Shown: piece by piece, positions 1 through 64,000 of the stretch
How positions within the stretch are numbered: the first letter of the stretch is position 1
Layout: each line of letters opens with the position of its first letter
DNA from: Basidiobolus meristosporus CBS 931.73
Taxonomy: Eukaryota; Fungi; Basidiobolomycota
Assembly: GCA_002104905.1 (NCBI GenBank)
Contig: MCFE01000116.1
Coordinates: 62,001 to 126,000 of the forward strand
Length of the DNA stretch: 64,000 nucleotides
Direction of reading: 5' to 3'
Translations under genes and position numbers: made by a program
The notes under the pieces: generated by a model
Databases searched by the model: none
Seen by the model: the letters and a program-made list of their open reading frames with translations, nothing else
What the model was told of the DNA's origin: nothing

Positions 1-714
1 TTGTATAGACTTAAGCAGGCACCTAGAGCATGGTATAACAGAATTGACACATATCTAGAGGAAGTTGGGTTTGTTTGTACCACTGCTTGTCACAGAAATA
101 TATGTCAAACCACTCAAAAAAGGTCTAATTATCCTAGTTCTGTATGTGGACAACCTAATAATAGCTACTGATGATCAGGAGGAACTTAAACAGACAAAAT
201 CAGGTCTCTTCAGCAAGTTTGAGATGAAAGATCTTGGAAAATTGAGATATTTTCTTAGAATTGAAGTGAATTCTGACATACCTAAACAGAAAGTTGTGCT
301 GAATCGGTCCAAGTACATCAGCAACAATCTTAGATGCTCCCAAATGGAAAATGGCTAGCCTGCAGCTACCCAGATGGACAATAATCTAAAATTGAGTAAA
401 TCTTAGCAAGTTTTAAGTGAAAACATCTCAAATATAGACTAGAACTTTCCTTGTGAATTAATGGTTGGTAGTCTGATGTACTTGATGGTGTCTACATGTC
501 CTGATATTGCAATGGCAGTTGGAAAAGAAAGTCAGTTTATGCAGAATTATGGATCCAATCAAATTACAGCAGTTAAGCCTATTTTAAGATATCTACAAGG
601 TACCATGGATATGGTACTGCAATTCTCTGGAGAAGCTAATAAGCTGAAATTCAATAGTTATAGTGATTCAGATTGGGATGGGGATCTAATTGAAAGTTGC
701 TCTACTGTTGAGTA

Positions 715-1083
715 TGTTGAAATATTAGACTATTTGGTATCATTCTGCAGCTAAAAATTTACTTAACAATTCTGGACTAGTCTTGGTCACTGTTGGACTA
801 AGTTACAGCTCTAACTTTGCCCCTTTCTTCAGATCTATGATCTTATGATTAATCCCCTATAGTCAGGATCAAATCAGCACTAATACTCTCTATTATGTAC
901 TAGCCCTGAAACAGTTACAGAATGCTCCTGAATATTGAGAAACCCTCCTTTCTTAGTGCTACAGCTGTATTACTTCTACAAAGGTATAAATACTGAGCTT
1001 CTTTATTAATAAACAACAGATCAGCTATTATCACTATTTCTTGATAGGTTACTTATATTCAAATCACTTCTTAAATTGCAAAA
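715..1083 (+). repeat. Solo LTR of the same copia family, inserted in the RNase H region
   Basis: Clearly homologous to 1504-1866. TGTTG...CAAAA ends, flanked by GAGTA/GGGTA (4/5 TSD match). Removing it restores S-T-V-G-Y-V-F. Confidence 0.85.
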
Positions 1084-1503
1084 GGGTATGTATTTCTTTA
1101 TGTTAGTACTTCTATTACTTGGAACTGCAAGAAACAACCAACTGTGGCCCTATCTATAGCTGAAGCTGAATATATGGCTGCTTGCAAAGCAACTAAGGAG
1201 GCTATATGGCTATGGAAATTATTCAGAGACTGAGGCTTCAATTCAGATGAACCAACATGTATTTAAAAAATAATCAGAGCTGTATTGCAATAGCTAGGAA
1301 TTCTACTAATCATGCCAGAACTAAGCACATAGTATTACAACACCACTTTGTTAGGGAAGCTGTAGAAAATAACTTAGTAGAGTTAACTTACTGTCCAACT
1401 GACAAAATGGTGGCAAATATATTGATGAAACACCTAGCTAGACCACAATTTGAGATATCTCTGAGAGAAATCAGGATTAAGAAATTATTCAGTTGAGGGG
1501 GAG

Positions 1504-1866
1504 TGTTGAAATACTGGACTATTTGGTATCATTCAGCAGCTAAAAACTTAACATATCTAGACTAGTCATGGTCACTGTAGGACTTATTGGCAGCCCTAAC
1601 CTTGCCAGTTTCTTCACATCAATGATCCTATGATTATTCCCCTGCAGTGAAGATCAAATTAACACTTTTTACCAAACATTCTGTACTAACCCTGTAGCTG
1701 TTACAAAATGCTCCTGAATGTTAAGAAACCCTCCTTACTAAGTGTGGCAGCTGTGTTACTTCTACAAAGGTATAAATTCTGATCCTCTTTATGAACTAAT
1801 GACAGTTTGACTAATATCACTGTATCTTGATAAATTCCTTATATTCAAATCACTACTTAAATTGCA
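1504..1866 (+). repeat. 3' LTR of copia remnant (last ~3 nt missing)
   Basis: Follows the PPT, starts TGTTGAAAT, matches 715-1080 and ends ...TTAAATTGCA directly against the tandem array. Confidence 0.85.
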
Positions 1867-3050
1867 CGCGCGTAAGTTGGTTTTTGGCTCGAATTTGGGT
1901 TTAAAAAAAATATTTACGCTTGAAAGTTTTAAAAATTTTGTTTATGAGTATAGGATTAACAGCAAAAGAGTTTAGTCCGAGATTTGTCGAATATTTACGC
2001 GCGTAAGTTGGTTCATAGGTTTAATTTGGATTTAAAAAAAAATATTTGCGCTTGAAAGTTTTTTAAATTTTGTTTATAAGTAGAAGATTAACAACAAAAG
2101 AGTTTAGTCCGAGATTTGTCAAAATTTACGCGCGTAAGTTGGTTATTAGCTCCAATGTGGATTAAAAAATAAAAAGATATATTTACGCTTTAAGAATATT
2201 TTGGTTTATAAGTATAGGATTAACAGCCAAAGGGTTTGGTCCGAGATTTGTCAAAATTTACGCGCGTAAGTTGGTTCATGGGTTTAAATTTGGATTAAAA
2301 AATAAAAAGATATATTTACGTTAAATATTTTGGTTTATAAGTATAGGATTAGCAACCATATAGGTTTGGTCAAACGTTTATCCAAATTTTACGCGCGTAA
2401 GTTGTTTTTTAACTCCGATTTGGGTTTAAAAAAAATATTTGCGTTATAAAAGTTTTTTAAATTTGTTTATAAGTAGAAGATTAGCAACCAAATAATTGGG
2501 TCAAATTTTCCCGCGCATAAGTTGGTTATTAGGATGAATTTGGGTTTAAAAAAAATATTTACGTTTTAAGAGTTTTTAAAATTTGGTTTACAAGTATAGG
2601 ATTAGCAATTAAATAATTGGGTCAAATTTTTACGCGCGTAAGTTGGTTTAGAACTTGAATTCGGGTTAAAAAAAAAATATTTACGTTTTAAGATTTTTTT
2701 AATCTGTTTATAAGTATAGGATTAGCAATTAAATAATCGGGCCAAAAATTTACGCGCGTAAGTTGGTTATTAGGATGAATTTGGATTTAAAAAATAAAAA
2801 GATATATTTACGCTTTAAGAATTTTTAAATTTGTTTGTAAATATAGAATTAGTAAACGAAAAGGGTTTTTCGAAATAAAATCCCAAAGTTTGTAAAAATT
2901 TACGCGCGTAAGTTGGTTTAGAACTTGAATTTGGGTTTAGAATTAAAAACAAAAAGACTTTCAAGACGATTAAAAACTTTATAAGTATAGGATCAACAAC
3001 CAAAAGGTTTAATTTAACATTTGTGAAATAGTTACGCGCGTAAGTTGCTT
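1867..3050. repeat. Tandem array of ~120-150 bp units, each with the 12-bp palindrome TTACGCGCGTAA
   Basis: About ten cores at ~1867 (truncated), 1995, 2125, 2257, 2389, 2510 (variant), 2630, 2749, 2899 and 3032, with AT-rich spacers. Confidence 0.92.
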
Positions 3051-3159
3051 TTTAATATGATTTTGGGTTGAGGATTAAAAAAAGATATCTTCAAGCCGAT
3101 TTTAAAATTTGTTGTAAGTGTAGGATTAACATACTTAAAGGGTTATTCGAGGTTAAATT

Positions 3160-5080
3160 CCAAAGTCTCCAAAAGTTTTTTCGTCAAACAAAAAAAATAT
3201 CTAAGATAAAAAGTTTCCAAAAGTATTCTTGCAAAAAGTTTTAAACCAAAATTTGTATATAAGATAAAAAGTTTCCAAAAGTATTTTCGTCAAACAAAAA
3301 ATTATATCCGAGAGAAAAAAGTTTCTAAAAAAATATTTACGTGAATCAGATTTTGTATAAGATGCATGGCGTTAGTTATACAAATAAGATGGTGGCAGTT
3401 GGAAGAGAAAAAGAGTTTTTAAAAAATATTTTTGCCAGAAGTTTTAAAAATAAAATTTTGTATAAGATGTATGGCGTTGATTATACAACTAGGATGTTGG
3501 CGGTTGGAAGAGAAAAAAGTTTTAAAAAATATTTTCGCGAATCAGATTTTGTATATGATGGGTGTCGTTAGTTATACAAATAAGATGTTGGCGGTTGGAA
3601 GAGAAAAAAGTTTAAAAAAATATTTTTGCGAATCAGATTTTGTATATGATGGGTGTCGTTAGTTATACAAATAAGATGTTGGCGGTTGGAAGAGAAAAAA
3701 GTTTTAAAAAATATTTACGTGAATCAGATTTTGTATAAGATGGATAGCGCTGTTGCTACAATTATGATGTTGGCGGTTGAAAGGAAAAAAAGTTTTTAAA
3801 AATATTTTCGCGAATCAGATTTGTTAGAGTTAATATGTCGTTGTTGCCACAACTAGCTGGTTGACAGTTGGAAGAAAAAAAAGTTTTAAAAAATATTTTT
3901 GCCAAAAGTTTTCTTCACGAAGTTAAAAAGATATATTTTTATATAGGGTGTGTTATAAATGCAGGAATTAGGATGGTGGACATTCGGAAAATAAAAAAGT
4001 TTAAAAAAGTTTTCTTCACGAAGTTAAAAGATATATTTTTGTATATAGGATGTGTTATAAATGCTGCAACTAGGGTTGGAACGTTTGAAAAATAAAGAGT
4101 TAAAAAAATTTATTCGCCAACCAGAGATTTTATAGGATGAACATCATAGTTTACACAATTAGGAGGCTGACATAGGTAATTAAAAAGTTTAAACAAAGCT
4201 TGAAAGATATATTTTTATATGATGAACATCATAGTTTACACAATTGGGATGTTGACACAGGTAATTAAAAAGTTTTAGCAAAGCTTGAAGATATTTTTAT
4301 ACGATGAACATCATAGTTTACACAATTAGGAGGCGGATATCGGTAATTAAAAAGTTTTAACAAAGCTTGAAAGATATTTTTTTATACGTAGGATGTCATA
4401 AGTGCAGAAACTGGGGTTAAAACGTTCGACAAACAAAAAGTTTCCCAAAAAGTTTTTCCAAAAAGTTTGGCTAGAGCAAAAAAAGGTTCAGAAGAGTTTA
4501 GTTGCAAGTAAAAAAGTATGTACGTAGGATATCATAAGTGCAGGAATTAGGGTTGGGACGTTCGACAAACAAAAAGTTTCCCAAAAAGTTTTTCCAAAAA
4601 GTTTTTCCAAAAAGTTTGGCTAGAGCAAAAAAAAGGTCCAGAAAAGTTTAGTCGCAAGTAAAAAAGTATGTACGTAGGATGTCATAAGTGCAGAAACTGG
4701 GGTTAAAACGTTCGACAAACAAAAAGTTTCCCAAAAAGTTTTTCCAAAAAGTTGTTCCAAAAAGTTTGGCTAGAGCAAAAAAAGGTTCAGAGAAGTTTAG
4801 TCGCAAGTAAAAAAGTATGTACGTAGGATGTCATAAGTGCAGGAATTAGGGTTGGGACGTTCGACAAACAAAAAAGTTTCCCAAAAAGTTTTTCCAAAAA
4901 GTTGTTCCAAAAAGTTTGGCTAGAGCAAAAAAAGGTTCAGAGAAGTTTAGTCGCAAGTAAAAAAAAAGGTTTATATATAAATGTCATAAGTGCAGGAATT
5001 AGGGTTGGGACGTTCGACAAACAAAAAAGTTTCCCAAAAAGTTTGGCTAGAACAAAAAAAAGTTTTAAAAAAATATTTCG
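3160..5080. repeat. Series of distinct AT-rich tandem repeat families
   Basis: AAAAGTTTCCAAAA repeats (~3170-3340); GAATCAGATTTTGTATA...GTTGGCGGTTGGAAGAG units (~3340-3850); ATGAACATCATAGTTTACACAATT x3 (~4135-4330); ~135-150 bp TACGTAGGAT...ACGTTCGACAAAC units (~4385-5060). The short ORFs here are repeat read-throughs. Confidence 0.88.
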
Positions 5081-5098
5081 CCAAACAGATGTAAAAAA

Positions 5099-7714
5099 TT
5101 ATTTTAATTTCATACTGATATTCATAGAAGCCATAATGTGAGAGAACGATATCAACGAATGGGAAACTTCTTTATTTATAGTTTGTCCGTTGCAAACAGG
5201 ACACGACAGATGTGAGATCGGGAGCATTATTTCACAACTTTCACACCACCCAACCTTTTCCATATCGCTTTGCGCAATAATATTATGCATTGTATCTGAG
5301 GCACCATGGGCAATCAAACAATCCATTTCCATTTCTCCGAATCTTAAACCGCCACCTTTGGATCTTCCTGAGACAGGTTGGCCACTAAAAGAACTTCTTG
5401 GACCAGAAGGAATTCGGACGTGAATTTTGTCCTTAACCTGATGCTTAAGCGCTAAATAATACACGACTCCAACAGAGACAGGTTCTTGTATCATATTACC
5501 GTACATTCCGTTGTACACATACTCGGCATCATCCTTGAAATTAAATATATCCTCATCAGCCGTAAATGGCGTTCCATCTTTCGTATATCCATGTATAGAA
5601 CAATCTTTACCAACCAAACCTTCCAAAAGTTGCCCAATCGTCATACGTCCAGGAATAGCATGCGGATTAATAATTATATCAGGCACGATACCATCTTCCG
5701 TAAATGGCAAATTTTCCTGTGGCAGAATAATCGTGACGACACCTTTCTGCGCATGTCTAGAAGCAACTTTGTCACCAACTTCGATGTATTTATGAAAATT
5801 GGTGATAACCTTGACGTGCCGGCGTTTAGAATGTGAGACCTCGGTGACCCTACCTTTATCACATTTGACGACCCGAATTTTCTTTTCGGTAATTCCATCA
5901 ACTACGGTACATAATAGGTCACCATCTTCCAGTACGCCACCAACCTTTGGAATACCATTTACATATTTAGTTTCATCAAACATTTCCCCGGTTACAATAA
6001 TTTCAGATTCGTCACCCAAAAGTTCACAAACGTTGACATGTCGGGTAAAAGATCGAAACAAACCGCGGTCAACGGCAGATTTGGAAATAATAACACCATC
6101 TTCTTGGTTATATCCGGTATAAGATTGTATCATCACGACCAAATTAACCCCGTTGGGTTGTTCGTCCATTTTTAATAGATCATAAACAAATGTATCGACC
6201 AATGGCACCTGGGCATATTCCAAAAAGTTTGTATCACCAGAAGTAATGGTAGAAGGGGAGTAAAGTTGCATACCTTGTTTGATCATGGCAGAAGCAAAGA
6301 CATTACGCGCAGACTGGTTGTGGTTGGCATAGGGGACCATAGAGGCAGGAATACCCATCATAACCCAGGGGTGAATTTCCATGTGAGTATACGTAGGATG
6401 GTGTCCATGATATCCGATGTCACCCAGGGTGATCTGGGATTGTTCATCAGGATCGACGAATTCTATCTTGCCAGTTTCTAAAAGAGAATCCCAGGAGAGA
6501 GAATTTAATTCGTTCCAATCTATAGGTGTGCCAGAGAGTTTAAAAAGTGGTCTCATAAATCGGCCGGAAGAAGTTTTGATGTAAATAATTCTGGGGATGG
6601 GTTTGTAATAGAGGACAGAGATCATGGGATGAATTTGTTTGAGTGTGTTTCGAAGATGTGCCAAGGTGCCACCATAAAAGCCGATGATGTACCCGTCTAA
6701 GAGGACAGGATGTTTGACGTCACAATCGTCGTAGGATAAATTATTTTTTAACCAAGTTTGAGCTTCGAAAAATTTTTCATCGGAGATGGTAGAGAGCAAA
6801 CAAGTGAGGGCGAGATGTTTGATAATACCGACGTTTTTGCCTTCGGGGGTTTCGCAGAGACAGACGTAACCCAACTGGCTGGGGTGAATGGCTCGCATGT
6901 GAATGTTAGAAGTGTTTTCGTCACAGGGGACGATAATTTTGCGAACCATGGAGAGTTCGTCGATGGTGGATTTGCGCGAGACCAAGTTAACCATTTTGGA
7001 ATAGATTTTGCCGTGTATAATTTGTTGACCTTCTTTAAGCATGGTAAAGAGTTCATCCTCCAAAAAAGTTTGCAGACGACTTTCGGTGTCAGAGAGTTTG
7101 ATGGCACGAGATAAGATTTGGTCTAAAAGGATATTGGAAGATTTGCCGAGTTTGTTACCATAATCATCACGATCCATGGGTTGGAGAAGATCCATAGAGG
7201 TCATAAGGGCGAGATAAGATAACAGGCCGAGGGTATAGACGACGCTATATTTATCTTGCATGGGGAAATATTTGGATTCTAGAACGTGTAGATCTTCGGG
7301 GGAGATGGTGTTTTCAGATTCGGTCATGGAGGCCAAGAAGATGGTGGAGAAAGTATTTACGTGAGAACGGTTGGCGACGAGGAGGGCGAGTATTTCGTAA
7401 ATTTTACCGAAGTCGAAACCGAGATTGTTCATGATCCAATAGACGGACAAGCGCTTAACACCATTAAGATCTTTGTGGGTGGAGGAGACGTCTAGATAAA
7501 GGTCAACGGAATTTTTAACGCAGACACGTAATGGGAGAAGGGAGCCCCGGAAGCGGGTTTCGCAGGAGACGACATTATCAGCGGCGGAGACGTAGGGGAT
7601 AAAGATGTTGCGTAATTCTTGAATAAGGGGGACACGTTCGATGCCATCGATGATGTAGTATCCTCTGTGGTTAATAAGGGGGAGTTTGCAGACGAGTCGG
7701 CTGTTGTGGTGCAT
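5099..7714 (-). CDS. rpb2: DNA-directed RNA polymerase second-largest subunit (RPB2-like), intronless and divergent, probably from a large DNA virus
   Basis: Motifs GYYIIDGIERVPLIQE, CETPEGKNVGIIKHL, HNQSARNVFASAMIKQ, GYNQEDG, GDKVASRHAQKGVV, PDIIINPHAIPGRMTIGQLLE, GLRFGEMEMDCLIAHGA and a C-terminal CxxC...CxxC. Family identity is certain from the motifs; viral origin is inferred. Confidence 0.93.
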   Translation of the reverse strand: MHHNSRLVCKLPLINHRGYYIIDGIERVPLIQELRNIFIPYVSAADNVVSCETRFRGSLLPLRVCVKNSVDLYLDVSSTHKDLNGVKRLSVYWIMNNLGFDFGKIYEILALLVANRSHVNTFSTIFLASMTESENTISPEDLHVLESKYFPMQDKYSVVYTLGLLSYLALMTSMDLLQPMDRDDYGNKLGKSSNILLDQILSRAIKLSDTESRLQTFLEDELFTMLKEGQQIIHGKIYSKMVNLVSRKSTIDELSMVRKIIVPCDENTSNIHMRAIHPSQLGYVCLCETPEGKNVGIIKHLALTCLLSTISDEKFFEAQTWLKNNLSYDDCDVKHPVLLDGYIIGFYGGTLAHLRNTLKQIHPMISVLYYKPIPRIIYIKTSSGRFMRPLFKLSGTPIDWNELNSLSWDSLLETGKIEFVDPDEQSQITLGDIGYHGHHPTYTHMEIHPWVMMGIPASMVPYANHNQSARNVFASAMIKQGMQLYSPSTITSGDTNFLEYAQVPLVDTFVYDLLKMDEQPNGVNLVVMIQSYTGYNQEDGVIISKSAVDRGLFRSFTRHVNVCELLGDESEIIVTGEMFDETKYVNGIPKVGGVLEDGDLLCTVVDGITEKKIRVVKCDKGRVTEVSHSKRRHVKVITNFHKYIEVGDKVASRHAQKGVVTIILPQENLPFTEDGIVPDIIINPHAIPGRMTIGQLLEGLVGKDCSIHGYTKDGTPFTADEDIFNFKDDAEYVYNGMYGNMIQEPVSVGVVYYLALKHQVKDKIHVRIPSGPRSSFSGQPVSGRSKGGGLRFGEMEMDCLIAHGASDTMHNIIAQSDMEKVGWCESCEIMLPISHLSCPVCNGQTINKEVSHSLISFSHIMASMNISMKLK

Positions 7715-7930
7715 GTAATGTCCTTCGTAAGTTATACGTTAAACGATTGCATCATCGGGGTGAATTTTAGGGGGGATAAATTTTATGTCATGACCAAATT
7801 TTTCCTTGAGCTTAGATTCGAATTTTTGTAAGACGTAAGTGTGGGAGTGGGAGATGTTAGCATCGAAACCATATTTGTCGAAAAATTTTTGTAGGATGTT
7901 GGTACGGGCGTGGAAGAGAGAGTGGTGCAT
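7715..7930 (-). pseudogene. N-terminal portion of the same RPB2-like gene, separated by one in-frame TAA (7739-7741)
   Basis: Reads ...HPDDAIV*RITYEGHY-MHHNSR in one frame, matching RPB2 P-x-EARLRNLTY. ILQKFFDKYG resembles the RPB2 N-terminal helix. ATG at 7930. Confidence 0.8.
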
Positions 7931-8072
7931 GATAACCTGATGGATATGAGTGGTAGAACAAGGAGGGAGAGCCGAGATATAATTCAAAGTAATAACATCA
8001 AATGTAATGAGTTGAAAAGGATAAAATTAAACCTGGACTTATCTTGGTTTCGTACAGTAAATACAAACTATC

Positions 8073-8702
8073 ATGTTACCAAAGATCCAATCCATTAACT
8101 GGGTGACACCAGAATCGTTTGATGAGTCTAAGATATTTTTGTCGGAGGCAGTAGCGACAGGTGGGCCCTACATGCGTAGATCTGTGATGTATACGTACGA
8201 AGGATATACCGAGCCAAAAGATTTGTGTGTTACGACATTAAGGAATCAGGAAGGGTTAATTTTTTGCAAGGGGGTAGAGAAGGAGAAATTTGGACAGGGA
8301 GAGAAGAGGGTAGAGACGAACCATACGACGGCGATGTTTACGTTAAAGGGGGACAATCCGTATCACGTAGAGTTGTATAAGATGTTGGGGGTAGTGTTGA
8401 AGAAGGTGTCAGATGAGTCGGGGATAAGTGTGGATAACATAAAGGTACCGATAGTGGATTTGGATGATAAATCGTTGTTGTATGCGAGATTAATACAATC
8501 AAACGATGGGACGATTTATAGTGCGGCGTATACGAATCAGAAGCAGATGGATATACGTGAGATAAGCAATGCGATGACGAGACCGGCGCTTATATTTACG
8601 TTAACGTATAAGGACAAGAGCCAGGGAAGGCTTAGAATACAGTTAAGTCAGATGTTTGTCGATAGGATTATAGAATCTTTTCCGTTGGCGAATAGGGATT
8701 AG
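8073..8702 (+). CDS. DUF2738-like protein (putative OB-fold ssDNA-binding protein of nucleocytoplasmic large DNA viruses)
   Basis: Intact, intronless 209-aa ORF. Segments FDESKIFLSE, IFCKGVE, LYARLIQS and RLRIQLSQMFV resemble, from memory, iridovirus/marseillevirus DUF2738 proteins. Needs HMM confirmation. Confidence 0.6.
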   Translation: MLPKIQSINWVTPESFDESKIFLSEAVATGGPYMRRSVMYTYEGYTEPKDLCVTTLRNQEGLIFCKGVEKEKFGQGEKRVETNHTTAMFTLKGDNPYHVELYKMLGVVLKKVSDESGISVDNIKVPIVDLDDKSLLYARLIQSNDGTIYSAAYTNQKQMDIREISNAMTRPALIFTLTYKDKSQGRLRIQLSQMFVDRIIESFPLANRD

Positions 8703-8764
8703 GGTGAAGGGGGGTAGCGTGAGTATAAACTTTGAGATAAAAGTTATATTTTGTGAAGGATGGG

Positions 8765-8899
8765 AGAAATAAAAATAAATATTCATGCGAGAGATTTTTA
8801 AAAGGGTTTTTAAGTTAACGTGGGGGAGGGTAAGAAATAAAAATAAATATTCATGCGAGAGATTTTAAAAAGGGTTTTTAAGTTAACGTGGGGGAGGGT
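8765..8899. repeat. Two-copy ~68 bp direct repeat
   Basis: AGAAATAAAAATAAATATTCATGCGAGAG...GTTAACGTGGGGGAGGG at 8765 and 8833. Confidence 0.9.
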
Positions 8900-8939
8900 G
8901 AGAAAGATTCAGGGGATGTAGACAAGGGTTCAAAGGGTG

Positions 8940-10548
8940 GGAACTAAGATAGGATTAGCGAGAAAAAATGGGGATTTATTAATAAAATAATATTTTGCAT
9001 AGGACAAAACAAGGATTAATGCAAGATTGGTTAACAATCTTAACGATTTTCAAATTTGGCAATTAAGATAGGATTAGCGAGAAAAAATTCGAATTTATTA
9101 ATAAAATAATATTTTGCATCAGACAAAATAAGGATTAGTGCGAAATATGCTTTTGATTTAAACAATTTTTCAAATTTGGCAATTAGTACAGGATTAGCAA
9201 AAAATTTTCGAATTTATTTGCGAAATTAATATTTTGCACCAAACAAAAATTGGATTAGTGTGAAATTGGTTAACGATTTAAACGATTTTCCAAATTTGGC
9301 AACTAATATCGGATTAACGAATTTTTTCGGAATTTATTGGAAAATTAATTTTTTGCACTAGACAAAATAAGAATTAATGCGAAAATGGTTAACGATTTAA
9401 ACGATTTTTCAAATTTGGCAACTAGTACAGGATTAGCGAAAAATTTTCGAATTTTTTGGAGAATTAATATTTTGCACCAGACAAATTGTGGATTAGTGCG
9501 AAATGTGTTATCGATCTTGACAATTTTCCAAATTTGGCAACTAGTACCGGATTAGCGAAAAATTTTCGAATTTTTTGGGGAATTAATATTTTGCACCAGA
9601 CAAAATAAGAATTAATACGAAATTGGTTAACGATCTTAACGATTTTTCAAATTTGGCAACTAGTACCGGATTAGCGAAATTTTTTCGAATTTATTAATAA
9701 ATTAATATTTTGCATTAAACAAAATAAGGATTAATGCGAGATTGGTTAACAATTCGAACGATTTTTCAAATTTGGCAACTAGTACCGGATTAGCGAAAAA
9801 TTTTCGAATTTTTTGGGGAATTAATATTTTGCACCAGACAAAATAAGGATTAATACGAAATGTGTTATCGATCTTAACGATTTTTCAAATTTGGCAACTA
9901 GTACCGGATTAGCGAAAAATTTTCGATCTTTTTGGAGAATTAATTTTTTGCACCAGACAAAATGTGGATTAGTACGAAATGTGTTAACGATCTCAACGAT
10001 TTTTCAAATTTGGCAACTAGTACCGGATTAGCGAAAAATTTTCGAATTTTTTGGGAAATTAATTTTTTGCACCAGACAAAATAAGGATTAATACGAAATT
10101 GGTTAACGATCTCAACGATTTTTCAAATTTGGCAACTAGTACCGGATTAGCGAAAAATTTTCGAATTTTTTGGGAAATTAATTTTTTGCACCAGACAAAA
10201 TGTGGATTAGTACGAAATGTGTTATCGATCTCAACGATTTTTCAAATTTGGCAACTAGTACCGGATTAGCGAAAAATTTTCGAATTTTTTGGAAAATTAA
10301 TTTTTTGCACCAGACAAATTGTGGATTAGTGCGAAATGTGTTATCGATTTTGACGATTTTTCAAATTTGGCAACTAGTACCGGATTAGCGAAAAATTTTC
10401 GATCTTTTTACGAAAATTAATTTTTTGCACCAGACAAAATGTGGATTAGTGCGAAATGTGTTATCGATCATGTCGATTTTTCAAATTTGGCAACTAGTAC
10501 CGGATTAGCGAAAAATTTTCGAATTTTATTTGGAATTAATTTTTTGGA
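8940..10548. repeat. Tandem array of ~13 x 120 bp units
   Basis: CAAATTTGGCAACTAGTACCGGATTAGCGAAAAATTTTCG recurs every ~120 bp. Units become more homogeneous toward 10.5 kb and the array ends mid-unit. Confidence 0.95.
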
Positions 10549-10681
10549 TCAATCTGGACAATGTTGCTTGTGGTCTGTATTCTTCCTCCTGAAGCTCACC
10601 ATCTGATTCCTCAAGGTATTCACTTACCATCTGTCTGATACTTTGGAGCTGTTGCCTGGATGAGTCCTGTGTATATTGCTC

Positions 10682-11194
10682 TCAGAAGCCACTTAGCTCT
10701 ATTAATATATCATGTAGTACATTAGTCATTTGAGGCAAAAACTCATTCAAAATCTCTTTGGTTCCCAAAGTTGAGGCACAAACAGACATGTCCAGCCCGT
10801 ACTGTGCAAATTGCGCGCGAAATTGTTCCCGCGCGGCTTCTTTGTCAAATCCCCTCACTCTCAGCTCATTCTTGATTTCAATACTTGTCTTGTTATATAT
10901 CTTTTTACATACATTGGCTGGCATCTTGATGTAGAACTCATGCCACAGCTTCCTACTCAAATTCTTCCATCTTTGTTGACTCTCTGAGGTATCTAGTTCT
11001 GCTAGATTAATCAGTAGTGCCCAAATATCTGTATGAAGGCTCATCATAGACACTTGGACCATACTAAAATCATTTGGCAAGAACTTGAACGGATCCAACA
11101 TCAACTTTTCTGGTCCGGACCGCGCTTGTGAGCTGGGGGATGGGTTTTGTCTGGGTTGTACTAAAGATGAGTTGAGGCTTGGTATGGGGACCAT
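10682..11194 (-). CDS. Hypothetical protein, possibly the Myb/SANT-like accessory ORF of the neighbouring transposase
   Basis: 170-aa ORF divergent from the transposase. QRWKNLSRK is only weakly Myb/SANT-like. Confidence 0.35.
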   Translation of the reverse strand: MVPIPSLNSSLVQPRQNPSPSSQARSGPEKLMLDPFKFLPNDFSMVQVSMMSLHTDIWALLINLAELDTSESQQRWKNLSRKLWHEFYIKMPANVCKKIYNKTSIEIKNELRVRGFDKEAAREQFRAQFAQYGLDMSVCASTLGTKEILNEFLPQMTNVLHDILIELSGF

Positions 11195-11552
11195 AGCAAC
11201 GGATTTGGATACTTATACAGCAGTATATTGGCATCAACCTGGTCTTATATGAAATATATATGAAAACTAAAGTGATTGTTGAATTTTCCATATATTATGC
11301 ATGATGCATCTTGGATTGCGTTGACACGGATCAGATTGCACAATTGCAGATTTCCTATTTGATTATAGACCTATGCCTAAAGCATCAATAAAAGTACCAA
11401 GGCATTGATTGCAGATGATTTTTGCGACATAATGATGGGATACATGGCAATTGATGGAGATTTAACCATAATGTGTTAAAAATCAGATAAATAACGCAGA
11501 TCGCGCCGAATCGATTCAAACCGCCTCCATACAATCATCCACCAGTTTTAAT

Positions 11553-12437
11553 ATGACTTACTCATCTGAATGGTCTTTTCTCATCAATCCCATCACTACC
11601 ACTGGATTTCCTTTTGACACACTGGAGGAGATCTATACTGAGTACTGTGGACCATCAACCCCAATCTGCTCAAGGAGATCCCTTGTTAAGCTTCTCTGCT
11701 ATTACAAGAACTATTGCCCTACAAGGTTTCATCCCACAATCCATGGCAACAAAAGTCCTAGAAGCTTTCATTCCCAGCTGACAGCAATGGAGAACCACCT
11801 TGCAGAGGGTATGAATAACTTAGAGCAAGCTTGGAATACTAGGTTCAGAAGCTCCAATAGACTTCCATATCCCAGAGTGTTCAGCAACAGGTTCCATATC
11901 AGGAGTATTTTAGATACCTTCCCAGTGAGGATTAATAGACCTTCTAGAGGGCAGAGGCACTTTTATTCTGGCAAGTACAAGGCACACTGTGTGAAGTTTC
12001 AAGCACTGTCTGACATTGAGGGTAACATCATCTGGTTTAGTGGGCCATTTGCTGGAAGTAGGCATGACAAAGTACTCTGGGTAGAGAATCATCCTGAATT
12101 CAGTAGAGGGGAGAAATGTATGGCAGACTTAGCCTATATAGGAGAGGATTGTCAGAGATTAGGATGTATTACAGCTTATAGGAAGCCAAGGAATGGTGTG
12201 CTTAGCAGGAGGCAGAAGCTCTACAATGAGATATTTAATCATTTCAGAGTAAGGGTAGAGCACACATTTGGATATCTGAAGAGATTCAGCATATTGGCAG
12301 GTAAATACAGAGGAAAGTCATATATAGGAGAAAACAGCAGAATAGGTAAAATAGTTAAGATACTTATTAATGCACAGTATGTTCATACAAGAAGACATCC
12401 ACTGAGAGATATGTGTCTGGAGCATTATGAAGAGTAA
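11553..12437 (+). mobile_element. DDE_Tnp_4-family transposase (PIF/Harbinger-ISL2EU type)
   Basis: Motifs ILDTFPVRINRP, YSGKYKAHCVKFQ, GSRHD, MADLAYIG and RVRVEHTFGYLKRF. Intact 294-aa ORF; TIRs not identified. Confidence 0.88.
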
Positions 12438-12530
12438 ATAAAGCAAGGAAAGCACTATTCTGAGCAACATAAGTAAGATTGAGTAAAATTACCAGTAACT
12501 GTATCATACCACTGGCATCATGGTAGAAAT

Positions 12531-12604
12531 TATAGTGCCAGATAGTGCCGTAGAGTGCCAGATCAATCTGGCACTATAAACAGGCTGGCACTATGTGGCA
12601 CTAT
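12531..12604. repeat. Inverted repeat / hairpin with reiterated AGTGCC and GGCACT motifs
   Basis: AGTGCCAGAT-CA-ATCTGGCACT centred at 12564-12565, with three AGTGCC on the left and three GGCACT on the right. Confidence 0.75.
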
Positions 12605-13195
12605 CCAACAGAACAAGTCTATTGAGTTGTAACAAGGTATTTATACTTATTGCAAAACTATATACATATAACTATCTGTTACAATATCCACATATGACTC
12701 CCAATGATCATTACATACAGGGATTTGACTGGGCTCATGCATGGTACTGTTGTTAGGGGAGATAGGTTCAAAATCCATCAGTGGACCTTCTTTGTCAGAG
12801 CTATCACTCTGTGTGCCATATTCAGAAGGCTGAGGTGAGCCTAAAGGTGTCAAAAGCTCACCTGACTCAGTTGGTGCAAGGTGACAAAGACAGCCAGGTG
12901 CTAATACAGAAGTATCAACTGGCTGGTAAGAAAATGTTGGTAATAACAGGACAAGCAAATAATAGATGCTGAGCAATCATCATCCCAGGTAGAGAAAGCT
13001 GTATCTTTGCTGCAAAGAAGGATCTCCAGTAGCACAATGTCACAGCCAAGAATTGAGCCATTTCCCAACATATCAGCAGAGGAACAGCAAACAGTCTTTG
13101 ACAACAGTGCCAAAGATAAAGCCCACAGAAAAACCTATCACAGTGTGGGAGGGAGAAAATGTGGTGTTTATACCAAAGCCTAAAAATCAAAGACA

Positions 13196-14354
13196 TTGAA
13201 GATCTGTGAAGCCATTGAGTGCAACAATGAACAGTGGGCTAATATTCAAGAAGCCATCAGAAGTCTTGCACACCATTACCTCAAGGCTGGCATACCATGG
13301 GACCATCAGGAACTCAAGGCCAAGCAGAATGTACTTGACTTGTTCCATGAGCATTATCCTGGGTTCAGCTGGGCAAATGGATTTTGGGCCAGTATTTGTA
13401 TGCTAGGAAAGTATCTTAAGAATGACAGATACTATCAAAGTCAGAAGAACACGGGTGCCATGGCTAAAAGCCAGCAGCTTCCTCAAGAGCTGTTACAAGC
13501 AGGGCCAAAAGCTCCAGACAAGTGTTAAAGAGACATCAAGTAGCTTGAAGAGTGCCAATTAGGGACAAGCAGGCAGACACAAATGCACCAGCACAACATT
13601 TATCAAGAAAAAAGTGTAGAACAACTCAAGCAGCACTCATTCAAAGTGGCAGTGAAGGACCTAGCAGTGATAAAAACCAGCCACTCTTACAGGAGTCTGT
13701 CACAACTACAGTTGAGAGCTCAAAACAAGCTGAAAAGAGACATCATGTTACCAGAAGAGTGCCAGCAAGGGACAAGCAGGACAAAACAGATGGGTCAGAG
13801 CAGAATTTATCCAGGAGAAAACATAGTTCTTTACAAGCAGCACTCAGACAAAGTAGCAGTTAAATACCTGGCAGGAATAAAGGAAAAGGTAAAGGGAGAA
13901 ATGTCTACCCAAGCCTCAGAAAGGGAGTCATGCAAAAAAACTGCAGTTCTTGCCAATCAACACTGCAAGCCTGGAACAGACAAAATCCCTTCATAGCAAA
14001 GAAGATTTACCAACAAGACAACAGCTGTTTTTATAAGAGTTGGAAGCACAGCCAGTTGAGCTACACTGCAGCAAGGTAGATGAGTTTGCAGAAAAAGGCA
14101 ACTTGTCTACCACAGCCTCCACATCCTTCATTGTTGACAGAGTGGAGATCCCACTGACAGACAAGGCTACAATGTCAAGAACTCAAAAGACTATCACAAT
14201 GCCTTCAGTGAAATTTTGCAACATCAATAGGCACACCAAGAGTTTGCAGCACTTCTTCAAGAGCAGTGCTCATGAAAATGCACTGGTATATTACAAGGAT
14301 TTAATGCAAAGACTGGCAGATGAGGTGAAAGCCGTGGGGTTCCTGCCAAAGTAG
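13196..14354 (+). pseudogene. Fragmented ORF of unknown, probably TE-associated, family with an internal ~207 bp duplication
   Basis: Consecutive broken ORFs (13196, 13552/13583, 14040). 13528-13690 resembles 13735-13875. The DNA is CpG-poor like the neighbouring TEs. Confidence 0.4.
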
Positions 14355-15747
14355 CGGGACCAGAGCATTACAGCAGAAATACTTATTGAGTAGTGGATTT
14401 TAATGGAGTTACTTGTTGAGTGTGGGGTTGGGCTTAATGTTAGTGTAGAGTGTAGGGACTTGTATAGGTCAATACAATTGGCAATTCAGGTACAATTGAA
14501 GTTTCAACAGAAATAAATCAATATGTATGCATGAAAAGTAAGAGAAATGGTTAAGTCAGGAAGTAAGGAGTGTAAGAAAGAGGCAATAGCCAATCAATGC
14601 ACACAAATGTAGGAGGCAATAGAGTATCCAGGATCAGAAAGTGAGCAAATTGGCAGGGAACCAACCAAAAGCCACTTGTACATTGTTGTGATCAAAAATC
14701 TTGACTAAGTTTTTTGTGAAATCTGGTGTGCAATTATTTTTCAATGGTCTCTAGACAGTGTCCTGATGGGATCAGTACCTTTAAGTCATGGGACTTTAAT
14801 TTTGTGACGGCCTTTTGATGGGATCATAACAATAATCTTTCATAGGGGCCACTGTACTGCCATAATAATGCCAGCAGAGGTTAGCCATGGAGCTGTCAGA
14901 ATGCTGCCAAGTTTCTAGCCATAAAATGCAATTGGATGTATTGGCTGGCTAGGTCTGCTCAAATAAAAGAAGAGTGCATCAGGACCATCAGAATTCCATG
15001 CAATACCTGCTCAGAGACTGCTGAAACACCATCATCTTTTTTGCTTTATTTCACAGTTAAATCAGAAAAATACCAATACAATCCTGTCTTAAGCTTGTAT
15101 GGAGAGTCAATAATTCAAGCTGCTGGGATTATAATGAAAATACTATGGGATCCTGGCAGCTGATCTGGATTGGATTCAGCTGCCGGACCAAATTAGTTTT
15201 CATAGGGACCAAAAACAGACAATAGCACTCAGTGCACCAGAATAAATCTGCAGAATGAGTGCCCAAGATTAGCAAGTGAGAGAAAAGACCAGGAACCAAT
15301 CAATAGTAACCTAGGAGCTGACCAAGTTAGAAACTTTACCATGTGTTCTTTGACTTTCAGTGAACAAACATACCCTAACACTCTTTATACAGTGTTTTGA
15401 TGCCATTTATATCAGTAAGTCACAGAATCTTGATATTTTACCAATACTTTGACAGGATTATCAGAGTTTTTTTATTAGACATTATGCACATTGAGGTCAG
15501 GTCCTTTATTTTCTCTTCCTACACTTTGTAGCATCCTCTCTAACATCCTTAGATGTGCATGCTTCTCTCATTGCAAAACCTTAAATGCCTCTTTCCTTTA
15601 TTATCATCTGATTCTGTGCCATCCAGATTTGGTGGTTGAATTGATGCAATTGTTTGGTACAGGGAAGAGCTCAGTTATATCAGTACTGGGGACTGCTATG
15701 AGTACAATCAGGGGGTTGATGGCCTGCTGCCAGAGTATTGATAATAA

Positions 15748-16095
15748 TGCTGTGAGAGTCTTGGAGATATTGGAAGTGATTGGGAGACAAGTAGATTATG
15801 TGGTTTTCACTTAATGATTTATTGAATGTAAAAGTAGTATTTATACTTTTACATGGTCTTGGCATTACAAACACATAGAATAGGTTAAGGAAGGTCCCAA
15901 GAACATGTGTGCAAAGTTTGGGGCTGTTTGGACAACTTTGAGAATTTTCATGTTCTGGGTACCTGGTACTTGGGTGCAAATATTCCAAGTAAATCCCAAC
16001 AAGGAACTTGGTCAGTATTCTCTAGGATTTGAAGGTGATGATCTAAGTGACTAAGTTAGATGAATATTTAGGTGGAAATACAAATTTCTACAACA
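15748..16095 (-). repeat. 3' LTR
   Basis: About 14 substitutions and 2 indels versus 20081-20428 (hand count, ~95% identity). Confidence 0.92.
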
Positions 16096-16192
16096 CTCCC
16101 ACTCAGCTAAATGTTCATACTGACTAGTCCTAATTTTGACCTAAGATATTCAAACTTGTCTCTAGCTAATGGTTTGGTAAATATGTCCTCAA

Positions 16193-16483
16193 TCATTTCA
16201 TCTGTAGGACAGTAACTAAGCTAACTAAGTTGTTCTCTATAGCTTCATGTATGAAATGATGTCTAATATCTATGTGCTTGGTTCTAGCATGAAAAGTTTG
16301 ATTTCTACCTAGTTGTATACATCCTTGATTATCTTGAAATAAAGTAATGGGCGTTTTTTGACATAGGCCTAAATCTGTAAAAAGCTTTCTTAACCACATT
16401 ATTTCTTTTGTAACTTCACAGGCTGCCATATACTCTGCCTCTGTAGTGAAAGTGCTATGGTTGGTTGCTTTCTTGAATTCCAT
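16193..16483 (-). pseudogene. Copia RNase H fragment
   Basis: TTEAEYMAA...WLRKL...HARTKHIDIRHHFIHE. Confidence 0.9.
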
Positions 16484-16527
16484 GAAATTGCTCCTTTACA
16501 GTAAAGAAAGGTGTATCCTGTGGTGGA

Positions 16528-17616
16528 TCATCTGTCTTCTAAATATTGTCCCCAATCAGCATCAGAGTATCCCACAAGATCCTGTTCTGAATCCTTATAA
16601 GTGTATCTTAAGCAGATATCAGCAGTTCCTTTTAGGTATCTAAAAATCCGCTTAACTGCTGCAATATGATCAGATCCATAGTTCTGATTATGTTGGCTGA
16701 CAACTACCAATGAATATGAGATATCTGGACGTGTTTCAAGCATGATATACATCAGACTGCCAGCCATAGATTGATAAGGAAAGTCAGGGCTTTCAGATGG
16801 CACCAAGCTCTCTTGATTTGGTTGAGTTTTGACCAAGTTAAGGTTTGTCTCCATTGGGGTAGCTGCCAGTTTACAGTCTTCCATTTGGTACTTCTTTAGT
16901 ACATCTTGAATATACTTGGATTGGCTTAGGGTGATAGTCTGGGTACTTCTGTCTATGGAGAACTTAATCCCTGAGTAGTAACTGAGTTCTCCTAGATTGG
17001 ACATCTTGAACTCTTTAGATAGGCTGAATTTAGTCTCTTCCAATGTTGCTAGGTTATTGGTGGCTATAATAAGATCATCCGCATATAGAGCTAATAGAGC
17101 TGGATTTGCTCTATCTGGCTTATAATATATACTATAGTCAGCATTACTTCTTTTGAAACTCAAAGATTCCAGATAAGAATCTATCTTGCAATTCCAGGCT
17201 CTTGGTAATTGTTTGAGACCATATGGTGACTTTTTAAGCTTGCAGACCAAATGGGGGTTATCTTGGTCAACAAACCCATCAGGCTGGTCCATATACAAGT
17301 CCTCATCAAGTTTTCCATTCAAAAATGCAGTTTTTACATCCATTTGATGAATAAAAAACTTATATTTGGCTGCAATAGCCAAAATTAACCTGATGGAATT
17401 AAACTTAGCTACCGGTGCAAAGGTCTCAGTATAGTCAAGTCCTTTTGTTTGAGAGTATCCTTTGGCTACAAGTCTTGCTTTGTATCTTTCAATTGTACCA
17501 TCAGCCTTGTATTTTGTCTTGACAACCCATCTGCATCCAATTGATTTTTGGTTGATTGGTAATTTGACTAAGTCCCAAGTTTGATTTTCCATCAGGGCCT
17601 GATATTCCTCAGTCAT
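16528..17616 (-). pseudogene. Copia reverse transcriptase (RVT_2) fragment
   Basis: YKARLVAKGYSQ, QMDVKTAFLNG, LYADDLII, YSDADW. Confidence 0.93.
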
Positions 17617-18093
17617 TGCAGATCTCCAAAACTTTGTCTGAGGGCTATTTAGGGCCTCTTTTACAGTCTGGGGTTTATAAATATGGACTGAATCGGCATA
17701 GGCTAAGTTTGTACCCTAATTGATATAGTAATTTGGGCTATTTCTTGTCCAATTGGATCACCAGGCATTTGATACTGGAACGATCACTTCTGGGATATTC
17801 CTGGGCACTGATTATGGCTGAACCACGGTTGTAGAGTCCTCTGGAGTGAAAAAATTTTCATTGTTTTGCTCTGATTCAATCCCAACAATTGGTGGATTTG
17901 AGATCAAATTTTTGTCATCATCTGATGTCATTTTTTGTCTAAATTAGGAATTTTCATCAAACAATGCATCCCTGGACTTGATCAGCTTCTTTGCTTTGGT
18001 ATTGTAGAGTCTGTATGCCTTACTCTCATTGCAGTAGCCCAAAAATATGCATTTTACACTTTTTGGCTCAAATTTTGACTGATTTCCAGCCAG

Positions 18094-18876
18094 TTATTTG
18101 GCATCTGCTGTACACCCAAATATTCTTAGATATTCTGCACTTGGTCTGTATCCATACCATGCTTCAAATGGAGTAGAATCACAAAGTATTCTGTTATAAC
18201 TCCTATTTTGAAGGTATACAGCAGTGGCAACTGATTCCGCCCAAAAATCGTAGGATAATTTTTGATCACAGATCATAGATCTTGCCATATCAATTATTGA
18301 TCTGTTAGCTTGTTCCACTACTCCATTTTGCTGTGGGGAGTATGGTAGAGTAGTCTCTTGCTTTATCCCATGAATTTTGCAGAAGTGGATGAATAGTTTT
18401 GAGATATGTTCTCCACCATTGTCAGAGCATATTTTCTTGATTTTTTCACCAGTTTCTCTCTCCACCATGGCTTTAAACTCCCTGAACTTAGACAGAGCTT
18501 CTTCCTTTCTCTCCATGAAGTAGACCCATGTGTATCTTGTATCACCATCAATAATAGTGATTAAATACTTTATCCTGCCTAAGGATAAATTTTGCATAGG
18601 TCCACACAGATCTGAGTGAATTAGCTCTAATTTTTTCTTAGTTTTGATTAACCCAGAGCTCTTGAACGGTTGTCTGGCTTGTTTCCCATATATGCAGGCT
18701 TCACAGTGCTCCAAATTAGCTGGGGGATCAGTTTTCACTCCAGATATTAGCTGATCTTTGATCATTTTACGCAAATAATCAAAATTGATGTGTCCAAATC
18801 TCCTGTGCCAAAGCATTGGTGTTTCTTCAATTAAGTTACTTATATTGGCTTCCAAGTATGATGGAATATAAGTCAA
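18094..18876 (-). pseudogene. Copia GAG-pre-integrase plus integrase core fragment
   Basis: LWHRRFGH, CEACIYGKQ, HSDLCGP, SDNGGE, PQQNGVVE. Confidence 0.93.
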
Positions 18877-18879
18877 CTT

Positions 18880-20076
18880 TTATAGATTTGGATCTCTGAT
18901 GCCTGAAGCAATATGGGCACCATTTTGGTCAGTGATCCTGCATCCAGAATTGTCAAAACTGAAACTGAGTCCTTCCGCTGTGACCTTGCTTACAGATAGT
19001 AGGTTCTTGGCTATTTCTGGTATATAGAGTACTTCTTTAAAGGTCAGTGTATGGCTTCCTTCACTGCTTCTAAGGTTTACTTGGATAGTTCCTTCTCCCA
19101 CTGCATCAAGTGTTCTATTGTCACCCATGAAAACCTTCTTAATTGGAATTTCTTGATATTGGGTAAAAAGTTCTTTTTGGTGTGTAAAGTGTTGAGAAGC
19201 TCCAGAGTCAATATACCACATCTGAGAATCCTTGTTTGTGGTCATATTTAGTGCAGATATGAATAGTCTGTCTTCAGTTGTTGCAGCATTTCTATATTCA
19301 GGCTTCTTTTGCTGATTATCTTTCTTTTTGAGACATTGGTCTGATGTGTGTCCTTTCCTTTTACAGTAGTTACAAAACAGGTTGCTGTTGCCTTTGTAGG
19401 GTCTTGGGTACCTCCTTTGTTGGTTATCAATGCTTATTAAAGCATTTTCTTCTTCCTTCTTATTGGCGCTTGATTTTCTTAATTCTTCATCCAGGAGCCT
19501 TCCATATACGTAATTTAAGGTCAAATCTTCAGTTCTGGACTCTAGGGCTGATACAAGGCCCTGAAACTTGTCTGTCAGGCTATTCAGAATGGTAACTATC
19601 ACATCTTCATCAGTAGTTGGTACGCCCACAGATTCCATCTCATGTACCAGCAGGGTAATTCTGTTAATAAGATTTTTCATTTCTTCTCCTGGCAGCATCT
19701 TTGTAGTAAAGAATTTTCATCTCAGATACATTTTTTTAGCAGCTGAACATGACTGGTAGGTGTCTTCTAATGCCTTCCAGGCATTCTTTGCCGTTTTTGC
19801 TCTTGAGCATTTAATTAGCAATTTGTCTTTAACATTATGGCAAATGCAGTTAAAGGCACTTTGTTCTTTCTTCTGGTACTTTAAGGCTTCCTCTCCCATG
19901 TTTTTAGGGAGGCATTCTTCTCCCATGACAATATCCCAAAGGCCTCTTTCTTGTAGCAGCATCTTCATCTTCACCTTCCATACTTGGTAGTTAGAGCCAT
20001 CCAACTTTTTAGCAGAGGGAAAAATTCCAGTAATAGCAGTAGTAGACATTGCAGAGAGTGACAGCTTGGGGCTCAT
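18880..20076 (-). pseudogene. Copia gag (zinc knuckle) and protease, split into two ORFs
   Basis: KLDGSNYQVWK, CNYCKRKGHTSDQC, WYIDSGASQH. Confidence 0.92.
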
Positions 20077-20080
20077 AACC

Positions 20081-20428
20081 TGTTGTAAGAGTCTGGAGAT
20101 ATTGGAAGTGATTGGGAGGACAAGTAGATTATGTGGTTTTCTCTTAATGATTTATTGAATGTAAAAGTAGTATTTATACTTTTACATGGTCTTGGCATTA
20201 CAAACACATAGAATAGGTTAAGGAAGGTTCCAAGAACATGTGTGCAAAGTTTGGGGCTGTTTGGACAACTTTGAGAATTTTCATGTTCTGGGTACCTGAT
20301 ACTTTGGTGAAAATATTCCAAGTAAATCCTGACAAGGAATTTGGTCAGTATTCTCTAGGATTTGAAGGTGATGATCTAAGTGACCAAGTTAGGTGAATAT
20401 TTAGGTGGAAATACAAATTTTTACATCA
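20081..20428 (-). repeat. 5' LTR
   Basis: Adjacent to the PBS; matches 15748-16095. Confidence 0.92.
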
Positions 20429-21265
20429 AATAATGGATGCAACTCAGTAATCCAGTAGGTTAATTTGTTATCACATTTAAAATGTGTTGAATATAGCAGC
20501 ATTATATATAAATTTACATGATCCTGGCAGAAGCAATGCATTAATATGCTTAAAAAGGTTGCTAGAGCATGTGGCAAATTTTGGAGGCCTTTGGACACCT
20601 TTGAGTCAGCATGTCCTGATTACATGATATCCTGATCAAATCTTTGAAGTATATCCCAGCAAGGAGTGTAGGTATGTTATACTAGGATTCATGGGCTATG
20701 ATGCAAGTGGTCAAGTTAATCAAGTGCTTGAACCACCAGCACACATGAACATGTATTCATATATATATATATATGTATGTGTATGATCAGGTACAATGAG
20801 TTGGTAACATGAACCAATTTTCTGTACAAATGGCTCTAGCTAATGAATGGGTGATTCAAATCCTCCATCAAATGGTATTATACCCATCATGTGCAAGGTG
20901 GAATACATTACGCTAATTCAGGGTATCTAGATCTAACTGACCACTGCAAATTTGGACGATCCAAGTCTAAATATGGGCAAGTGATTAATGACAAAATTAA
21001 GGCTATTTTTAAGCTACCAATGGTCGCTTGGTAACCCGCCCAAGAAACTTACCCCTTTCATTCACAATTCCCCATCCACCTCGATACCAGAAGTGGATAC
21101 CAGTGCCTAACCCTTCTTGGAACCGCTTACCCTTACCAAATGTGTCACCCCTTTCTCCATCCCCCAAATTCCGATCACCTTCCCCTCCCACTGGCAACTC
21201 TGCGAAAGGGTGGGTATTGTGTTGTTGACCCTCCATCGATATCTCTTCTTGCCGCGACAGAAGTA

Positions 21266-24200
21266 ATGAGCTACGTGGACGCATTTTTGGTAAACCAATT
21301 AGTTCAACTACAACCCACCTACCTTCAAATGGACCCTGCTTCCCCTTGCTCTCCGTTGGTATTTCCACCTCCATACTAAATCTTCCCTCTCAACCTTTGC
21401 CTTGCCCAGAATGAACGGCCCAAAGCCGCGTACGATATCCTCTCCTCCCGCCTAAAAGATGGGAAAGTGTTATTCGAGGAGATCTCCGAATGGTTTCGTG
21501 AGCGGTGAGTCATCCGAAGGGGGAGAGTGCCCTTGTCATCAAACCACCAACACTAATCCTTGCCAGGGCACAAATAGAGGAAGCCTATTCGAAGTCTCTG
21601 AGCAAGCTCGGCTCCAAAAGGCTCGGTCAGGAGTCCAATTTAGGGTAAGTTTGGGTTAGAGCCGTAACAGAATTGCCTACTCAAACCTTTCCTAGGACTT
21701 TCTCAAAGGTATGGTCGACGGTCATTGAGGAAACCAAGGAGGTGGCTGAGCTCCATTCGGAACTGAGCAAGGTCATAGCGGAGAAGATCGCCAAGCCGTT
21801 GAAAGAGCACGTCGTGGAAGATGAGCTTTGGAGTCATATTAAAAGTGTAGGTGGCACGCATAGCCTAGCATACCGATTCGGAATTAATCTGGTGGAATGA
21901 CAGCACGAACTACCTATCGCCAAAATCGTCAAAGAGTATGACGAGCGAATGTTGAAAGTGGCCAGGGTGCGTAGAGTCATATGTAGATGGTAGTAGTGGA
22001 AGCAGTAGTAACTGGTCGCTTTGCTGTTTTCATGTCAATAGGCCAAAAAGGTCGCGGAGAAGGAGAAAACGGTTGGCAAGAAGGCCACCACCTCAAGTAG
22101 GCCAATCTAGCACCATTTTCACTGCTATGAGAATCTAATCATACGCCAAGTTATCAAAACACTGACCAAGGCCAAGGAGCCGAAACTAGACGATAGCCAA
22201 AGGGCGTTGGACGAGACTATTCACAAATGGACCAGCGAGGCACCTGCTCTGATCGAGGTGAGCCAATCATGGATTTCGACGGCCTTCAACGGCAACTAAC
22301 CCCGCCCAGAAATACCATCAAATCGACCAGAAGAGACTGGAAACTCTCAAACAACATATGGGCACCTTTGCTAACGGAGTAATCGAGTTGTGCCAAAACC
22401 ATCTACGGGTAAGTCTCATTGATCCCTGATTGCCACGCAGACCACTTCATCTTGTCCATCCTCGGCCAGATCGGCGAAGTAACGTCGAAATCAGTGGAGG
22501 CGTTCGATGTTCAGCAGGAGATGGAAGAGTTTTGCTCCACGAAGAAGTTGGGAATCGAGCCACTTGGTAAGGCAAGCTTGAATGAACTCAATGTCATACC
22601 CCCGCTAACGCGCTTCCATAGCTTCACCCAGCGAACTGTCACTTGGTAAGCAATTTATTCGGAGATGAGAGAGGTCATGATAGCTGAACGTTGACTTTTC
22701 GAAGGGTACCACGCTTCCAATGCCAGTAAAAGCAGTATCACCGATGCGCAGAGCGTTAAAACAACGTATGTCCTAGAAGCATGTACGTCGTAGGTCATAG
22801 CTAACCCAAGACCCGTTGCAGGCATACAGATACCTCGGCTACTAACGGTGAAGTCGCTAATGGAGCGTCCCGAGCGGTGAGTTCTCTGATATTCCTTACG
22901 CACTCGAGTCATGCTAAATCCACATTCCAAGCCCACCATCGTCGTTGATGAAGAGGGCTATTCTGTACCTCCTGCTGAGAACTCCATGTGGAACCAACCT
23001 CCAGATTCCCCAACCGAAGAGCCTGACACCCCAGAGAATATTGAAGACCCTGAGGAGTAAGTCTTGCGCATCGCACTGACCGAAGCACCCCAGCCATCTC
23101 ACCCATCCATATCAGGCCAGATACCCCTCGAATGAAGATCGACATCAAGGAGAGCGCCATCACTGAGGAGCCTGAAGAAGCTGACAGGGCACTCTCACGG
23201 GTCAGCACCACACTTCGTTTGGTAAATATGTAGATTATGAGGTGACTCCTGGTTCTCCACGAAACTGAATTCCTGGAAATCTAGAAAAACACAGTCAAGC
23301 AAACCACCAGGGGCAGACGCGAGTAAGTAGATGCCAGCACGTCCACCTAGTAGGAAACACGGGCAATAACATATCTTGCCAGAACAAAGCGTAGGGTTTC
23401 CACCATCGACTGGGAGTCCAATTCGACCGACTCATTCCCGTCTTCGCCCAGCTCGATGTACTTCGAGGGAGGGAAATCGGAGTTTCCTTTCAACTCCGCG
23501 AACAGCCTACGAGGATTCAACTCGTCGCTTTCACCCAGAGCGGACGCCTTGAACGCAAGATTTTCCGTCATCAACAACCCGGCGTTCTTCATGTCGGAGC
23601 AGCCACTTCAGGTCAGAGTCACTGAGAATCTGAATGTTCTTTTACTTCCTACTGGAGAGATATCCAAAGTGTTCATCACTGGTGACATCGCCGTCCGAGG
23701 AAGTTACAGTGACGAGTCACCATTGAAACTGGTTGTGAAGGGCTACGAAGAGCTGGAAAAGAAGGTTCTCAACTATAAGCATGTGAAAGCGGATGCGGAG
23801 GAAGGGGTGTACTCGCTAGATAATCTCTCTCAGTTGAACAATCAGGAGGGAGCGCTGGTTCTCAAGTATCAAACGAAAATCGACCCGAATAGCCTTGGCA
23901 AGTATGTTCCATTGCTACTGAAGTCCGCATGGAAGTGTGAGGAGAATCTTACCTCTCTGGTGGTTCAATACAAACCCAACCCCGACTTTCAAACGGAGAC
24001 TGGGGAGTGGTCACTTAAGAATCTATCGTTCGTCTTACCGGTGGTGAATACCATCAATGTCCAATCCAAGCCAACCGGGGTTTGGAGTAATGAGAAGCAA
24101 AGGCTATTATGGCGAATGAATGATCTCAACTCCGACGAGGATGAACACAAACTGCTGGCTCGGTTCGAAACCACCGCCAAGGGAGCCCCAACCTCCATCG

Positions 24201-24328
24201 CTGCCAAATTCTCTTACAATGGGGCATCGGTATCGGGGCTAAATGTCCAGCTCAAGTCGAGCAGCAACCAGATTTTCGTGCAGACAGAGTATCGAACCAA
24301 TACCGGAAAATATATTCTAACCCCCTGA
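21266..24328 (+). CDS. SYP1: Muniscin family endocytic adaptor (Syp1/FCHO-like): N-terminal F-BAR and C-terminal mu-homology domain, multi-exon
   Basis: Spliced reading MSYVDAFL|NERPKAAYDILSSRLKDGKVLFEEISEWFRER|..IEEAYSKSLSKL (FCH motif), with GT-AG introns. Final exon gives VTENLNVLL...GDIAV...KYVPLLLKSAWKCE...SKPTGVW...KLLARF...GKY. Internal exon boundaries only partly resolved. Confidence 0.85.
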
Positions 24329-26581
24329 GCGCCTCCTCCCAGCGTCGGACAAAATTTCCAATCCATAGAGCACCCACTTGTCTCCGTAAGCTAGTGCATC
24401 CTCCGACCGAAGTAGTAGCGAAAAAATGACCACTACCATACTACAAATATTAATTCAACTTCGACAGCAATGTATTCCTAAAAATCTCTATATGCCGGGT
24501 GAGAATCCAGTAGCCCATAAGTAAATTCCAGCGTAGCAAGCATCATGAGGTGCTCCTGATATGTAATTATTGGATTTAGGATGCCATTTCGAATATTACA
24601 AACTATGGCCTGACGTGTAAGGGCATAGGTGGAGGTTGAGTATGGTGGCAAAATTTGTGGAGATCGCATTAGACATTAAGAGTGCGATCATTAAAGTTGA
24701 ACTGGGTGAAGAATTCAACAGAAGACTTGTAGATCTCACTTGTCAGCAACTAGGTCGTCTGAACGAGTATCGCAGCCAGCTATAGTAGAAGCTGTGTTAC
24801 ATAGCTATCATGTGGTAACCTGGATACCAGAAACTGGCTGAGCTATATATATCGAAATTGCGAATGTTAATCAGCAATCTTGGCTTTTGTCCTTCCTGGA
24901 ATCATCGATAGCACAAACGTGAAGAATATAGTATAATATGGGATCGATAAATCGTTGGTGCACCACTTTCATTCTGTTTCCTAGATTTCCTGGTCGCACA
25001 TACCTCAGTATATGATAAGGGGGTTAGCTTCACCAAGGGCCGGTAAACCCCGGCGAGAAGAATATCCCAACATCCGAATATGGGGGCATTTCTCATTCCA
25101 GGTGCTATTTCTCCCGGATAATATTCTGAGGTAGGAAAAGCCCCATTATTGTAAAATAGAATTGACGAAATAATTCTCAAGATATTGTGTACAAGTTCCT
25201 GGGTTTTATCGAACATTACTACCTGGAAAGAGTCCGCATTGTTCAGGCATTTACCGGGTAATAGTGACAGCTGAACGCCCTTGTCAAAATGAATTAACAA
25301 CTGTTTTATGTAACAGTCTACCTTTCCATAGGCATTTGATCTCCAAAGCACAGCAGTATTCTACAAAGCCAGCATCACATGGAGATATCCAACTGCTCAA
25401 CAAATTTGATGTCACTTATGATATAGGTTGTAATCTTCCATTGAAACAACGAGCTATAATATATACTATATGCATGATTTCCCAGTAACTCAAAGTATGC
25501 CTAGTCACTAATATTTTCAACACATTACTATAGAGCCGTATGTTAAATCCCGTGGTTGTCAAGATTTGCGATCTTAGATAACAGTAGCATTAGGATGCTT
25601 TTACGTTTGATATGTGTATTAATAGAGGCATCTGGATACAGTACAATACCTTGGTTGCTATGCGAAAACTGCTCATCCGAGGTACTAGCTATTGCTGACT
25701 CAGACCCTCCAATAAGGCCAAGTTGCTCTCACTTGCTTGATGTCAAATCGCAAAGTGGAAGATTGCTCTAAAGGTAACTTATGGTGAAGAAGTTCATGTG
25801 CCTACTATGTTAGACTTTCTTGTTTGAATATTTATCATGGGAAGCTGGTCCAGAGCATGAATACAGCAGAAAGAGAGCATAAGGCGACTAGGACTTCATC
25901 TTTTCCTCTCACTTTGCTGGGAAGAGAGAGAGGTCTATTATGGTAAAAACCACTCTCTGCGAATATGTCTTGAAATGGGCAGATGGTGGGAGATTCAAAA
26001 TCTTTTAGGATGCATAGTTGACTCAATTTTTCCAAAATGGTCATTCGGAAACCCAAAGCTTGTTTCTTCGTAGTTCATGCTCAGCTGTTGCCCGCATCTC
26101 CATCTGAGAAGTATTGTGGGAAGCTCACAAGTTGAAGTGACGTGCTATTCTTCCAACTATCACTTATCTACTGTGTGCCAAATCATCACCATTAATGGGC
26201 TGGGTACTAAGGGATTCGGATTTCTCTCCGCCATTTGTGAAGCGCCCCCTCACAGGGTAGCCAAGCGTGATCACATTGACATCGACACCGATGGAGTCGT
26301 GTGAATCAGAGGATATCTAATATAGTCTTACCGGTATAACCTATTTAATATAGTCTTACCGGTATAACCCTACAGAAAAGTAATGAATTTCCATGGCTAA
26401 TACATATTTGTCAGACAGGAATGGTAACCTGATAATTGATAATGTTGAGGTCTGTGCTGCCAGCAATTCTAGGAAGCAGAACATGCTCCATTCTTGGAAG
26501 TTTTAGAGAAAATACATAAGCCCATAGCACAGCTTCCTATTAACCATCAAGTTCTCTAGCGCTAGTTTCTCAACCAACACA

Positions 26582-26779
26582 ATGAGATTCATAACTGTAC
26601 TCGCTGCTTCTACCATTTTTACCATGACTGCTTGCGGCTATCCAGTGAGTCAGATGGGTGATGCATCAGCAGCAGACAAGAGAGATCTGCATGACTTTTG
26701 TGGAGGTTGGTTCTGTGGGCATGTGAAACGTGAGGACAGTTGGCTCACATCCATGGATTTGGTCTTGGTCAGCTCTTGA
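26582..26779 (+). CDS. Secreted KR-flanked peptide precursor, copy 1 (divergent edge copy, canonical core)
   Basis: Signal peptide + YPVSQMGDASAADKR + DLHDFCGGWFCGHV + KR. Confidence 0.9.
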   Translation: MRFITVLAASTIFTMTACGYPVSQMGDASAADKRDLHDFCGGWFCGHVKREDSWLTSMDLVLVSS

Positions 26780-27232
26780 GCAACTTCAGTCAGGTGATCC
26801 GCCATCACCATCTTTCGATTTTGAACCTACCGTTATAAGCTGGCTTTACTGGTGGTTTGATTACATATGGCCCTTTGTATCTCCATTTTTGTAAACGTTT
26901 CGTGGATAATAAAATGTGCGCCTTAGCCCCATTGCACTCCCATTTGATCGTTAGTACAACCTCGAGTGTAAACAGGTCAATAGCATGGAATACAGCCTGA
27001 AGTCATAGTCACGATTTCTGTAGCTACATAGCACCCAGCACGTATCTAAGTATTCCCTGGTGATGCTAGCACATCACAAGGATTCGGTCTTTGACTAGCC
27101 ATTTTCCGTAGTGTGCTGATTGTGTTCTAAGAATCAGTTGTCTGTGCATACATCGTGCTTCATGCAGAATGCTTCTTAGATAGCTGTGGTCCTCAGTGTT
27201 ACAGCTGGTATTTCGATCGATCATTAGTGTCC

Positions 27233-27357
27233 ATGAAGTTTATATATCTGCTTGTAGTTGGTGTCATATCGTTAGCAATGAAGGTAACGAGGAAGCACTG
27301 GAGAGGAAAGATCTGCTTAACCTTTATGGAGGATGGTTGTGGGGCCGTGTGAAATAG
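27233..27357 (+). pseudogene. Eroded precursor copy 2
   Basis: MKFIYLLVVG start; a shifted frame reads ERK-DLLNLYGGWLWGRVK*. Confidence 0.7.
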
Positions 27358-27657
27358 AAAGGTGGCTTGGAGGTAGAATGAATCTAAGAGGGTGTAATAG
27401 CATACAATGATATCTCGCTACAATTTGTATTTGTAAGCGAAGTACTATGTGCTTTCGCATTATGTACAAATCCCATGCTTTGATAACATAGCAATCTAAT
27501 TGCAGTAGATTTTTACATGGCCTATCCTACAATCTTAAATGATGATGTCTGGAAGACCATAATTCACTTGTATGCAATCACATTTAATGGAGAGGACTTA
27601 TATATACATAGCCAGAACAGCTATTTCTCATGAATTTGGTATTACAATGATACCATG

Positions 27658-27705
27658 CTACACGACGTTTGTGGAGCCTCATTCGGCGATCACATGCAGT
27701 GTTAA
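27658..27705 (+). pseudogene. Eroded precursor copy 3 (core relic)
   Basis: Reads LHDVCGASFGDHMQC*, collinear with LHDFCGGWFCGHVKR. Confidence 0.6.
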
Positions 27706-28182
27706 GGCTCCATCCATAACGGTCACCTTGTTGCCACTCTTCTAGATCTGTACTAGCCAGATGATCTAACTCTATCTCAACAATTCACCACCAAGTTATG
27801 ACAGCAATACTGAGTACCTTCACTTTTCAATTGCAATCAAAGGCGGGTTTACATGACGTCGATCATATACACTTTCCGGATCATGAAGATCCGTAGTCAA
27901 TATGTACGTTTATGACATTCTATTCCCATTGAGCATTATGATATTGTTTACACTATTTATTCTTTATCAATTATTGCTTACCGTTATGAAGCAGGATTTA
28001 CCACCTCCTAATTGAGAATAGATGTTAAGTCTGGAGCACACAGTTGGAGGAATCGACTAACATCAAATGCAGGTTAGGCTGTTTCGTAGAGATGAGATGG
28101 TGAGCACATCACAAGATGTACTAGGAATCAACCCAGAATAACCATATTGAGGTATCACAGCCCAATATGCTTCCTGGAATGT

Positions 28183-28214
28183 TTAGGGCTAGGGTTAGGG
28201 TTGGGTTGGGTTGG
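28183..28214 (+). repeat. Interstitial telomere-like / G-quadruplex motif
   Basis: TTAGGG-CTAGGG-TTAGGG-TTGGG-TTGGG-TTGG, i.e. five G3 tracts. Confidence 0.6.
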
Positions 28215-28350
28215 AACATTGTTTATCACTATTACATTTTGTCATCGAAATGATTCCAAGAAATATCGAGTGGGCCATATAATTGAAGAAGCAATGGAAC
28301 TTCCACCAGAATATCAACACCTCTTCTCCCTGAAGCGTGAAAGAAAAAGC

Positions 28351-28503
28351 ATGAAATTCTAATGCTTACTCATCTCATGTATCATGCTTGCTGTTACCAT
28401 TGACTGGTACCCGGTAACTCAACAGACTAGCGGTCCAGCAGTGAATAAGAGAGATCTGCATGACTTTTGTGGCCATGTGAAACGGGGGAAACTCAAAATA
28501 TGA
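28351..28503 (+). pseudogene. Precursor copy 4: early stop/frameshift, 15-nt core deletion (DLHDFCGHV)
   Basis: ATG AAA TTC TAA; the downstream frame reads IDWYPVTQQTSGPAVNKR-DLHDFCGHV-KR. Confidence 0.8.
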
Positions 28504-29148
28504 ATGGGCCAACCTTACAACAATGTCCGATTGGTTTCCATTTTTTTGTCTTCAAGTTCTCCGATTTTGTTGCTCCTAATATCCACCACATTCAGCCACC
28601 CTTTGTCCATGATTTTCATTTTCTGATGAAATAAACAATTCAATGCCGCTTTAAATTCGCGTGGTATTCACCTTCAAATTGAGCACATTCTATTTCTTTT
28701 GGATCACTAGCACTGGATACTTTGTTGCATTCACGATTGAACAAGATGCAACTCAATGTATAATGAAAGCATAATAATGTATCTTCCAATGTAGAGGCCG
28801 CTCTAGATGTGTACAGATATCAATACCAAAAGCAGTATACTTGGTTGTAGTCGTAAGTTATGTCAATGTGAACATATCGTGAGCGCACCATATGACTTTC
28901 CTCCTGCGCTCAGGAAATCAAACGATCAAGAAGCCATTTCCGGCTTTTCCAGATCAGTTTAGCCACACTAAGGTATTAGCGTCATCTATGCTTCCCCGAA
29001 TGCCAACCACACAATGAATTGTTAATCTCGTTCGAACGATTTCAAGAGATGATGAGCGGGTCGTATAAATGGGCATCAAGTATCAGAGTGTTCACTGGAA
29101 TTTTGCCCTCTCCCCACACCCAGTACATCAAGGTATATCAAGAAAACC

Positions 29149-29373
29149 ATGAAACTTCCAAGTATTCTAGCCGTATGTTCTACTCTTGCAGTATCTATTG
29201 ACTGTTATGCTGCAAGTCTACAGATTGGTGATCGTGCAGTACTCAAGAGAGATCTGCATGACCTTTGTGGAGGTTCGTTCTGTGGCCATGTCAAACGAGA
29301 AGACGGTCTTGAAGCAAGTAAAACCCAAAAATCCACCTCAGATATAATTTATACCGATAACTCAAGTCATTAG
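29149..29373 (+). CDS. Precursor copy 5, variant core DLHDLCGGSFCGHV
   Basis: Intact ORF with 19+15 aa prepro region and KR on both sides of the core. Confidence 0.88.
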   Translation: MKLPSILAVCSTLAVSIDCYAASLQIGDRAVLKRDLHDLCGGSFCGHVKREDGLEASKTQKSTSDIIYTDNSSH

Positions 29374-29598
29374 CAATGAAATGCTCAACTGGGTCTAATT
29401 CTATTGCCCTCTTTGAACGCTCCAATTTTGTCGCTTGTAACCCTCACCCATCCAATTTCCCAAGCTTGCCCAAACCTAAAGATTAGATTTTCGGACTTGA
29501 CATTCATGCATCTATATAAAGTAACCTGTCACGGTCTAAAATTGAGGCCATCACTGGATTGATTTCTACCCTCTGGTCAAACGGATGCTTTAGCGCTG

Positions 29599-29648
29599 GA
29601 CAAGGGAGATCTGAACGATGAAGTTGGTTCTATGGTCATGGGAGGCGC
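29599..29648 (+). pseudogene. Eroded precursor copy 6 (core relic)
   Basis: GACAAGGGAGATCTGAACGAT...TGGTTCTATGGTCATGGGAGGCGC aligns to the core DNA with a deletion. Confidence 0.6.
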
Positions 29649-30371
29649 AAAGACATTGCCAATGCTCATCAGATCGCTACCTCTTCTTTGCGCCTCCATC
29701 GGCAAGAAGATCCAACTAGTGCCCAATAGTGTACCACTTGACCATAATATCATCTGCGAGTTGTCTTATTTACACAATACCTGAGGCAAATCAACAATAC
29801 GCACATCCCTATTTGATTATGGTAGCATAGTTTTGGGTGGGATTTACCACCAATATCACTCATTCACTTCCATGAGAGGAGGCATAGCTCGTCATCATTC
29901 CTTTAGTCATGTAGCTTGGTGTTCAAGTGTAGACCTCTATAGTTGCATCATTGAATCCGATAATATATCGTTGCAACTACCTATATGTACTTGATAAATG
30001 TAAGCGCATAAGAAGTCTATCGTCAAAAACTAGAAATAAGTATATAATGGACGTTAAGACTACATTTGAAGAATATTTTGTGAGGGATAGGCTTTACAAA
30101 GTCTGCACAGTAAGAGAGCGAGATGATGTCAAGTGAATATACTGGTTGGCAATCAGGAAATCGCTTCCGGCTTTCCAAAATCAGTGTAGCCATAATCAGG
30201 GATTGGTAGCTACTCTGCTTCCAGGAATAAACATGCTATCACAACTGATTTGTATTTCCGCCAGGAGGGTTCTAAGAAGTGTAATATCAAGAGTATATAT
30301 AGTGCTTTTCAGCAATCTATATTCAGCAACACCCAGCCTTTGATATCTCGAGAAATTGGTATATACTACTC

Positions 30372-30551
30372 ATGAAATTCGCCAACGTTCTTGCTGCTTT
30401 TGCCGTTGTTTCAGCAGCCATTGACTGCTACCCCTTGATCCTTGAGACTAGGGGTTCAACAGCAGACAAGAGAGATCTACATGACTTTTGTGGAGGCTGG
30501 TTTTGTGGTCATGTTAAACGGGAGGTAGCCCTCAAGGAAAATGAAGTCTGA
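30372..30551 (+). CDS. Precursor copy 7 (A-type, 59 aa, missed by the ORF track)
   Basis: MKFANVLAAFAVVSAAIDCYPLILETRGSTADKR-DLHDFCGGWFCGHV-KREVALKENEV*. Confidence 0.9.
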   Translation: MKFANVLAAFAVVSAAIDCYPLILETRGSTADKRDLHDFCGGWFCGHVKREVALKENEV

Positions 30552-31373
30552 ATCGCAACCGCAGATGTGCTGTATAATGATGAACTCAGAACCGTCTTCT
30601 AACTCCAGACCTTCCTTGAACGATCCACTACTAAACACGCCAATTTTGTTGCTCTTAATGACCACCAGTTTCGATTACCTACGCGTATCCATCCACACTC
30701 AACATTTGACTGTGATTTTGCTATAACATACTAAAGAATAAAACTCAGCTTTACATTTTTTGATATCACTATACAGCAATCTCTCGTATGACTCGCGACA
30801 TTTCATGCGATAATGGTATTGAGCGCGCGATATTGCCCTATGTTAGGAAATGCTGACTTGAGAATAGAATGGTTCATACGGAAATGTCACAAACTATCTA
30901 TGGCCTTTACTTTTAGATTCATGGACCACTATCAATTGAGAATTATCACATTAGTGAAGTAAAGGTGAAAGTAATCAGGGCTTTGAAGAGTGGCCACACT
31001 ACCAGGAGGCTCAGATATCCTCTAGCGGATATTACTTTCGCTCCGGTCTAAATGCTTCTGTGCTGTAGTGTATAAAACTACTGTCTAAGATTCCTACAGG
31101 TCGTAGCAGCTTTATTAATTGCATTTAGAGTCTGTGCATCATCGGAATATGCTATAAGGATGATTCACGCTATCGGCATCGTAGAAAAAGGTAATGTTGA
31201 ATCTCACTTCACAGTCTGCTTTTCCACCACTACCATCTGTGTAACTGGTAATTCTGGGAATCAGAAATCGCCACCCTAGGATTCCAGGAAGCCTGAATCA
31301 ACGTACATGTATAACCCACTAGCAAGCTTGCAACCCTTCAATTGAATATGAGATTATTCCTTGAACCAGAACA

Positions 31374-31577
31374 ATGAGACTCCTTGCTGTCCTCGCTGTT
31401 TGTATTGTTTCTGCAATAACAGCTAACGGCTATCCTATGGGTCAGCAAGCCAACGATGTATCCAAGGAGAAGAGAGATCTGGACGACTTTTGTGGAGGTT
31501 GGTTCTGTGGCCATGTGAAACGTGAACACACTATCCTTGACAGCCAGACTACTTCCTCTTCTCAGAGCTCACATTAG
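31374..31577 (+). CDS. Precursor copy 8 (B-type), variant core DLDDFCGGWFCGHV
   Basis: Intact ORF; His3 changed to Asp. Confidence 0.9.
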   Translation: MRLLAVLAVCIVSAITANGYPMGQQANDVSKEKRDLDDFCGGWFCGHVKREHTILDSQTTSSSQSSH

Positions 31578-32137
31578 CCCGACACCCTCACAATAGTTCA
31601 ATAAGGTACCACTAAGTTAGGATACCAACTCTGCCAAGTACACCCCCATCCATCCTCAAGTCCATTTGATTTTGAATCCGTAATTTGGGCAAGATCTACC
31701 ACCAATGTGATTACACAATACCCTTCGAATCCCCAATTTTGTATGCATCTCGTAATCAATAAATGGGACGTTGGTGCACAATTATTTTCTCCTTTGATGA
31801 TTGCCGCAAAGTGTAATGGAATATTGATGGATTATTAAGAGCATATTATTCAGTATGTAATGAACCTTTCTCAATACTAAGGCATTATTGGCAACCAGAT
31901 CATTCACAAGCTATACGAAAATATGACATATGTATATGAGCAACGTCAGACAGACAGGCCTATAACAGATGGCATTACCGAATTTGATAAATGTGTTTGG
32001 AGCGGTAAGTTAGATGAGCCCAATAAGAGGTTCTCGTGGGAAAGGAAAGCAATGCATGTATTATCTGACGGTCAAGAAGTCATTTCTAGTTTTCTGAAAC
32101 CAGTTCGACCATATTTAGGGAATAGTACCAGTGCTAC

Positions 32138-32217
32138 TTCCGAGAATAATCTGGCTACAAGAACCGGTTTAGATTTCCGGTAGAGGATTCCGAGAAGTGC
32201 AGCACGAAGTATATAAA
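32138..32217 (+). promoter_or_regulatory. Representative A-type promoter: two TTCCGAGAA palindromes plus TATATAAA
   Basis: TTCCGAGAA at 32138 and 32188; TATATAAA at 32210, 77 bp upstream of the ATG. Equivalent motifs occur in the other A copies. Confidence 0.65.
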
Positions 32218-32286
32218 TGTCTCTTGCGCTGATGAGCATTCAGTAAAATACAGCTTTGACATTTGAGAGATCATTACCAAACAATC

Positions 32287-32496
32287 ATGAAATTCGCCGG
32301 CGTACTTGCTATTCTTGCCACTGTTTCAGTGACAATTGACTGCTACCCATTGATCCTGGAGACTAGCGATTCAGCAGTGGACAAGAGAGATCTACATGAC
32401 TTCTGCGGAGGCTGGTTCTGTGGTCATGTCAAGCGTGAGGAAGCTCCGGAGACAAGTGAAGCCAATATCTCCACCCCATCGATGTCAGTTGCCTGA
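32287..32496 (+). CDS. Precursor copy 9 (A-type)
   Basis: Canonical core; ATG after ACAATC. Confidence 0.93.
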   Translation: MKFAGVLAILATVSVTIDCYPLILETSDSAVDKRDLHDFCGGWFCGHVKREEAPETSEANISTPSMSVA

Positions 32497-32906
32497 TGTG
32501 CACAGGCAGCACTAATGACAAGCCGATATCCAAATCCGAACTATCCAATTTTGTTACTCCTGATAAATACCACACACGACAAACTAAGCGTATCCATCCA
32601 TCCATCCTCCACATGGATTTTTGATTATCTGACAATTTGCAGAGAAATAAACATTGTTACCCCGCATTTCATATTTTCTCACGGCTATTAAACTAGCGGA
32701 GTGGAGGTCACTGGTATTCGGACCCATTCCCATATATTCCATATTGGAATGAGCTGATTTCAACTCTACGAGGCATCTTTATTCTGTAATACAATGGGAA
32801 TTTCGCGGTGAAAGGAATATTCACATATGGTTGCCGACCCAGCTTTCCTCTATTTCTCAGAGGATTTCCCCTACTCTTGAAAGGCTGAGATCTGCGCAGC
32901 CAAACA

Positions 32907-33090
32907 TTCTAGGAATCAGAACACGACTTGAGGATGATGGCCACCTTTGATGTAACACGTAAGGTGATTTTAGAATATCACCATCCTATAGCTTTTCAAC
33001 GATCAGTTGCATTTTGTGGCACCGATAGTTCTGAGAATCAGAAATCGCCAGCCTGAGATTCCAAGAAGCCAGAATCAATGCACATAAATA
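32907..33090 (+). promoter_or_regulatory. Representative B-type promoter: three TTC-N3-GAA palindromes plus CATAAATA
   Basis: TTCTAGGAA 32907, TTCTGAGAA 33029, TTCCAAGAA 33059; CATAAATA at ~33083. Confidence 0.6.
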
Positions 33091-33176
33091 GCTCACTAAC
33101 GACACTGCCATTCATCAGCCTGCAACCTTTCTGTTGAGTATCAGATTCTACTTCAGCCAGCAATCGAACCTAAACC

Positions 33177-33407
33177 ATGAGACTCTTTGCTGTACTCACT
33201 ACTTGTATCGTTGCCACAATGACAGCTAATGGCTACCCCGTAAATCAGGTGACTGATGGAGTAGCCATGGAAAAGAGAGATCTGCACGACTTTTGTGGAG
33301 GCTGGTTCTGTGGCCATGTGAAGCGTGATCACACAGTCCATGACAGTCAGACTACTACATCTTCTCTGAGCTCACATCAGCCTAACACCCTAATGACAGC
33401 TCAATAA
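33177..33407 (+). CDS. Precursor copy 10 (B-type)
   Basis: Canonical core. Confidence 0.93.
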   Translation: MRLFAVLTTCIVATMTANGYPVNQVTDGVAMEKRDLHDFCGGWFCGHVKRDHTVHDSQTTTSSLSSHQPNTLMTAQ

Positions 33408-34077
33408 GGTACCACCTAGTCAAGATGTTAATTCTCCCAAATGTGTTTCTGCCCGTTCTTCAAGCCCATTTGATTTTGAATCCGTAATTTGGGCAAGATC
33501 TACCACCAATGTGATTACATAATACCCTTTGAATCCCCAATTTTGTATGCGTCTCGTAATCAATAAATGGCGCGTTGGTGCACAACTACATTCTCCTTTG
33601 ATGATTGCCGCAAACTGTATTGACACACTGATAAACTAATAGGAGTATACTGCTCAGCATGCAATCAACCTTTCTCAATATTGGGTCTTTGGTGGCAACC
33701 AGAACGCTCATCAGCTTCACGAAGAAGTGACCCACTGAATATGCAGTCAATAAGCTGGCATTTCTAGATTTGATAAATGTGTTTGGAGCAGGTAAGTTAG
33801 ACGAGCCCGATGAGAGATTCTCTTGCGGAGTGGAAAACAGAGCATATGCTGTTGGACGATCCGAGAAGCCATTTCCGGTATTGTAAAACCAGTCTGACCA
33901 TATTGAGGGAATAGCGCCGGCGCTGCTTCGCTAGAATAACCTGGCTACAAAAACCGGTTTAGATTTCCGGTAGAGGGCTCCGAGAAGTACAGCACGAAGT
34001 ATATAAATGTCTCTTGTGCTGGTTAGCACTCAGTAGAGGGCAGCTTTGATATCTTGAGATATTTCTACAGAACAATC

Positions 34078-34245
34078 ATGAAATTCGCCAGCGTACTAGC
34101 TATTCTTGCCGCTGTTTCTGCGACAATTGACTGCTACCCATTGATCCCGGAGACTAGCGATTCAGCAGTGGACAAGAGGGATCTGCATGACTTTTGTGGA
34201 GGCTGGTTCTGTGGACATGTGAAACGGGATGATGACCTCGGGTAA
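34078..34245 (+). CDS. Precursor copy 11 (A-type, tail DDDLG)
   Basis: Canonical core. Confidence 0.92.
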   Translation: MKFASVLAILAAVSATIDCYPLIPETSDSAVDKRDLHDFCGGWFCGHVKRDDDLG

Positions 34246-34977
34246 AATGCAGACAAAATCTCGGTCTTTCATATGCCAAATATCTAAAGTGATCAGGCCG
34301 CGCCAATGGTTACAATCTCAAGACCCAGAACTCGAAGGAAATCTACCGCCGGAATACATCAATTTTACTGTATTTTATAATCACCATGGCCGATTAGCTA
34401 AACGTATCCTCCCACCTCCGCATGGAGTGTTATTTGGTGACGAGCTCCTATAAAATAAACAATACAACTCCATAATCCACTATCCGTATTGCTTTAACCT
34501 TTAGCAAAGCAACTACTCATACTCCAGCTCGTCGCATTTTCACCAAGTTTGCTTGACCCAAAGATGGTAAAGATCCTCCCTACAGGATTTGGACTATACA
34601 AATATCATCAGTCATTCCATATCCAATATTACTTCTGTTGTGGAGATCCTGTTTACTAACACTCTGATATTCCCAAGAGTGCTTCCCTTGCTTATGAAAT
34701 ACTGAGGTCTGCACAGACAGACATTCTAGGAATAAGGATGTAACATGATGATGATTCACACGGTCAATTTAGTTTCAGTATAGTATTTTTGTGCTTGATT
34801 TTCATCCAGTACATGTTGTGCAACCAAAAATTCTGGGAACAAGGAATCACTACCACAGGATTCCAAGAAGCCTAAATCAGCGTACATATATAGCTTACTA
34901 ATAGCGATGCCATTCCAGAGTCTACAACCTCTCTTCGAATATCATATTCTTCCCGTGCCAATTACTGAGCCAAAACC

Positions 34978-35208
34978 ATGAGACTCGTTACTATACTTAC
35001 TATTTGTATTGTATCTGCAATAACAGCTAACGGCTACCCCATAACTTCGCTGCCTGATGAAGTGGCCATGGACAAGAGAGATCTGCACGACTTTTGCGGT
35101 GGTTGGTTCTGCGGTCATGTAAAGCGTGAGCGCAGCATCCTTGATAGCCAGGCTACTACCACTCCTCTGGGCACACATCAGCCCGATATCCTCACGATAT
35201 CTCAATAA
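34978..35208 (+). CDS. Precursor copy 12 (B-type)
   Basis: Canonical core, tail ERSILDSQ. Confidence 0.93.
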   Translation: MRLVTILTICIVSAITANGYPITSLPDEVAMDKRDLHDFCGGWFCGHVKRERSILDSQATTTPLGTHQPDILTISQ

Positions 35209-35872
35209 GAGACCACTAAGACAATATGACACTTCTACCGAATACTTCCCTGCCTGTTCTACATGCCCATTTGATTTTGATCCCGTATTTGGGCGAGATC
35301 TACCACCCATGTGATTACATAATACCCTTTGAATCCCCAATTTTGTATACATCTTGTAATCATTAAATGGCGCATTGGTGCACAACTACATTCTCCTTTG
35401 ATGATTGCCGCAAGTTGTAACGGCATACTGGTAGCTTAATAAGAGTATACTGTTCAGCATGCAATCAATCTTTCTCAATATTGGGACTTTAGTGGCAACC
35501 AGGACATTCATCAGCTTCATGAAGAAGTGGCCCATTGAATATGCAGTCAATAAGCTGGCATTTCTAGATTTGATAAATGTGTTTGGAGCAGTAAGTTAGA
35601 TGAGCCGATGAGAGATTCTCATGCGGAGTGGAAAACAGAGCTTACGCTGTTGGACGATCCAGAAGCCATTTCCGGTATTGTAAAACCAGTCTGACCATAT
35701 TGAGGGAATAGCGTCGGCGTTGCTTCGCAGAATAACCTGGCTACAAAAACCGGTTTGGATTTCCGGCAGAGTATTCCGAGAAGTGCGGCACGAAGTATAT
35801 AAATGTCTCTTGCGCTGATTAGCATTCATTAAAATACAGCTTTGATATTTGAGAGATCACTACCAAACAATC

Positions 35873-36082
35873 ATGAAATTCGCCGGCGTACTTGCTATTC
35901 TTGCCGCAGCTTCTGCGACAGTTGACTGCTACCCATTGATCCTGGACACTAGCGATTCAGCAGTGGACAAGAGAGATCTGCATGACTTCTGCGGAGGCTG
36001 GTTCTGTGGTCATGTCAAGCGTGAGGAAGCTCTGGAGACAAGTGAAGCCAATATCTCCACTCCATCGATGTTAGTTGCCTGA
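35873..36082 (+). CDS. Precursor copy 13 (A-type)
   Basis: Canonical core. Confidence 0.93.
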   Translation: MKFAGVLAILAAASATVDCYPLILDTSDSAVDKRDLHDFCGGWFCGHVKREEALETSEANISTPSMLVA

Positions 36083-36758
36083 TGTGCGCAGGCAGCACCG
36101 ATGACAAGCCGATATCCAAATCCGAACTATCCAATTTTGTTGCTCCTGATAAATACAACACACGACAAACTAAGCGTATCCATCCATCCATCCCCCACAT
36201 GAATTTTTGATTATCTGACAATTTCCAGAGAAATAAACATTGCTACCCTGCATTTCATATTTTCTCACGGCTACTAAACTAGCAGAGTGGAGGTCACTTG
36301 TACTCGGACCCATTCCCATATATTCCATATTGGAATGAGCTGATTTCAACTCTACGAGGCATCTTTATTCCGTAATACAACGGCAATTTCGCGGTGAAAA
36401 GAAGATTCACATATGGTTGCCGACACACCTTTCCTCTATTCCCCAGAGGACTTCCCCTACTCTTGAAAGGCTGACATCTGCGCAGCCAAACATTCTTGGA
36501 ATCAGAACATGACTTGAGGATGATGACCATCTTTGATGTAACACGCAAGGTGATTTTAGAATATCATCATCCTATAGCTTTTCAACGATCAGTTGCATTG
36601 TGTGGCACCAATAGTTCTGAGAATCGGAAATCGCCAGCCTGAGATTCCAAGAAGCCAGAATCAATGCACATAAATAGCTCACTAACGACACTGCCATTCA
36701 TCAGCCTGCAGCCTTTCTGTTAAGTAACAAATTCTACTTGAGCATTTGAACCTAAGCC

Positions 36759-36989
36759 ATGAGACTCATTGCTGTACTCACTATTTGTATCGTTGCCACA
36801 ATGACAGCTAATGGCTACCCCGTAAATCAGGTGACTGGTGGAGTAGCCGTGGAAAAGAGAGATCTGCACGACTTTTGTGGAGGCTGGTTCTGTGGTCATG
36901 TGAAACGTGATCACACAGTCCATGACAGTCAGACTACTACACCTTCTCTGAGCTCACATCAGCCTAACACCTTCATGACAGCTCAATAA
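36759..36989 (+). CDS. Precursor copy 14 (B-type)
   Basis: Canonical core. Confidence 0.93.
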   Translation: MRLIAVLTICIVATMTANGYPVNQVTGGVAVEKRDLHDFCGGWFCGHVKRDHTVHDSQTTTPSLSSHQPNTFMTAQ

Positions 36990-37653
36990 GGTGCCACCAA
37001 GTCAAGATATTAATTCTCCCAAATGTGTCTGTGCCGTTCTTCAAGCCCATTTGATTTTGAATCCGTAATTTGGGCAAGATCTACAACCAATGTGATTACA
37101 TAATACCCTTTGAATCCCCAATTTTGTATACATCTCGTAATCAATAAATGGCGCGTTGGTGCACAACTACATCATCCTTTGATGATTGCCGCAAACTGTA
37201 TTGTAACACTGATAAACTAATAAGAGTATACTGTTCAGCATTCAATCAACCTTTCTCAATATTGGGTCTTTGGTGGCAACCAGGACATCCATCAGCTTCA
37301 TGAAGAAGTGGCCCATTGAATATGCAGTCAATAAGCTGGCATTTCTAGATTTGATAAATGTGTTTGGAGCAGTAAGTTAGATGAGCCCGATGAGAGATTC
37401 TCTTGCGGAGTGGAAAACAGAGCTTATGATGTTCGACGATCCAGAAGCCATTTCCGGTATTGTAAAACCAGTCTGACCATATTGAGGGGATAGTGTCAGC
37501 GCTGCTTCCTAGAATAAACTGGCTACAAAACAGGTTTGGGTTTCCGGTAGGGGATTCCGAGAAGTGCGGCACGAAGTATATCAATGTCTCTTGCGCTGAT
37601 GAGCATTCAGTAAAATACAGCTTTGATATTTGAGAGATCATTACCAAACAATC

Positions 37654-37863
37654 ATGAAATTCGCCAGCGTACTTGCTATTCTTGCCGCTGTTTCTGCGAC
37701 AATTGATTGCTACCCATTGATCCTGAAGACTAGCGATTCAGCAGTGGACAAGAGAGATCTGCATGACTTCTGCGCAGGCTGGTTCTGTGATCATGTCAAG
37801 CGTGAGGAAGCTCTGGAGACAACTGAAGCCAATATCTCCACTCCATCGATGTCAGTTGCCTGA
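37654..37863 (+). CDS. Precursor copy 15 (A-type), variant core DLHDFCAGWFCDHV
   Basis: Intact ORF with two core substitutions. Confidence 0.9.
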   Translation: MKFASVLAILAAVSATIDCYPLILKTSDSAVDKRDLHDFCAGWFCDHVKREEALETTEANISTPSMSVA

Positions 37864-38542
37864 TGTGCACAGGCAGCACTGATGACAAGCCGATATCCAA
37901 ATCCGAACTATCCAATTTTGTTGCTCCTGATAAATACCACACACGACAAACTAAGCGTATCCATCCAACATCCTCCACATGGATTTTTGATTATCTGATA
38001 ATTTCTCAAGAAATAAACATTGTTACCCCGCATTTCATATTTTCTCACGGCTACTAAACTAGCAGAGTGGAGGTCACTTGTACTCGGACCCATTCCCATA
38101 TATTCCATATTGGAATGAGCTGATTTCAACTCTACGAGGCATCTTTATTCCGTAATACAACGGCAATTTCGCGGTGAAAGGAATATTCACATATGGTTGC
38201 TGACCCAGCTTTCCTCTATTCCCCAGGGGACTTCCCCTACTCTTGAAAGGCTGACATCTGCGCAGCCAAACATTCTTGGAATCAGAACATGACTTGAGGA
38301 TGATGACGACCTTTGATGTAACACGCAAGGTGATTTTAGAATATCATCATCCTATAGCTTTTCAACGATTAGTTGCATCTTGTGGCACCAATAGTTCTGG
38401 GAATCAGAAATCGCCAGCCCGTGATTCCTAGAAGCCAGAATCAATGCACATAAATAGCTCACTAACGACACTGCCATTCATCAGCCTGCAACCTTTCTGT
38501 TGAGTATCAGATTCGACTTCAGCCAGCAATCGAACCTAAACC

Positions 38543-38773
38543 ATGAGACTCTTTGCTGTACTCACTACTTGTATCGTTGCCACAATGACAGCTAATGGCT
38601 ACCCCGTAAATCAGGTGACTGATGGAGTAGCGATGGAAAAGAGAGATCTGCACGACTTTTGTGGAGGCTGGTTCTGCGGCCATGTGAAGCGTGATCACAC
38701 AGTCCATGACAGTCAGACTACTACATCTTCTCTGAGCTCACATCAGCCTAACACCCTAATGACAGCTGAATAA
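38543..38773 (+). CDS. Precursor copy 16 (B-type)
   Basis: Canonical core. Confidence 0.93.
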   Translation: MRLFAVLTTCIVATMTANGYPVNQVTDGVAMEKRDLHDFCGGWFCGHVKRDHTVHDSQTTTSSLSSHQPNTLMTAE

Positions 38774-39439
38774 GGTACCACCAAGTCAAGATGTTAATTC
38801 TCCCAAATGTGTCTCTGCCCGTTCTTCAAGCCCATTTGATTTTGAATCCGTAATTTGGGCAAGATCTACCACCAATGTGATTACATAATACCCTTTGAAT
38901 CCCCAATTTTGTATGCGTCTCGTAATCAATAAATGGCGCATTGGTGCACAACTACATTTTCCTTTGATGATTGCTGCAAACTGTATTGACACACTGATAA
39001 ACTAATAAGAGTATACTGTTCAGTATGCAATAAGCCTTACTCAATATTGGGACTTTAGTGGCAACCAGGACATCCATCAGCTTCACGAAGAAGTGACCCA
39101 TTGAATATGCAGTCAATAAGCTGGCATTTCTAGATTTGATAAATGTGTTTGGAACAGTAAGTTAGACGAGCCCAATGAGGGATTCTCTTGCGGAGTGGAA
39201 TACAGAGCATATGCTGTTGGACGATCCAGAAGCCATTTCCGGCATTGTAAAACCAGTCTGACCATATTGAGGGGATAGCGTCGGCGCTGCTTCGCAGAAT
39301 AACCTGGCTACAAAAACCGGTTTGGATTTCCGGTAGAGGATTCCGAGAAGTGCGGCACGAAGTATATAAATATCTCTTGCGCTGATGAGCATTCAGTAAA
39401 ATACAGCTTTGATATTTGAGAGATCACTACCAAACAATC

Positions 39440-39649
39440 ATGAAATTCGCCAGCGTACTTGTTATTCTTGCCGCTGTTTCTGCTACAGTTGACTGCTACC
39501 CATTGATCCTGGAGACTAGCGATTCAGCAGTGGACAAGAGAGATCTGCATGACTTCTGCGGAGGCTGGTTCTGTGGTCATGTCAAGCGTGAGGAAGCTCC
39601 GGAGACAAGTGAAGCCAATATCTCCACTCCATCGATGTCAGTTGCCTGA
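39440..39649 (+). CDS. Precursor copy 17 (A-type)
   Basis: Canonical core. Confidence 0.93.
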   Translation: MKFASVLVILAAVSATVDCYPLILETSDSAVDKRDLHDFCGGWFCGHVKREEAPETSEANISTPSMSVA

Positions 39650-40348
39650 TGTGCACAGGCAGCACTGATGACAAGCCGATATCCAAATCCGAACTATCCA
39701 ATTTTGTTGCTCCTGATAAATACCACACACGACAAATTAAGCGTATCCATCCAACATCCTCCACATGGATTTTTGATTATCTGATAATTTCTCAAGAAAT
39801 AAACATTGTCACCCCGCATTTCATATTTTCTCACGGCTACTAAACTAGCAGAGTGGAGGTCACTTGTATTCAGACCCATTCCCATATATTCCATATTGGA
39901 ATGAGCTGATTTCAACTCTCCGAGGCACCTTTATTCCGCAATACAATGGCAATTTCGCGGTGAAAAGAATATTCACATATGGTCGCCGTCCAAGATCCGT
40001 TCAATGCACACCTCACAAAACCTCTTCAAAGTTACAGGTATGTCATAGGCACCATCATTGAATATTATGCACATGTCTGGGGTATTAAGCCGAATGAACT
40101 CTTGAGAAGCCAATATACGAAAAATAATAAATATATCATACGACGATCAAGAATTCATTTCCAGTTTCCAAAATCAATCTAACCTTAATGGGGGATTGGT
40201 GGCCGCTTTGCTTCCTAGAATATCCCCGCTACAACAATGGTATGAGTTTCAGGAGTGAAATGGATGGGAAGTATAAGAGGAACTCGTGCCGATTTGAGCT
40301 TATTAGAAGACAGTCTTTGATATCTTGGTAGTTCATTAAAAAAGAATC

Positions 40349-40549
40349 ATGAAATCCACCAACACACTTATTTTTATTGTCGCAGCTTCAGTAGCCATTG
40401 ACTGCTACCCATCGATTGTGGAGACTAGCAACTCAACTTTGAACAAGAGAGATCTACATGACTTCTATGACCATGTCAAGCGGGAGAGACTTCTGGAGAC
40501 AAGTGAAGAAATTACATCCACCTCACAAGGCCATATTTTGTACTATTAG
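40349..40549 (+). CDS. Precursor copy 18, Cys-less deletion variant DLHDFYDHV
   Basis: Intact ORF with signal peptide and both KR sites; 15-nt core deletion plus substitutions. Confidence 0.75.
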   Translation: MKSTNTLIFIVAASVAIDCYPSIVETSNSTLNKRDLHDFYDHVKRERLLETSEEITSTSQGHILYY

Positions 40550-41264
40550 CCTACTCGACTGTCGCACTGACACATTACTGACTGCCCTCATGCCTGCTTT
40601 CAACTGTTGCATTAACGTATTCTTGACCGCTCGTCACGCCTGATTAATTTTTGAATCCGCAATTTCAGCGAGAATATCACCAATATTTGAATATTCAATT
40701 TTGTTGACATATTGTAGTCAATAAACAGGGTACTAGGGCGTAGTGATACCCTCTGTTGATGGAACGACCTGTTAGTATGTGCTCATGGTTGAATGTCAGC
40801 ATTTGGCTCAGTATGCCACAAATCCTTACATAAATGGCTTTGTCTCCAACATGTCCAATGCGCATGAATCATACCAGGGGCCGTACCATAGTGCGCACGT
40901 TTCACCAGCGTATATGACTCTTCAGATTTGCCATTATATAGTATATATCATTACTGAAGTTAATAAATATGTTTGGAGCAATTAACTATGGGAAATCTCT
41001 GAGGTTATTTTGCCCACTGGATCATAATGAGTATGCTGTTTGCCGATCAGGAAGCTATTTCCGGTTTTTCGATACCGGTGTGACTATACCGAGTGCTTGG
41101 CGTCCGCTTTGCTTCCTAGAATATCGCTGCTGCAATAACTAGTTTAGATATCCCCTGGGAAAGTACCAATATGTGTTGTAAGAAGAGTATAAATAGAACT
41201 CTTGCCGATCCATATTCAGTAGTACACGGCGTTTGATATCTTGAGAGATCATTATACTCTACAC

Positions 41265-41433
41265 ATGAAGTTCACCCAGCATGCTTGTCGCGATTTCTGC
41301 CTCTTCAGTAGCTGTTGACTGCTACCCATTGACCCTGGAGACTAGCGAGTCCGCAGTGAACAAGAGAGATCTGCATGACTTTTGTGGAGGCTGGTTCTGT
41401 GGACATGTGAAACGGGATGATGACCTCGGGTAA
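41265..41433 (+). pseudogene. Precursor copy 19, +1 frameshift after codon 4 (or alternative start at 41281); canonical core, tail DDDLG
   Basis: ATGAAGTTCACCCAGCATG has one extra C. From 41281 it reads MLVAISASSVAVDCYPLTLETSESAVNKR-core-KRDDDLG*. Confidence 0.75.
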
Positions 41434-42165
41434 AATGCAGACAAAATCTCGGTCTTGCATATGCCCAATATCTAAAGTGATCAGACCGCGCCTATGGTTA
41501 CAATCTCAGGACCAAGAACTCGAAGGAAATCTACCGCCGGAATACATCAATTTTACTGTATTTTATAATCACCATGGCAGATTAGCTAAACGTATCCTCC
41601 CACCTCCGCATGGAGTTTTATTTGGTGACGAGCTCCTATAAAATAAACAATACAACTCCATAATCCACTATCCGTATTGCTTTAACCTTTAGCAAAGCAA
41701 CTACTCATACTTCAGCTCGTCGCATTTTCACCAAGTTTGCTTGACCCAAAGATGGTAAAGATCCTCCCTACAGGATTTGGACTATACAAATATCATCAGT
41801 CATTCCATATCCGATATTACTTCTGTTGTGGATATCCTGTTTACTAACACTCTGATATTCCCAAGAGTGCTTCCTTTGCTTATGAAATACTGAGGTCTGC
41901 CCAGACAGACATTCTAGGAATAAGGATGTAACATGATGATGATTCACACGGTCAATTTAGTTTCAGTATAGTATTTTTGTGCTTGACTTTCATCCAGTAC
42001 ATGATGTGCAACCAAAAATTCTGGGAACAAGGAATCACTACCACAGGATTCCAAGAAGCCTAAATCAGCGTACATATATAGCTTACTAATAGCGATGCCA
42101 TTCCACAGTCTACAACCTCTCTTCGAATATCATATTCTTCCCCTGCCAATTATTGAGCCAAAACC

Positions 42166-42396
42166 ATGAGACTCGTTACTATACTTACTATTTGTATTGT
42201 ATCTGCAATAACAGCTAACGGCTACCCCATGACTTCGCTGACTGATGAAGTGGCCATGGACAAGAGAGATCTGCACGACTTTTGCGGAGGTTGGTTCTGC
42301 GGTCATGTAAAGCGTGAGCGCAGCATCCTTGATAGCCAGGCTACTACCACTCCTCTGGGCACAAATCAGCCCGATATCCTCACGATAGCTCAATAA
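42166..42396 (+). CDS. Precursor copy 20 (B-type)
   Basis: Canonical core; near-copy of copy 12. Confidence 0.93.
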   Translation: MRLVTILTICIVSAITANGYPMTSLTDEVAMDKRDLHDFCGGWFCGHVKRERSILDSQATTTPLGTNQPDILTIAQ

Positions 42397-43063
42397 GAGA
42401 CCACTAAGACAATATGACACTTCTACCGAATACTTCCCTGCCTGTTCTTCACGCCCAATTGATTTTGAATCCGTATTTGGGCAAGATCCACCACCAATGT
42501 GATTACATAATACCCTTTGAATCCCCAATTTTGTATACATCTCGTAATCAATAAATGGCGCGTTGGTGCACAACTACATTCTCCATTGATGATTGCCGCA
42601 AACTGTATTGTAACACTGATAAACTAATAAGAGTATACTGTTCAGTATGCAATAAGCCTTACTCAATATTGGGACTTTAGTGGCAACCAGGACATTCATC
42701 AGCTTCACGAAGAAGTGACCCACTGAATATGCAGTCAATAAGCTGGCATTTCTAGATTTGATAAATGTGTTTGGAGCAGGAAGTTAGATGAGCCCGATGA
42801 GAGATTCTCATGCGGAGTGGAAAACAGAGCATATAAGCTGTTCGACGATCCAGAAGCCATTTCCGGCATTGTAAAACCAGTCTGACCATATTGAGGGGAT
42901 AGCGTCGGCGCTGCTTCGCAGAATAACCTGGCTACAAAAACCGGTTTGGATTTCCGGTAGAGGATTCTGAGAAGTGCGGCACGAAGTATATCAATGTCTC
43001 TTGCGCTGATTAGCATTCATTAAAATACAGCTTTGATATTTGAGAGATCACTACCAAACAATC

Positions 43064-43273
43064 ATGAAATTCGCCAGCGTACTTGCTATTCTTGCCGCTG
43101 TTTCTGCGACAGTTGATTGCTACCCATTGATACTGGAGACTAGCGATTCAGCAATGGACAAGAGAGATCTGCATGACTTCTGCGGAGGCTGGTTCTGTGG
43201 TCATGTCAAGCGTGAGGAAGCTCCGGAGACAAGTGAAGCCAATATCTCCACTCCATCGATGTCAGTTGCCTGA
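43064..43273 (+). CDS. Precursor copy 21 (A-type)
   Basis: Canonical core. Confidence 0.93.
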   Translation: MKFASVLAILAAVSATVDCYPLILETSDSAMDKRDLHDFCGGWFCGHVKREEAPETSEANISTPSMSVA

Positions 43274-43948
43274 TGTGCACAGGCAGCACTGATGACAAGC
43301 CGATTTCCAAATTTAACTATCCAATTTTGTTGCTCCTGATAAATACCACACACGACAAACTAAGCGTATCCATCCATCCATCCTCCACATGCATTTTTGA
43401 TAATCTGACAATTTCCAGTGAAATAAACATTGCTACCCCGCATTTCATATTTTCTCACGGCTATTGAACTAGCGAAGTGAAAGTCACTTGTATTCGGACC
43501 CATTCCCGTATATTCCATGCTGAGATGAGCTGATTTCAACCCTACCAGGCACCTTTATTCCGTAATACAATGGTAATTTCGCGGTGAAAAGAAGATTCAC
43601 ATATGGTTGCCGACCCAGCTTTCCTCTATTCCCCAGAGGATTTCCCCTACTCTTGAAAGGTTGACATCTGCGCAGCCAAACATTCTAGGAATCAGAACAT
43701 GACTTGAGGACGATGACCATCTTTGATGTAACACGCAAGGTGATTTTAGTTTATCATCATCCTATAGCTTTTCAACGATCAGTTGCATTTTGTGGCACCA
43801 ATAGTTCTGAGAATCGGAAATCGCCAGCCTGAGATTCCAAGAAGCCAGAATCAATGCACATAAATAGCTCACTAACGACACTGCCATTCATCAGCCTGCA
43901 GCCTTTCTGTTAAGTAACAAATTCTACTTGAGCATTTGAACCTAAGCC

Positions 43949-44179
43949 ATGAGACTCATTGCTGTACTCACTACTTGTATCGTTGCCACAATGAGAGCTA
44001 ATGGCTACCCCGTAAATCAGGTGACTGGTGGAGTAGCCATGGAAAAGAGAGATCTGCACGACTTTTGTGGAGGCTGGTTCTGAGGTCATGTGAAACGTGA
44101 TCACACAGTCCATGACAGTCAGACTACTACACCTTCTCTGAGCTCACATCAGCCTAACACCTTCATGACAGCTCAATAA
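43949..44179 (+). pseudogene. Precursor copy 22 (B-type), nonsense at the second Cys
   Basis: TGT changed to TGA at 44081-44083. Confidence 0.88.
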
Positions 44180-44846
44180 GGTGCCACCAAGTCAAGATAT
44201 TAATTCTCCCAAATGTGTCTGTGCCGTTCTTCAAGCCCATTTGATTTTGAATCCGTAATTTGGGCAAGATCTACAACCAATGTGATTACATAATACCCTT
44301 TGAATCCCCAATTTTGTATACATCTCGTAATCAATAAATGGCGCGTTGGTGCACAACTACATTCTCCTTTGATGATTGCCGCAAACTGTATTGACACACT
44401 GATAAACTAATAAGAGTATACTGCTCAGTATGCAATCAACCTTTCTCAATATTGGGACTTTGGTGGCAACCAGGACATTCATCAGCTTCACGAAGAAGTG
44501 ACCCATTGAATATGCAGTCAATAAGCTGGCATTTCTAGATTTGATAAATGTGTTTGGAGCAGGAAGTTAGATGAGCCCGATGAGAGATTCTCATGCGGAG
44601 TGGAAAACAGAGCATATATGCTGTTCGACGATCGAGAAGCCATTTCCGGTATTGTAAAACCAGTCTAACCATATTGAGGGGATAGCGTCGGCGCTGCTTC
44701 GCAGAATAACCTGGCTACAAAAATCAGTTTAGATTTCCGGTAGAGGATTCTGAGAAGTGCGGCACGAAGTATATAAATGTCTCTTGCGCTGATTAGCATT
44801 CAGTAAAATACAGCTTTGATATTTGAGAGATCACTACCAAACAATC

Positions 44847-45056
44847 ATGAAATTCGCCAGCGTACTTGCTATTCTTGCCGCTGTTTCTGCGACAGTTGAT
44901 TGCTACCCATTGATCCTGGAGACTAGCGATTCAGCAGTGGACAAGAGAGATCTGCATGACTTCTGCGGAGGCTGGTTCTGTGGTCATGTCAAGCGTGAGG
45001 AAGCTCTGGAGACAAGTGAAGCCAATATCTCCACTCCATCGATGTCAGTTGCCTGA
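44847..45056 (+). CDS. Precursor copy 23 (A-type)
   Basis: Canonical core. Confidence 0.93.
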   Translation: MKFASVLAILAAVSATVDCYPLILETSDSAVDKRDLHDFCGGWFCGHVKREEALETSEANISTPSMSVA

Positions 45057-45731
45057 TGTGCACAGGCAGCACTGATGACAAGCCGATTTCCAAATTTAAC
45101 TATCCAATTTTGTTGCTCCTGATAAATACCACACACGACAAACTAAGCGTATCCATCCATCCATCCTCCACATGGATTTTTGATTATCTGACAATTTCCA
45201 GTGAAATAAACATTGCTACCCCGCATTTCATATTTTCTCACGGCTATTGAACTAGCGAAGTGAAAGTCACTTGTATTCGGACCCATTCCCGTATATTCCA
45301 TGCTGAAATGAGCTGATTTCAACCCTACCAGGCACCTTTATTCCGTAATACAATGGTAATTTCGCGGTGAAAGGAATATTCACATATGGTTGCCGACCCA
45401 GCTTTCCTCTATTCCCCAGAGGATTTTCCCTACTCTTGAAAGGCTGACATCTGCGCAGCCAAACATTCTAGGAATCAGAACATGACTTGAGGATGATGAC
45501 CATCTTTGATGTAACACGCAAGGTGATTTTAGAATATCATCATCCTATAGCTTTTCAACGATCAGTTGCATTTTGTGGCACCAATAGTTCTGAGAATCAG
45601 AAATCGGCAGCCTGGGGTTCCAAGAAGCCAGAATCAATGCACATAAATAGCTCACTAACGACACTGCCATTCATCAGCCTGCAGCCTTTCTGACAAGTAA
45701 CAAATTCTACTTGAGCATTTGAACCTAAGCC

Positions 45732-45962
45732 ATGAGACTCATTGCTGTACTCACTACTTGTATCGTTGCCACAATGACAGCTAACGGCTATCCTGTGGGT
45801 CGGCTAGCCAATGATGTAACCAAGGAGAAGAGAGATCTGCACGACTTTTGTGGAGGTTGGTTCTGTGGCCATGTGAAGCGTGATCACACAGTCCATGACA
45901 GTCAGACTACTACATCTTCTCTGAGCTCAAATCAGCCTAACACCTTCATGACAGCTGAATAA
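45732..45962 (+). CDS. Precursor copy 24 (B-type)
   Basis: Canonical core; pro region YPVGRLANDVTKEKR. Confidence 0.93.
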   Translation: MRLIAVLTTCIVATMTANGYPVGRLANDVTKEKRDLHDFCGGWFCGHVKRDHTVHDSQTTTSSLSSNQPNTFMTAE

Positions 45963-46629
45963 GGTACCACCAAGTCAAGATATTAATTCTCCCAAATGTG
46001 TCTCTGCCCGTTCTTCAAGCCCATTTGATTTTGAATCCGTAATTTGGGCAAGATCCACCACCAATGTGATTACATAATACCCTTTGAATCCCCAATTTTG
46101 TATGTGTCTCGTAATCAATAAATGGCGCGTTGGTGCACAACTACATTCTCCTTTGATGATTGCCGCAAACTGTATTGACACACTGATAAACTAATAAGAG
46201 TATACTGTTCAGTATGCAATCAACCTTTCTCAATATTGGGACTTTGGTGGCAACCAGGACATTCATCAGCTTCATGAAGAAGTGGCCCATTGAATATGCA
46301 GTCAATAAGCTGGCATTTCTAGATTTGATAAATGTGTTTGGAGCCGGAAGTTAGATGAGCCCGATGAGAGATTCTCTTGCGGAGTGGAGAACAGAGCTTA
46401 TGCTGTTCGACGATCCAGAAGCCATTTCCGGTATTGTAAAACCAGTCTGACCATATAGAGGGGATAGCGTCGGCGCTGCTTCCTAGAATAACCTGGCTAC
46501 AAGAACCGGTTTAGATTTCCGGTAGAGGGCTCCGAGAAGTACAGCACGAAGTATATAAATGTCTCTTGCGCTGGTTAGCATTAAGTAGAGGACAGCTTTG
46601 ATATCTTGAGATATTTCTACAGAACAATC

Positions 46630-46785
46630 ATGAAATTCGCCAGCGTACTTGTAATTCTTGCCGCTGCTTCAGCAACAATTGACTGCTACCCATTGATCCT
46701 GGAGACTAGCGATTCAGCAATGGACAAGAGAGATCTGCATGACTTCTGTGGAGGCTGGTTCTGTGGTCATGTCAAGCGGGAGTAA
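46630..46785 (+). CDS. Precursor copy 25 (A-type, 51 aa, tail truncated after KRE; missed by the ORF track)
   Basis: Canonical core intact; TAA at 46783. Confidence 0.88.
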   Translation: MKFASVLVILAAASATIDCYPLILETSDSAMDKRDLHDFCGGWFCGHVKRE

Positions 46786-47250
46786 GATCTGGAGACAAGT
46801 GAAGTCGAAATACCCACCTCACCTATGCCAAATCTCTAATGTGCACGGGCAGTATTAATAATGATACGATATTTCAACCCGAACTCACCAATTTTGTTGC
46901 TTCTGATAAACACTATGCATGATAAGCTAAGCGTAGCTTTCCATCCTCCGCATGGAATTTTGATTTTCTGATGGCTTTCTATGAAATAAACAATATAATC
47001 CCACGTTCCCAAGTTTCATATTGCTATTCAACCAGCAGAGTAAAGACCGCTCATATGTAATCCTATGCAATTTAGTTTCATGTTGACGAGGTGTCGCTAG
47101 TGAAGCTCCAACCAATCAGAATTGAACTCAAAGTATATCTTCCTGATATGAATAGTACTTTTGCTGTGAACTTGATATCGACATATGGTCACCGACCAAG
47201 ATTCCAAATATTCCCAAGAGTACTTCCCTCACTTGTGAAGCTACCAACCC

Positions 47251-47302
47251 TCCTCTGAGCTCACATCAGCCCGACACCCCCACAATAGCTCAACAAGGTA
47301 CC
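47251..47302 (+). pseudogene. Remnant of B-type copy 26 (tail only)
   Basis: CTCTGAGCTCACATCAGCCCGACACC...GGTACC survives. The unit is ~450 bp short, with promoter and core deleted. Confidence 0.75.
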
Positions 47303-47961
47303 ACTAAGTCAGGGTTTCAACGCTGCCAAGTACGCCCCCGTCCATTCTTCACGACCATTTGATTTTGAATCCGTAATTTGAGCGAGATCCACCACCAATG
47401 TGATTACATAATACCCTTAGAGTCCCCAATTTTGTATACATCTTGAAATCAATAAATGGCGCGTTGGTGCACAACTACATTCTCCGTTGATGATTGCCGC
47501 AAACTGTATTGACACACTGATAAACTAATAAGAGTATACTGTTTAGTATGCAATCAACCTTTCTCAATATTGGGACTTTGGTGGCAACCAGGACATTCAT
47601 CAGCTTCACGAAGAAGTGACCCACTGAATATGCAGTCAATAAGCTGGCATTTCTAGATTTGATAAATGTGTTTGGAGCAGTAAGTTAGATGAGCCGATGA
47701 GAGATTCTCATGCGGAGTGGAAAACAGAGCTTACGCTGTTGGACGATCCAGAAGCCATTTCCTGTATTGTAAAACCAGTCTGACCATATTGAGGGGATAG
47801 CGTCGGCGTTGCTTCGCAGAATAACCTGGCTACAAAAACCGGTTTGGATTTCCGGTAGAGGATTCTGAGAAGTGCGGCACGAAGTATATCAATGTCTCTT
47901 GCGCTGATTAGCATTCAGTAAAATACAGCTTTGATATTTGAGAGATCACTACCAAACAATC

Positions 47962-48171
47962 ATGAAATTCGCCGGCGTACTTGCTATTCTTGCCGCTGTT
48001 TCTGCGACAGTTGATTGCTACCCATTGATCCTGGAGACTAGCGATTCAGCAGTGGACAAGAGAGATCTACATGACTTCTGCGGAGGCTGGTTCTGTGGTC
48101 ATGTCAAGCGTGAGGAAGCTCTGGAGACAAGTGAAGCCAATATCTCCACTCCATCGATGTTAGTTGCCTGA
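47962..48171 (+). CDS. Precursor copy 27 (A-type)
   Basis: Canonical core. Confidence 0.93.
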   Translation: MKFAGVLAILAAVSATVDCYPLILETSDSAVDKRDLHDFCGGWFCGHVKREEALETSEANISTPSMLVA

Positions 48172-48846
48172 TGTGCACAGGCAGCACTGATGACAAGCCG
48201 ATTTCCAAATTTAACTATCCAATTTTGTTGCTCCTGATAAATACCACACACGACAAACTAAGCGTATCTATCCATCCATCCTCCACATGGATTTTTGATT
48301 ATCTGACAATTTCCAGTGAAATAAACATTGCTACCCCGCATTTCATATTTTCTCACGGCTATTGAACTGGCGGAGTGAAAGTCACTTGTATTCGGACCCA
48401 TTCCCGTATATTCCATGCTGAAATGACCTGATTTCAACCCTACCAGGCACCTTTATTCCGTAATACAATGGTAATTTCGCGGTGAAAGGAATATTCACTT
48501 AGGGTTGCCGACCCAGCTTTCCTCTATTCCCCAGAGGATTTCGCCTACTCTTGAAAGGCTGAGATCTGCGCAGCCAAACATTCTAGGAATCAGGACATGA
48601 CTTGAGGATGATGACCATCTTTGATGTAACACGCAAGGTGATTTTAGAATATCATCATCCTATAGCTTTTCAACGATCAGTTGCATTTTGTGGCACCAAT
48701 AGTTCTGAGAATCGGAAATCGGCAGCCTGGGGTTCCAAGAAGCCAGAATCAATGCACATAAATAGCTCACTAACGACACTGCCATTCATCAGCCTGCAGC
48801 CTTTCTGACAAGTAACAAATTCTACTTGAGCATTTGAACCTAAGCC

Positions 48847-49077
48847 ATGAGACTCATTGCTGTACTCACTACTTGTATCGTTGCCACAATGACAGCTAAT
48901 GGCTACCCCGTAAATCAGGTGACTGATGGAGTAGCCATGGAAAAGAGAGATCTGCACGACTTTTGTGGAGGCTGGTTCTGTGGCCATGTGAAGCGTGATC
49001 ACACTGTCCATGACAGTCAGACTACTACATCTTCTCTGAGCTCACATCAGCCTAACACCTTCATGACAGCTGAATAA
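48847..49077 (+). CDS. Precursor copy 28 (B-type)
   Basis: Canonical core. Confidence 0.93.
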   Translation: MRLIAVLTTCIVATMTANGYPVNQVTDGVAMEKRDLHDFCGGWFCGHVKRDHTVHDSQTTTSSLSSHQPNTFMTAE

Positions 49078-49744
49078 GGTGCCACCAAGTCAAGATATTA
49101 ATTCTCCCAAATGTGTCTCTGCCCGTTCTCCAAGCCCATTTGATTTTGAATCCGTAATTTGGGCAAAATCTACCACCAATGTGATTACACAATACCCTTT
49201 GAATCCCCAATTTTGTATACATCTTGTAATCAATAAATGGCGCATTGGTGCACAACTACATTCTCCTTTGATGATTGCCACAAGTTGTAATGGCATACTG
49301 GTAGCTTAATAAGAGTATACTGTTCAGCATGCAATCAACCTTTCTCAATATTGGGACTTTGGTGGCAACCAGGACATTCATCAGCTTCACGAAGAAGTGG
49401 CCCATTGAATATGCAGTCAATAAGCTGGCATTTCTAGATTTGATAAATGTGTTTGGAGCAGCAAGTTAGATGAGCCCGATGAGAGATTCTCATGCGGAGT
49501 GGAAAACAGAGCATATATGCTGTTCGACGATCGAGAAGCCATTTCCGGCATTGTAAAACCAGCCTGACCATATTGAGGGAATAGTGTCAGCGCTGCTTCC
49601 TAGAATAACCTGGCTACAAAACCGGTTTGGATTTCCGGTAGAGGATTCCGAGAAGTGCGGCACGGAGTATATAAATGTCCCTTGCGCTGATCAGCATTCA
49701 GTAGAGGACAGCTTTGATATTTGCGAGATCACTATCAAACAATC

Positions 49745-50068
49745 ATGAAATTCGCCAGCGTACTTGCTATTCTTGCCGCTGTTTCAGCAACAATTGACTG
49801 CTACCCATTGATCCTGGAGACTAGCTTTGATATTTTGAGATATTTCTACAGAACAATCATGAAATTCGCCAGCGTACTTGTAATTCTTGCCGCTGCTTCA
49901 GCAACAATTGACTGCTACCCATTGATCCTGGAGACTAGCGATTCAGCAATGGACAAGAGAGATCTGCATGACTTCTGTGGAGGCTGGTTCTGTGGTCATG
50001 TTAAACGGGAGGAAGCTCTCGAAGCCAATGGAGCCATAACTTCAGCCTCAGGAATGCCAAATGCCTGA
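49745..50068 (+). CDS. Precursor copy 29 (A-type) with an in-frame duplicated signal peptide
   Basis: ATGs at 49745 and 49859, 114 bp apart; canonical core. Confidence 0.88.
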   Translation: MKFASVLAILAAVSATIDCYPLILETSFDILRYFYRTIMKFASVLVILAAASATIDCYPLILETSDSAMDKRDLHDFCGGWFCGHVKREEALEANGAITSASGMPNA

Positions 50069-50756
50069 TGAGCATAGACTACACTAATGACGAGCTGATA
50101 TCCAAGCCCAAATTCAGGTTCAAGTAATCCTACCACCCAAACTCTCCAATTTTGTTGCTACTGATGCACGATCAGCTAAGCGTAACCATCCAGCCTCTGC
50201 ATGGATTTTTGATTTCCTGATAATATACTACAAAATAAACAATATATCTCCACATTCCAAATATCCGTTTTGTTGCTTAACCAGTAGGGTAAAAACCCCT
50301 CGTTTGCGAGTCCTTGCCATTTTGTTCCATTCCGACATGATGTCCTAAATGAACATCTATTCGGGCATGTTCAAACTCCACCAACATCCTCCTGTAAATT
50401 CTGTTGCAAGCTTGATATCTACATATCGGCACTGATCAAGGCCTCCAGTATCCACAGGAGTTCTCTGCTTACTTATGAAATTCTGAGGTCTGTGCTGCCG
50501 AGAATTTCAGGAATCGGAATATGATGTGAAGATAATTCACAATCTCAATCCAATAAACAAGACTGTTTCAGGACATCATTTCAGTTTACTTTCCGTCCGT
50601 GGTATCTTGTGCGACCAACAATTCTGGGAATCAGTAATTGCCACTCTGGGATTCCTAGAACTCCCAAGAAATGTACATAAATCGCTCCCCAACGAACCAT
50701 CATTCCTCAGGCTACAGCCTTGCTATCGAATACCAAACTCTTCCCCGACCGGAATA

Positions 50757-50987
50757 ATGAGACTCCTTTCTGTACTCGCTGTTTGTATCATTTCTGCAAT
50801 GACAGCTAACGGCTATCCTGTGGGTCAGCTAGCCAATGATGTAACCAAGGAGAAGAGAGATCTGCATGACTTTTGTGGAGGTTGGTTCTGTGGCCATGTG
50901 AAGCGTGATCTCTCTGTTCATGACAGCCAGACTACTACATCTTCTCTGAGCTCACAGCAGCCTAAAACCTTCATGACCGCTCTATAA
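50757..50987 (+). CDS. Precursor copy 30 (B-type)
   Basis: Canonical core; the upstream extension in the ORF track uses a non-ATG start. Confidence 0.92.
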   Translation: MRLLSVLAVCIISAMTANGYPVGQLANDVTKEKRDLHDFCGGWFCGHVKRDLSVHDSQTTTSSLSSQQPKTFMTAL

Positions 50988-51653
50988 GGTACCACCAAGT
51001 CAAGATGTTAATTGTCCCGAATACGTCTCTGCCCGTTCTTCATGCCCATTTGATTTTGAATCCGTAATTTGGGCAAGATCTACCACCAATGTGATTACAC
51101 AATACCCTTTGAATCCCCAATTTTGTACGCGTCTCGTAATCAATAAATGGCGCGTTGGTGCACAACTACATTCTCCATTGATGATTGCCACAACTTGTAA
51201 TGGCATATTGATAGCTTAATAAGAGCATACTTCTCAGCATGAAATAAACCTTTCTCATTATTATGATATTAGTGGTAACCAGATCATTCATTAGCCTCAT
51301 GTAGAAGTGACCCATTGAATATGCAGTTAATAAGCTGGCATTACTAGATTTGATTAATGTGTTTGGAGCAGGAAATTAGATGAGCCCGATGAGAGGTTCT
51401 AGTGCGGAGTGAAAAATAGAGCATATGCTGTTCAACGATCCAGAAGCCATTTCCGGTTTTCTAAAACCAGTCTGACCATATTGAGGGGATAGTGTCAGCG
51501 TTGCTTCCTAGAATAACCTGGCTACAAAAACCGGTTTGGATTTCCAGTAGTGGGTTCCGAGAAGTGCAGCACGGAGAATATAAATGTCCCTTGCGCTGAT
51601 CAGCATTCAGTAGAGGACAGCTTTGATATTTGAGAGATCATTACCAAACAATC

Positions 51654-51863
51654 ATGAAATTCGCCGGCGTACTTGTTATTCTTGCCGCTGTTTCTGCCAC
51701 AGTTGACTGCTACCCATTGATCCTGGACACTAGCAATTCAGCAGTGGACAAGAGAGATCTGCATGACTTCTGCGGAGGCTGGTTCTGTGGTCATGTCAAG
51801 CGAGAGCAAGTTCTGGAGACAAGTGAAGCCAATAACTCCGCTCCATCGATGTCAAATGCCTGA
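51654..51863 (+). CDS. Precursor copy 31 (A-type)
   Basis: Canonical core. Confidence 0.93.
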   Translation: MKFAGVLVILAAVSATVDCYPLILDTSNSAVDKRDLHDFCGGWFCGHVKREQVLETSEANNSAPSMSNA

Positions 51864-52543
51864 TGTGTATAGGCAGCATCTATGACAAGCCGATATCCAT
51901 ATCTGAACTATCCAATTTTGTTGCTCCTGATAAATACCACACACGACAAACTAAGCGTATCCATCCATCCATCCTCCACATGGATTTTTGATTATCTGAC
52001 AATTTCCAGAGAAATAAACATTGCTACCCCACATTTCATATTTTCTCACGGCTACTAAACTAGCAGAGTGGAAGTCACTTGTATTCGGACCCATTCCCGT
52101 ATATTCCATGCTGAAATGAGGTGATTTCAACTCTACCAGGCACCTTTATTCCGTAATACAATGGCAATTTCGCGGTGAAAGGAATATTCACATATGGTTG
52201 CCGACCCAGCTTTCCTCTATTCCCCAGAAGACTTCCCCTACTCTTGAAAGGCTGACATCTGCGCAGCCAAACATTCTAGGAATCAGAACATGACTTGAGG
52301 ATGATGACTACCTTTGATGTAAAACGCAAGGTGATTTTAGTATATCACCATCCTATAGCTTTCCAACGATCAGTTGCATCTTGTGGCACCAATAGTTCTG
52401 GGAATCAGATATCACCAGCCCGTGATTCCAAGAAGCCAGAATCAATGCGCATAAATAGCTCACTAACGACACTGCCATTCATCAGCCTGCACCCTTTCTG
52501 TTGAGTATCAGATTCTACTTCAGCCAGCAATTGAACCTAAACC

Positions 52544-52774
52544 ATGAGACTCTTTGCTGTACTCACTATTTGTATCGTTGCCACAATGACAGCCAATGGC
52601 TACCCCGTAAATCAGGTGACTGATGGAGTAGCCATGGAAAAGAGAGATCTGCACGACTTTTGTGGAGGCTGGTTCTGTGGCCATGTGAAACGTGATCACA
52701 CTGTCCATGACAGCCAGACTACTACATCTTCTCTGAGCTCACAGCAGCCTAATACCTTCATGACAGTTCAATAA
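52544..52774 (+). CDS. Precursor copy 32 (B-type)
   Basis: Canonical core. Confidence 0.93.
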   Translation: MRLFAVLTICIVATMTANGYPVNQVTDGVAMEKRDLHDFCGGWFCGHVKRDHTVHDSQTTTSSLSSQQPNTFMTVQ

Positions 52775-53440
52775 GGTACCACCAAGTCAAGATATTAATT
52801 CTCCCAAATGTGTCTCTGCCCGTTCTTCAAGCCCATTTGATTTTGAATCCGTAATTTGGGCAAGATCTACCACCAATGTGATTACACAATACCCTTAGAG
52901 TCCCCAATTTTGTATGCGTCTCGTAATCAATAAATGGCGCGTTGGTGCACAACTACATTCTCCTTCGATGATTGCCGCAAACTGTATTGACACACTGATA
53001 AACTAATAGGAGTATACTGTTCAGTATGCAATGAACCTTTCTCAATATTGGGACTTTAGTGGCAACCAGGACATTCATCAGCTTCACGAAGAAGTGGCCC
53101 ATTGAATATGCAGTCAATAAGCTGGCATTTCTAGATTTGATAAATGTGTTTGGAGCAGCAAGTTAGATGAGCCCGATGAGAGATTCTCATGTGGAGTGGA
53201 AAACAGAGCTTACGCTGTTGGACGATCCAGAAGCCATTTCCGGTATTGTAAAACCAGTCTGACTATATTGAGGTGATAGCGTCGGCGTTGCTTCGCAGAA
53301 TAACCTGGCTACAAAAACCGGTTTGGATTTCCATTAGACGGTTCCGAGAAGTGCGGCACGAAGTATATAAATGTCTCTTGCGCTGATGAGCATTCAGTAG
53401 AGGACAGCTTTGATATTTGAGAGATCACTACCAAACAATC

Positions 53441-53650
53441 ATGAAATTCGCCAGCGTACTTGCTATTCTTGCCGCTGTTTCTGCGACAGTTGATTGCTAC
53501 CCATTGATCCTGGAGACTAGCGATTCAGCAGTGGACAAGAGAGATCTGCATGACTTCTGCGGAGGCTGGTTCTGTGGTCATGTTAAACGGGAAGTAGTCA
53601 CCGATGCCAGTGGATCCTTAACTTCAGCCTCAGGAATGCCAAATGCCTGA
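53441..53650 (+). CDS. Precursor copy 33 (A-type)
   Basis: Canonical core. Confidence 0.93.
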   Translation: MKFASVLAILAAVSATVDCYPLILETSDSAVDKRDLHDFCGGWFCGHVKREVVTDASGSLTSASGMPNA

Positions 53651-54338
53651 TGAGCATAGACTGCACCAATGACGAGCTGATATCCAAGCCCAAATTCAGG
53701 TTTAAGTAATCCTACCACCCAAACTCTCCAATTTTGTTGCTACTGATGCACGATCAGCTAAGCGTAACCATTCAGCCTCTGCATGGATTTTTGATTTCCT
53801 GATAATATACTACAAAATAAACAATATATCCCCACATTCCAAATATCCGTTTTGTTGCTTAACCAGTAGGGTAAAAACCCCTCGTTTGCGAGTCCTTGCC
53901 ATTTTGTTCCATTTCGACATGATGTCCTAAATGAACATCTATTCGGGCATGTTCAAACTCCACCAACATCCTCCTGTAAATTCTCTTGCAAGCTTGATAT
54001 GTACATATCGGCACTGGTCAAGGCCTCCAATATCCACAGGAGTTCTCTGCTTACTTATGAAATTCTGAGGTCTGTGCTGCCGACAATTTCAGGAATCGGA
54101 ATATGATGTGACGATGATTCACAATCTCAATCCAATAAATAAGACTGTTTCGGGACATCATTTTAGTTTACTTTCCATCCGTTGTATCTTGTGCGACCAA
54201 CAATTCTGGGAATCAGTAATTGCCACTCTGGGATTCCTAGAACTCCCAAGAAATGTACATAAATCGCTCCCCAACGAACCATCATTCCTCAGGCTACAGC
54301 CTTGCTATCGAATACCAAACTCTTCCCCGACCGGAATA

Positions 54339-54569
54339 ATGAGACTCCTTTCTGTACTCGCTGTTTGTATCATTTCTGCAATGACAGCTAACGGCTATCC
54401 TGTGGGTCAGCTAGCCAATGATGTAACCAAGGAGAAGAGAGATCTGCATGACTTTTGTGGAGGTTGGTTCTGTGGCCATGTGAAGCGTGATCTCTCTGTC
54501 CATGACAGCCAGACTACTACATCTTCTCTGACCTCACAGCAGCCTAAAACCTTCATGACCGCTCTATAA
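54339..54569 (+). CDS. Precursor copy 34 (B-type)
   Basis: Canonical core. Confidence 0.92.
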   Translation: MRLLSVLAVCIISAMTANGYPVGQLANDVTKEKRDLHDFCGGWFCGHVKRDLSVHDSQTTTSSLTSQQPKTFMTAL

Positions 54570-55235
54570 GGTACCACCAAGTCAAGATGTTAATTCTCCC
54601 GAATTCGTCTCCGCCCGTTCTTCATGCCCATTTGATTTTGAATCCGTAATTTGGGCGAGATCCACCACCAATGTGATTACATAATACCCTTTGAATCCCC
54701 AATTTTGTACGCGTCTCGTAATCAATAAATGGCGCGTTGGTGCACAACTGCATTCTCCATTGATGATTGCCACAAGTTGTAACGGCATACTGATAGCTTA
54801 ATAAGAGTATACTTTTCAGCATGTAATAAACCTTTCTCATTATTATGATATTAGTGGTAACCAGATCATTCATTAGCCTCATGTAGAAGTGACCCATTGA
54901 ATATGCAGTTAGTAAGCTGGCATTACTAGATTTGATTAATGTGTTTGGAGTAGGAAATTAGATGAGCCCGATGAGAGGTTCTAATGCGGAGTGAAAAATA
55001 GAGCATATGCTGTTCAACGATCCAGAAGCCATTTCCGGCATTGTAAAACCAGTCTGACCATATTGAGGGGATAGTGTCAGCGTTGCTTCCTAGAATAACC
55101 TGGCTACAAAAACCGGTTTGGATTTCCAGTAGTGGGTTCCGAGAAGTGCAGCACGGAGTATATGATTGTCCCTTGCGCTGATCAGCATTCAGTAGAGGAC
55201 AGCTTTGATATTTGAGAGATTACTACCAAACAATC

Positions 55236-55445
55236 ATGAAATTCGCCAGCGTACTTGCTATTCTTGCCGCTGTTTCAGTGACAATTGACTGCTACCCATT
55301 GATCCTGGACACTAGCAATTCAGCAGTGGACAAGAGAGATCTGCATGACTTCTGCGGAGGCTGGTTCTGTGGTCATGTTAAACGGGAGGAAGCTCTCGAA
55401 GCCAATGGAGCCATAACTTCAGCCTCAGGAATGCCAAGTGCCTGA
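55236..55445 (+). CDS. Precursor copy 35 (A-type)
   Basis: Canonical core. Confidence 0.93.
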   Translation: MKFASVLAILAAVSVTIDCYPLILDTSNSAVDKRDLHDFCGGWFCGHVKREEALEANGAITSASGMPSA

Positions 55446-56133
55446 TTAGCATAGACTACACTAATGACGAGCCGATATCCAAGCCCAAATTCAGGTTTAA
55501 GTAATCCTACCACCCAAACTCTCCAATTTTGTTGCTACTGATGCACGATCAGCTAAGCGTAACCATCCAGCCTCTGCATGGATTTTTGATTTCCTGATAA
55601 TATACTACAAAATAAACAATATATCCCCACATTCCAAATATCCGTTTTGTTGCTTAACCAGTAGGGTAAAAACCCCTCGTTTGCGAGTCCTTGCCATTTT
55701 GTTCCATTCCGACATGATGTCCTAAATGAACATCTATTCGGGCATGTTCAAACTCCACCAACATCCTCCTGTATATTCTCTTGCAAGCTTGATATCTACA
55801 TATCGGCACTGATCAAGGCCTCCAGTATCCACAGGAGTTCTCTGCTTACTTATGAAATTGTGAGGTCTGTGCTGCCGACAATTTCAGGAATCGGAAAATG
55901 ATGTGACGATGATTCACAATCTCAATCCAATAAATAAGACTGTTTCGGGACATCATTTTAGTTTACTTTCCATCCGTTGTATCTTGTGCGACCAACAATT
56001 CTGGGAATCAGTAATTGCCACTCTGGGATTCCTAGAACTCCCAAGAAATGTACATAAATCGCTCCCCAACGAACCATCATTCCTCAGGCTACAGCCTTGC
56101 TATCGAATACCAAACTCTTCCCCGACCGGAATA

Positions 56134-56364
56134 ATGAGACTCCTTTCTGTACTCGCTGTTTGTATCATTTCTGCAATGACAGCTAACGGCTATCCTGTGG
56201 GTCAGCTAGCCAATGATGTAACCAAGGAGAAGAGAGATCTGCATGACTTTTGTGGAGGTTGGTTCTGTGGCCATGTGAAGCGTGATCTCTCTGTTCATGA
56301 CAGCCAGACTACTACATCTTCTCTGAGCTCACAGCAGCCTAATACCTTCATGACAGTTCAATAA
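56134..56364 (+). CDS. Precursor copy 36 (B-type)
   Basis: Canonical core. Confidence 0.92.
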   Translation: MRLLSVLAVCIISAMTANGYPVGQLANDVTKEKRDLHDFCGGWFCGHVKRDLSVHDSQTTTSSLSSQQPNTFMTVQ

Positions 56365-57031
56365 GGTACCACCAAGTCAAGATGTTAATTGTCCCGAATA
56401 CGTCTCTGCCCGTTCTTCATGCCCATTTGATTTTGAATCCGTAATTTGGGCGAGATCCACCACCAATGTGATTACACAATACCCTTTGAATCCCCAATTT
56501 TGTATACATCTTGTAATCAATAAATGGCGCATTGGTGCACAACTACATTTTCCTTTGATGATTGCCACAAGTTGTAATGGCATACTGATAGCTTAATAAG
56601 AGTATACTGTTCAGCATGCAATCAACCTTTCTCAATATTGGGACTTTGGTGGCAACCAGGACATTCATCAGCTTCACGAAGAAGTGGCCCATTGAATATG
56701 CAGTCAATAAGCTGGCATTTCTAGATTTGATAAATGTGTTTGGAGCAGCAAGTTAGATGAGCCCGATGAGAGATTCTCATGCGGAGTGGAAAACAGAGCA
56801 TATATGCTGTTCGACGATCGAGAAGCCATTTCCGGCATTGTAAAACCAGTCTGACCATATTGAGGGAATAGTGTCAGCGCTGCTTCCTAGAATAACCTGG
56901 CTACAAAACCGGTTTGGATTTCCGGTAGAGGATTCCGAGAAGTGCGGCACGGAGTATATAAATGTCCCTTGCGCTGGTCAGCATTCAGTAGAGGACAGCT
57001 TTGATATTTGCGAGATCACTATCAAACAATC

Positions 57032-57241
57032 ATGAAATTCGCCAGCGTACTTGCTATTCTTGCCGCTGTTTCTGCGACAGTTGATTGCTACCCATTGGTC
57101 CTGGAGACTAGCGATTCAGCTGTGGACAAGAGAGATCTGCATGACTTCTGCGGAGGCTGGTTCTGTGGTCATGTTAAACGGGAGGAAGCTCTCGAAGCCA
57201 ATGGAGCCATAACTTCAGCCTCAGGAATGCCAAGTGCCTGA
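57032..57241 (+). CDS. Precursor copy 37 (A-type)
   Basis: Canonical core. Confidence 0.93.
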   Translation: MKFASVLAILAAVSATVDCYPLVLETSDSAVDKRDLHDFCGGWFCGHVKREEALEANGAITSASGMPSA

Positions 57242-57929
57242 TTAGCATAGACTACACTAATGACGAGCTGATATCCAAGCCCAAATTCAGGTTCAAGTAA
57301 TCCTACCACCCAGACTCTCCAATTTTGTTGCTACTGATGCACGATCAGCTAAGCGTAACCATCCAGCCTCTGCATGGATTTTTGATTTCCTGATAATATA
57401 CTACAAAATAAACAATATATCCCCACATTCCAAATATCCGTTTTGTTGCTTAACCAGTAGGGTAAAAACCCCTCGTTTGCGAGTCCTTGCCATTTTGTTC
57501 CATTCCGACATGATGTCCTAAATGAACATCTATTCGGGCATGTTCAAACTCCACCAACATCCTCCTGTAAATTCTGTTGCAAGCTTGATATCTACATATC
57601 GGCACTGATCAAGACCTCCAATATCCACAGGAGTTCTCTGCTTACTTATGAAACTCTGAGGTCTGTGCTGCCGAGAATTTCAGGAATCGGAATATGATGT
57701 GAAGATGATTCACAATCTCAATCCAATAAACAAGACTGTTTCAGGACATCATTTCAGTTTACTTTCCGTCCGTGGTATCTTGTGCGACCAACAATTCTGG
57801 GAATCAGTAATTGCCACTCTGGGATTCCTAGAACTCCCAAGAAATGTACATAAATCGCTCCCCAACGAACCATCATTCCTCAGGCTACAGCCTTGCTATC
57901 GAATACCAAACTCTTCCCCGACCGGAATA

Positions 57930-58160
57930 ATGAGACTCCTTTCTGTACTCGCTGTTTGTATCATTTCTGCAATGACAGCTAACGGCTATCCTGTGGGTCA
58001 GCTAGCCAATGATGTAACCAAGGAGAAGAGAGATCTGCACGACTTTTGTCGAGGTTGGTTCTGTGGACATGTGAAGCGTGATCTCTCTGTCCATGACAGC
58101 CAGACTACTACATCTTCTCTGAGCTCACAGCAGCCTAATACCTTCATGAGAGTTCAATAA
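57930..58160 (+). CDS. Precursor copy 38 (B-type), variant core DLHDFCRGWFCGHV
   Basis: GGA changed to CGA in the ring. Confidence 0.9.
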   Translation: MRLLSVLAVCIISAMTANGYPVGQLANDVTKEKRDLHDFCRGWFCGHVKRDLSVHDSQTTTSSLSSQQPNTFMRVQ

Positions 58161-58832
58161 GGTACCACCAAGTCAAGATGTTAATTGTCCCGAATACGTC
58201 TCCGCCCGTTCTTCAAGCCCATTTGATTTTGAATCCGTATCCATAATTTGGGCAAGATCCACCACCAATGTGACTACATAATAACCTTTGAATCCCCAAT
58301 TTTGTATGTGTCTCGTAATCAATAAATGGCGCGTTGGTGCACAACTACATTCTCCTTCGATGATTGCCACAAGTTGTAATGGCATACTGATAGCTTAATA
58401 AGAGTATACTTCTCAGCATGAAATAAACCTTCCTCATTATTATGATATTAGTGGTAACCAGATCATTCACTAGCTTCACGAAGAAGTGACCCACTGAATA
58501 TGCAGTCAATAAGCTGGCATTACTAGATTTGATTAATGTGTTTGGAGCAGGGAATTAGATGAGCCCGATGAGAGGTTGTAATGCGGAGTGAACAATGGAG
58601 CATATGCTGTTCAACGATCCAGAAGCCATTTCCAGTATTGTAAAACCAGTCTGACCATATTGAGGGGATAGTGTCAGTGTTGCTTCCTAGAATAACCTGG
58701 CTACAAAAACCGGTTTGGATTTCCAGTAGCGGGTTCCGAGAAGTGCAGCACGGAGTATATAAATGTCTCTTGCGCTGATCAGCATTCAGTAGAGGACAGC
58801 TTTGATATTTGAGAGATCACTACCAAACAATC

Positions 58833-59027
58833 ATGAAATTCGCCAGCGTACTTGCTATTCTTGCGGCTGTTTCTGCGACAGTTGATTGCTACCCATTGGT
58901 CCTGGAGACTAGCGATTCAGCAGTGGACAAGAGAGATCTGCATGACTTCTGCGGAGGCTGGTTCTGTGGTCATGTTAAACGGGAAGTAGTCACCGATGCC
59001 AATGGATCCTTAACTTCAACCTCATGA
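58833..59027 (+). CDS. Precursor copy 39 (A-type, tail shortened by TGA)
   Basis: Canonical core. Confidence 0.92.
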   Translation: MKFASVLAILAAVSATVDCYPLVLETSDSAVDKRDLHDFCGGWFCGHVKREVVTDANGSLTSTS

Positions 59028-59732
59028 ATGCCAAATGCCTGATGAGCATAGACTGCACTAATGACGAGCTGATATCCAAGCCCAAATTCAGGTTCAAGTA
59101 ATCCTACCACCCAAACTCTCCAATTTTGTTGCTACTGATGCACGATCAGCTAAGCGTAACCATTCAGCCTCTGCATGGATTTTTGATCTCCTGATAATAT
59201 ACTACAAAATAAATAATATATCTCCACATTCCAAATATCCGTTTTGTTGCTTAACCAGTAGGGTAAAAACCCCTCGTTTGCGAGTCCTTGCCATTTTGTT
59301 CCATTCCGACATGATGTCCTAAATGAACATCTATTCGGACATGTTCAAACTCCACCAACATCCTCCTGTAAATTCTCTTGCAAGCTTGATATCTACATAT
59401 CGGCACTGATCAAGGCCTCCAATATCCACAGGAGTTCTCCGCTCACTTATGCAAATTCTGAGGTCTGTGCTGCCGAGAATTTCAGGAATCGGAAATATGA
59501 TGTGACGATGATTCACAATCTCAATCCAATAAACAAGACTGTTTCAGGACATCATTTCAGTTTACTTTCCGTCCGTGGTATCTTGTGCGACCAACAATTC
59601 TGGGAATCAGTAATTGCCACTCTGGGATTCCTAGAACTCCCAAGAAATGTACATAAATCGCTCCCCAACGAACCATCATTCCTCAGGCTACAGCCTTGCT
59701 ATCGAATACCAAACTCTTCCCCGACCGGAATA

Positions 59733-59948
59733 ATGAGACTCCTTTCTGTACTCGCTGTTTGCATCATTTCTGTAATGACAGCTAACGGCTATCCTGTGGG
59801 TCAGCTAGCCAATGATGTAACCAAGGAGAAGAGAGATATGCATGACTTTTGTGGAGGTTGGTTCTGTGGCCATGTGAAACGAGAAGATGACCAGGAGTCA
59901 AGTAAAGACAGACTTCAGACCTCAATCTTGGATATGGCAAATATCTAA
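59733..59948 (+). CDS. Precursor copy 40 (B-type prepro, distinct tail), variant core DMHDFCGGWFCGHV
   Basis: Intact ORF. Confidence 0.9.
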   Translation: MRLLSVLAVCIISVMTANGYPVGQLANDVTKEKRDMHDFCGGWFCGHVKREDDQESSKDRLQTSILDMANI

Positions 59949-60953
59949 TGTGCCCACGCCACACCAATGGTCAACCGCCTTCCAAATCCATGTCCTTCTT
60001 CAAATACCCTAACTACTGAACGCCAATTTTGTTGCTCTCAATAACTGCATAGCCTAATTCGCCAAGTCTACCTATTCACCCTCCGTATATGTTTTTGACA
60101 TTATCATGATTATCTATAAAATAAACAATATAGCTCCACATTGCACCTCTTGCTGTTCAACACACAACAACGCTCTTAATGACACTCATTAAAACCCGCT
60201 ACCCAACAACATTGCTCAACTTTTTCACTCACCATTTACAGTGGCTGTTGGGCTATAGTTGCACATTTCTTGGAGATTGGTCAACGAGATACGACACATC
60301 TGTAGTCCTGTATTATTGGCACGCGCCCTCTCTCAGATATCTCATGTTGCCACGTTTGGGACTACTACTATGAGACCTGGCCCTACGCTTTGCTTGAGCT
60401 GAGTTCGTGAATAATTCTAACAAGTTCAATTTGGATTAGCGTGGTCTGTGCTTCCAATAATTGTGCCGAAATTGATGCTTCCGAGAAGACTTGTCTGAGT
60501 TCTACGAAAGTTGGCTCTATGTCAATGCTTTGCATAAGCGTAGCAGTTATGCAAGTCACGTCGATCAGCCATACTCGGGTTTCAACTGCACTGCATGGAG
60601 TTTAATATGCTAGTAATGTCGGTCGTGTGGAACTCCTCAATAACGATGGGACTCAGGTATTTTCAGAAGCTCTAACCACCACCTGAGCGACCATGACTCG
60701 CGTAATTTTAGATGTAGATTGAGGGTGATCGTGTTAACACTAGTATTGTCTAAAAATAGGGGGCAAAGGCCTAGGATCAAACATGGGATTCTACTGATCT
60801 GGCTTCCGTGTGGCATTCGTTTGTTCTTGAAACTATGCAATTCGAGTGATTACGAAATATCCTGAGCACCATACTTCCAAGAAGCAATATGTAGGCTATA
60901 TAAATCATCATACGTTAGCTCAGTTTCCTACAAGCTATTGCTGTTCAACAAGC

Positions 60954-61172
60954 ATGAAACTGATCAATATTATTACAATTCTGGCTACTCTCACCATGAT
61001 TACAGCTGGCCTTCCACTGGCCCAACAGAGCCAGGATTCGGCGGGAGACAAGAGAGATCTTCATGATTTCTGTGGAGGCTGGTTCTGCGGCCATGTAAAG
61101 CGTGCGAACATCAACAAAATCGACTCACTAACTCTGGACTTGATTGACCCAGTTGAGCTACCTTGGGTCTGA
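60954..61172 (+). CDS. Precursor copy 41 (divergent edge copy, canonical core)
   Basis: MKLINIITILATLTMITAG-LPLAQQSQDSAGDKR-DLHDFCGGWFCGHV-KR. Confidence 0.9.
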   Translation: MKLINIITILATLTMITAGLPLAQQSQDSAGDKRDLHDFCGGWFCGHVKRANINKIDSLTLDLIDPVELPWV

Positions 61173-62630
61173 GGGGCATTTCGCTTTGGTCTAGCTGACA
61201 AGATATAAGGGATTACGCATGTTTGAGTTCAGGCTCTTCAACCGCACACCGCCAACTTAATGTAACATATGTCCACAATCAAGTTGGGAATTTTGACACA
61301 TAAATTAAATCTGCCTGTATGTATGCTGATGGTGTGTACAAATCATGATTTAGCACCACTTATTCATGTACACTGGATGGCTAGGTGAGTGAATATAAAG
61401 TGCTTATACTCAAGATTGAGTCTAGTGGATTGAGCATAGAACTTTTGCAAGACGTACCCTGTGAGTTTGACAGATTTTAATTACGGCATAGGCTGGTTAA
61501 ACTAAATGTAGAAACATGTCATGGATGGATTTTTCCAAACTTAAGGTCTTTGGGCTTCTGTGCTGAACTAGCAAAATATCTGTCAAATGCTCAATGAACT
61601 GGACATGGTATAGAGTGAATGAGTAGGTGCATTACTGAAGATTTACAATCCATACGGTAGTGGCTACTCACGTATTGTGGATTGTCTAGCACCTACACTT
61701 GGATTCGGAGTAATTAACAAGAAACAGGAAACTAAAAAGTAAGCATCAACCTCACTCCTTGGGTTTGATAAATTACCCACCTCAGCACATCAATCCAAAG
61801 AATCCTAATTCAGCCCCATCGATACAAGATTTTGATCTTATGGTGATTTACGATCTAATAAAAAATGAAACTCCATGACCAATCATTTTTTTTTCCTAGA
61901 GCCTGTTTGAGAAATCCCAATTTTGCTCACAACAATCATCATGACCCTCCCCCTACCTACCGTCAACGCGTGACTTTTGAGGAGTTGAACTATAGTACTA
62001 TGTCTGGTATGACAAGTGCAAGTTTACGTTGCCGTAGTGAATAGGTCGCTTCTAAGTAGACAGAGGTAATCTTGCAATTCTTCGCCTTCCTGTCCAGCCA
62101 CAAGGAATAGAGACTCTCTGAAGTTGGGCCCCTATGCATATGGGCAAAACATCACTCATCACAAATCATTGTATCAACAAGAAAATCGCCAATTCAACAG
62201 TGGTGGGAATCACCGGAATCACCGGAATCATACATAATCAAGGTATTCGAGAAACCATTTATTCTGGCCATGAGGGAGGTGATGCATTCGTGACGTCAAC
62301 GATTAATCCTAGAACCGATAACATTTAATCGACCCCCGCTAAATTCACACCAGTTAACACTAGATTATCGAATTGATGAACATCACCCATCTACCCCAAA
62401 TATGCACCACCAGTAGGTATATTCAAGCTTAAATGAGCTCATTAGCTGTGAGGCCCATACAACGGGTAGAGAGGATGCTAGAAAGCCGAAGGGTATAGGT
62501 GGCACTTCTTCGATCTAAATCTAGAATCTGGATCTATTGGTGTGACCATTTTCCAAAATATAAAACCATTTGGCTCTCCTCGGGATTCAGTGTGCCTTGA
62601 CACTACACTTCCAATCTCCCATACATTAGC

Positions 62631-63209
62631 ATGACTCAATACCTGACTGCCATCCCAGTGACCAGAGAGAACTTCGCTCCTTACGGAGATGTGGTCTGCG
62701 CTCATGACGGGCCTTTCATCAGCGCTAACCAGGGTACTGCCCAACGCTACAACCACGTTGCCACCTGCACCAACAACCGGGAAACCGAGAAGTCCGATGT
62801 CCCCAAGGCGAACCCTAACTTGTGCGTGTTCCGATGCAAGCCAGCAACCCAGATTCCTTTCCCCATCAAGCTTCTTGAGCGTCACCCCTACTCCTCCCAA
62901 TGCTTCGTCCCCATGGCTACCGAGCGCCCATCCAAGGGGTACCTGGTCATCGTCGCGCTGAACGGAAAGGACGACAAGCCCGACCTCTCCACCATGAAAG
63001 CCTTTACCTTCGCACGCAACCAAGGCGTAAACTATGGAGCCGGAATCTGGCATCACCCAATGGTCGCCCTTGAGGAGCTCACCGACTTCGGCTGCATTGT
63101 GTGGGAAAACAAGGTCCCCCATCACGATTGCAATATTGTCGAAATCGGAGGTGACTACAAAACCCACATTCCTGGCTACCGCGCCGCCTCCCCCTCCACC
63201 AAGCTCTAA
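62631..63209 (+). CDS. DAL3: Ureidoglycolate lyase (allantoin catabolism)
   Basis: Motifs FAPYGDV, ANQGTA, LLERHPYSSQCFVP, QGVNYGAGIWHHP. Confidence 0.93.
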   Translation: MTQYLTAIPVTRENFAPYGDVVCAHDGPFISANQGTAQRYNHVATCTNNRETEKSDVPKANPNLCVFRCKPATQIPFPIKLLERHPYSSQCFVPMATERPSKGYLVIVALNGKDDKPDLSTMKAFTFARNQGVNYGAGIWHHPMVALEELTDFGCIVWENKVPHHDCNIVEIGGDYKTHIPGYRAASPSTKL

Positions 63210-63567
63210 ACCCATTCACGTTACATAGCATCTGCAGATCATGTGTGAGCATAAACATCATAAATAAATAAACAAAAGCATTTCACCAACAATTTCCTCC
63301 ATCTATTCTCATACCACCAAAGCAATCAGTGACCACTGCTCTTGATATTATCACATGGCAACTTCATGCTCCCAGTCAGACATCAGGAAATGTCGCATGA
63401 TTCACGTGACCAGATGATCCGTACCGATCCCTCTGATCGCGGCCGATCAGAAAAGATCAATTAAAAAAACAAAAAAATCGGGGGAAGATCTCATTTAATA
63501 GATGGTTCTTCGGAGATGGAGCAACCCCTTTCGCGTTTGCCAAAGTTTACGTGCAGACTAATCCAAG

Positions 63568-64000
63568 ATGGCTGTTGGAAAGAACAAGTAAAGAGCGAAT
63601 TTCACATCCCCGCCAGATTCAGTTTCGATTCTAACCAGTTACTTCGGATGTAATTAGGCGCCTCTCTAAAGGAAAGAAGGGTTTGAAGAAGAAGATGTAA
63701 GTTATCCATCAAGCCTCAGCAGATCCATCCATCGATCCCCACCCAGGCATGATGCTAACCGTTTGAATTGGTATCTAGCGTTGATCCCTTCACCCGTAAG
63801 GACTGGTATGACATCAAGGCACCATCCCTTTTCGAAGTCCGCAACGTTGGTAAGACCCTTGTCAACCGTACCCAAGGTTTGAAGAACGCCACCGACTACT
63901 TGAAGGGTCGTGTTCTCGAGGTCTCCCTCGCCGATTTGAACAAAGACGAGGACCAATCTTTCCGTAAGATTCGCCTCAGAGTTGATGAAGTTCAAGGCAA
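63568..64000 (+). CDS. RPS1: 40S ribosomal protein eS1 (S3Ae), 5' part; continues beyond the window
   Basis: Exons 63568-63587, 63658-63696 and 63779 onward give [36 protein letters not shown]...[13 protein letters not shown]. Confidence 0.97.

Follow-up and report, generated by a model that had tools for sequence, protein, structure and literature searches.

The 64,000-nucleotide window of Basidiobolus DNA analyzed here, in which one host exon matches, at 100% identity, a protein carrying the label Basidiobolus meristosporus, holds an island of two intronless genes and tandem repeats, and we asked where this island came from and whether its source still replicates. The genes lie head to head, with start codons at 7927 (minus strand) and 8073 (plus strand), and encode a compact RPB2 of 942 residues (5099 to 7927, minus strand) and a 209-amino-acid putative single-stranded-DNA-binding protein (SSB), ORF2 (8073 to 8702, plus strand). 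The 145 bp between them (7928 to 8072) presumably form a shared promoter region, and the spacer of the same pair measures 74 to 213 bp in four relatives. The original prediction had described a divergent intronless pair with about 140 bp between starts and about 5 kb of flanking tandem repeats, more than the coding DNA, and our measurements agree, with 5,079 bp of non-coding, repeat-rich DNA (3,232 bp on the left and 1,847 bp on the right) against 3,459 bp of coding sequence. The likely answer to our question is that a fundsalphavirus-type element left a copy of one RPB2-plus-SSB cassette, with its polar arrays, in the chromosome, and that in a related fungus this element probably continues to replicate extrachromosomally in many copies.

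The repeats form a series of arrays, all read on the plus strand. To the left of the genes lie array A (1867 to 3180), with 10 units of 120 to 150 bp, each opened by a CGCGCG-type core; array B (3181 to 4127), with units of about 91 to 101 bp; array C (4128 to 4388), with 3 units of 82 to 85 bp; and array D (4389 to 5098), with units of about 150 bp, which ends at the RPB2 stop codon and adjoins the lowest silent-site strand bias. To the right, tandem-repeat analysis, which put the left arrays at about 120 to 132, 91 to 101, 82 to 85, and 150 bp, found 2 copies of a 68-bp unit (8765 to 8905), and array R (8938 to 10549) has at least 13 units of 119 to 120 bp and is broken mid-unit at the right boundary. 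The outer arrays A and R are homologous (z = 5.0, 0 of 300 shuffles; one of 30 comparisons), B and C are related (z = 5.2), and all of the arrays are co-directional, with the word GGATTA occurring 37 times on the plus strand and 0 times on the minus strand. The repeat units folded into hairpins no better than shuffles (z of -0.83 to +0.93 in 10 folds). The repeat patterns had no match in viral_contigs or Rfam, and the repeats had no blastn match among 91 loci. The longest inverted arms were about 35 nt at about 70%, with none at the island ends.

Silent sites are also biased between the two strands. Over the pair of genes, with their opposite orientations, fourfold sites on the plus strand carry 206 G and 40 C; the bias is independent of gene direction and purine-rich, with G and A up and C and T down. 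Within RPB2, the G:C count is 45:31 left of position 6428 and 121:5 right of it, which a gradient and a step fit equally well (23.1 and 22.3 log-likelihood units), while in 10 relatives the RPB2 skew stays within ±0.29. The polar arrays, the homology of the outer arrays, and a strand bias blind to gene direction together point to one-directional replication of the island, likely from the arrays. The arrays would likely serve either as replication starts that set the direction or as protein-binding sites, and one strand may be left single-stranded and coated with SSB, giving rise to the silent-site gradient; that the arrays are replication origins we suggest only tentatively. Baculovirus homologous regions are interspersed repeat arrays that act as origins, and mitochondrial strand displacement leaves a position-dependent silent-site strand bias. 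The island may be analogous to both, although its units are not hairpin-enriched, unlike the former, and its bias is purine-rich rather than G+T, unlike the latter. Of the earlier proposal of a terminal or origin region, the origin part is thus favored indirectly by the polar arrays and strand gradient, while the terminal part has no support, long inverted arms being absent.

These features could also be read as those of a whole genome segment, a circle of about 8.7 kb from a multipartite, probably capsid-less element, in which R and A form one repeat block or common origin region that was opened at integration. The homology and shared direction of A and R fit such a circle, as do a skew that resets within 1.5 kb and a short word common to the R unit and the end of the neighboring long terminal repeat (LTR), with R halting just before it and A beginning just after. 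The nearest homologues sit on contigs of 3.8 to 4.0 kb, but repeats that break an assembly also give short contigs, and the A-to-R match comes from that set of 30 comparisons. In organism B, a second, related fungus (runs X3 and X4), the loose ends listed before 1867 consist of additional array-A units, and none of the 12 rows listed joins R to A, in a listing that omits 32 of 50 rows. In addition, relatives lie on gene-dense contigs of up to 93 to 137 kb (longest internal gap in 11 loci, 1,568 bp), and the accessible part of Gong, Zhang, and Han (2020, PMC7017919) describes a B. heterosporus contig with four viral genes in 8.8 kb. We therefore consider a circle unlikely. The larger picture that goes with it is in our view similarly doubtful: Basidiobolus would harbor a living, capsid-less, multipartite giant-virus descendant whose gene cassettes lie on small circles that each use a polar repeat block as a common origin and reach hundreds of copies in every genome by one-directional strand displacement, and the window would contain one complete 8.7-kb circle.

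The case for the preferred reading, a cassette from an element still multiplying outside the chromosomes, comes from read depth in organism B. Contigs over both genes stood at 2,623 to 3,459x, were 93 to 97% identical, and were free of stops, while long diverged copies had depths of 5.5 and 8.4x. Across 1,550 bp, the high-depth form remains uniform, and 28 of the 36 listed fixed differences are silent, with 29 of the 36 at third positions. Array-A contigs reached 1,224 to 3,136x in X3 and 2,972 to 7,130x in X4, with the LTR uncovered, and a high-depth contig continues from RPB2 into D-like sequence, with no organism B contig covering the whole cassette. Since the genes and array A stand at 1,200 to 3,500x against 5 to 8x for the diverged copies, the repeats belong to the high-copy form, and array A and the start of D are part of it. 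The depth ratio of roughly 300 to 600 assumes that the 5 to 8x contigs are nuclear, lacks a single-copy host gene control, and is not a copy number; the high-depth runs come from one sample of one study, with the library type not recorded. We conclude that a free high-copy form probably exists in organism B.

Alternatively, every copy could be chromosomal, with an old viral insertion of organism B expanded in the nucleus into near-identical copies numbering in the hundreds, or the depth could reflect library amplification bias, with no free replication in either case. The depth figures, with neither host control nor library record, are compatible with this, and organism A, the fungus with window-identical contigs, has several copies at similar depth (77 to 176x) and an array-A contig at 339x. 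However, the high-depth form is open, uniform, and mostly silently diverged, while presumed nuclear copies are diverse and eroded by C>T changes; in organism A, the other copies have an excess of C>T/G>A (213 places versus 81 in reverse) and 1-bp indels. The island has also kept its CpG beside stripped transposons, with observed-to-expected ratios of 1.06 to 1.98 against 0.02 to 0.13 in the flanking elements (0.02 over 1 to 1866, 1.98 over 8703 to 10548, and 0.13 over 10549 to 15700). We judge purely chromosomal amplification to be quite improbable. Run X6, from the same sample as X1 and X2, yielded 0 matching contigs, an outcome that does not prove absence.

The flanks of the island belong to the host. 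On the left lies a decayed retrotransposon of the Copia type, whose 3' LTR (1504 to 1866, plus strand) has TG...CA ends, an upstream polypurine tract, and 80.7% identity to a nested LTR at 715 to 1080. On the right lies a DNA transposon (10682 to 12437) with a 170-amino-acid open reading frame on the minus strand and a DDE_Tnp_4 transposase on the plus strand, which we take to be PIF/Harbinger-type. Both are outside the element and bear out the expectation of transposon-derived DNA beyond the repeats, and SYP1 is, as stated earlier, a spliced host gene. The island begins one base past the terminal CA of the LTR, at 1867, a boundary that is also compatible with the LTR having inserted into a longer island. 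We favor a recent capture of the cassette piece at the old LTR's end through illegitimate recombination, and the captured piece, which now carries one nonsense codon, would have been decaying since. A chimeric contig, produced by an erroneous join between host transposons and free viral DNA from the culture, would be helped by the repetitive DNA at both boundaries, but a 300-bp read-derived contig crosses the LTR-array boundary at 50x with 0 differences, although it includes 30 LTR letters where the bridging rule requires 31 and X1 is possibly the source sample of the window. Window-identical gene contigs also have depths of 77 to 97x, like the decayed copies and not like the high-depth form, and the stop codon is private to the window copy. 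A mis-join is therefore very improbable, and the island is very likely integrated in the Basidiobolus genome.

The RPB2 gene keeps its catalytic-region motifs and C-terminal zinc finger. The frame, described earlier as having about 943 codons, is not open: a TAA at 7739 to 7741 interrupts it at codon 63, leaving a stop-free stretch of 879 amino acids. This stop is real in the reads, where it accounts for about 112 of a summed depth of 500 in X1, while 4 other X1 contigs have a sense codon there. A sense reading of the TAA was discarded, since the gene itself terminates with TAA and the site is a sense codon in other copies. The protein scores 872 bits to its nearest clade member but 286 to yeast Rpb2, 300 to Rpc2, 236 to Rpa135, and 329 to archaea; its similarity to Rpa2/Rpb2/Rpc2 (236 to 314 bits) is below orthologue level, compared with 1,187 to 1,291 bits for Pol II-like controls. 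In a quick tree built without bootstrap from 95 rows hand-picked among several hundred RPB2-type sequences, a selection that left out Pol I/III rows, labelled fungal Pol II, named pithovirus, and Gong's own sequences, it falls not among the Pol II-like rows but in a viral clade of 41 rows of compact polymerases (SH-aLRT, 98) that includes three Mortierellaceae-labelled proteins. A scan of viral_contigs with the RPB2 alignment found generic giant-virus RPB2s only (29 to 39%), and a scan of the plasmid collection found bacterial rpoB only. Another identity for the gene, either a rapidly diverging paralogue of nuclear Pol II/III or the polymerase of a linear killer plasmid of the yeast type, might be suggested by the best solved-structure matches, which are cellular, but it is largely refuted by scores one-fourth as high as Pol II-like proteins reach, the tree position, Pfam content of beta-subunit domains only, the lack of terminal inverted repeats, and viral neighbors throughout the clade. 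The gene pair is almost certainly of viral origin.

ORF2 is predicted to be an OB-fold viral SSB of the gp2.5/CP312R type. A model from a 7-sequence alignment had a pLDDT of 80 (a 3-sequence model, at 41, was unusable) and matched African swine fever virus (ASFV) CP312R with a Z score of 10.5 (root mean square deviation 4.9, 175 aligned) and T7 gp2.5 with a Z score of 8.9. Four SSB-type chains scored 8.4 to 10.5, with the next match at 6.1, and Foldseek was concordant. CP312R, iridovirus P31K, and gp2.5 share a fold like that predicted for ORF2, at 7 to 15% identity, and ranavirus P31K was matched with an E value of 2.6e-9. The label DUF2738-like given to ORF2 before fails by Pfam, where a search gave no hit at E ≤ 0.1 and thus no DUF2738 (PF10927) profile match, although the protein shares that broad viral SSB fold; in 2 of the 7 atlas rows listed for ORF2, DUF2738 is a minority label (10 to 13% of members). 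No relatives turned up in viral_contigs, whether it was scanned with single proteins or with the SSB alignment. Of 11 related loci, 5 have the divergent RPB2/SSB pair as well.

The RPB2 clade has neighbor genes for split RPB1, RPB5, DUF5757, capping enzyme, D5, UDG, FEN1, TFIIS, and HET proteins. These are NCLDV genes, and they correspond to the gene set in Fig. S2 of Gong 2020, as far as that source is accessible (PMC7017919); split RPB1, RPB5, D5, and an SNF2-type helicase occur in clade loci L081 to L092, outside the window itself. The clade thus has the Nucleocytoviricota trait of its own multi-subunit RNA polymerase with replication genes. No Pfam hit to a jelly-roll major capsid protein, A32 ATPase, or VLTF3 was found at E ≤ 0.01 in 90 clade open reading frames (77 of 115 plus 13; contigs partly covered). 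The idea of an endogenised large-DNA-virus fragment is therefore supported by the RPB2 tree and scores, the NCLDV-gene neighbors, and the left-junction contig, one letter below the bridging rule. With an RNA polymerase and putative SSB of its own, and relatives that add capping enzyme, D5 primase-helicase, UDG, and FEN1, the element would likely transcribe and copy itself without host nuclear machinery.

The lineage matches the fundsalphaviruses, so that "undescribed," as the original prediction had it, does not apply. In the accessible text, Basidiobolus is a listed host, the family-B DNA polymerase groups near Pithovirus, and these viruses are described as fossils, detected through PolB (PMC7017919). 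No PolB is present in the window, nor is any DNA polymerase in the island. Shared with the island are the host; the RPB2, RPB5, split RPB1, D5, and SNF2-type helicase genes of the clade; integration amid retrotransposons; and nuclear copies with nonsense mutations. In contrast, kilobase polar repeat arrays, an SSB, strand skew, and an intact form at high copy are all absent from that text, and RPB2 is missing from the Basidiobolus entries of its supplement (PMC7017919). Mycodnaviridae are likewise Nucleocytoviricota persisting in early-diverging fungi, but, in the accessible part of their description, they are defined by major-capsid-protein homologues, come from zoosporic fungi, and group near Algavirales/Imitervirales, and its main text does not mention Basidiobolus or Mortierella (PMC13533422). 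Cytosolic virus-like elements (VLEs) and killer plasmids, also reported from Zoopagomycota, are capsid-less and self-transcribing with a Nucleocytoviricota-derived RNA polymerase but, in the portion available, linear with a protein-primed polymerase (PMC13348850); the island clade differs in having D5, UDG, FEN1, TFIIS, and an OB-fold SSB. A lead to Ariadnavirales was rejected, this being, as far as its source is accessible, a protist virus group that has lost transcription genes.

In literature outside subscription journals, the term fundsalphavirus is confined to a single paper, and no report of a high-copy or repeat-spaced form of the lineage was found; the accessible sources, including a 2026 paper that cites likewise, describe nuclear pseudogenes only. 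Because the sequencing data of a related fungus contain this piece at a depth hundreds of times greater, the lineage, known in print from fossils alone, probably continues to multiply. The intact, uniform, very-high-depth form in a sequenced fungus makes a replicating giant-virus-derived element in a non-zoosporic fungus directly testable, and its genome shape and capsid loss can likewise be tested in organism B. Beyond the short-read contigs, the window provides the full array order around the cassette and the silent-site replication footprint.

The island (window positions 1867-10549), which consists of repeat arrays around two genes, is a real endogenous fragment of an already known viral lineage, the giant-virus-related fundsalphaviruses, and the original prediction of an endogenised virus fragment is upheld. 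Beyond the literature searched are an intact high-depth form, a repeat architecture tied to that form, and a strand gradient. The two genes, RPB2 (- strand, 5099-7927) and ORF2 (+ strand, 8073-8702), have 145 bp between their start codons. Four arrays lie left of RPB2, with unit lengths of 120-150 bp in A (10 units), ~91-101 bp in B, 82-85 bp in C, and ~150 bp in D. On the right of ORF2, a doublet of 68 bp is followed by array R, which has 13+ units of 119 bp.

The RPB2 frame had been described as open over ~943 codons, which was wrong, as there is an in-frame TAA at codon 63. The 62 residues ahead of it align to the N termini of relatives, the zinc finger and catalytic-region motifs are retained, and the Pfam matches are to Rpb2 domains only. 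Among the best 113 of 120 homologues listed, the top row being the window's own product, most are compact (about 850-1,000 amino acids, 31-47% identity), and three carry Mortierellaceae names. Against solved structures, RPB2 scored 329 bits for archaea, 314 for mammalian Rpb2, 300 for yeast Rpc2, 286 for yeast Rpb2, and 236 for Rpa135, while two Pol II-like controls scored 1,187-1,291 bits against yeast and mammalian Rpb2. The phylogeny proposed earlier as a check was a quick tree of 95 rows (LG+G4, SH-aLRT only; without Pol I/III, labelled fungal Pol II, or named pithoviruses), in which the homologues P0002 and P0003 join RPB2 (SH-aLRT 100) within a 41-row clade (98) that contains Mortierellaceae-labelled proteins and is separate from the Pol II-like rows and from 15 IMG/VR rows.

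A motif specific to this clade identified 11 loci of related elements. Neighboring genes at the clade loci encode a two-piece RPB1, RPB5, DUF5757, a capping enzyme, a D5 primase-helicase, UDG, FEN1, and TFIIS, as well as SF2 helicases, HET-domain proteins, and MutS-HNH, and this is the fundsalphavirus gene set of Gong et al. 2020 (PMC7017919), where the hosts include Basidiobolus and Mortierella. Capsid, A32, and VLTF3 had no match among 90 ORFs scanned on partly covered contigs (35 of 52 kb in the best-covered one). The relatives are gene dense (coding fraction, 0.66-0.93; longest internal gap, 1,568 bp), and kilobase arrays are absent from their loci, whereas the island has 5,079 bp of non-coding versus 3,459 bp of coding sequence, in line with the excess of repeat over coding DNA noted at first. 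The RPB1 split, here into 610-aa (L081:13486-15318) and 416-aa (L092:3002-4252) genes about 20 kb apart, is already in print for this lineage. HET-domain genes adjoin RPB2 at two loci (L084:7360-8865 and L087:2-1783), so modules for fungal incompatibility or cell death may be among the element's cargo. Another member encodes a MutS-HNH nuclease fusion (L093:11628-14381); in Fig. S2 of Gong et al. (PMC7017919), MutS_III adjoins POL on one Basidiobolus contig.

Homologues of ORF2 were found in 7 of the 11 related elements, and since they lie head-to-head with RPB2 in five (L083, L084, L087, L089, and L090), the pair is an inherited unit. The ORF2 structure model (pLDDT 80) best matched ASFV CP312R (Z 10.5, rmsd 4.9, 175 aligned); T7 gp2.5 and Enc34 SSB scored Z 8.9, and other fold classes began at 6.1. 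Among the viral proteins that it matched are ranavirus P31K and proteins from marseillevirus and pithovirus. ORF2 is a predicted viral SSB, and its earlier description as DUF2738-like holds loosely in that sense, while a profile search matched no Pfam family.

The island sequence is present in sequencing runs of two studies. In organism A (runs X1 and X2), possibly the one from which the window came, window-identical contigs have 77-97x depth, with 143x across ORF2, and diverged copies at similar depth carry 1-bp indels and C>T/G>A changes at 213 places versus 81 in reverse. A 665-bp array-A contig in X1 (window 1867-2128) reaches 339x, several-fold above the window copy, which implies additional array-A copies elsewhere in organism A. 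In organism B, X3 contigs across both genes reach 2,623-3,459x at 93-97% identity to the window, with no stop or indel inside RPB2 or ORF2 among the matches listed; the window copy alone carries the codon-63 stop. Long diverged copies in X3 have 5.5 and 8.4x, from which we infer a copy ratio of roughly 300-600, relative to diverged contigs and not to a host single-copy gene. Because 28 of the 36 fixed differences between window and organism B among the 40 of 519 rows listed are silent (29 at third positions), selection probably acted as the two forms separated, and the window copy was probably inactivated only recently. One deep contig continues from RPB2 into D-like sequence, and array-A-like contigs reach 1,224-3,136x in X3 and 2,972-7,130x in X4 and do not cover the LTR, which argues that the arrays are part of the high-depth form and not host satellites.

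The island's left boundary is the final base of a Copia LTR, and this junction is spanned by a 300-bp contig with 0 differences at 50x that includes 30 LTR letters, one fewer than our bridging rule asks. Since CpG observed/expected is 1.06-1.98 in the island versus 0.02-0.13 in flanking TEs, the island probably postdates the LTR and became attached to its end; possibly, the LTR instead jumped into a longer, pre-existing island.

The motif GGATTA occurs 37 times on the + strand and 0 times on the - strand, and arrays A and R are homologous and co-directional (z 5.0, 0/300 shuffles, one among 30 comparisons). Fourfold sites of both genes have 40 C and 206 G on the + strand (p 4e-28), and because this bias is the same across oppositely facing genes, transcription is not its cause. 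Within RPB2, fourfold G:C is 45:31 close to array D and increases to 121:5 farther away (permutation 0/2,000), with step and gradient models fitting equally. The skew is -0.64 for RPB2 versus within ±0.29 in ten relatives, and +0.82 for the SSB gene versus -0.37 to +0.26. Since the bias ignores gene direction and climbs away from D, replication may be one-directional, exposing one strand and resetting at or near array D. The arrays could then act as origins, and an SSB gene would suit an exposed single strand. Baculovirus hrs and mitochondria may be analogues for array origins and strand bias, although the repeat units here are not hairpin-rich.

A single repeat-spaced genome is at least as likely as a circle, given a Basidiobolus contig with four viral genes in 8.8 kb in Gong et al. 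(Fig. S2, PMC7017919). It is improbable that the cassette was circular, with R and A forming a single repeat block that was cut open at integration. Opening of such a block would fit the array ends: array R stops just before, and A starts just after, a short word found both in the R unit and at the end of the LTR. In a listing drawn from 50 rows, the 12 rows for organism B show only more A-type units ahead of 1867.

Elsewhere in the window are a broken gag-pol Copia-type element (15748-20428, - strand; LTRs 95.4% identical), a second LTR (715-1080) that is 80.7% identical to 1504-1866 and nested in the left Copia's RT/RNase H region, and a host ureidoglycolate lyase gene (62601-63209). The exon of the host gene SYP1 matches, at full identity, a protein labelled Basidiobolus meristosporus. 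A long host tandem array (26500-60000) has ~1.8-kb units, 77-92% identical, one frame of which had no Pfam match. Each unit contains a short secreted-looking peptide gene with two cysteines inside a KR-flanked core, possibly a Kex2-processed peptide family.

Follow-up and report, generated by a model that had tools for sequence, protein, structure and literature searches.

A subtelomeric gene array in Basidiobolus meristosporus predicted to encode a secreted, kexin-processed ring peptide

What does a fungus make from dozens of copies of one small gene, and what might the product do? The question is raised by a window of 64,000 nucleotides from Basidiobolus meristosporus CBS 931.73 (MCFE01000116.1:62001-126000; all positions given here refer to this stretch), in which an earlier note had counted 41 head-to-tail loci. 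We obtained the same number, all on the + strand and together spanning 26582-61172. Of these, 37 were located through the anchor KR-[DE][LM]xD in a motif scan of all six frames, at a spacing of about 885-917 bp, and tblastn added four degenerate relics, at 27211-27354 and 27658-27780 (together 27211-27780), at 29625-29726 (the end of a B-type core and its tail) and at 47237-47293 (a B-type tail fragment within a 1.33-kb gap separating two A-type genes). The exact core, DLHDFCGGWFCGHV, is encoded by 28 uninterrupted ORFs and substituted cores by five intact ones (29149, 31374, 37654, 57930 and 59733); in one further intact ORF (40349-40549), which has a twin on a second contig, C53, the ring is deleted and DLHDFYDHV stands between the KR sites. 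The earlier tally of these three classes was matched, and the remainder consists of the four relics and three broken copies: 28351-28503, whose signal contains a stop and whose ring is deleted (DLHDFCGHV); 41281-41433, an exact-core copy with a disrupted signal-peptide start; and 43949-44083, a B-type copy in which Cys11 of the core is replaced by a TGA stop.

Two precursor subtypes, A (MKF..., 69 aa) and B (MRL..., 76 aa), alternate along the array about 895 bp apart, so that one A-B dimer measures about 1.79 kb. The genes are intronless. A representative A-type gene (32287-32496) specifies a 19-aa signal, a 13-aa pro-segment followed by KR, the 14-aa core (42 nt, 32389-32430), a second KR and a 19-aa acidic tail rich in Ser and Thr; a representative B-type gene of 76 aa lies at 33177-33407. 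Some copies depart from this pattern. The 5' end of the A-type gene at 49710-49939 is duplicated in tandem (114 bp), and the resulting ORF of 107 aa has two signal peptides. The left-edge copy (26582-26779) is intact and has the exact core, although its flanks share no more than about 50% identity with other units, and the right-edge copy (60954-61172), also with the exact core, adjoins a ureidoglycolate lyase gene. The array is subtelomeric, with 41 kb between its end and a TTAGGG telomere. Contig C53 carries 18-19 additional precursor loci, whose copies are distinct from those of the main array, and the total for B. meristosporus, which is a lower bound, is at least 55 genes, nearly all specifying this one core. 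When the genome was searched for the codon pattern of CGGWxCxH, 50 matches were found against none for the reversed control; 31 were in the array, 17 on C53, one in a paralog and one was a non-coding chance match. It seems likely that unequal crossing-over of multi-unit blocks would have produced such a subtelomeric tandem amplification to at least 55 copies.

Could the ORFs be incidental to a non-functional tandem repeat or to an assembly artefact? Most copies are unannotated, which may be taken in favour of such a reading; the three JGI gene models at precursor loci are mis-spliced fusions, and no annotated-protein record was present for any of ten intact precursors looked up in a collection of 15 billion proteins. 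However, the A and B units share only about 45% DNA identity outside the core, which argues that the array is neither a simple satellite nor a collapsed or duplicated assembly, and the earlier expectation that many substitutions between copies would speak against an artefact was borne out. The pattern of these substitutions is also informative. KR-core-KR has pS 0.46 and pN 0.01 (omega about 0.012-0.015), as against omega values of 0.36-0.94 in the signal, 0.5-1.3 in the pro-segment and 0.8-0.9 in the tail. Synonymous variants are common at 13 of the 18 core codons, and replacements were found in only 11 of 900 codons. Strong purifying selection is thus confined to KR-core-KR, and the rest of the precursor evolves near neutrality; Asp at P1' may be conserved in part for kexin cleavage. 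Core selection, the diverged copies, those on C53, the retained promoter elements and the orthologous, syntenic family in Basidiobolus ranarum described below leave hardly any probability for the repeat or artefact reading, which we consider refuted in practice.

The architecture of the precursor suggests how the core might be released. As the earlier note had described, each gene consists of signal, pro-segment with KR, core, KR and tail. All 17 precursors compared, from both species, have a 34-aa leader made up of a 19-aa signal and a pro-segment ending in KR. The signal, assigned by rule-of-thumb criteria and not by a trained predictor, starts with M-K/R and has a 13-residue hydrophobic stretch with a mean Kyte-Doolittle value of 1.5-2.7; the cut site after residue 19 obeys the -3/-1 rule (A/V/I/T at -3, G/S/C at -1), and all but one of the 17 leaders have Pro at +2. 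Both flanking KR pairs are invariant across all 50 full cores, P4 is aliphatic and P3 acidic, as in alpha-factor, and the core follows KR immediately in all copies. Tail length varies from 1 to 26 aa. In the genome there are at least five proprotein-convertase P-domain loci, of which the one checked has the S8+P arrangement of a kexin, and at least five full-length S10 carboxypeptidase loci. By analogy with the established alpha-factor and KEP pathway, signal peptidase would cleave after residue 19, the two cysteines would close the CGGWFC disulfide ring in the ER, Golgi kexin would cut after both KR pairs and a Kex1-type carboxypeptidase would trim the C-terminal KR, with the tail presumably disposable. 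The predicted end product is DLHDFCGGWFCGHV, an anionic peptide of net charge about -2, for which hand calculation gave 1591.63 Da reduced and 1589.62 Da oxidised, reproducing the masses proposed earlier (about 1591.6 and 1589.6 Da).

The functional unit might instead be the whole secreted pro-protein of 46-57 aa, a small Cys-containing effector with uncut KR sites. Such a unit would hardly be expected to evolve near neutrality outside KR-core-KR or to tolerate tails of 1 to 26 aa. AlphaFold predicted only a helix at residues 3-18, corresponding to the signal, the remainder being of low confidence and without a fold, and in B. ranarum two KR-flanked cores are found per ORF. We therefore regard the uncut pro-protein as very improbable. 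The kexin-type interpretation of the earlier note stood up to the protease census, the fold prediction and the synteny with B. ranarum, and at the molecular level, leaving its role aside, the array probably encodes a real, selected, secreted and kexin-processed peptide family.

In Basidiobolus ranarum we found an orthologous family, mostly of two-core precursors, with the core DLHDLCG[R/G]WFCGHT. There are 20 cores across four short contigs, and the peptide is invariant despite synonymous variation; the cores of the two species differ at three positions, none of them Cys or His. The neighbourhood is conserved. To the left of the B. meristosporus array lies a gene with a muniscin mu-homology domain (23456-24328) and to the right the ureidoglycolate lyase gene (62631-63209), both on the + strand, and the B. 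ranarum precursors are bordered by the muniscin orthologue on one side and by ureidoglycolate lyase, then G-beta, on the other. Additionally, the leader of the right-edge array copy resembles the B. ranarum leaders (...LP...AGDKR). The proposal that dosage is raised by gene amplification rather than by repeating the core holds for B. meristosporus but not family-wide: since B. ranarum has two-core precursors, single-core genes are a B. meristosporus trait and not a rule of the family. A paralogous family with the ring motif CGGWxCxH is present in both species and has no N-terminal x-x-His.

In sequence and profile searches the peptide or precursor matched nothing in Pfam or the PDB and no bacterial, viral or metagenome sequence, and no publication that names the peptide was found. 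The profile search also drew a metagenomic multi-core precursor, P0009, with FCG...CGKVKR repeats and Ste13-type EA/DA spacers. The family, which the earlier note did not recognise, thus had no match outside Basidiobolus in databases or literature; its relatives are known only from B. ranarum and it appears to be restricted to the genus. Our reading is that it would be a previously undescribed peptide family, a variant of the kexin-processed fungal peptide precursors in which dosage is achieved by gene amplification.

The plain 14-mer might not be the end product if the core were further modified, as in a true RiPP, for example by a Trp/Cys cross-link or methylation. The invariant G-G-W-F within the ring, and the CGGWxCxH motif common to the paralogs, could represent an enzyme recognition site. 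Among Pfam-scanned ORFs about 20 kb to the left and 40 kb to the right of the array, however, there was no candidate tailoring enzyme: the flanks contain transposons, ureidoglycolate lyase, G-beta, ETF-alpha, aquaporin and ORFs without a Pfam match. A genome search for UstYa/DUF3328 (PF11807), run without a positive control, gave no match, and the B. ranarum contigs carry precursor genes only. On this evidence further modification is improbable.

What the peptide does can be approached from its N-terminus and its copy number. Kexin cleavage would expose a free N-terminal Asp-Leu-His, a candidate ATCUN site for Cu(II) or Ni(II) of the serum-albumin DAH type, with Cys6, Cys11 and His13 as possible ligands of a second metal site. 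D-L-H begins 46 of the 50 cores and 20 of 20 in B. ranarum; three of the others have Met at position 2, where the motif still fits, and one has Asp replacing His3. If kexin does cleave, the sequence conforms to the ATCUN rule (free N-terminal amine, His3, no Pro2). The paralogs have no x-x-His, so an ATCUN site is not the common trait of the ring peptides. Because the cores are held identical rather than diversified, and because the copy number is extreme, we expect the peptide to act stoichiometrically, in bulk and outside the cell. Our single best guess at a role, a tentative one, is metal binding, be it sequestration, detoxification or metal-dependent antagonism.

A role against other organisms, as a weapon or effector (for instance an antimicrobial, a toxin, an inhibitor of proteases or a peptide imitating one of the host in the amphibian or reptile gut), would suit the gut and dung lifestyle of this frog-gut fungus, with its dense bacterial competition, and the subtelomeric position typical of effector families. 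Bioactive peptides commonly contain small disulfide rings of this size. Weapon families, however, usually diversify, and the core here is frozen (omega about 0.01); moreover, the mature peptide would be anionic, unlike most antimicrobial peptides, and no sequence or profile match to animal or bacterial peptides or to the PDB was obtained. ATCUN peptides such as hepcidin-25 can nevertheless be antimicrobial through copper (PMC7232333), and we consider a weapon possible, if rather unlikely.

The promoters were also compared. Almost all genes carry a TATA box together with one or two TTCNNNGAA palindromes, in most cases a pair. In the A-type module (32138-32217) the palindromes lie at 32138-32146 (-149) and 32188-32196 (-99), with TATATAAA at -77; in the B-type module (33029-33067) the pair is 30 bp apart (-148 and -118). 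Of 18 diverged promoters, 17 contain TTCNNNGAA, where 1.3 would be expected, and its matches within the window numbered 94 versus 24. Genome-wide there are 52 paired sites compared with 29 for the reversed control; about 33 of these fall in the two arrays, and the roughly 19 elsewhere are below the control. The paired module is specific to this peptide family. A Mac1-type metal-responsive motif was absent from the promoters examined.

A dedicated module of this kind suggests tight regulation, as might be expected of a low-dose receptor signal, that is, a mating pheromone or an autocrine or quorum peptide (Qsp1-like or of the two-Cys alpha type) with the same processing and another role. The size, the two Cys and Trp and the kexin-type precursor recall two-Cys alpha-pheromones (PMC6339444), species cores differing outside Cys and His are often seen in pheromones, and P0009 and the conserved G-beta neighbour may be counted on the same side. 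The G-beta adjacency, however, concerns one syntenic neighbourhood that also holds housekeeping genes, and at least 55 identical cores are far above known pheromone dosage. No copy has Ste13 X-Ala/X-Pro dipeptides after KR, and six-frame searches, for which the control genomes were prokaryotic and no eukaryotic positive control was included, gave no match to STE2 (PF02116, E<=0.01) or STE3 (PF02076). The likeness to alpha-type pheromones pointed out earlier is thus one of form, and we find a signalling role conceivable but doubtful.

Returning to metal binding, its more specific version would be a secreted ribosomal metallophore, in which a kexin-released peptide with an ATCUN site and a Cys/His ring serves as an extracellular ligand for Cu, Ni or Zn, supply being scaled by CUP1-like amplification and switched by the TTCNNNGAA module. 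We offer this as a speculative proposal. If true, this would be the first case in fungi of a gene-encoded, extracellular peptide system for binding metals, and CGGWxCxH would define a new ring-peptide superfamily in an early-diverging lineage.

Among known systems, the precursors are closest in form to the KEPs, including yeast alpha-factor, which share an ER signal peptide, short cores between dibasic KR sites and predicted kexin release with Kex1 trimming (Le Marquer 2019, PMC6339444; Umemura 2020, PMC7329392), and which are often lineage-specific, as here. B. meristosporus was the richest KEP genome among 1461 surveyed; KEPs were there defined by at least three core repeats per protein, as against one core per ORF in B. 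meristosporus and two in B. ranarum, and the array family does not appear in the accessible part of the supplementary tables (Umemura 2020, PMC7329392). What is repeated here is the gene itself, in at least 55 copies. Dikaritins (ustiloxin, phomopsin, asperipin) similarly have a KEP-type precursor with KR-flanked cores, but they need UstYa/DUF3328 oxidases and a tyrosinase beside it; here UstYa had no genome match and no tailoring enzyme was seen near the array. The two-Cys alpha-type pheromones of filamentous Ascomycota are also secreted as kexin-type precursors and contain two Cys and Trp within about 10-14 aa. They differ in a Cys spacing of 5-6 residues (four here), in phylum (Zoopagomycota here) and in having Ste13 dipeptide spacers and a STE2 receptor, neither found here, the STE2 search lacking a eukaryotic positive control.

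The ATCUN peptides hepcidin-25 (DTH...) and serum albumin (DAH...) are alike in that convertase cleavage leaves an N-terminal Asp-x-His, then Cys (PMC7232333). This is a resemblance of motif, with no homology found, and hepcidin is a vertebrate hormone with eight Cys. Cryptococcus Qsp1 is likewise a single-core secreted pro-peptide, giving an 11-mer autoregulatory signal, but only one gene encodes it, Pqp1 carries out its processing outside the cell, and it lacks a Cys ring. The MSDIN families of amatoxins and phallotoxins also comprise many small single-core precursor genes per genome; their products have no signal peptide, undergo POPB cleavage at Pro and head-to-tail macrocyclisation, and have hypervariable cores, whereas the core here is invariant. 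Finally, the CUP1 metallothionein of Saccharomyces cerevisiae is cytosolic, unrelated in sequence and without a signal peptide or kexin processing, and metal binding by the array peptide is a prediction; in CUP1, too, a unit of about 2 kb encoding a small Cys-rich peptide is amplified in tandem, and dosage is the selected trait.

A six-frame scan of the window (C180:62001-126000, C180 being contig MCFE01000116.1 of the 89-Mb Basidiobolus meristosporus CBS 931.73 assembly) found the KR-DLHDF.../CGGWFC motif exclusively within 26678-61071, all on the + strand. The KR-[DE][LM]xD anchor was present at 37 loci, spaced 885-917 bp apart with a few larger gaps, and four degenerate relics were located by tblastn within those gaps, so that the 41 loci counted in an earlier note were reproduced. 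They comprise 28 intact ORFs with the exact 14-residue core, five intact ORFs with a substituted core, one intact ORF with the ring deleted, three loci broken by stops and the four relics. Two precursor subtypes, A (MKF..., 69 aa) and B (MRL..., 76 aa), alternate along the array, so that amplification has acted on a dimer of ~1.79 kb. Units of the same type show 72-98% identity and the closest relatives frequently lie 5.4 or 7.2 kb from each other, a spacing that indicates duplication of the copies as multi-unit blocks. Outside the core, A and B units are ~45% identical, and the edge copies are ~50% identical to any other unit. Long antisense ORFs (147 aa; 34942 and 42130) and upstream GTG-extended ORFs (153 aa) were judged incidental, as they overlap the promoters and occur in subsets of near-identical copies only.

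A second contig, C53 (18,882 bp), consists of nothing but further copies, 18-19 loci that are 92-96% identical to blocks of the window yet represent different blocks; the two contigs together thus give at least 55 loci in the assembly. Genome-wide, the CGGWxCxH codon pattern had 50 matches, against 0 for the reversed control; a match to the ring pattern on contig C509 was non-coding and was dismissed as noise. C180 terminates in a (TTAGGG)n tract of ~33 repeats (163930-164131), which places the array in a subtelomeric position, with its right end (C180:123172) 41 kb from the telomere.

Elsewhere in the window, an intronless 871-aa ORF with RNA polymerase Rpb2 domains 3, 4, 6 and 7 (5099-7714, -) adjoins a 209-aa ORF that matched nothing in Pfam (8073-8702, +). 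Both sit within AT-rich tandem repeats, with satellite arrays on either side (1859-5044 and 8984-10546), and the region has the appearance of an island derived from a virus or plasmid. In addition, there is a PIF/Harbinger-type DDE transposase ORF (11553-12437, +) and a Ty1/copia-type retroelement with gag, integrase and RT as separate ORFs (16528-20076, -).

For selection, 48-50 full copies were compared, drawn from C53 as well as the window; their pairs are non-independent. In the 18 codons of KR+core+KR, pS was 0.46 and pN 0.01 (omega ~0.012-0.015), while omega was 0.36-0.94 in the signal peptide, 0.5-1.3 in the pro-segment and 0.8-0.9 in the tail. Common synonymous alternatives occur at 13 of the 18 codons; residue replacements were found at only 11 of 900 codons, each in three copies at most. 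The contrast is very large and is seen in comparisons of A with A, of B with B and of A with B. It excludes conservation at the DNA level, whether by gene conversion, as a satellite or through RNA structure, and shows that what is constrained is the 14-mer plus both dibasic sites.

The leader is exactly 34 aa long in every precursor, both in B. meristosporus and in its relative B. ranarum. It runs from M-K/R through a hydrophobic stretch to a site after residue 19, with small residues at positions -3/-1, and then Y/L-P, with proline at +2 in 16 of 17 leaders compared. The 13-aa pro-segment ends in an aliphatic/acidic-K-R site resembling that of alpha-factor. When AlphaFold was run on the family alignment, the signal helix (residues 3-18) was the sole fold predicted (mean pLDDT 56), and the absence of any other predicted fold agrees better with the precursor of a peptide than with a small protein that folds. 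The genome has at least five proprotein-convertase P-domain loci, one of them confirmed as subtilase S8 + P domain, and encodes several S10 carboxypeptidases. No tailoring enzyme was found among the Pfam-scanned ORFs in the flanks of the array (~20 kb on the left, 40 kb on the right); these ORFs were transposons, ureidoglycolate lyase, G-beta, ETF-alpha, aquaporin and several ORFs without a Pfam match, including an uninterrupted one of ~1990 aa in the subtelomeric flank (C180:141246-147215, +; L037:5246-10000 + L034:1-1215), of which the first 1585 aa were scanned.

A TATA box lies 54-85 bp 5' of the ATG in most genes, and most promoters also carry one or two copies of the palindrome TTCNNNGAA at about -90 to -160 (-149/-99 in A; -148/-118 or -135/-105 in B). 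Such sites number 94 in the window, where 24 would be expected. In a set of promoters of the two species that have diverged from one another, 17 of 18 had the palindrome within 250 bp (1.3 expected; maximum 5 in 300 shuffles), and it is also present upstream of the paralogous ring-peptide genes described below. Paired sites numbered 52 genome-wide and 29 in the reversed control, ~33 of the 52 being in the two arrays. Since the ~19 pairs elsewhere are fewer than those of the control, the paired module is family-specific, and a broad regulon was rejected on the same counts. A dispersed repeat unrelated to the array carries a near-identical 37-bp TTCNNNGAA pair (...GCTAGGTCTGAGAGAGG...) on five other contigs (C204:12875-12911, C323:8626-8662, C412:152240-152276, C781:68620-68656 and C1300:15073-15110). 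Canonical HSE, Ste12 PRE, Mac1 CuRE and GATA motifs were not enriched in the precursor promoters, no STAT DNA-binding domain, a candidate binder of the palindrome, was found in the genome, and no paper on the palindrome was found in the fungal literature. Retention of these promoter elements is indirect evidence for each unit being a regulated transcription unit.

We also searched for the family in databases and in the literature. Ten intact precursors were looked up by exact sequence in a collection of 15 billion proteins and none was present, and a word-indexed protein search matched only the window's own ORF and three JGI gene models of the array, all three mis-spliced. The precursors matched no Pfam family; a zf-RING_13 match on the fused JGI model P0001 was treated as spurious, no single matched stretch passing alone. 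Literature searches with the core strings found no paper that names the peptide; the author of the earlier note did not recognise the family either. The core motifs are absent from the Umemura supplementary tables searched. A PDB sequence search with the peptide family gave nothing meaningful, and the ESM Atlas gave no match above 0.82. A degenerate DNA core pattern had 0 matches in metagenome, bacterial/archaeal genome and viral collections, and there was no sign in these sequences of a bacterial origin.

A HMMER profile built from 12 diverse copies was searched against 1.84 billion representative proteins. Apart from one junk repeat and one multi-core precursor from a metagenome that has the form of an alpha-pheromone precursor (P0009, described below), relatives were confined to Basidiobolus ranarum (GCA_040143965.1). 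There, the genes encode for the most part two-core precursors (core DLHDLCG[R/G]WFCGHT) in the order signal, pro-KR, core, KR, spacer of ~35-45 aa, KR, core, KKR/RKR and tail. They are clustered on both strands, with seven genes (13 cores) on a single contig of 7.7 kb and four contigs carrying 20 cores in all, and the core peptide is invariant despite plentiful synonymous variation. Two of the contigs end inside a precursor gene; its neighbours are ureidoglycolate lyase, RPS3Ae and G-beta on the first and an FCH/muHD muniscin gene on the second. In B. meristosporus, the array is flanked by the same genes, a muHD (muniscin) gene on the left (23456-24328), ureidoglycolate lyase on the right (62631-63209) and G-beta 4 kb beyond the array (C180:127215-128417, +; B. 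ranarum counterpart L043:4951-6167), and the locus is therefore orthologous, with the muniscin-side copy of B. ranarum inverted relative to B. meristosporus. The G-beta gene, which encodes a heterotrimeric G-protein beta subunit, is a neighbour of the locus in both species; this adjacency may be coincidence, as housekeeping genes share the block. According to a preprint, the genus has two major clades, with one of the two species in each, so the family would be older than their split.

Both species also have a paralogous family, with cores [F/L]WNMRYYCG[G/W]W[V/A]CxH after KR/RR. It is represented in B. ranarum (L045:6794-7423) by three cores in P0010 and in B. meristosporus by C-terminal cores of longer secreted precursors (C976:40726-41265, - and C771:52527-52676, -). 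Ring plus histidine, C-G-G-W-x-C-x-H, is common to both families.

Beside the observed gene architecture, selection, conservation and synteny, promoter module and processing-enzyme genes, we infer the processing steps from the established pathway of alpha-factor and Kex2-processed repeat proteins (KEPs). Signal peptidase would cut after residue 19, the Cys6-Cys11 disulfide would close in the ER, kexin would cleave after both KR pairs and Kex1-type trimming would then release DLHDFCGGWFCGHV, for which hand calculation gives 1589.62 Da in the oxidised form, the mass proposed in the earlier note. Cleavage would expose Asp-Leu-His, an N-terminal Cu(II)/Ni(II) site (ATCUN motif) of the albumin DAH type, and His3, Cys6, Cys11 and His13 may form a further metal site. 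The predicted peptide is anionic and hydrophobic.

With cores that are kept identical, not diversified, and a copy number that is extreme in both species, we favour a bulk, stoichiometric extracellular role. Metal binding is our single best guess, a tentative one, slightly ahead of a low-dose signal and of a weapon or host-acting effector, both of which appear rather unlikely to us. Sequence data discriminate poorly among these three roles. The paralogous family lacks the ATCUN histidine, no metal-responsive motif was seen in the precursor promoters, and STE2/STE3, searched for without a positive control, gave no match.

The peptides that early-diverging fungi secrete have hardly been explored, and B. 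meristosporus is also a cause of basidiobolomycosis. Surveys for kexin precursors seek repeats inside annotated proteins and would therefore miss such families; here, annotation covers 55 genes with three gene models. Should the peptide be produced, B. meristosporus would be devoting more than 50 kb of subtelomeric sequence to one 14-mer, a rare case in a fungal secretome of dosage amplification with a frozen product. The chemistry of an ATCUN site and a Cys-x4-Cys-x-His ring suggests concrete assays, and the paired-palindrome module is an entry point to regulation. Each of the three roles would, if true, be a first for Zoopagomycota, whether as a pheromone of peptide type from outside Dikarya, as an extracellular metal binder encoded by a gene or as an effector active in the gut.

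With KEPs and alpha-factor, the family has in common the mechanism of a kexin-processed secreted peptide precursor. KEPs are defined by at least three intragenic repeats (PMC7329392), which the ring-peptide precursors do not have. Alpha-pheromones have Ste13 spacers and a receptor, whereas the ring-peptide precursors are without spacers and no receptor was detected in the STE2/STE3 search. Dikaritins have UstYa enzymes, and none were detected in the genome. The metagenomic protein matched by the profile, P0009 (JGI/IMG, 330 aa), mislabelled at its source as 'molybdate-binding protein', is a six-core secreted precursor with GGRLGFCGPPGAPCGKV-KR repeats and EA/DA spacers, and looks like an uncharacterised fungal two-Cys KEP. 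What we consider new is a ring-peptide family that is restricted to Basidiobolus, an early-diverging fungal genus, and whose repetition has moved out of the protein and into a subtelomeric array with at least 55 genes.

What the first reader, a model, noticed from the sequence alone, without database searches (positions are those of the whole stretch)
32389..32430. Kex2 cleavage would expose an ATCUN (Xaa-Xaa-His) copper/nickel site; His3/Cys6/Cys11/His13 is a second possible metal site
Seen: the core starts D-L-H right after KR (D-M-H in copy 40) and also holds Asp4, two Cys and His13. Established: a free N-terminal X-X-His is the ATCUN Cu(II)/Ni(II) motif (serum albumin starts D-A-H), and Ste13-type dipeptidyl peptidases need X-Ala/X-Pro, so DL should not be trimmed. 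Inference: processing could switch on metal binding, making this a ribosomal metallophore or a Cu-redox antimicrobial peptide. The high copy number would fit a stoichiometric rather than catalytic role.
Basis: partly seen in the sequence, partly recalled or inferred. Interest (0 to 1): 0.72.

Follow-up and report, generated by a model that had tools for sequence, protein, structure and literature searches.

The report
Amplified secreted ring peptide, possible copper site
The frog-gut fungus Basidiobolus meristosporus keeps dozens of tiny side-by-side genes that all encode the same 14-residue exported peptide; its predicted start (Asp-Leu-His) fits a known copper/nickel-binding motif, but a sister peptide family lacks that start, so metal binding is plausible chemistry, not a shown function.

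Summary
Positions 32389-32430 encode DLHDFCGGWFCGHV, directly after Lys-Arg and directly before Lys-Arg, in a 69-aa intronless prepropeptide gene (32287-32496). It is one of 37 recognisable copies, plus decayed relics, in a tandem array at 26.6-61.2 kb of a Basidiobolus meristosporus CBS 931.73 contig.

The core and both KR pairs are under strong purifying selection (piN/piS 0.026, against 0.6-0.9 in the leader).

The sequence requirements for an ATCUN site are met. Asp-Leu-His is also kept in all 23 cores of the syntenic B. ranarum orthologues.

A paralogous subfamily, conserved in both species, has FWNMRYY in front of the same CGGWxC-x-His-x module. The family-wide constant is therefore the two-Cys ring plus the C-terminal His, not X-X-His.

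I found no expression data, no metal-type promoter elements shared by both gene types, and no metal-related neighbouring genes. I did not verify a kexin gene in this fungus.

Verdict: this is a real, strongly selected, bulk-encoded secreted peptide. Copper/nickel binding is chemically likely if processing is as predicted, but it is unproven as the function. The scan had already noted the same idea at another copy (s1-227427) and the family on another contig (s1-197420).

The parts
26582..61172 (+). Tandem array of 37 recognisable single-core prepropeptide genes. Type A (MKF..., 69 aa) alternates with type B (MRL..., 76 aa); the A-B pair repeats about every 1.79 kb.
32287..32496 (+). The gene holding the finding (my copy 6, type A): a 69-aa prepropeptide ORF including its stop codon.
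32210..32217 (+). TATATAAA box about 75 nt upstream of the ATG. It is present in most type A copies. Type B genes have their own CATAAATA.
32287..32343 (+). Predicted 19-residue signal peptide. The -3/-1 residues are V/C here, A/G in type B and V/S or T/G in B. ranarum, always followed by Y/L-Pro.
   Evidence: the cleavage site is inferred from the -3/-1 rule, not predicted by software
32344..32382 (+). 13-residue acidic pro-region, fast evolving.
   Evidence: piN/piS 0.63
32383..32388 (+). Upstream Lys-Arg dibasic processing site.
   Evidence: no amino-acid change in 33 copies
32389..32430 (+). 14-residue core DLHDFCGGWFCGHV: N-terminal Asp-Leu-His, Cys6 and Cys11 (candidate disulfide ring CGGWFC), His13.
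   Evidence: (piN/piS 0.026)
32431..32436 (+). Downstream Lys-Arg dibasic site.
   Evidence: In paralogues the stop codon falls at this same boundary.
32437..32493 (+). Variable acidic C-terminal tail, presumably discarded.
33177..33407 (+). Neighbouring type B gene (76 aa) with its own ATG, signal peptide and the identical core.
31476..31517 (+). Natural His3Asp core variant (DLDDFCGGWFCGHV) in an otherwise intact type B gene.
59835..59876 (+). Natural Leu2Met core variant (DMHDFCGGWFCGHV).
27294..27353 (+). Decayed relic copy at the upstream edge of the array.
29591..29693 (+). Decayed relic copy.
62631..63209 (+). Ureidoglycolate lyase gene. It is the syntenic anchor showing that the B. ranarum peptide locus L003 is orthologous.
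   Evidence: 94% identity

Best explanation
The finding lies in one of at least 37 tandem, intronless mini-genes in this window (more than 50 in the genome). Each encodes signal peptide, short pro-region, Lys-Arg, a 14-residue core, Lys-Arg and a disposable tail.

Shown: the array, the constant layout, and strong purifying selection on the core and on both dibasic sites.

Inferred: the precursor enters the secretory pathway. A kexin-type protease cuts after each KR, and a Kex1-type carboxypeptidase trims the C-terminal KR. Cys6 and Cys11 close a six-residue disulfide ring (CGGWFC). The anionic 14-mer (monoisotopic mass 1589.62 Da when oxidised) is released in bulk.

Its family-wide functional module is the ring plus the x-His-x end, presented on a subfamily-specific N-terminal arm. 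It most likely acts outside the cell as a high-dose ligand or antagonist, that is, a signalling peptide or an inter-organism effector.

The free Asp-Leu-His start would make the peptide a competent high-affinity Cu(II)/Ni(II) binder in vitro. I rate this as an auxiliary or incidental property rather than the demonstrated reason for its existence.
For: - Array and layout.
- Independent genes with their own ATG, signal peptide and TATA box.
- Selection: core piN/piS is 0.026, against 0.92 for the signal peptide and 0.63 for the pro-region. Between type A and type B the core has pS 0.65 and pN 0.01.
- KR-core-KR carries 20 synonymous against 7 nonsynonymous variants, all of the latter singletons. 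The leader carries 57 against 93. Fisher p = 6e-4.
- Orthologues at the syntenic locus in B. ranarum carry two cores per gene, DLHDLCG[G/R]WFCGHT, flanked by KR, KKR or RKR.
- The paralogous subfamily has FWNMRYY-CGGWVC-x-H-x after KR/RR and often ends exactly at the stop codon. This fixes both predicted ends of the mature peptide and shows which part is shared.
- CpG o/e of the array is 0.63, close to the host gene region (0.76) and unlike the transposon block (0.15).
- ATCUN affinity is general for X-Z-His: PMC7701195.
Against: - No RNA run was listed, so I have no evidence for transcription, and none for the peptide, its termini or the disulfide.
- A kexin gene in B. meristosporus was not verified. 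A survey of Entomophthoromycotina subtilases reported S8B kexins only in Conidiobolus incongruus (PMC6169396).
- No receptor, target or activity is known.
- The anionic charge (about -2 at pH 7) is atypical for membrane-active antimicrobial peptides.
- Asp-Leu-His-Asp is fully conserved between the two species, while positions 5, 8 and 14 changed. This would also fit a selected metal site.
Confidence: 0.5

Rival explanations
1. Cu(II)/Ni(II) binding by the freed Asp-Leu-His N-terminus is the selected function. The peptide is a ribosomally made metallophore, or a copper-redox antimicrobial comparable to hepcidin-25 or histatin-5. His13 helps Cu(I)/Cu(II) cycling.
For: - All sequence prerequisites are met in 36 of 37 copies here and in 23 of 23 B. 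ranarum cores.
- DLHD is the most conserved segment between the two species.
- X-Z-His sites bind Cu(II) at picomolar or tighter affinity, and a nearby second His favours Cu(I) and redox cycling (PMC7701195).
- Basidiobolus invests heavily in metal acquisition through an expanded siderophore repertoire (PMC7466969).
- An anionic peptide fits a chelator better than a membrane-lytic peptide.
Against: - The paralogous subfamily with the same ring and His end starts F-W-N in both species.
- His3 is not more constrained than other core positions, and an intact H3D copy exists.
- No shared metal-responsive promoter motif was found, and there is no metal transporter or reductase nearby.
- Other unrelated peptide genes in this genome are likewise amplified (unchecked notes).
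- I found no literature on ATCUN in fungal Kex2-processed peptides.
Confidence: 0.2
2. The reduced peptide uses Cys6, Cys11 and His13 (with or without His3) as a thiolate/imidazole site for Zn(II) or Cu(I). This would be a secreted mini-metallothionein or zincophore.
For: - Cys6, Cys11 and His13 are the only side-chain ligands invariant across both subfamilies and both species.
- There is a weak Pfam match to a zinc-binding RING-like model over the C-x4-C-x-H stretch.
Against: - The Pfam match is below the cut-off for real single-gene products (15.9 against 25 bits). It passes only in a chimeric gene model, and it uses residues beyond the KR cut.
- Exported two-Cys peptides are normally oxidised to a disulfide (established knowledge).
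- Three ligands in a 14-mer give a weak, non-selective site.
Confidence: 0.07
3. The core is a RiPP precursor that is further modified, for example by a Trp-Cys or other cross-link, before or after release. In that case neither the free N-terminus nor the plain disulfide describes the product.
For: - KR-flanked invariant cores with fast-evolving leaders are the hallmark of fungal RiPP and Kex2-processed repeat precursors (PMC7329392).
- Trp lies between two Cys.
Against: - No modifying-enzyme gene lies in or beside the array. The units are about 0.9 kb, with no conserved extra ORF having a Pfam match.
- The syntenic neighbours are a muniscin, transposons and ureidoglycolate lyase.
- The subfamily 2 loci are flanked by a desaturase, a bestrophin and RNR.
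Confidence: 0.1
4. The array is an amplified, largely silent or selfish repeat, and the peptide has no present function.
For: - No RNA run was listed.
- Almost none of the copies is annotated in GenBank.
- Some copies are broken (my copies 2, 15 and 19).
Against: - Strong excess of synonymous over nonsynonymous change in the core and in the KR sites.
- The core is conserved across diverged leaders, across species and at a syntenic locus.
- CpG content is unlike that of transposons.
Confidence: 0.05

Closest known systems
Kex2-processed repeat proteins (KEPs) of fungi, including alpha-factor-type pheromone precursors (Umemura 2020, PMC7329392)
   Same: Signal peptide, fast-evolving spacers, and identical short cores bounded by KR. 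The B. ranarum orthologues and the subfamily 2 paralogues are ordinary multi-core KEPs. B. meristosporus was reported as the fungus richest in KEPs, with 43.
   Different: In B. meristosporus the repeat is at the level of the gene: one core per intronless gene, each with its own promoter, and more than 50 genes in tandem. It is not a repeat within one protein. The core string was not found in the held supplements of that paper, and the function is unknown.
ATCUN (X-Z-His) peptides: serum albumin DAHK, hepcidin-25 (DTH..., Cys-rich), histatin-5 (DSH...) (PMC7701195, PMC6121404, PMC7232333)
   Same: Asp at position 1 and His at position 3, with a non-Pro residue between them. The motif is exposed only after proteolytic maturation. 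As in hepcidin, it is followed closely by disulfide-forming Cys.
   Different: There is no homology. The free N-terminus and the metal binding are untested. A sister subfamily lacks the motif. The peptide is anionic, and no fungal secreted example turned up in the literature searches.
Six-residue disulfide-ring peptide hormones such as urotensin II (variable acidic arm plus an invariant Cys-x4-Cys ring with aromatic residues); recalled from my own knowledge
   Same: The same ring size (Cys-x4-Cys), with Trp and Phe in the ring. There is a short tail after the ring, and a variable N-terminal arm on a constant ring between subfamilies.
   Different: This is a resemblance of design only, recalled and not tested. 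There is no sequence relationship, and the ring lacks the Lys essential in urotensin II.

Membership tests
ATCUN (amino-terminal Cu/Ni) motif | His at position 3 of the mature chain | tested here: met
   His3 is present in 36 of 37 cores in the window (one H3D) and in 23 of 23 B. ranarum subfamily 1 cores. It is absent from subfamily 2, which starts F-W-N.
ATCUN (amino-terminal Cu/Ni) motif | Residues 2 and 3 supply backbone amide N-H, so position 2 is not Pro | tested here: met
   Position 2 is Leu (CTG/CTA/CTT), or Met in one copy.
ATCUN (amino-terminal Cu/Ni) motif | Free alpha-amino group exactly two residues before the His | not testable with these tools
   This is inferred from the invariant KR directly before Asp1 and from KR/RR in front of the paralogous cores. 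There are no peptide data, and a kexin gene was not verified.
ATCUN (amino-terminal Cu/Ni) motif | 1:1 square-planar 4N Cu(II)/Ni(II) complex | not testable with these tools
   This needs spectroscopy or ITC on the synthetic peptide.
Kex2-processed repeat proteins (KEPs) | N-terminal signal peptide | tested here: met
   Basic residue at position 2, a hydrophobic stretch of about 14 residues, and small residues at -3/-1 at the same aligned position in all types. This is a heuristic reading; no predictor was run.
Kex2-processed repeat proteins (KEPs) | Several copies of a core separated by dibasic sites within one protein | tested here: not met
   There is one core per gene in B. meristosporus. 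The published two-core model P0001 joins a type A gene to the next type B gene. The feature is met in B. ranarum orthologues (two cores) and in the subfamily 2 protein P0010 (three KR-flanked cores).
Dikaritin-type fungal RiPPs (ustiloxin, asperipin) | DUF3328/UstYa oxidase or other tailoring genes clustered with the precursor | tested here: not met
   Pfam scans of window ORFs gave RPB2-like, transposon, muniscin and ureidoglycolate lyase hits only. Gene calls around the related loci show none. This was ORF-level scanning, so intron-rich genes could be missed.

The most novel reading that the evidence does not exclude
A fungus mass-produces, from more than 50 tandem genes, a ribosomal disulfide-ring peptide whose proteolytic release switches on an Asp-Leu-His Cu(II)/Ni(II) site. 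That would be the first fungal peptide metallophore, or a copper-redox weapon used in the vertebrate gut.
Probability: 0.15. Interest if true: 0.8.

Novelty: new variant of a known kind. Interest (0 to 1): 0.55.

Why it matters
If the peptide is made as predicted, it is one of the most heavily gene-amplified single peptides known in a fungus. It comes from a lineage (Zoopagomycota) whose secreted peptides are essentially unstudied. The fungus lives among bacteria in amphibian and reptile guts and occasionally infects people.

The comparative result gives a direct experimental handle. Two subfamilies share the CGGWxC-x-His-x module but differ in the N-terminal arm, and only one of them carries X-X-His. 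Comparing subfamily 1, its natural H3D variant and subfamily 2 separates a metal-dependent role from a ring-dependent one.

Tried and rejected
- RNA evidence: no RNA run was listed for a 1.85-kb A+B unit, so read laying could not be used.
- Rfam and tRNA scans of the window: nothing.
- Pfam on the precursors: only a sub-threshold zf-RING_13 match, which I judged to be chance.
- ESM Atlas look-alikes: best score 0.83, uninformative.
- Word-based protein search: only three B. meristosporus gene models, all mis-built.
- Metagenome scan for the ring plus Gly-His (degenerate pattern): 65 loci, all chance matches with no KR or DLHD flanks.
- Yeast-type metal-responsive promoter motifs (Mac1, Zap1, Aft1, SreA/Fep1, MRE): absent. 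An Ace1/Cuf1-like HTHNNGCTGD match sits at -64 in 14 of 16 type A promoters. It lies downstream of the TATA box, is absent from type B, and counts as one observation in duplicated DNA, so I rejected it as evidence.
- Literature: the string CGGWFC occurs in no paper. ATCUN together with Kex2 or with fungal secreted peptides gave nothing relevant. The core was not found in the held supplements of the KEP survey.
- Kexin presence in this genome could not be checked with a tool-provided query.

Full report
**What is at the coordinates**

Positions 32389-32430 read GAT CTA CAT GAC TTC TGC GGA GGC TGG TTC TGT GGT CAT GTC, that is D-L-H-D-F-C-G-G-W-F-C-G-H-V. They are preceded by AAG AGA (Lys-Arg) and followed by AAG CGT (Lys-Arg).

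The stretch sits in an uninterrupted 69-codon ORF, 32287-32496. This ORF starts with a typical signal sequence and has a TATATAAA box about 75 nt upstream.

The window belongs to Basidiobolus meristosporus CBS 931.73, contig MCFE01000116.1 of GCA_002104905.1.

**The array**

A six-frame scan and ORF tracing found 37 recognisable copies of the core between 26.6 and 61.2 kb, all on the + strand and about 0.9 kb apart.

- Two gene types alternate. Type A is MKF..., 69 aa. Type B is MRL..., 76 aa.
- Each type has its own ATG exactly 96 nt before the KR, its own signal peptide and its own TATA-like box.
- The A-B pair repeats about every 1.79 kb.
- 29 of the 37 cores are identical.
- The variants are H3D (31476-31517), L2M (59835-59876), F5L+W9S, G7A+G12D and G7R.
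- Three copies are broken: two by deletions and one by a stop at Cys11.
- The three public gene models for this family are mis-built. One splices a type A gene to the next type B gene, one removes part of the signal peptide, and one fuses a partial duplicate. Only two models are annotated across 20 kb of the array.

**Selection**

Over the 33 full-length copies, piN/piS differs sharply by region:

| Region | piN/piS |
|---|---|
| Signal peptide | 0.92 |
| Pro-region | 0.63 |
| Core | 0.026 |
| Both KR pairs | 0 |

- Between type A and type B, the core has pS 0.65 but pN 0.01.
- KR-core-KR carries 20 synonymous variants, many at intermediate frequency, and 7 nonsynonymous ones, all singletons.
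- The leader carries 57 synonymous and 93 nonsynonymous variants (Fisher p = 6e-4).
- The array's CpG o/e (0.63) resembles the neighbouring host gene (0.76), not the transposon block (0.15).

The selected product is therefore the KR-bounded 14-mer.

**Relatives**

An exhaustive profile search of 1.84 billion representatives found relatives only in Basidiobolus.

B. ranarum has many genes, on small contigs and in both orientations. Each usually carries two cores, DLHDLCG[G/R]WFCGHT, bounded by KR, KKR or RKR.

The loci are orthologous. In both species the peptide gene or genes lie just upstream of, and on the same strand as, a ureidoglycolate lyase gene that is 94% identical between the species. 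By contrast the peptide leaders are only about 40% identical, and the core differs at positions 5, 8 and 14. Asp-Leu-His-Asp is unchanged in 22 of 23 B. ranarum cores (one is DLHA), and His3 in 23 of 23.

**A second subfamily**

The same search, and a follow-up word search, found a single-copy paralogue. It sits at a different conserved locus in both species, next to a Cyt-b5 desaturase and a bestrophin.

- Its cores read FWNMR[Y/F]Y-CGG[W/F]xC-x-H-x.
- They follow KR or RR.
- They end at KR, at R-stop, or directly at the stop codon.

This has two consequences:

1. The predicted N- and C-terminal ends of the mature peptides are corroborated by comparison.
2. The element common to the whole family is the Cys-x4-Cys ring (CGGWxC) plus the x-His-x end. 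The N-terminal arm, and with it X-X-His, is specific to subfamily 1.

**The ATCUN claim**

The sequence prerequisites hold: His at position 3, Leu or Met at position 2, and Asp1 directly after an invariant dibasic site. Ste13-type dipeptidyl peptidases act on X-Ala and X-Pro (established knowledge), so Asp-Leu should stay.

X-Z-His peptides bind Cu(II) with log K(7.4) of about 11-14.5 irrespective of X and Z. DAHK of albumin is at 13.8. A nearby second His promotes Cu(I) and redox cycling (PMC7701195). If the peptide is released as predicted, Cu(II)/Ni(II) binding in vitro is very likely.

Nothing here shows that this is what the peptide is for:

- His3 is not more constrained than its neighbours.
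- An intact H3D gene exists.
- The sister subfamily lacks the motif.
- No Mac1, Zap1, Aft1 or SreA type promoter sites occur.
- No metal-handling genes flank the array or the related loci.
- The copy-number argument is diluted. According to unchecked notes of this scan, many unrelated small secreted peptide genes in this genome are also in tandem arrays.
- The proposed His3/Cys6/Cys11/His13 site needs free thiols in an exported peptide. The only hint in its favour is a sub-threshold Pfam RING-like match that runs across the cleavage site.

**What could not be tested**

- No RNA run was listed, so expression and transcript structure remain open.
- I could not verify a kexin gene. A published subtilase survey of six Entomophthoromycotina reported S8B kexins only in Conidiobolus incongruus (PMC6169396).
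- The comparative behaviour of the dibasic sites argues for dibasic processing, whichever protease does it.

**Comparison with known systems**

The family is a variant of fungal Kex2-processed repeat precursors. B. meristosporus was already singled out as the fungus richest in KEPs (PMC7329392).

The variant feature is that amplification here is by whole genes, with one core each, rather than by repeats within a protein. Its sister species keeps the ordinary multi-core form.

As an X-Z-His peptide followed closely by disulfide Cys, it most resembles hepcidin-25 in design, not in descent. The literature searches found no ATCUN case among fungal secreted peptides.

**Verdict**

The structural reading is well supported by sequence comparison: a secreted, dibasic-processed 14-mer under strong selection. 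The metal-binding reading is chemically sound but functionally unproven, and the paralogue lacking the motif weakens it.

The same idea was already recorded by the scan at another copy in this window (s1-227427), and the family was recorded on another contig (s1-197420).

Noticed in passing
window 5099-7714 (-): An intronless 871-aa ORF with RNA polymerase Rpb2 domains 3, 4, 6 and 7. CpG o/e is 1.04, unlike its surroundings, and it lies between long AT-rich tandem repeats (1.9-5.0 kb and 8.8-10.5 kb). It looks like an inserted virus-like gene; the scan has already noted it (s1-218952).
   Followed up: no
window 16528-19698 (-) and 11553-12437 (+): A copia-type retrotransposon (gag, integrase, RVT_2) and a DDE_Tnp_4 (Harbinger/PIF-like) transposase. 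The block has CpG o/e 0.15, far below the rest of the window.
   Followed up: partly
window 23456-24328 (+); L001:1-2042: The last exon of a muniscin (FCH plus mu-homology domain, Syp1/FCHO-like) gene lies directly upstream of the array.
   Followed up: no
window 49745-49939: A 114-bp partial duplication of the start of a type A gene creates a fused 100-aa ORF. The database protein P0002 is this artefact-like fusion.
   Followed up: partly
L004 (B. ranarum JASJQH010001080.1) and L003:18-428: The 'GG-type' B. ranarum precursors end in a third, degenerate element, GLDRFCGGWFC-stop. It has no KR before it and no Gly-His tail. Asp occupies the place of His3, as in the natural H3D copy of B. meristosporus.
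   Followed up: no
L072:8720-9262, L073:4341-4850, L005:6794-7423: The subfamily 2 precursors also contain internal degenerate repeats (LWNKxxxC-x-G-x-x-C) without dibasic sites. The gene is syntenic between species, next to a Cyt-b5 fatty-acid desaturase and a bestrophin.
   Followed up: partly
window, about -64 from the ATG of type A genes (for example 32221-32230): A CTTGCGCTGA match to the copper-fist (Ace1/Cuf1) consensus HTHNNGCTGD occurs in 14 of 16 type A promoters. It is absent from type B, lies downstream of the TATA box and is not statistically meaningful.
   Followed up: partly
P0009 / P0012 (JGI metagenome proteins): An unrelated KEP-like secreted protein with six repeats of GGRLGFCGPPGAPCGKVKR is mislabelled as a molybdate ABC transporter component. 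It matched the profile only through the C-G-x-VKR end.
   Followed up: no
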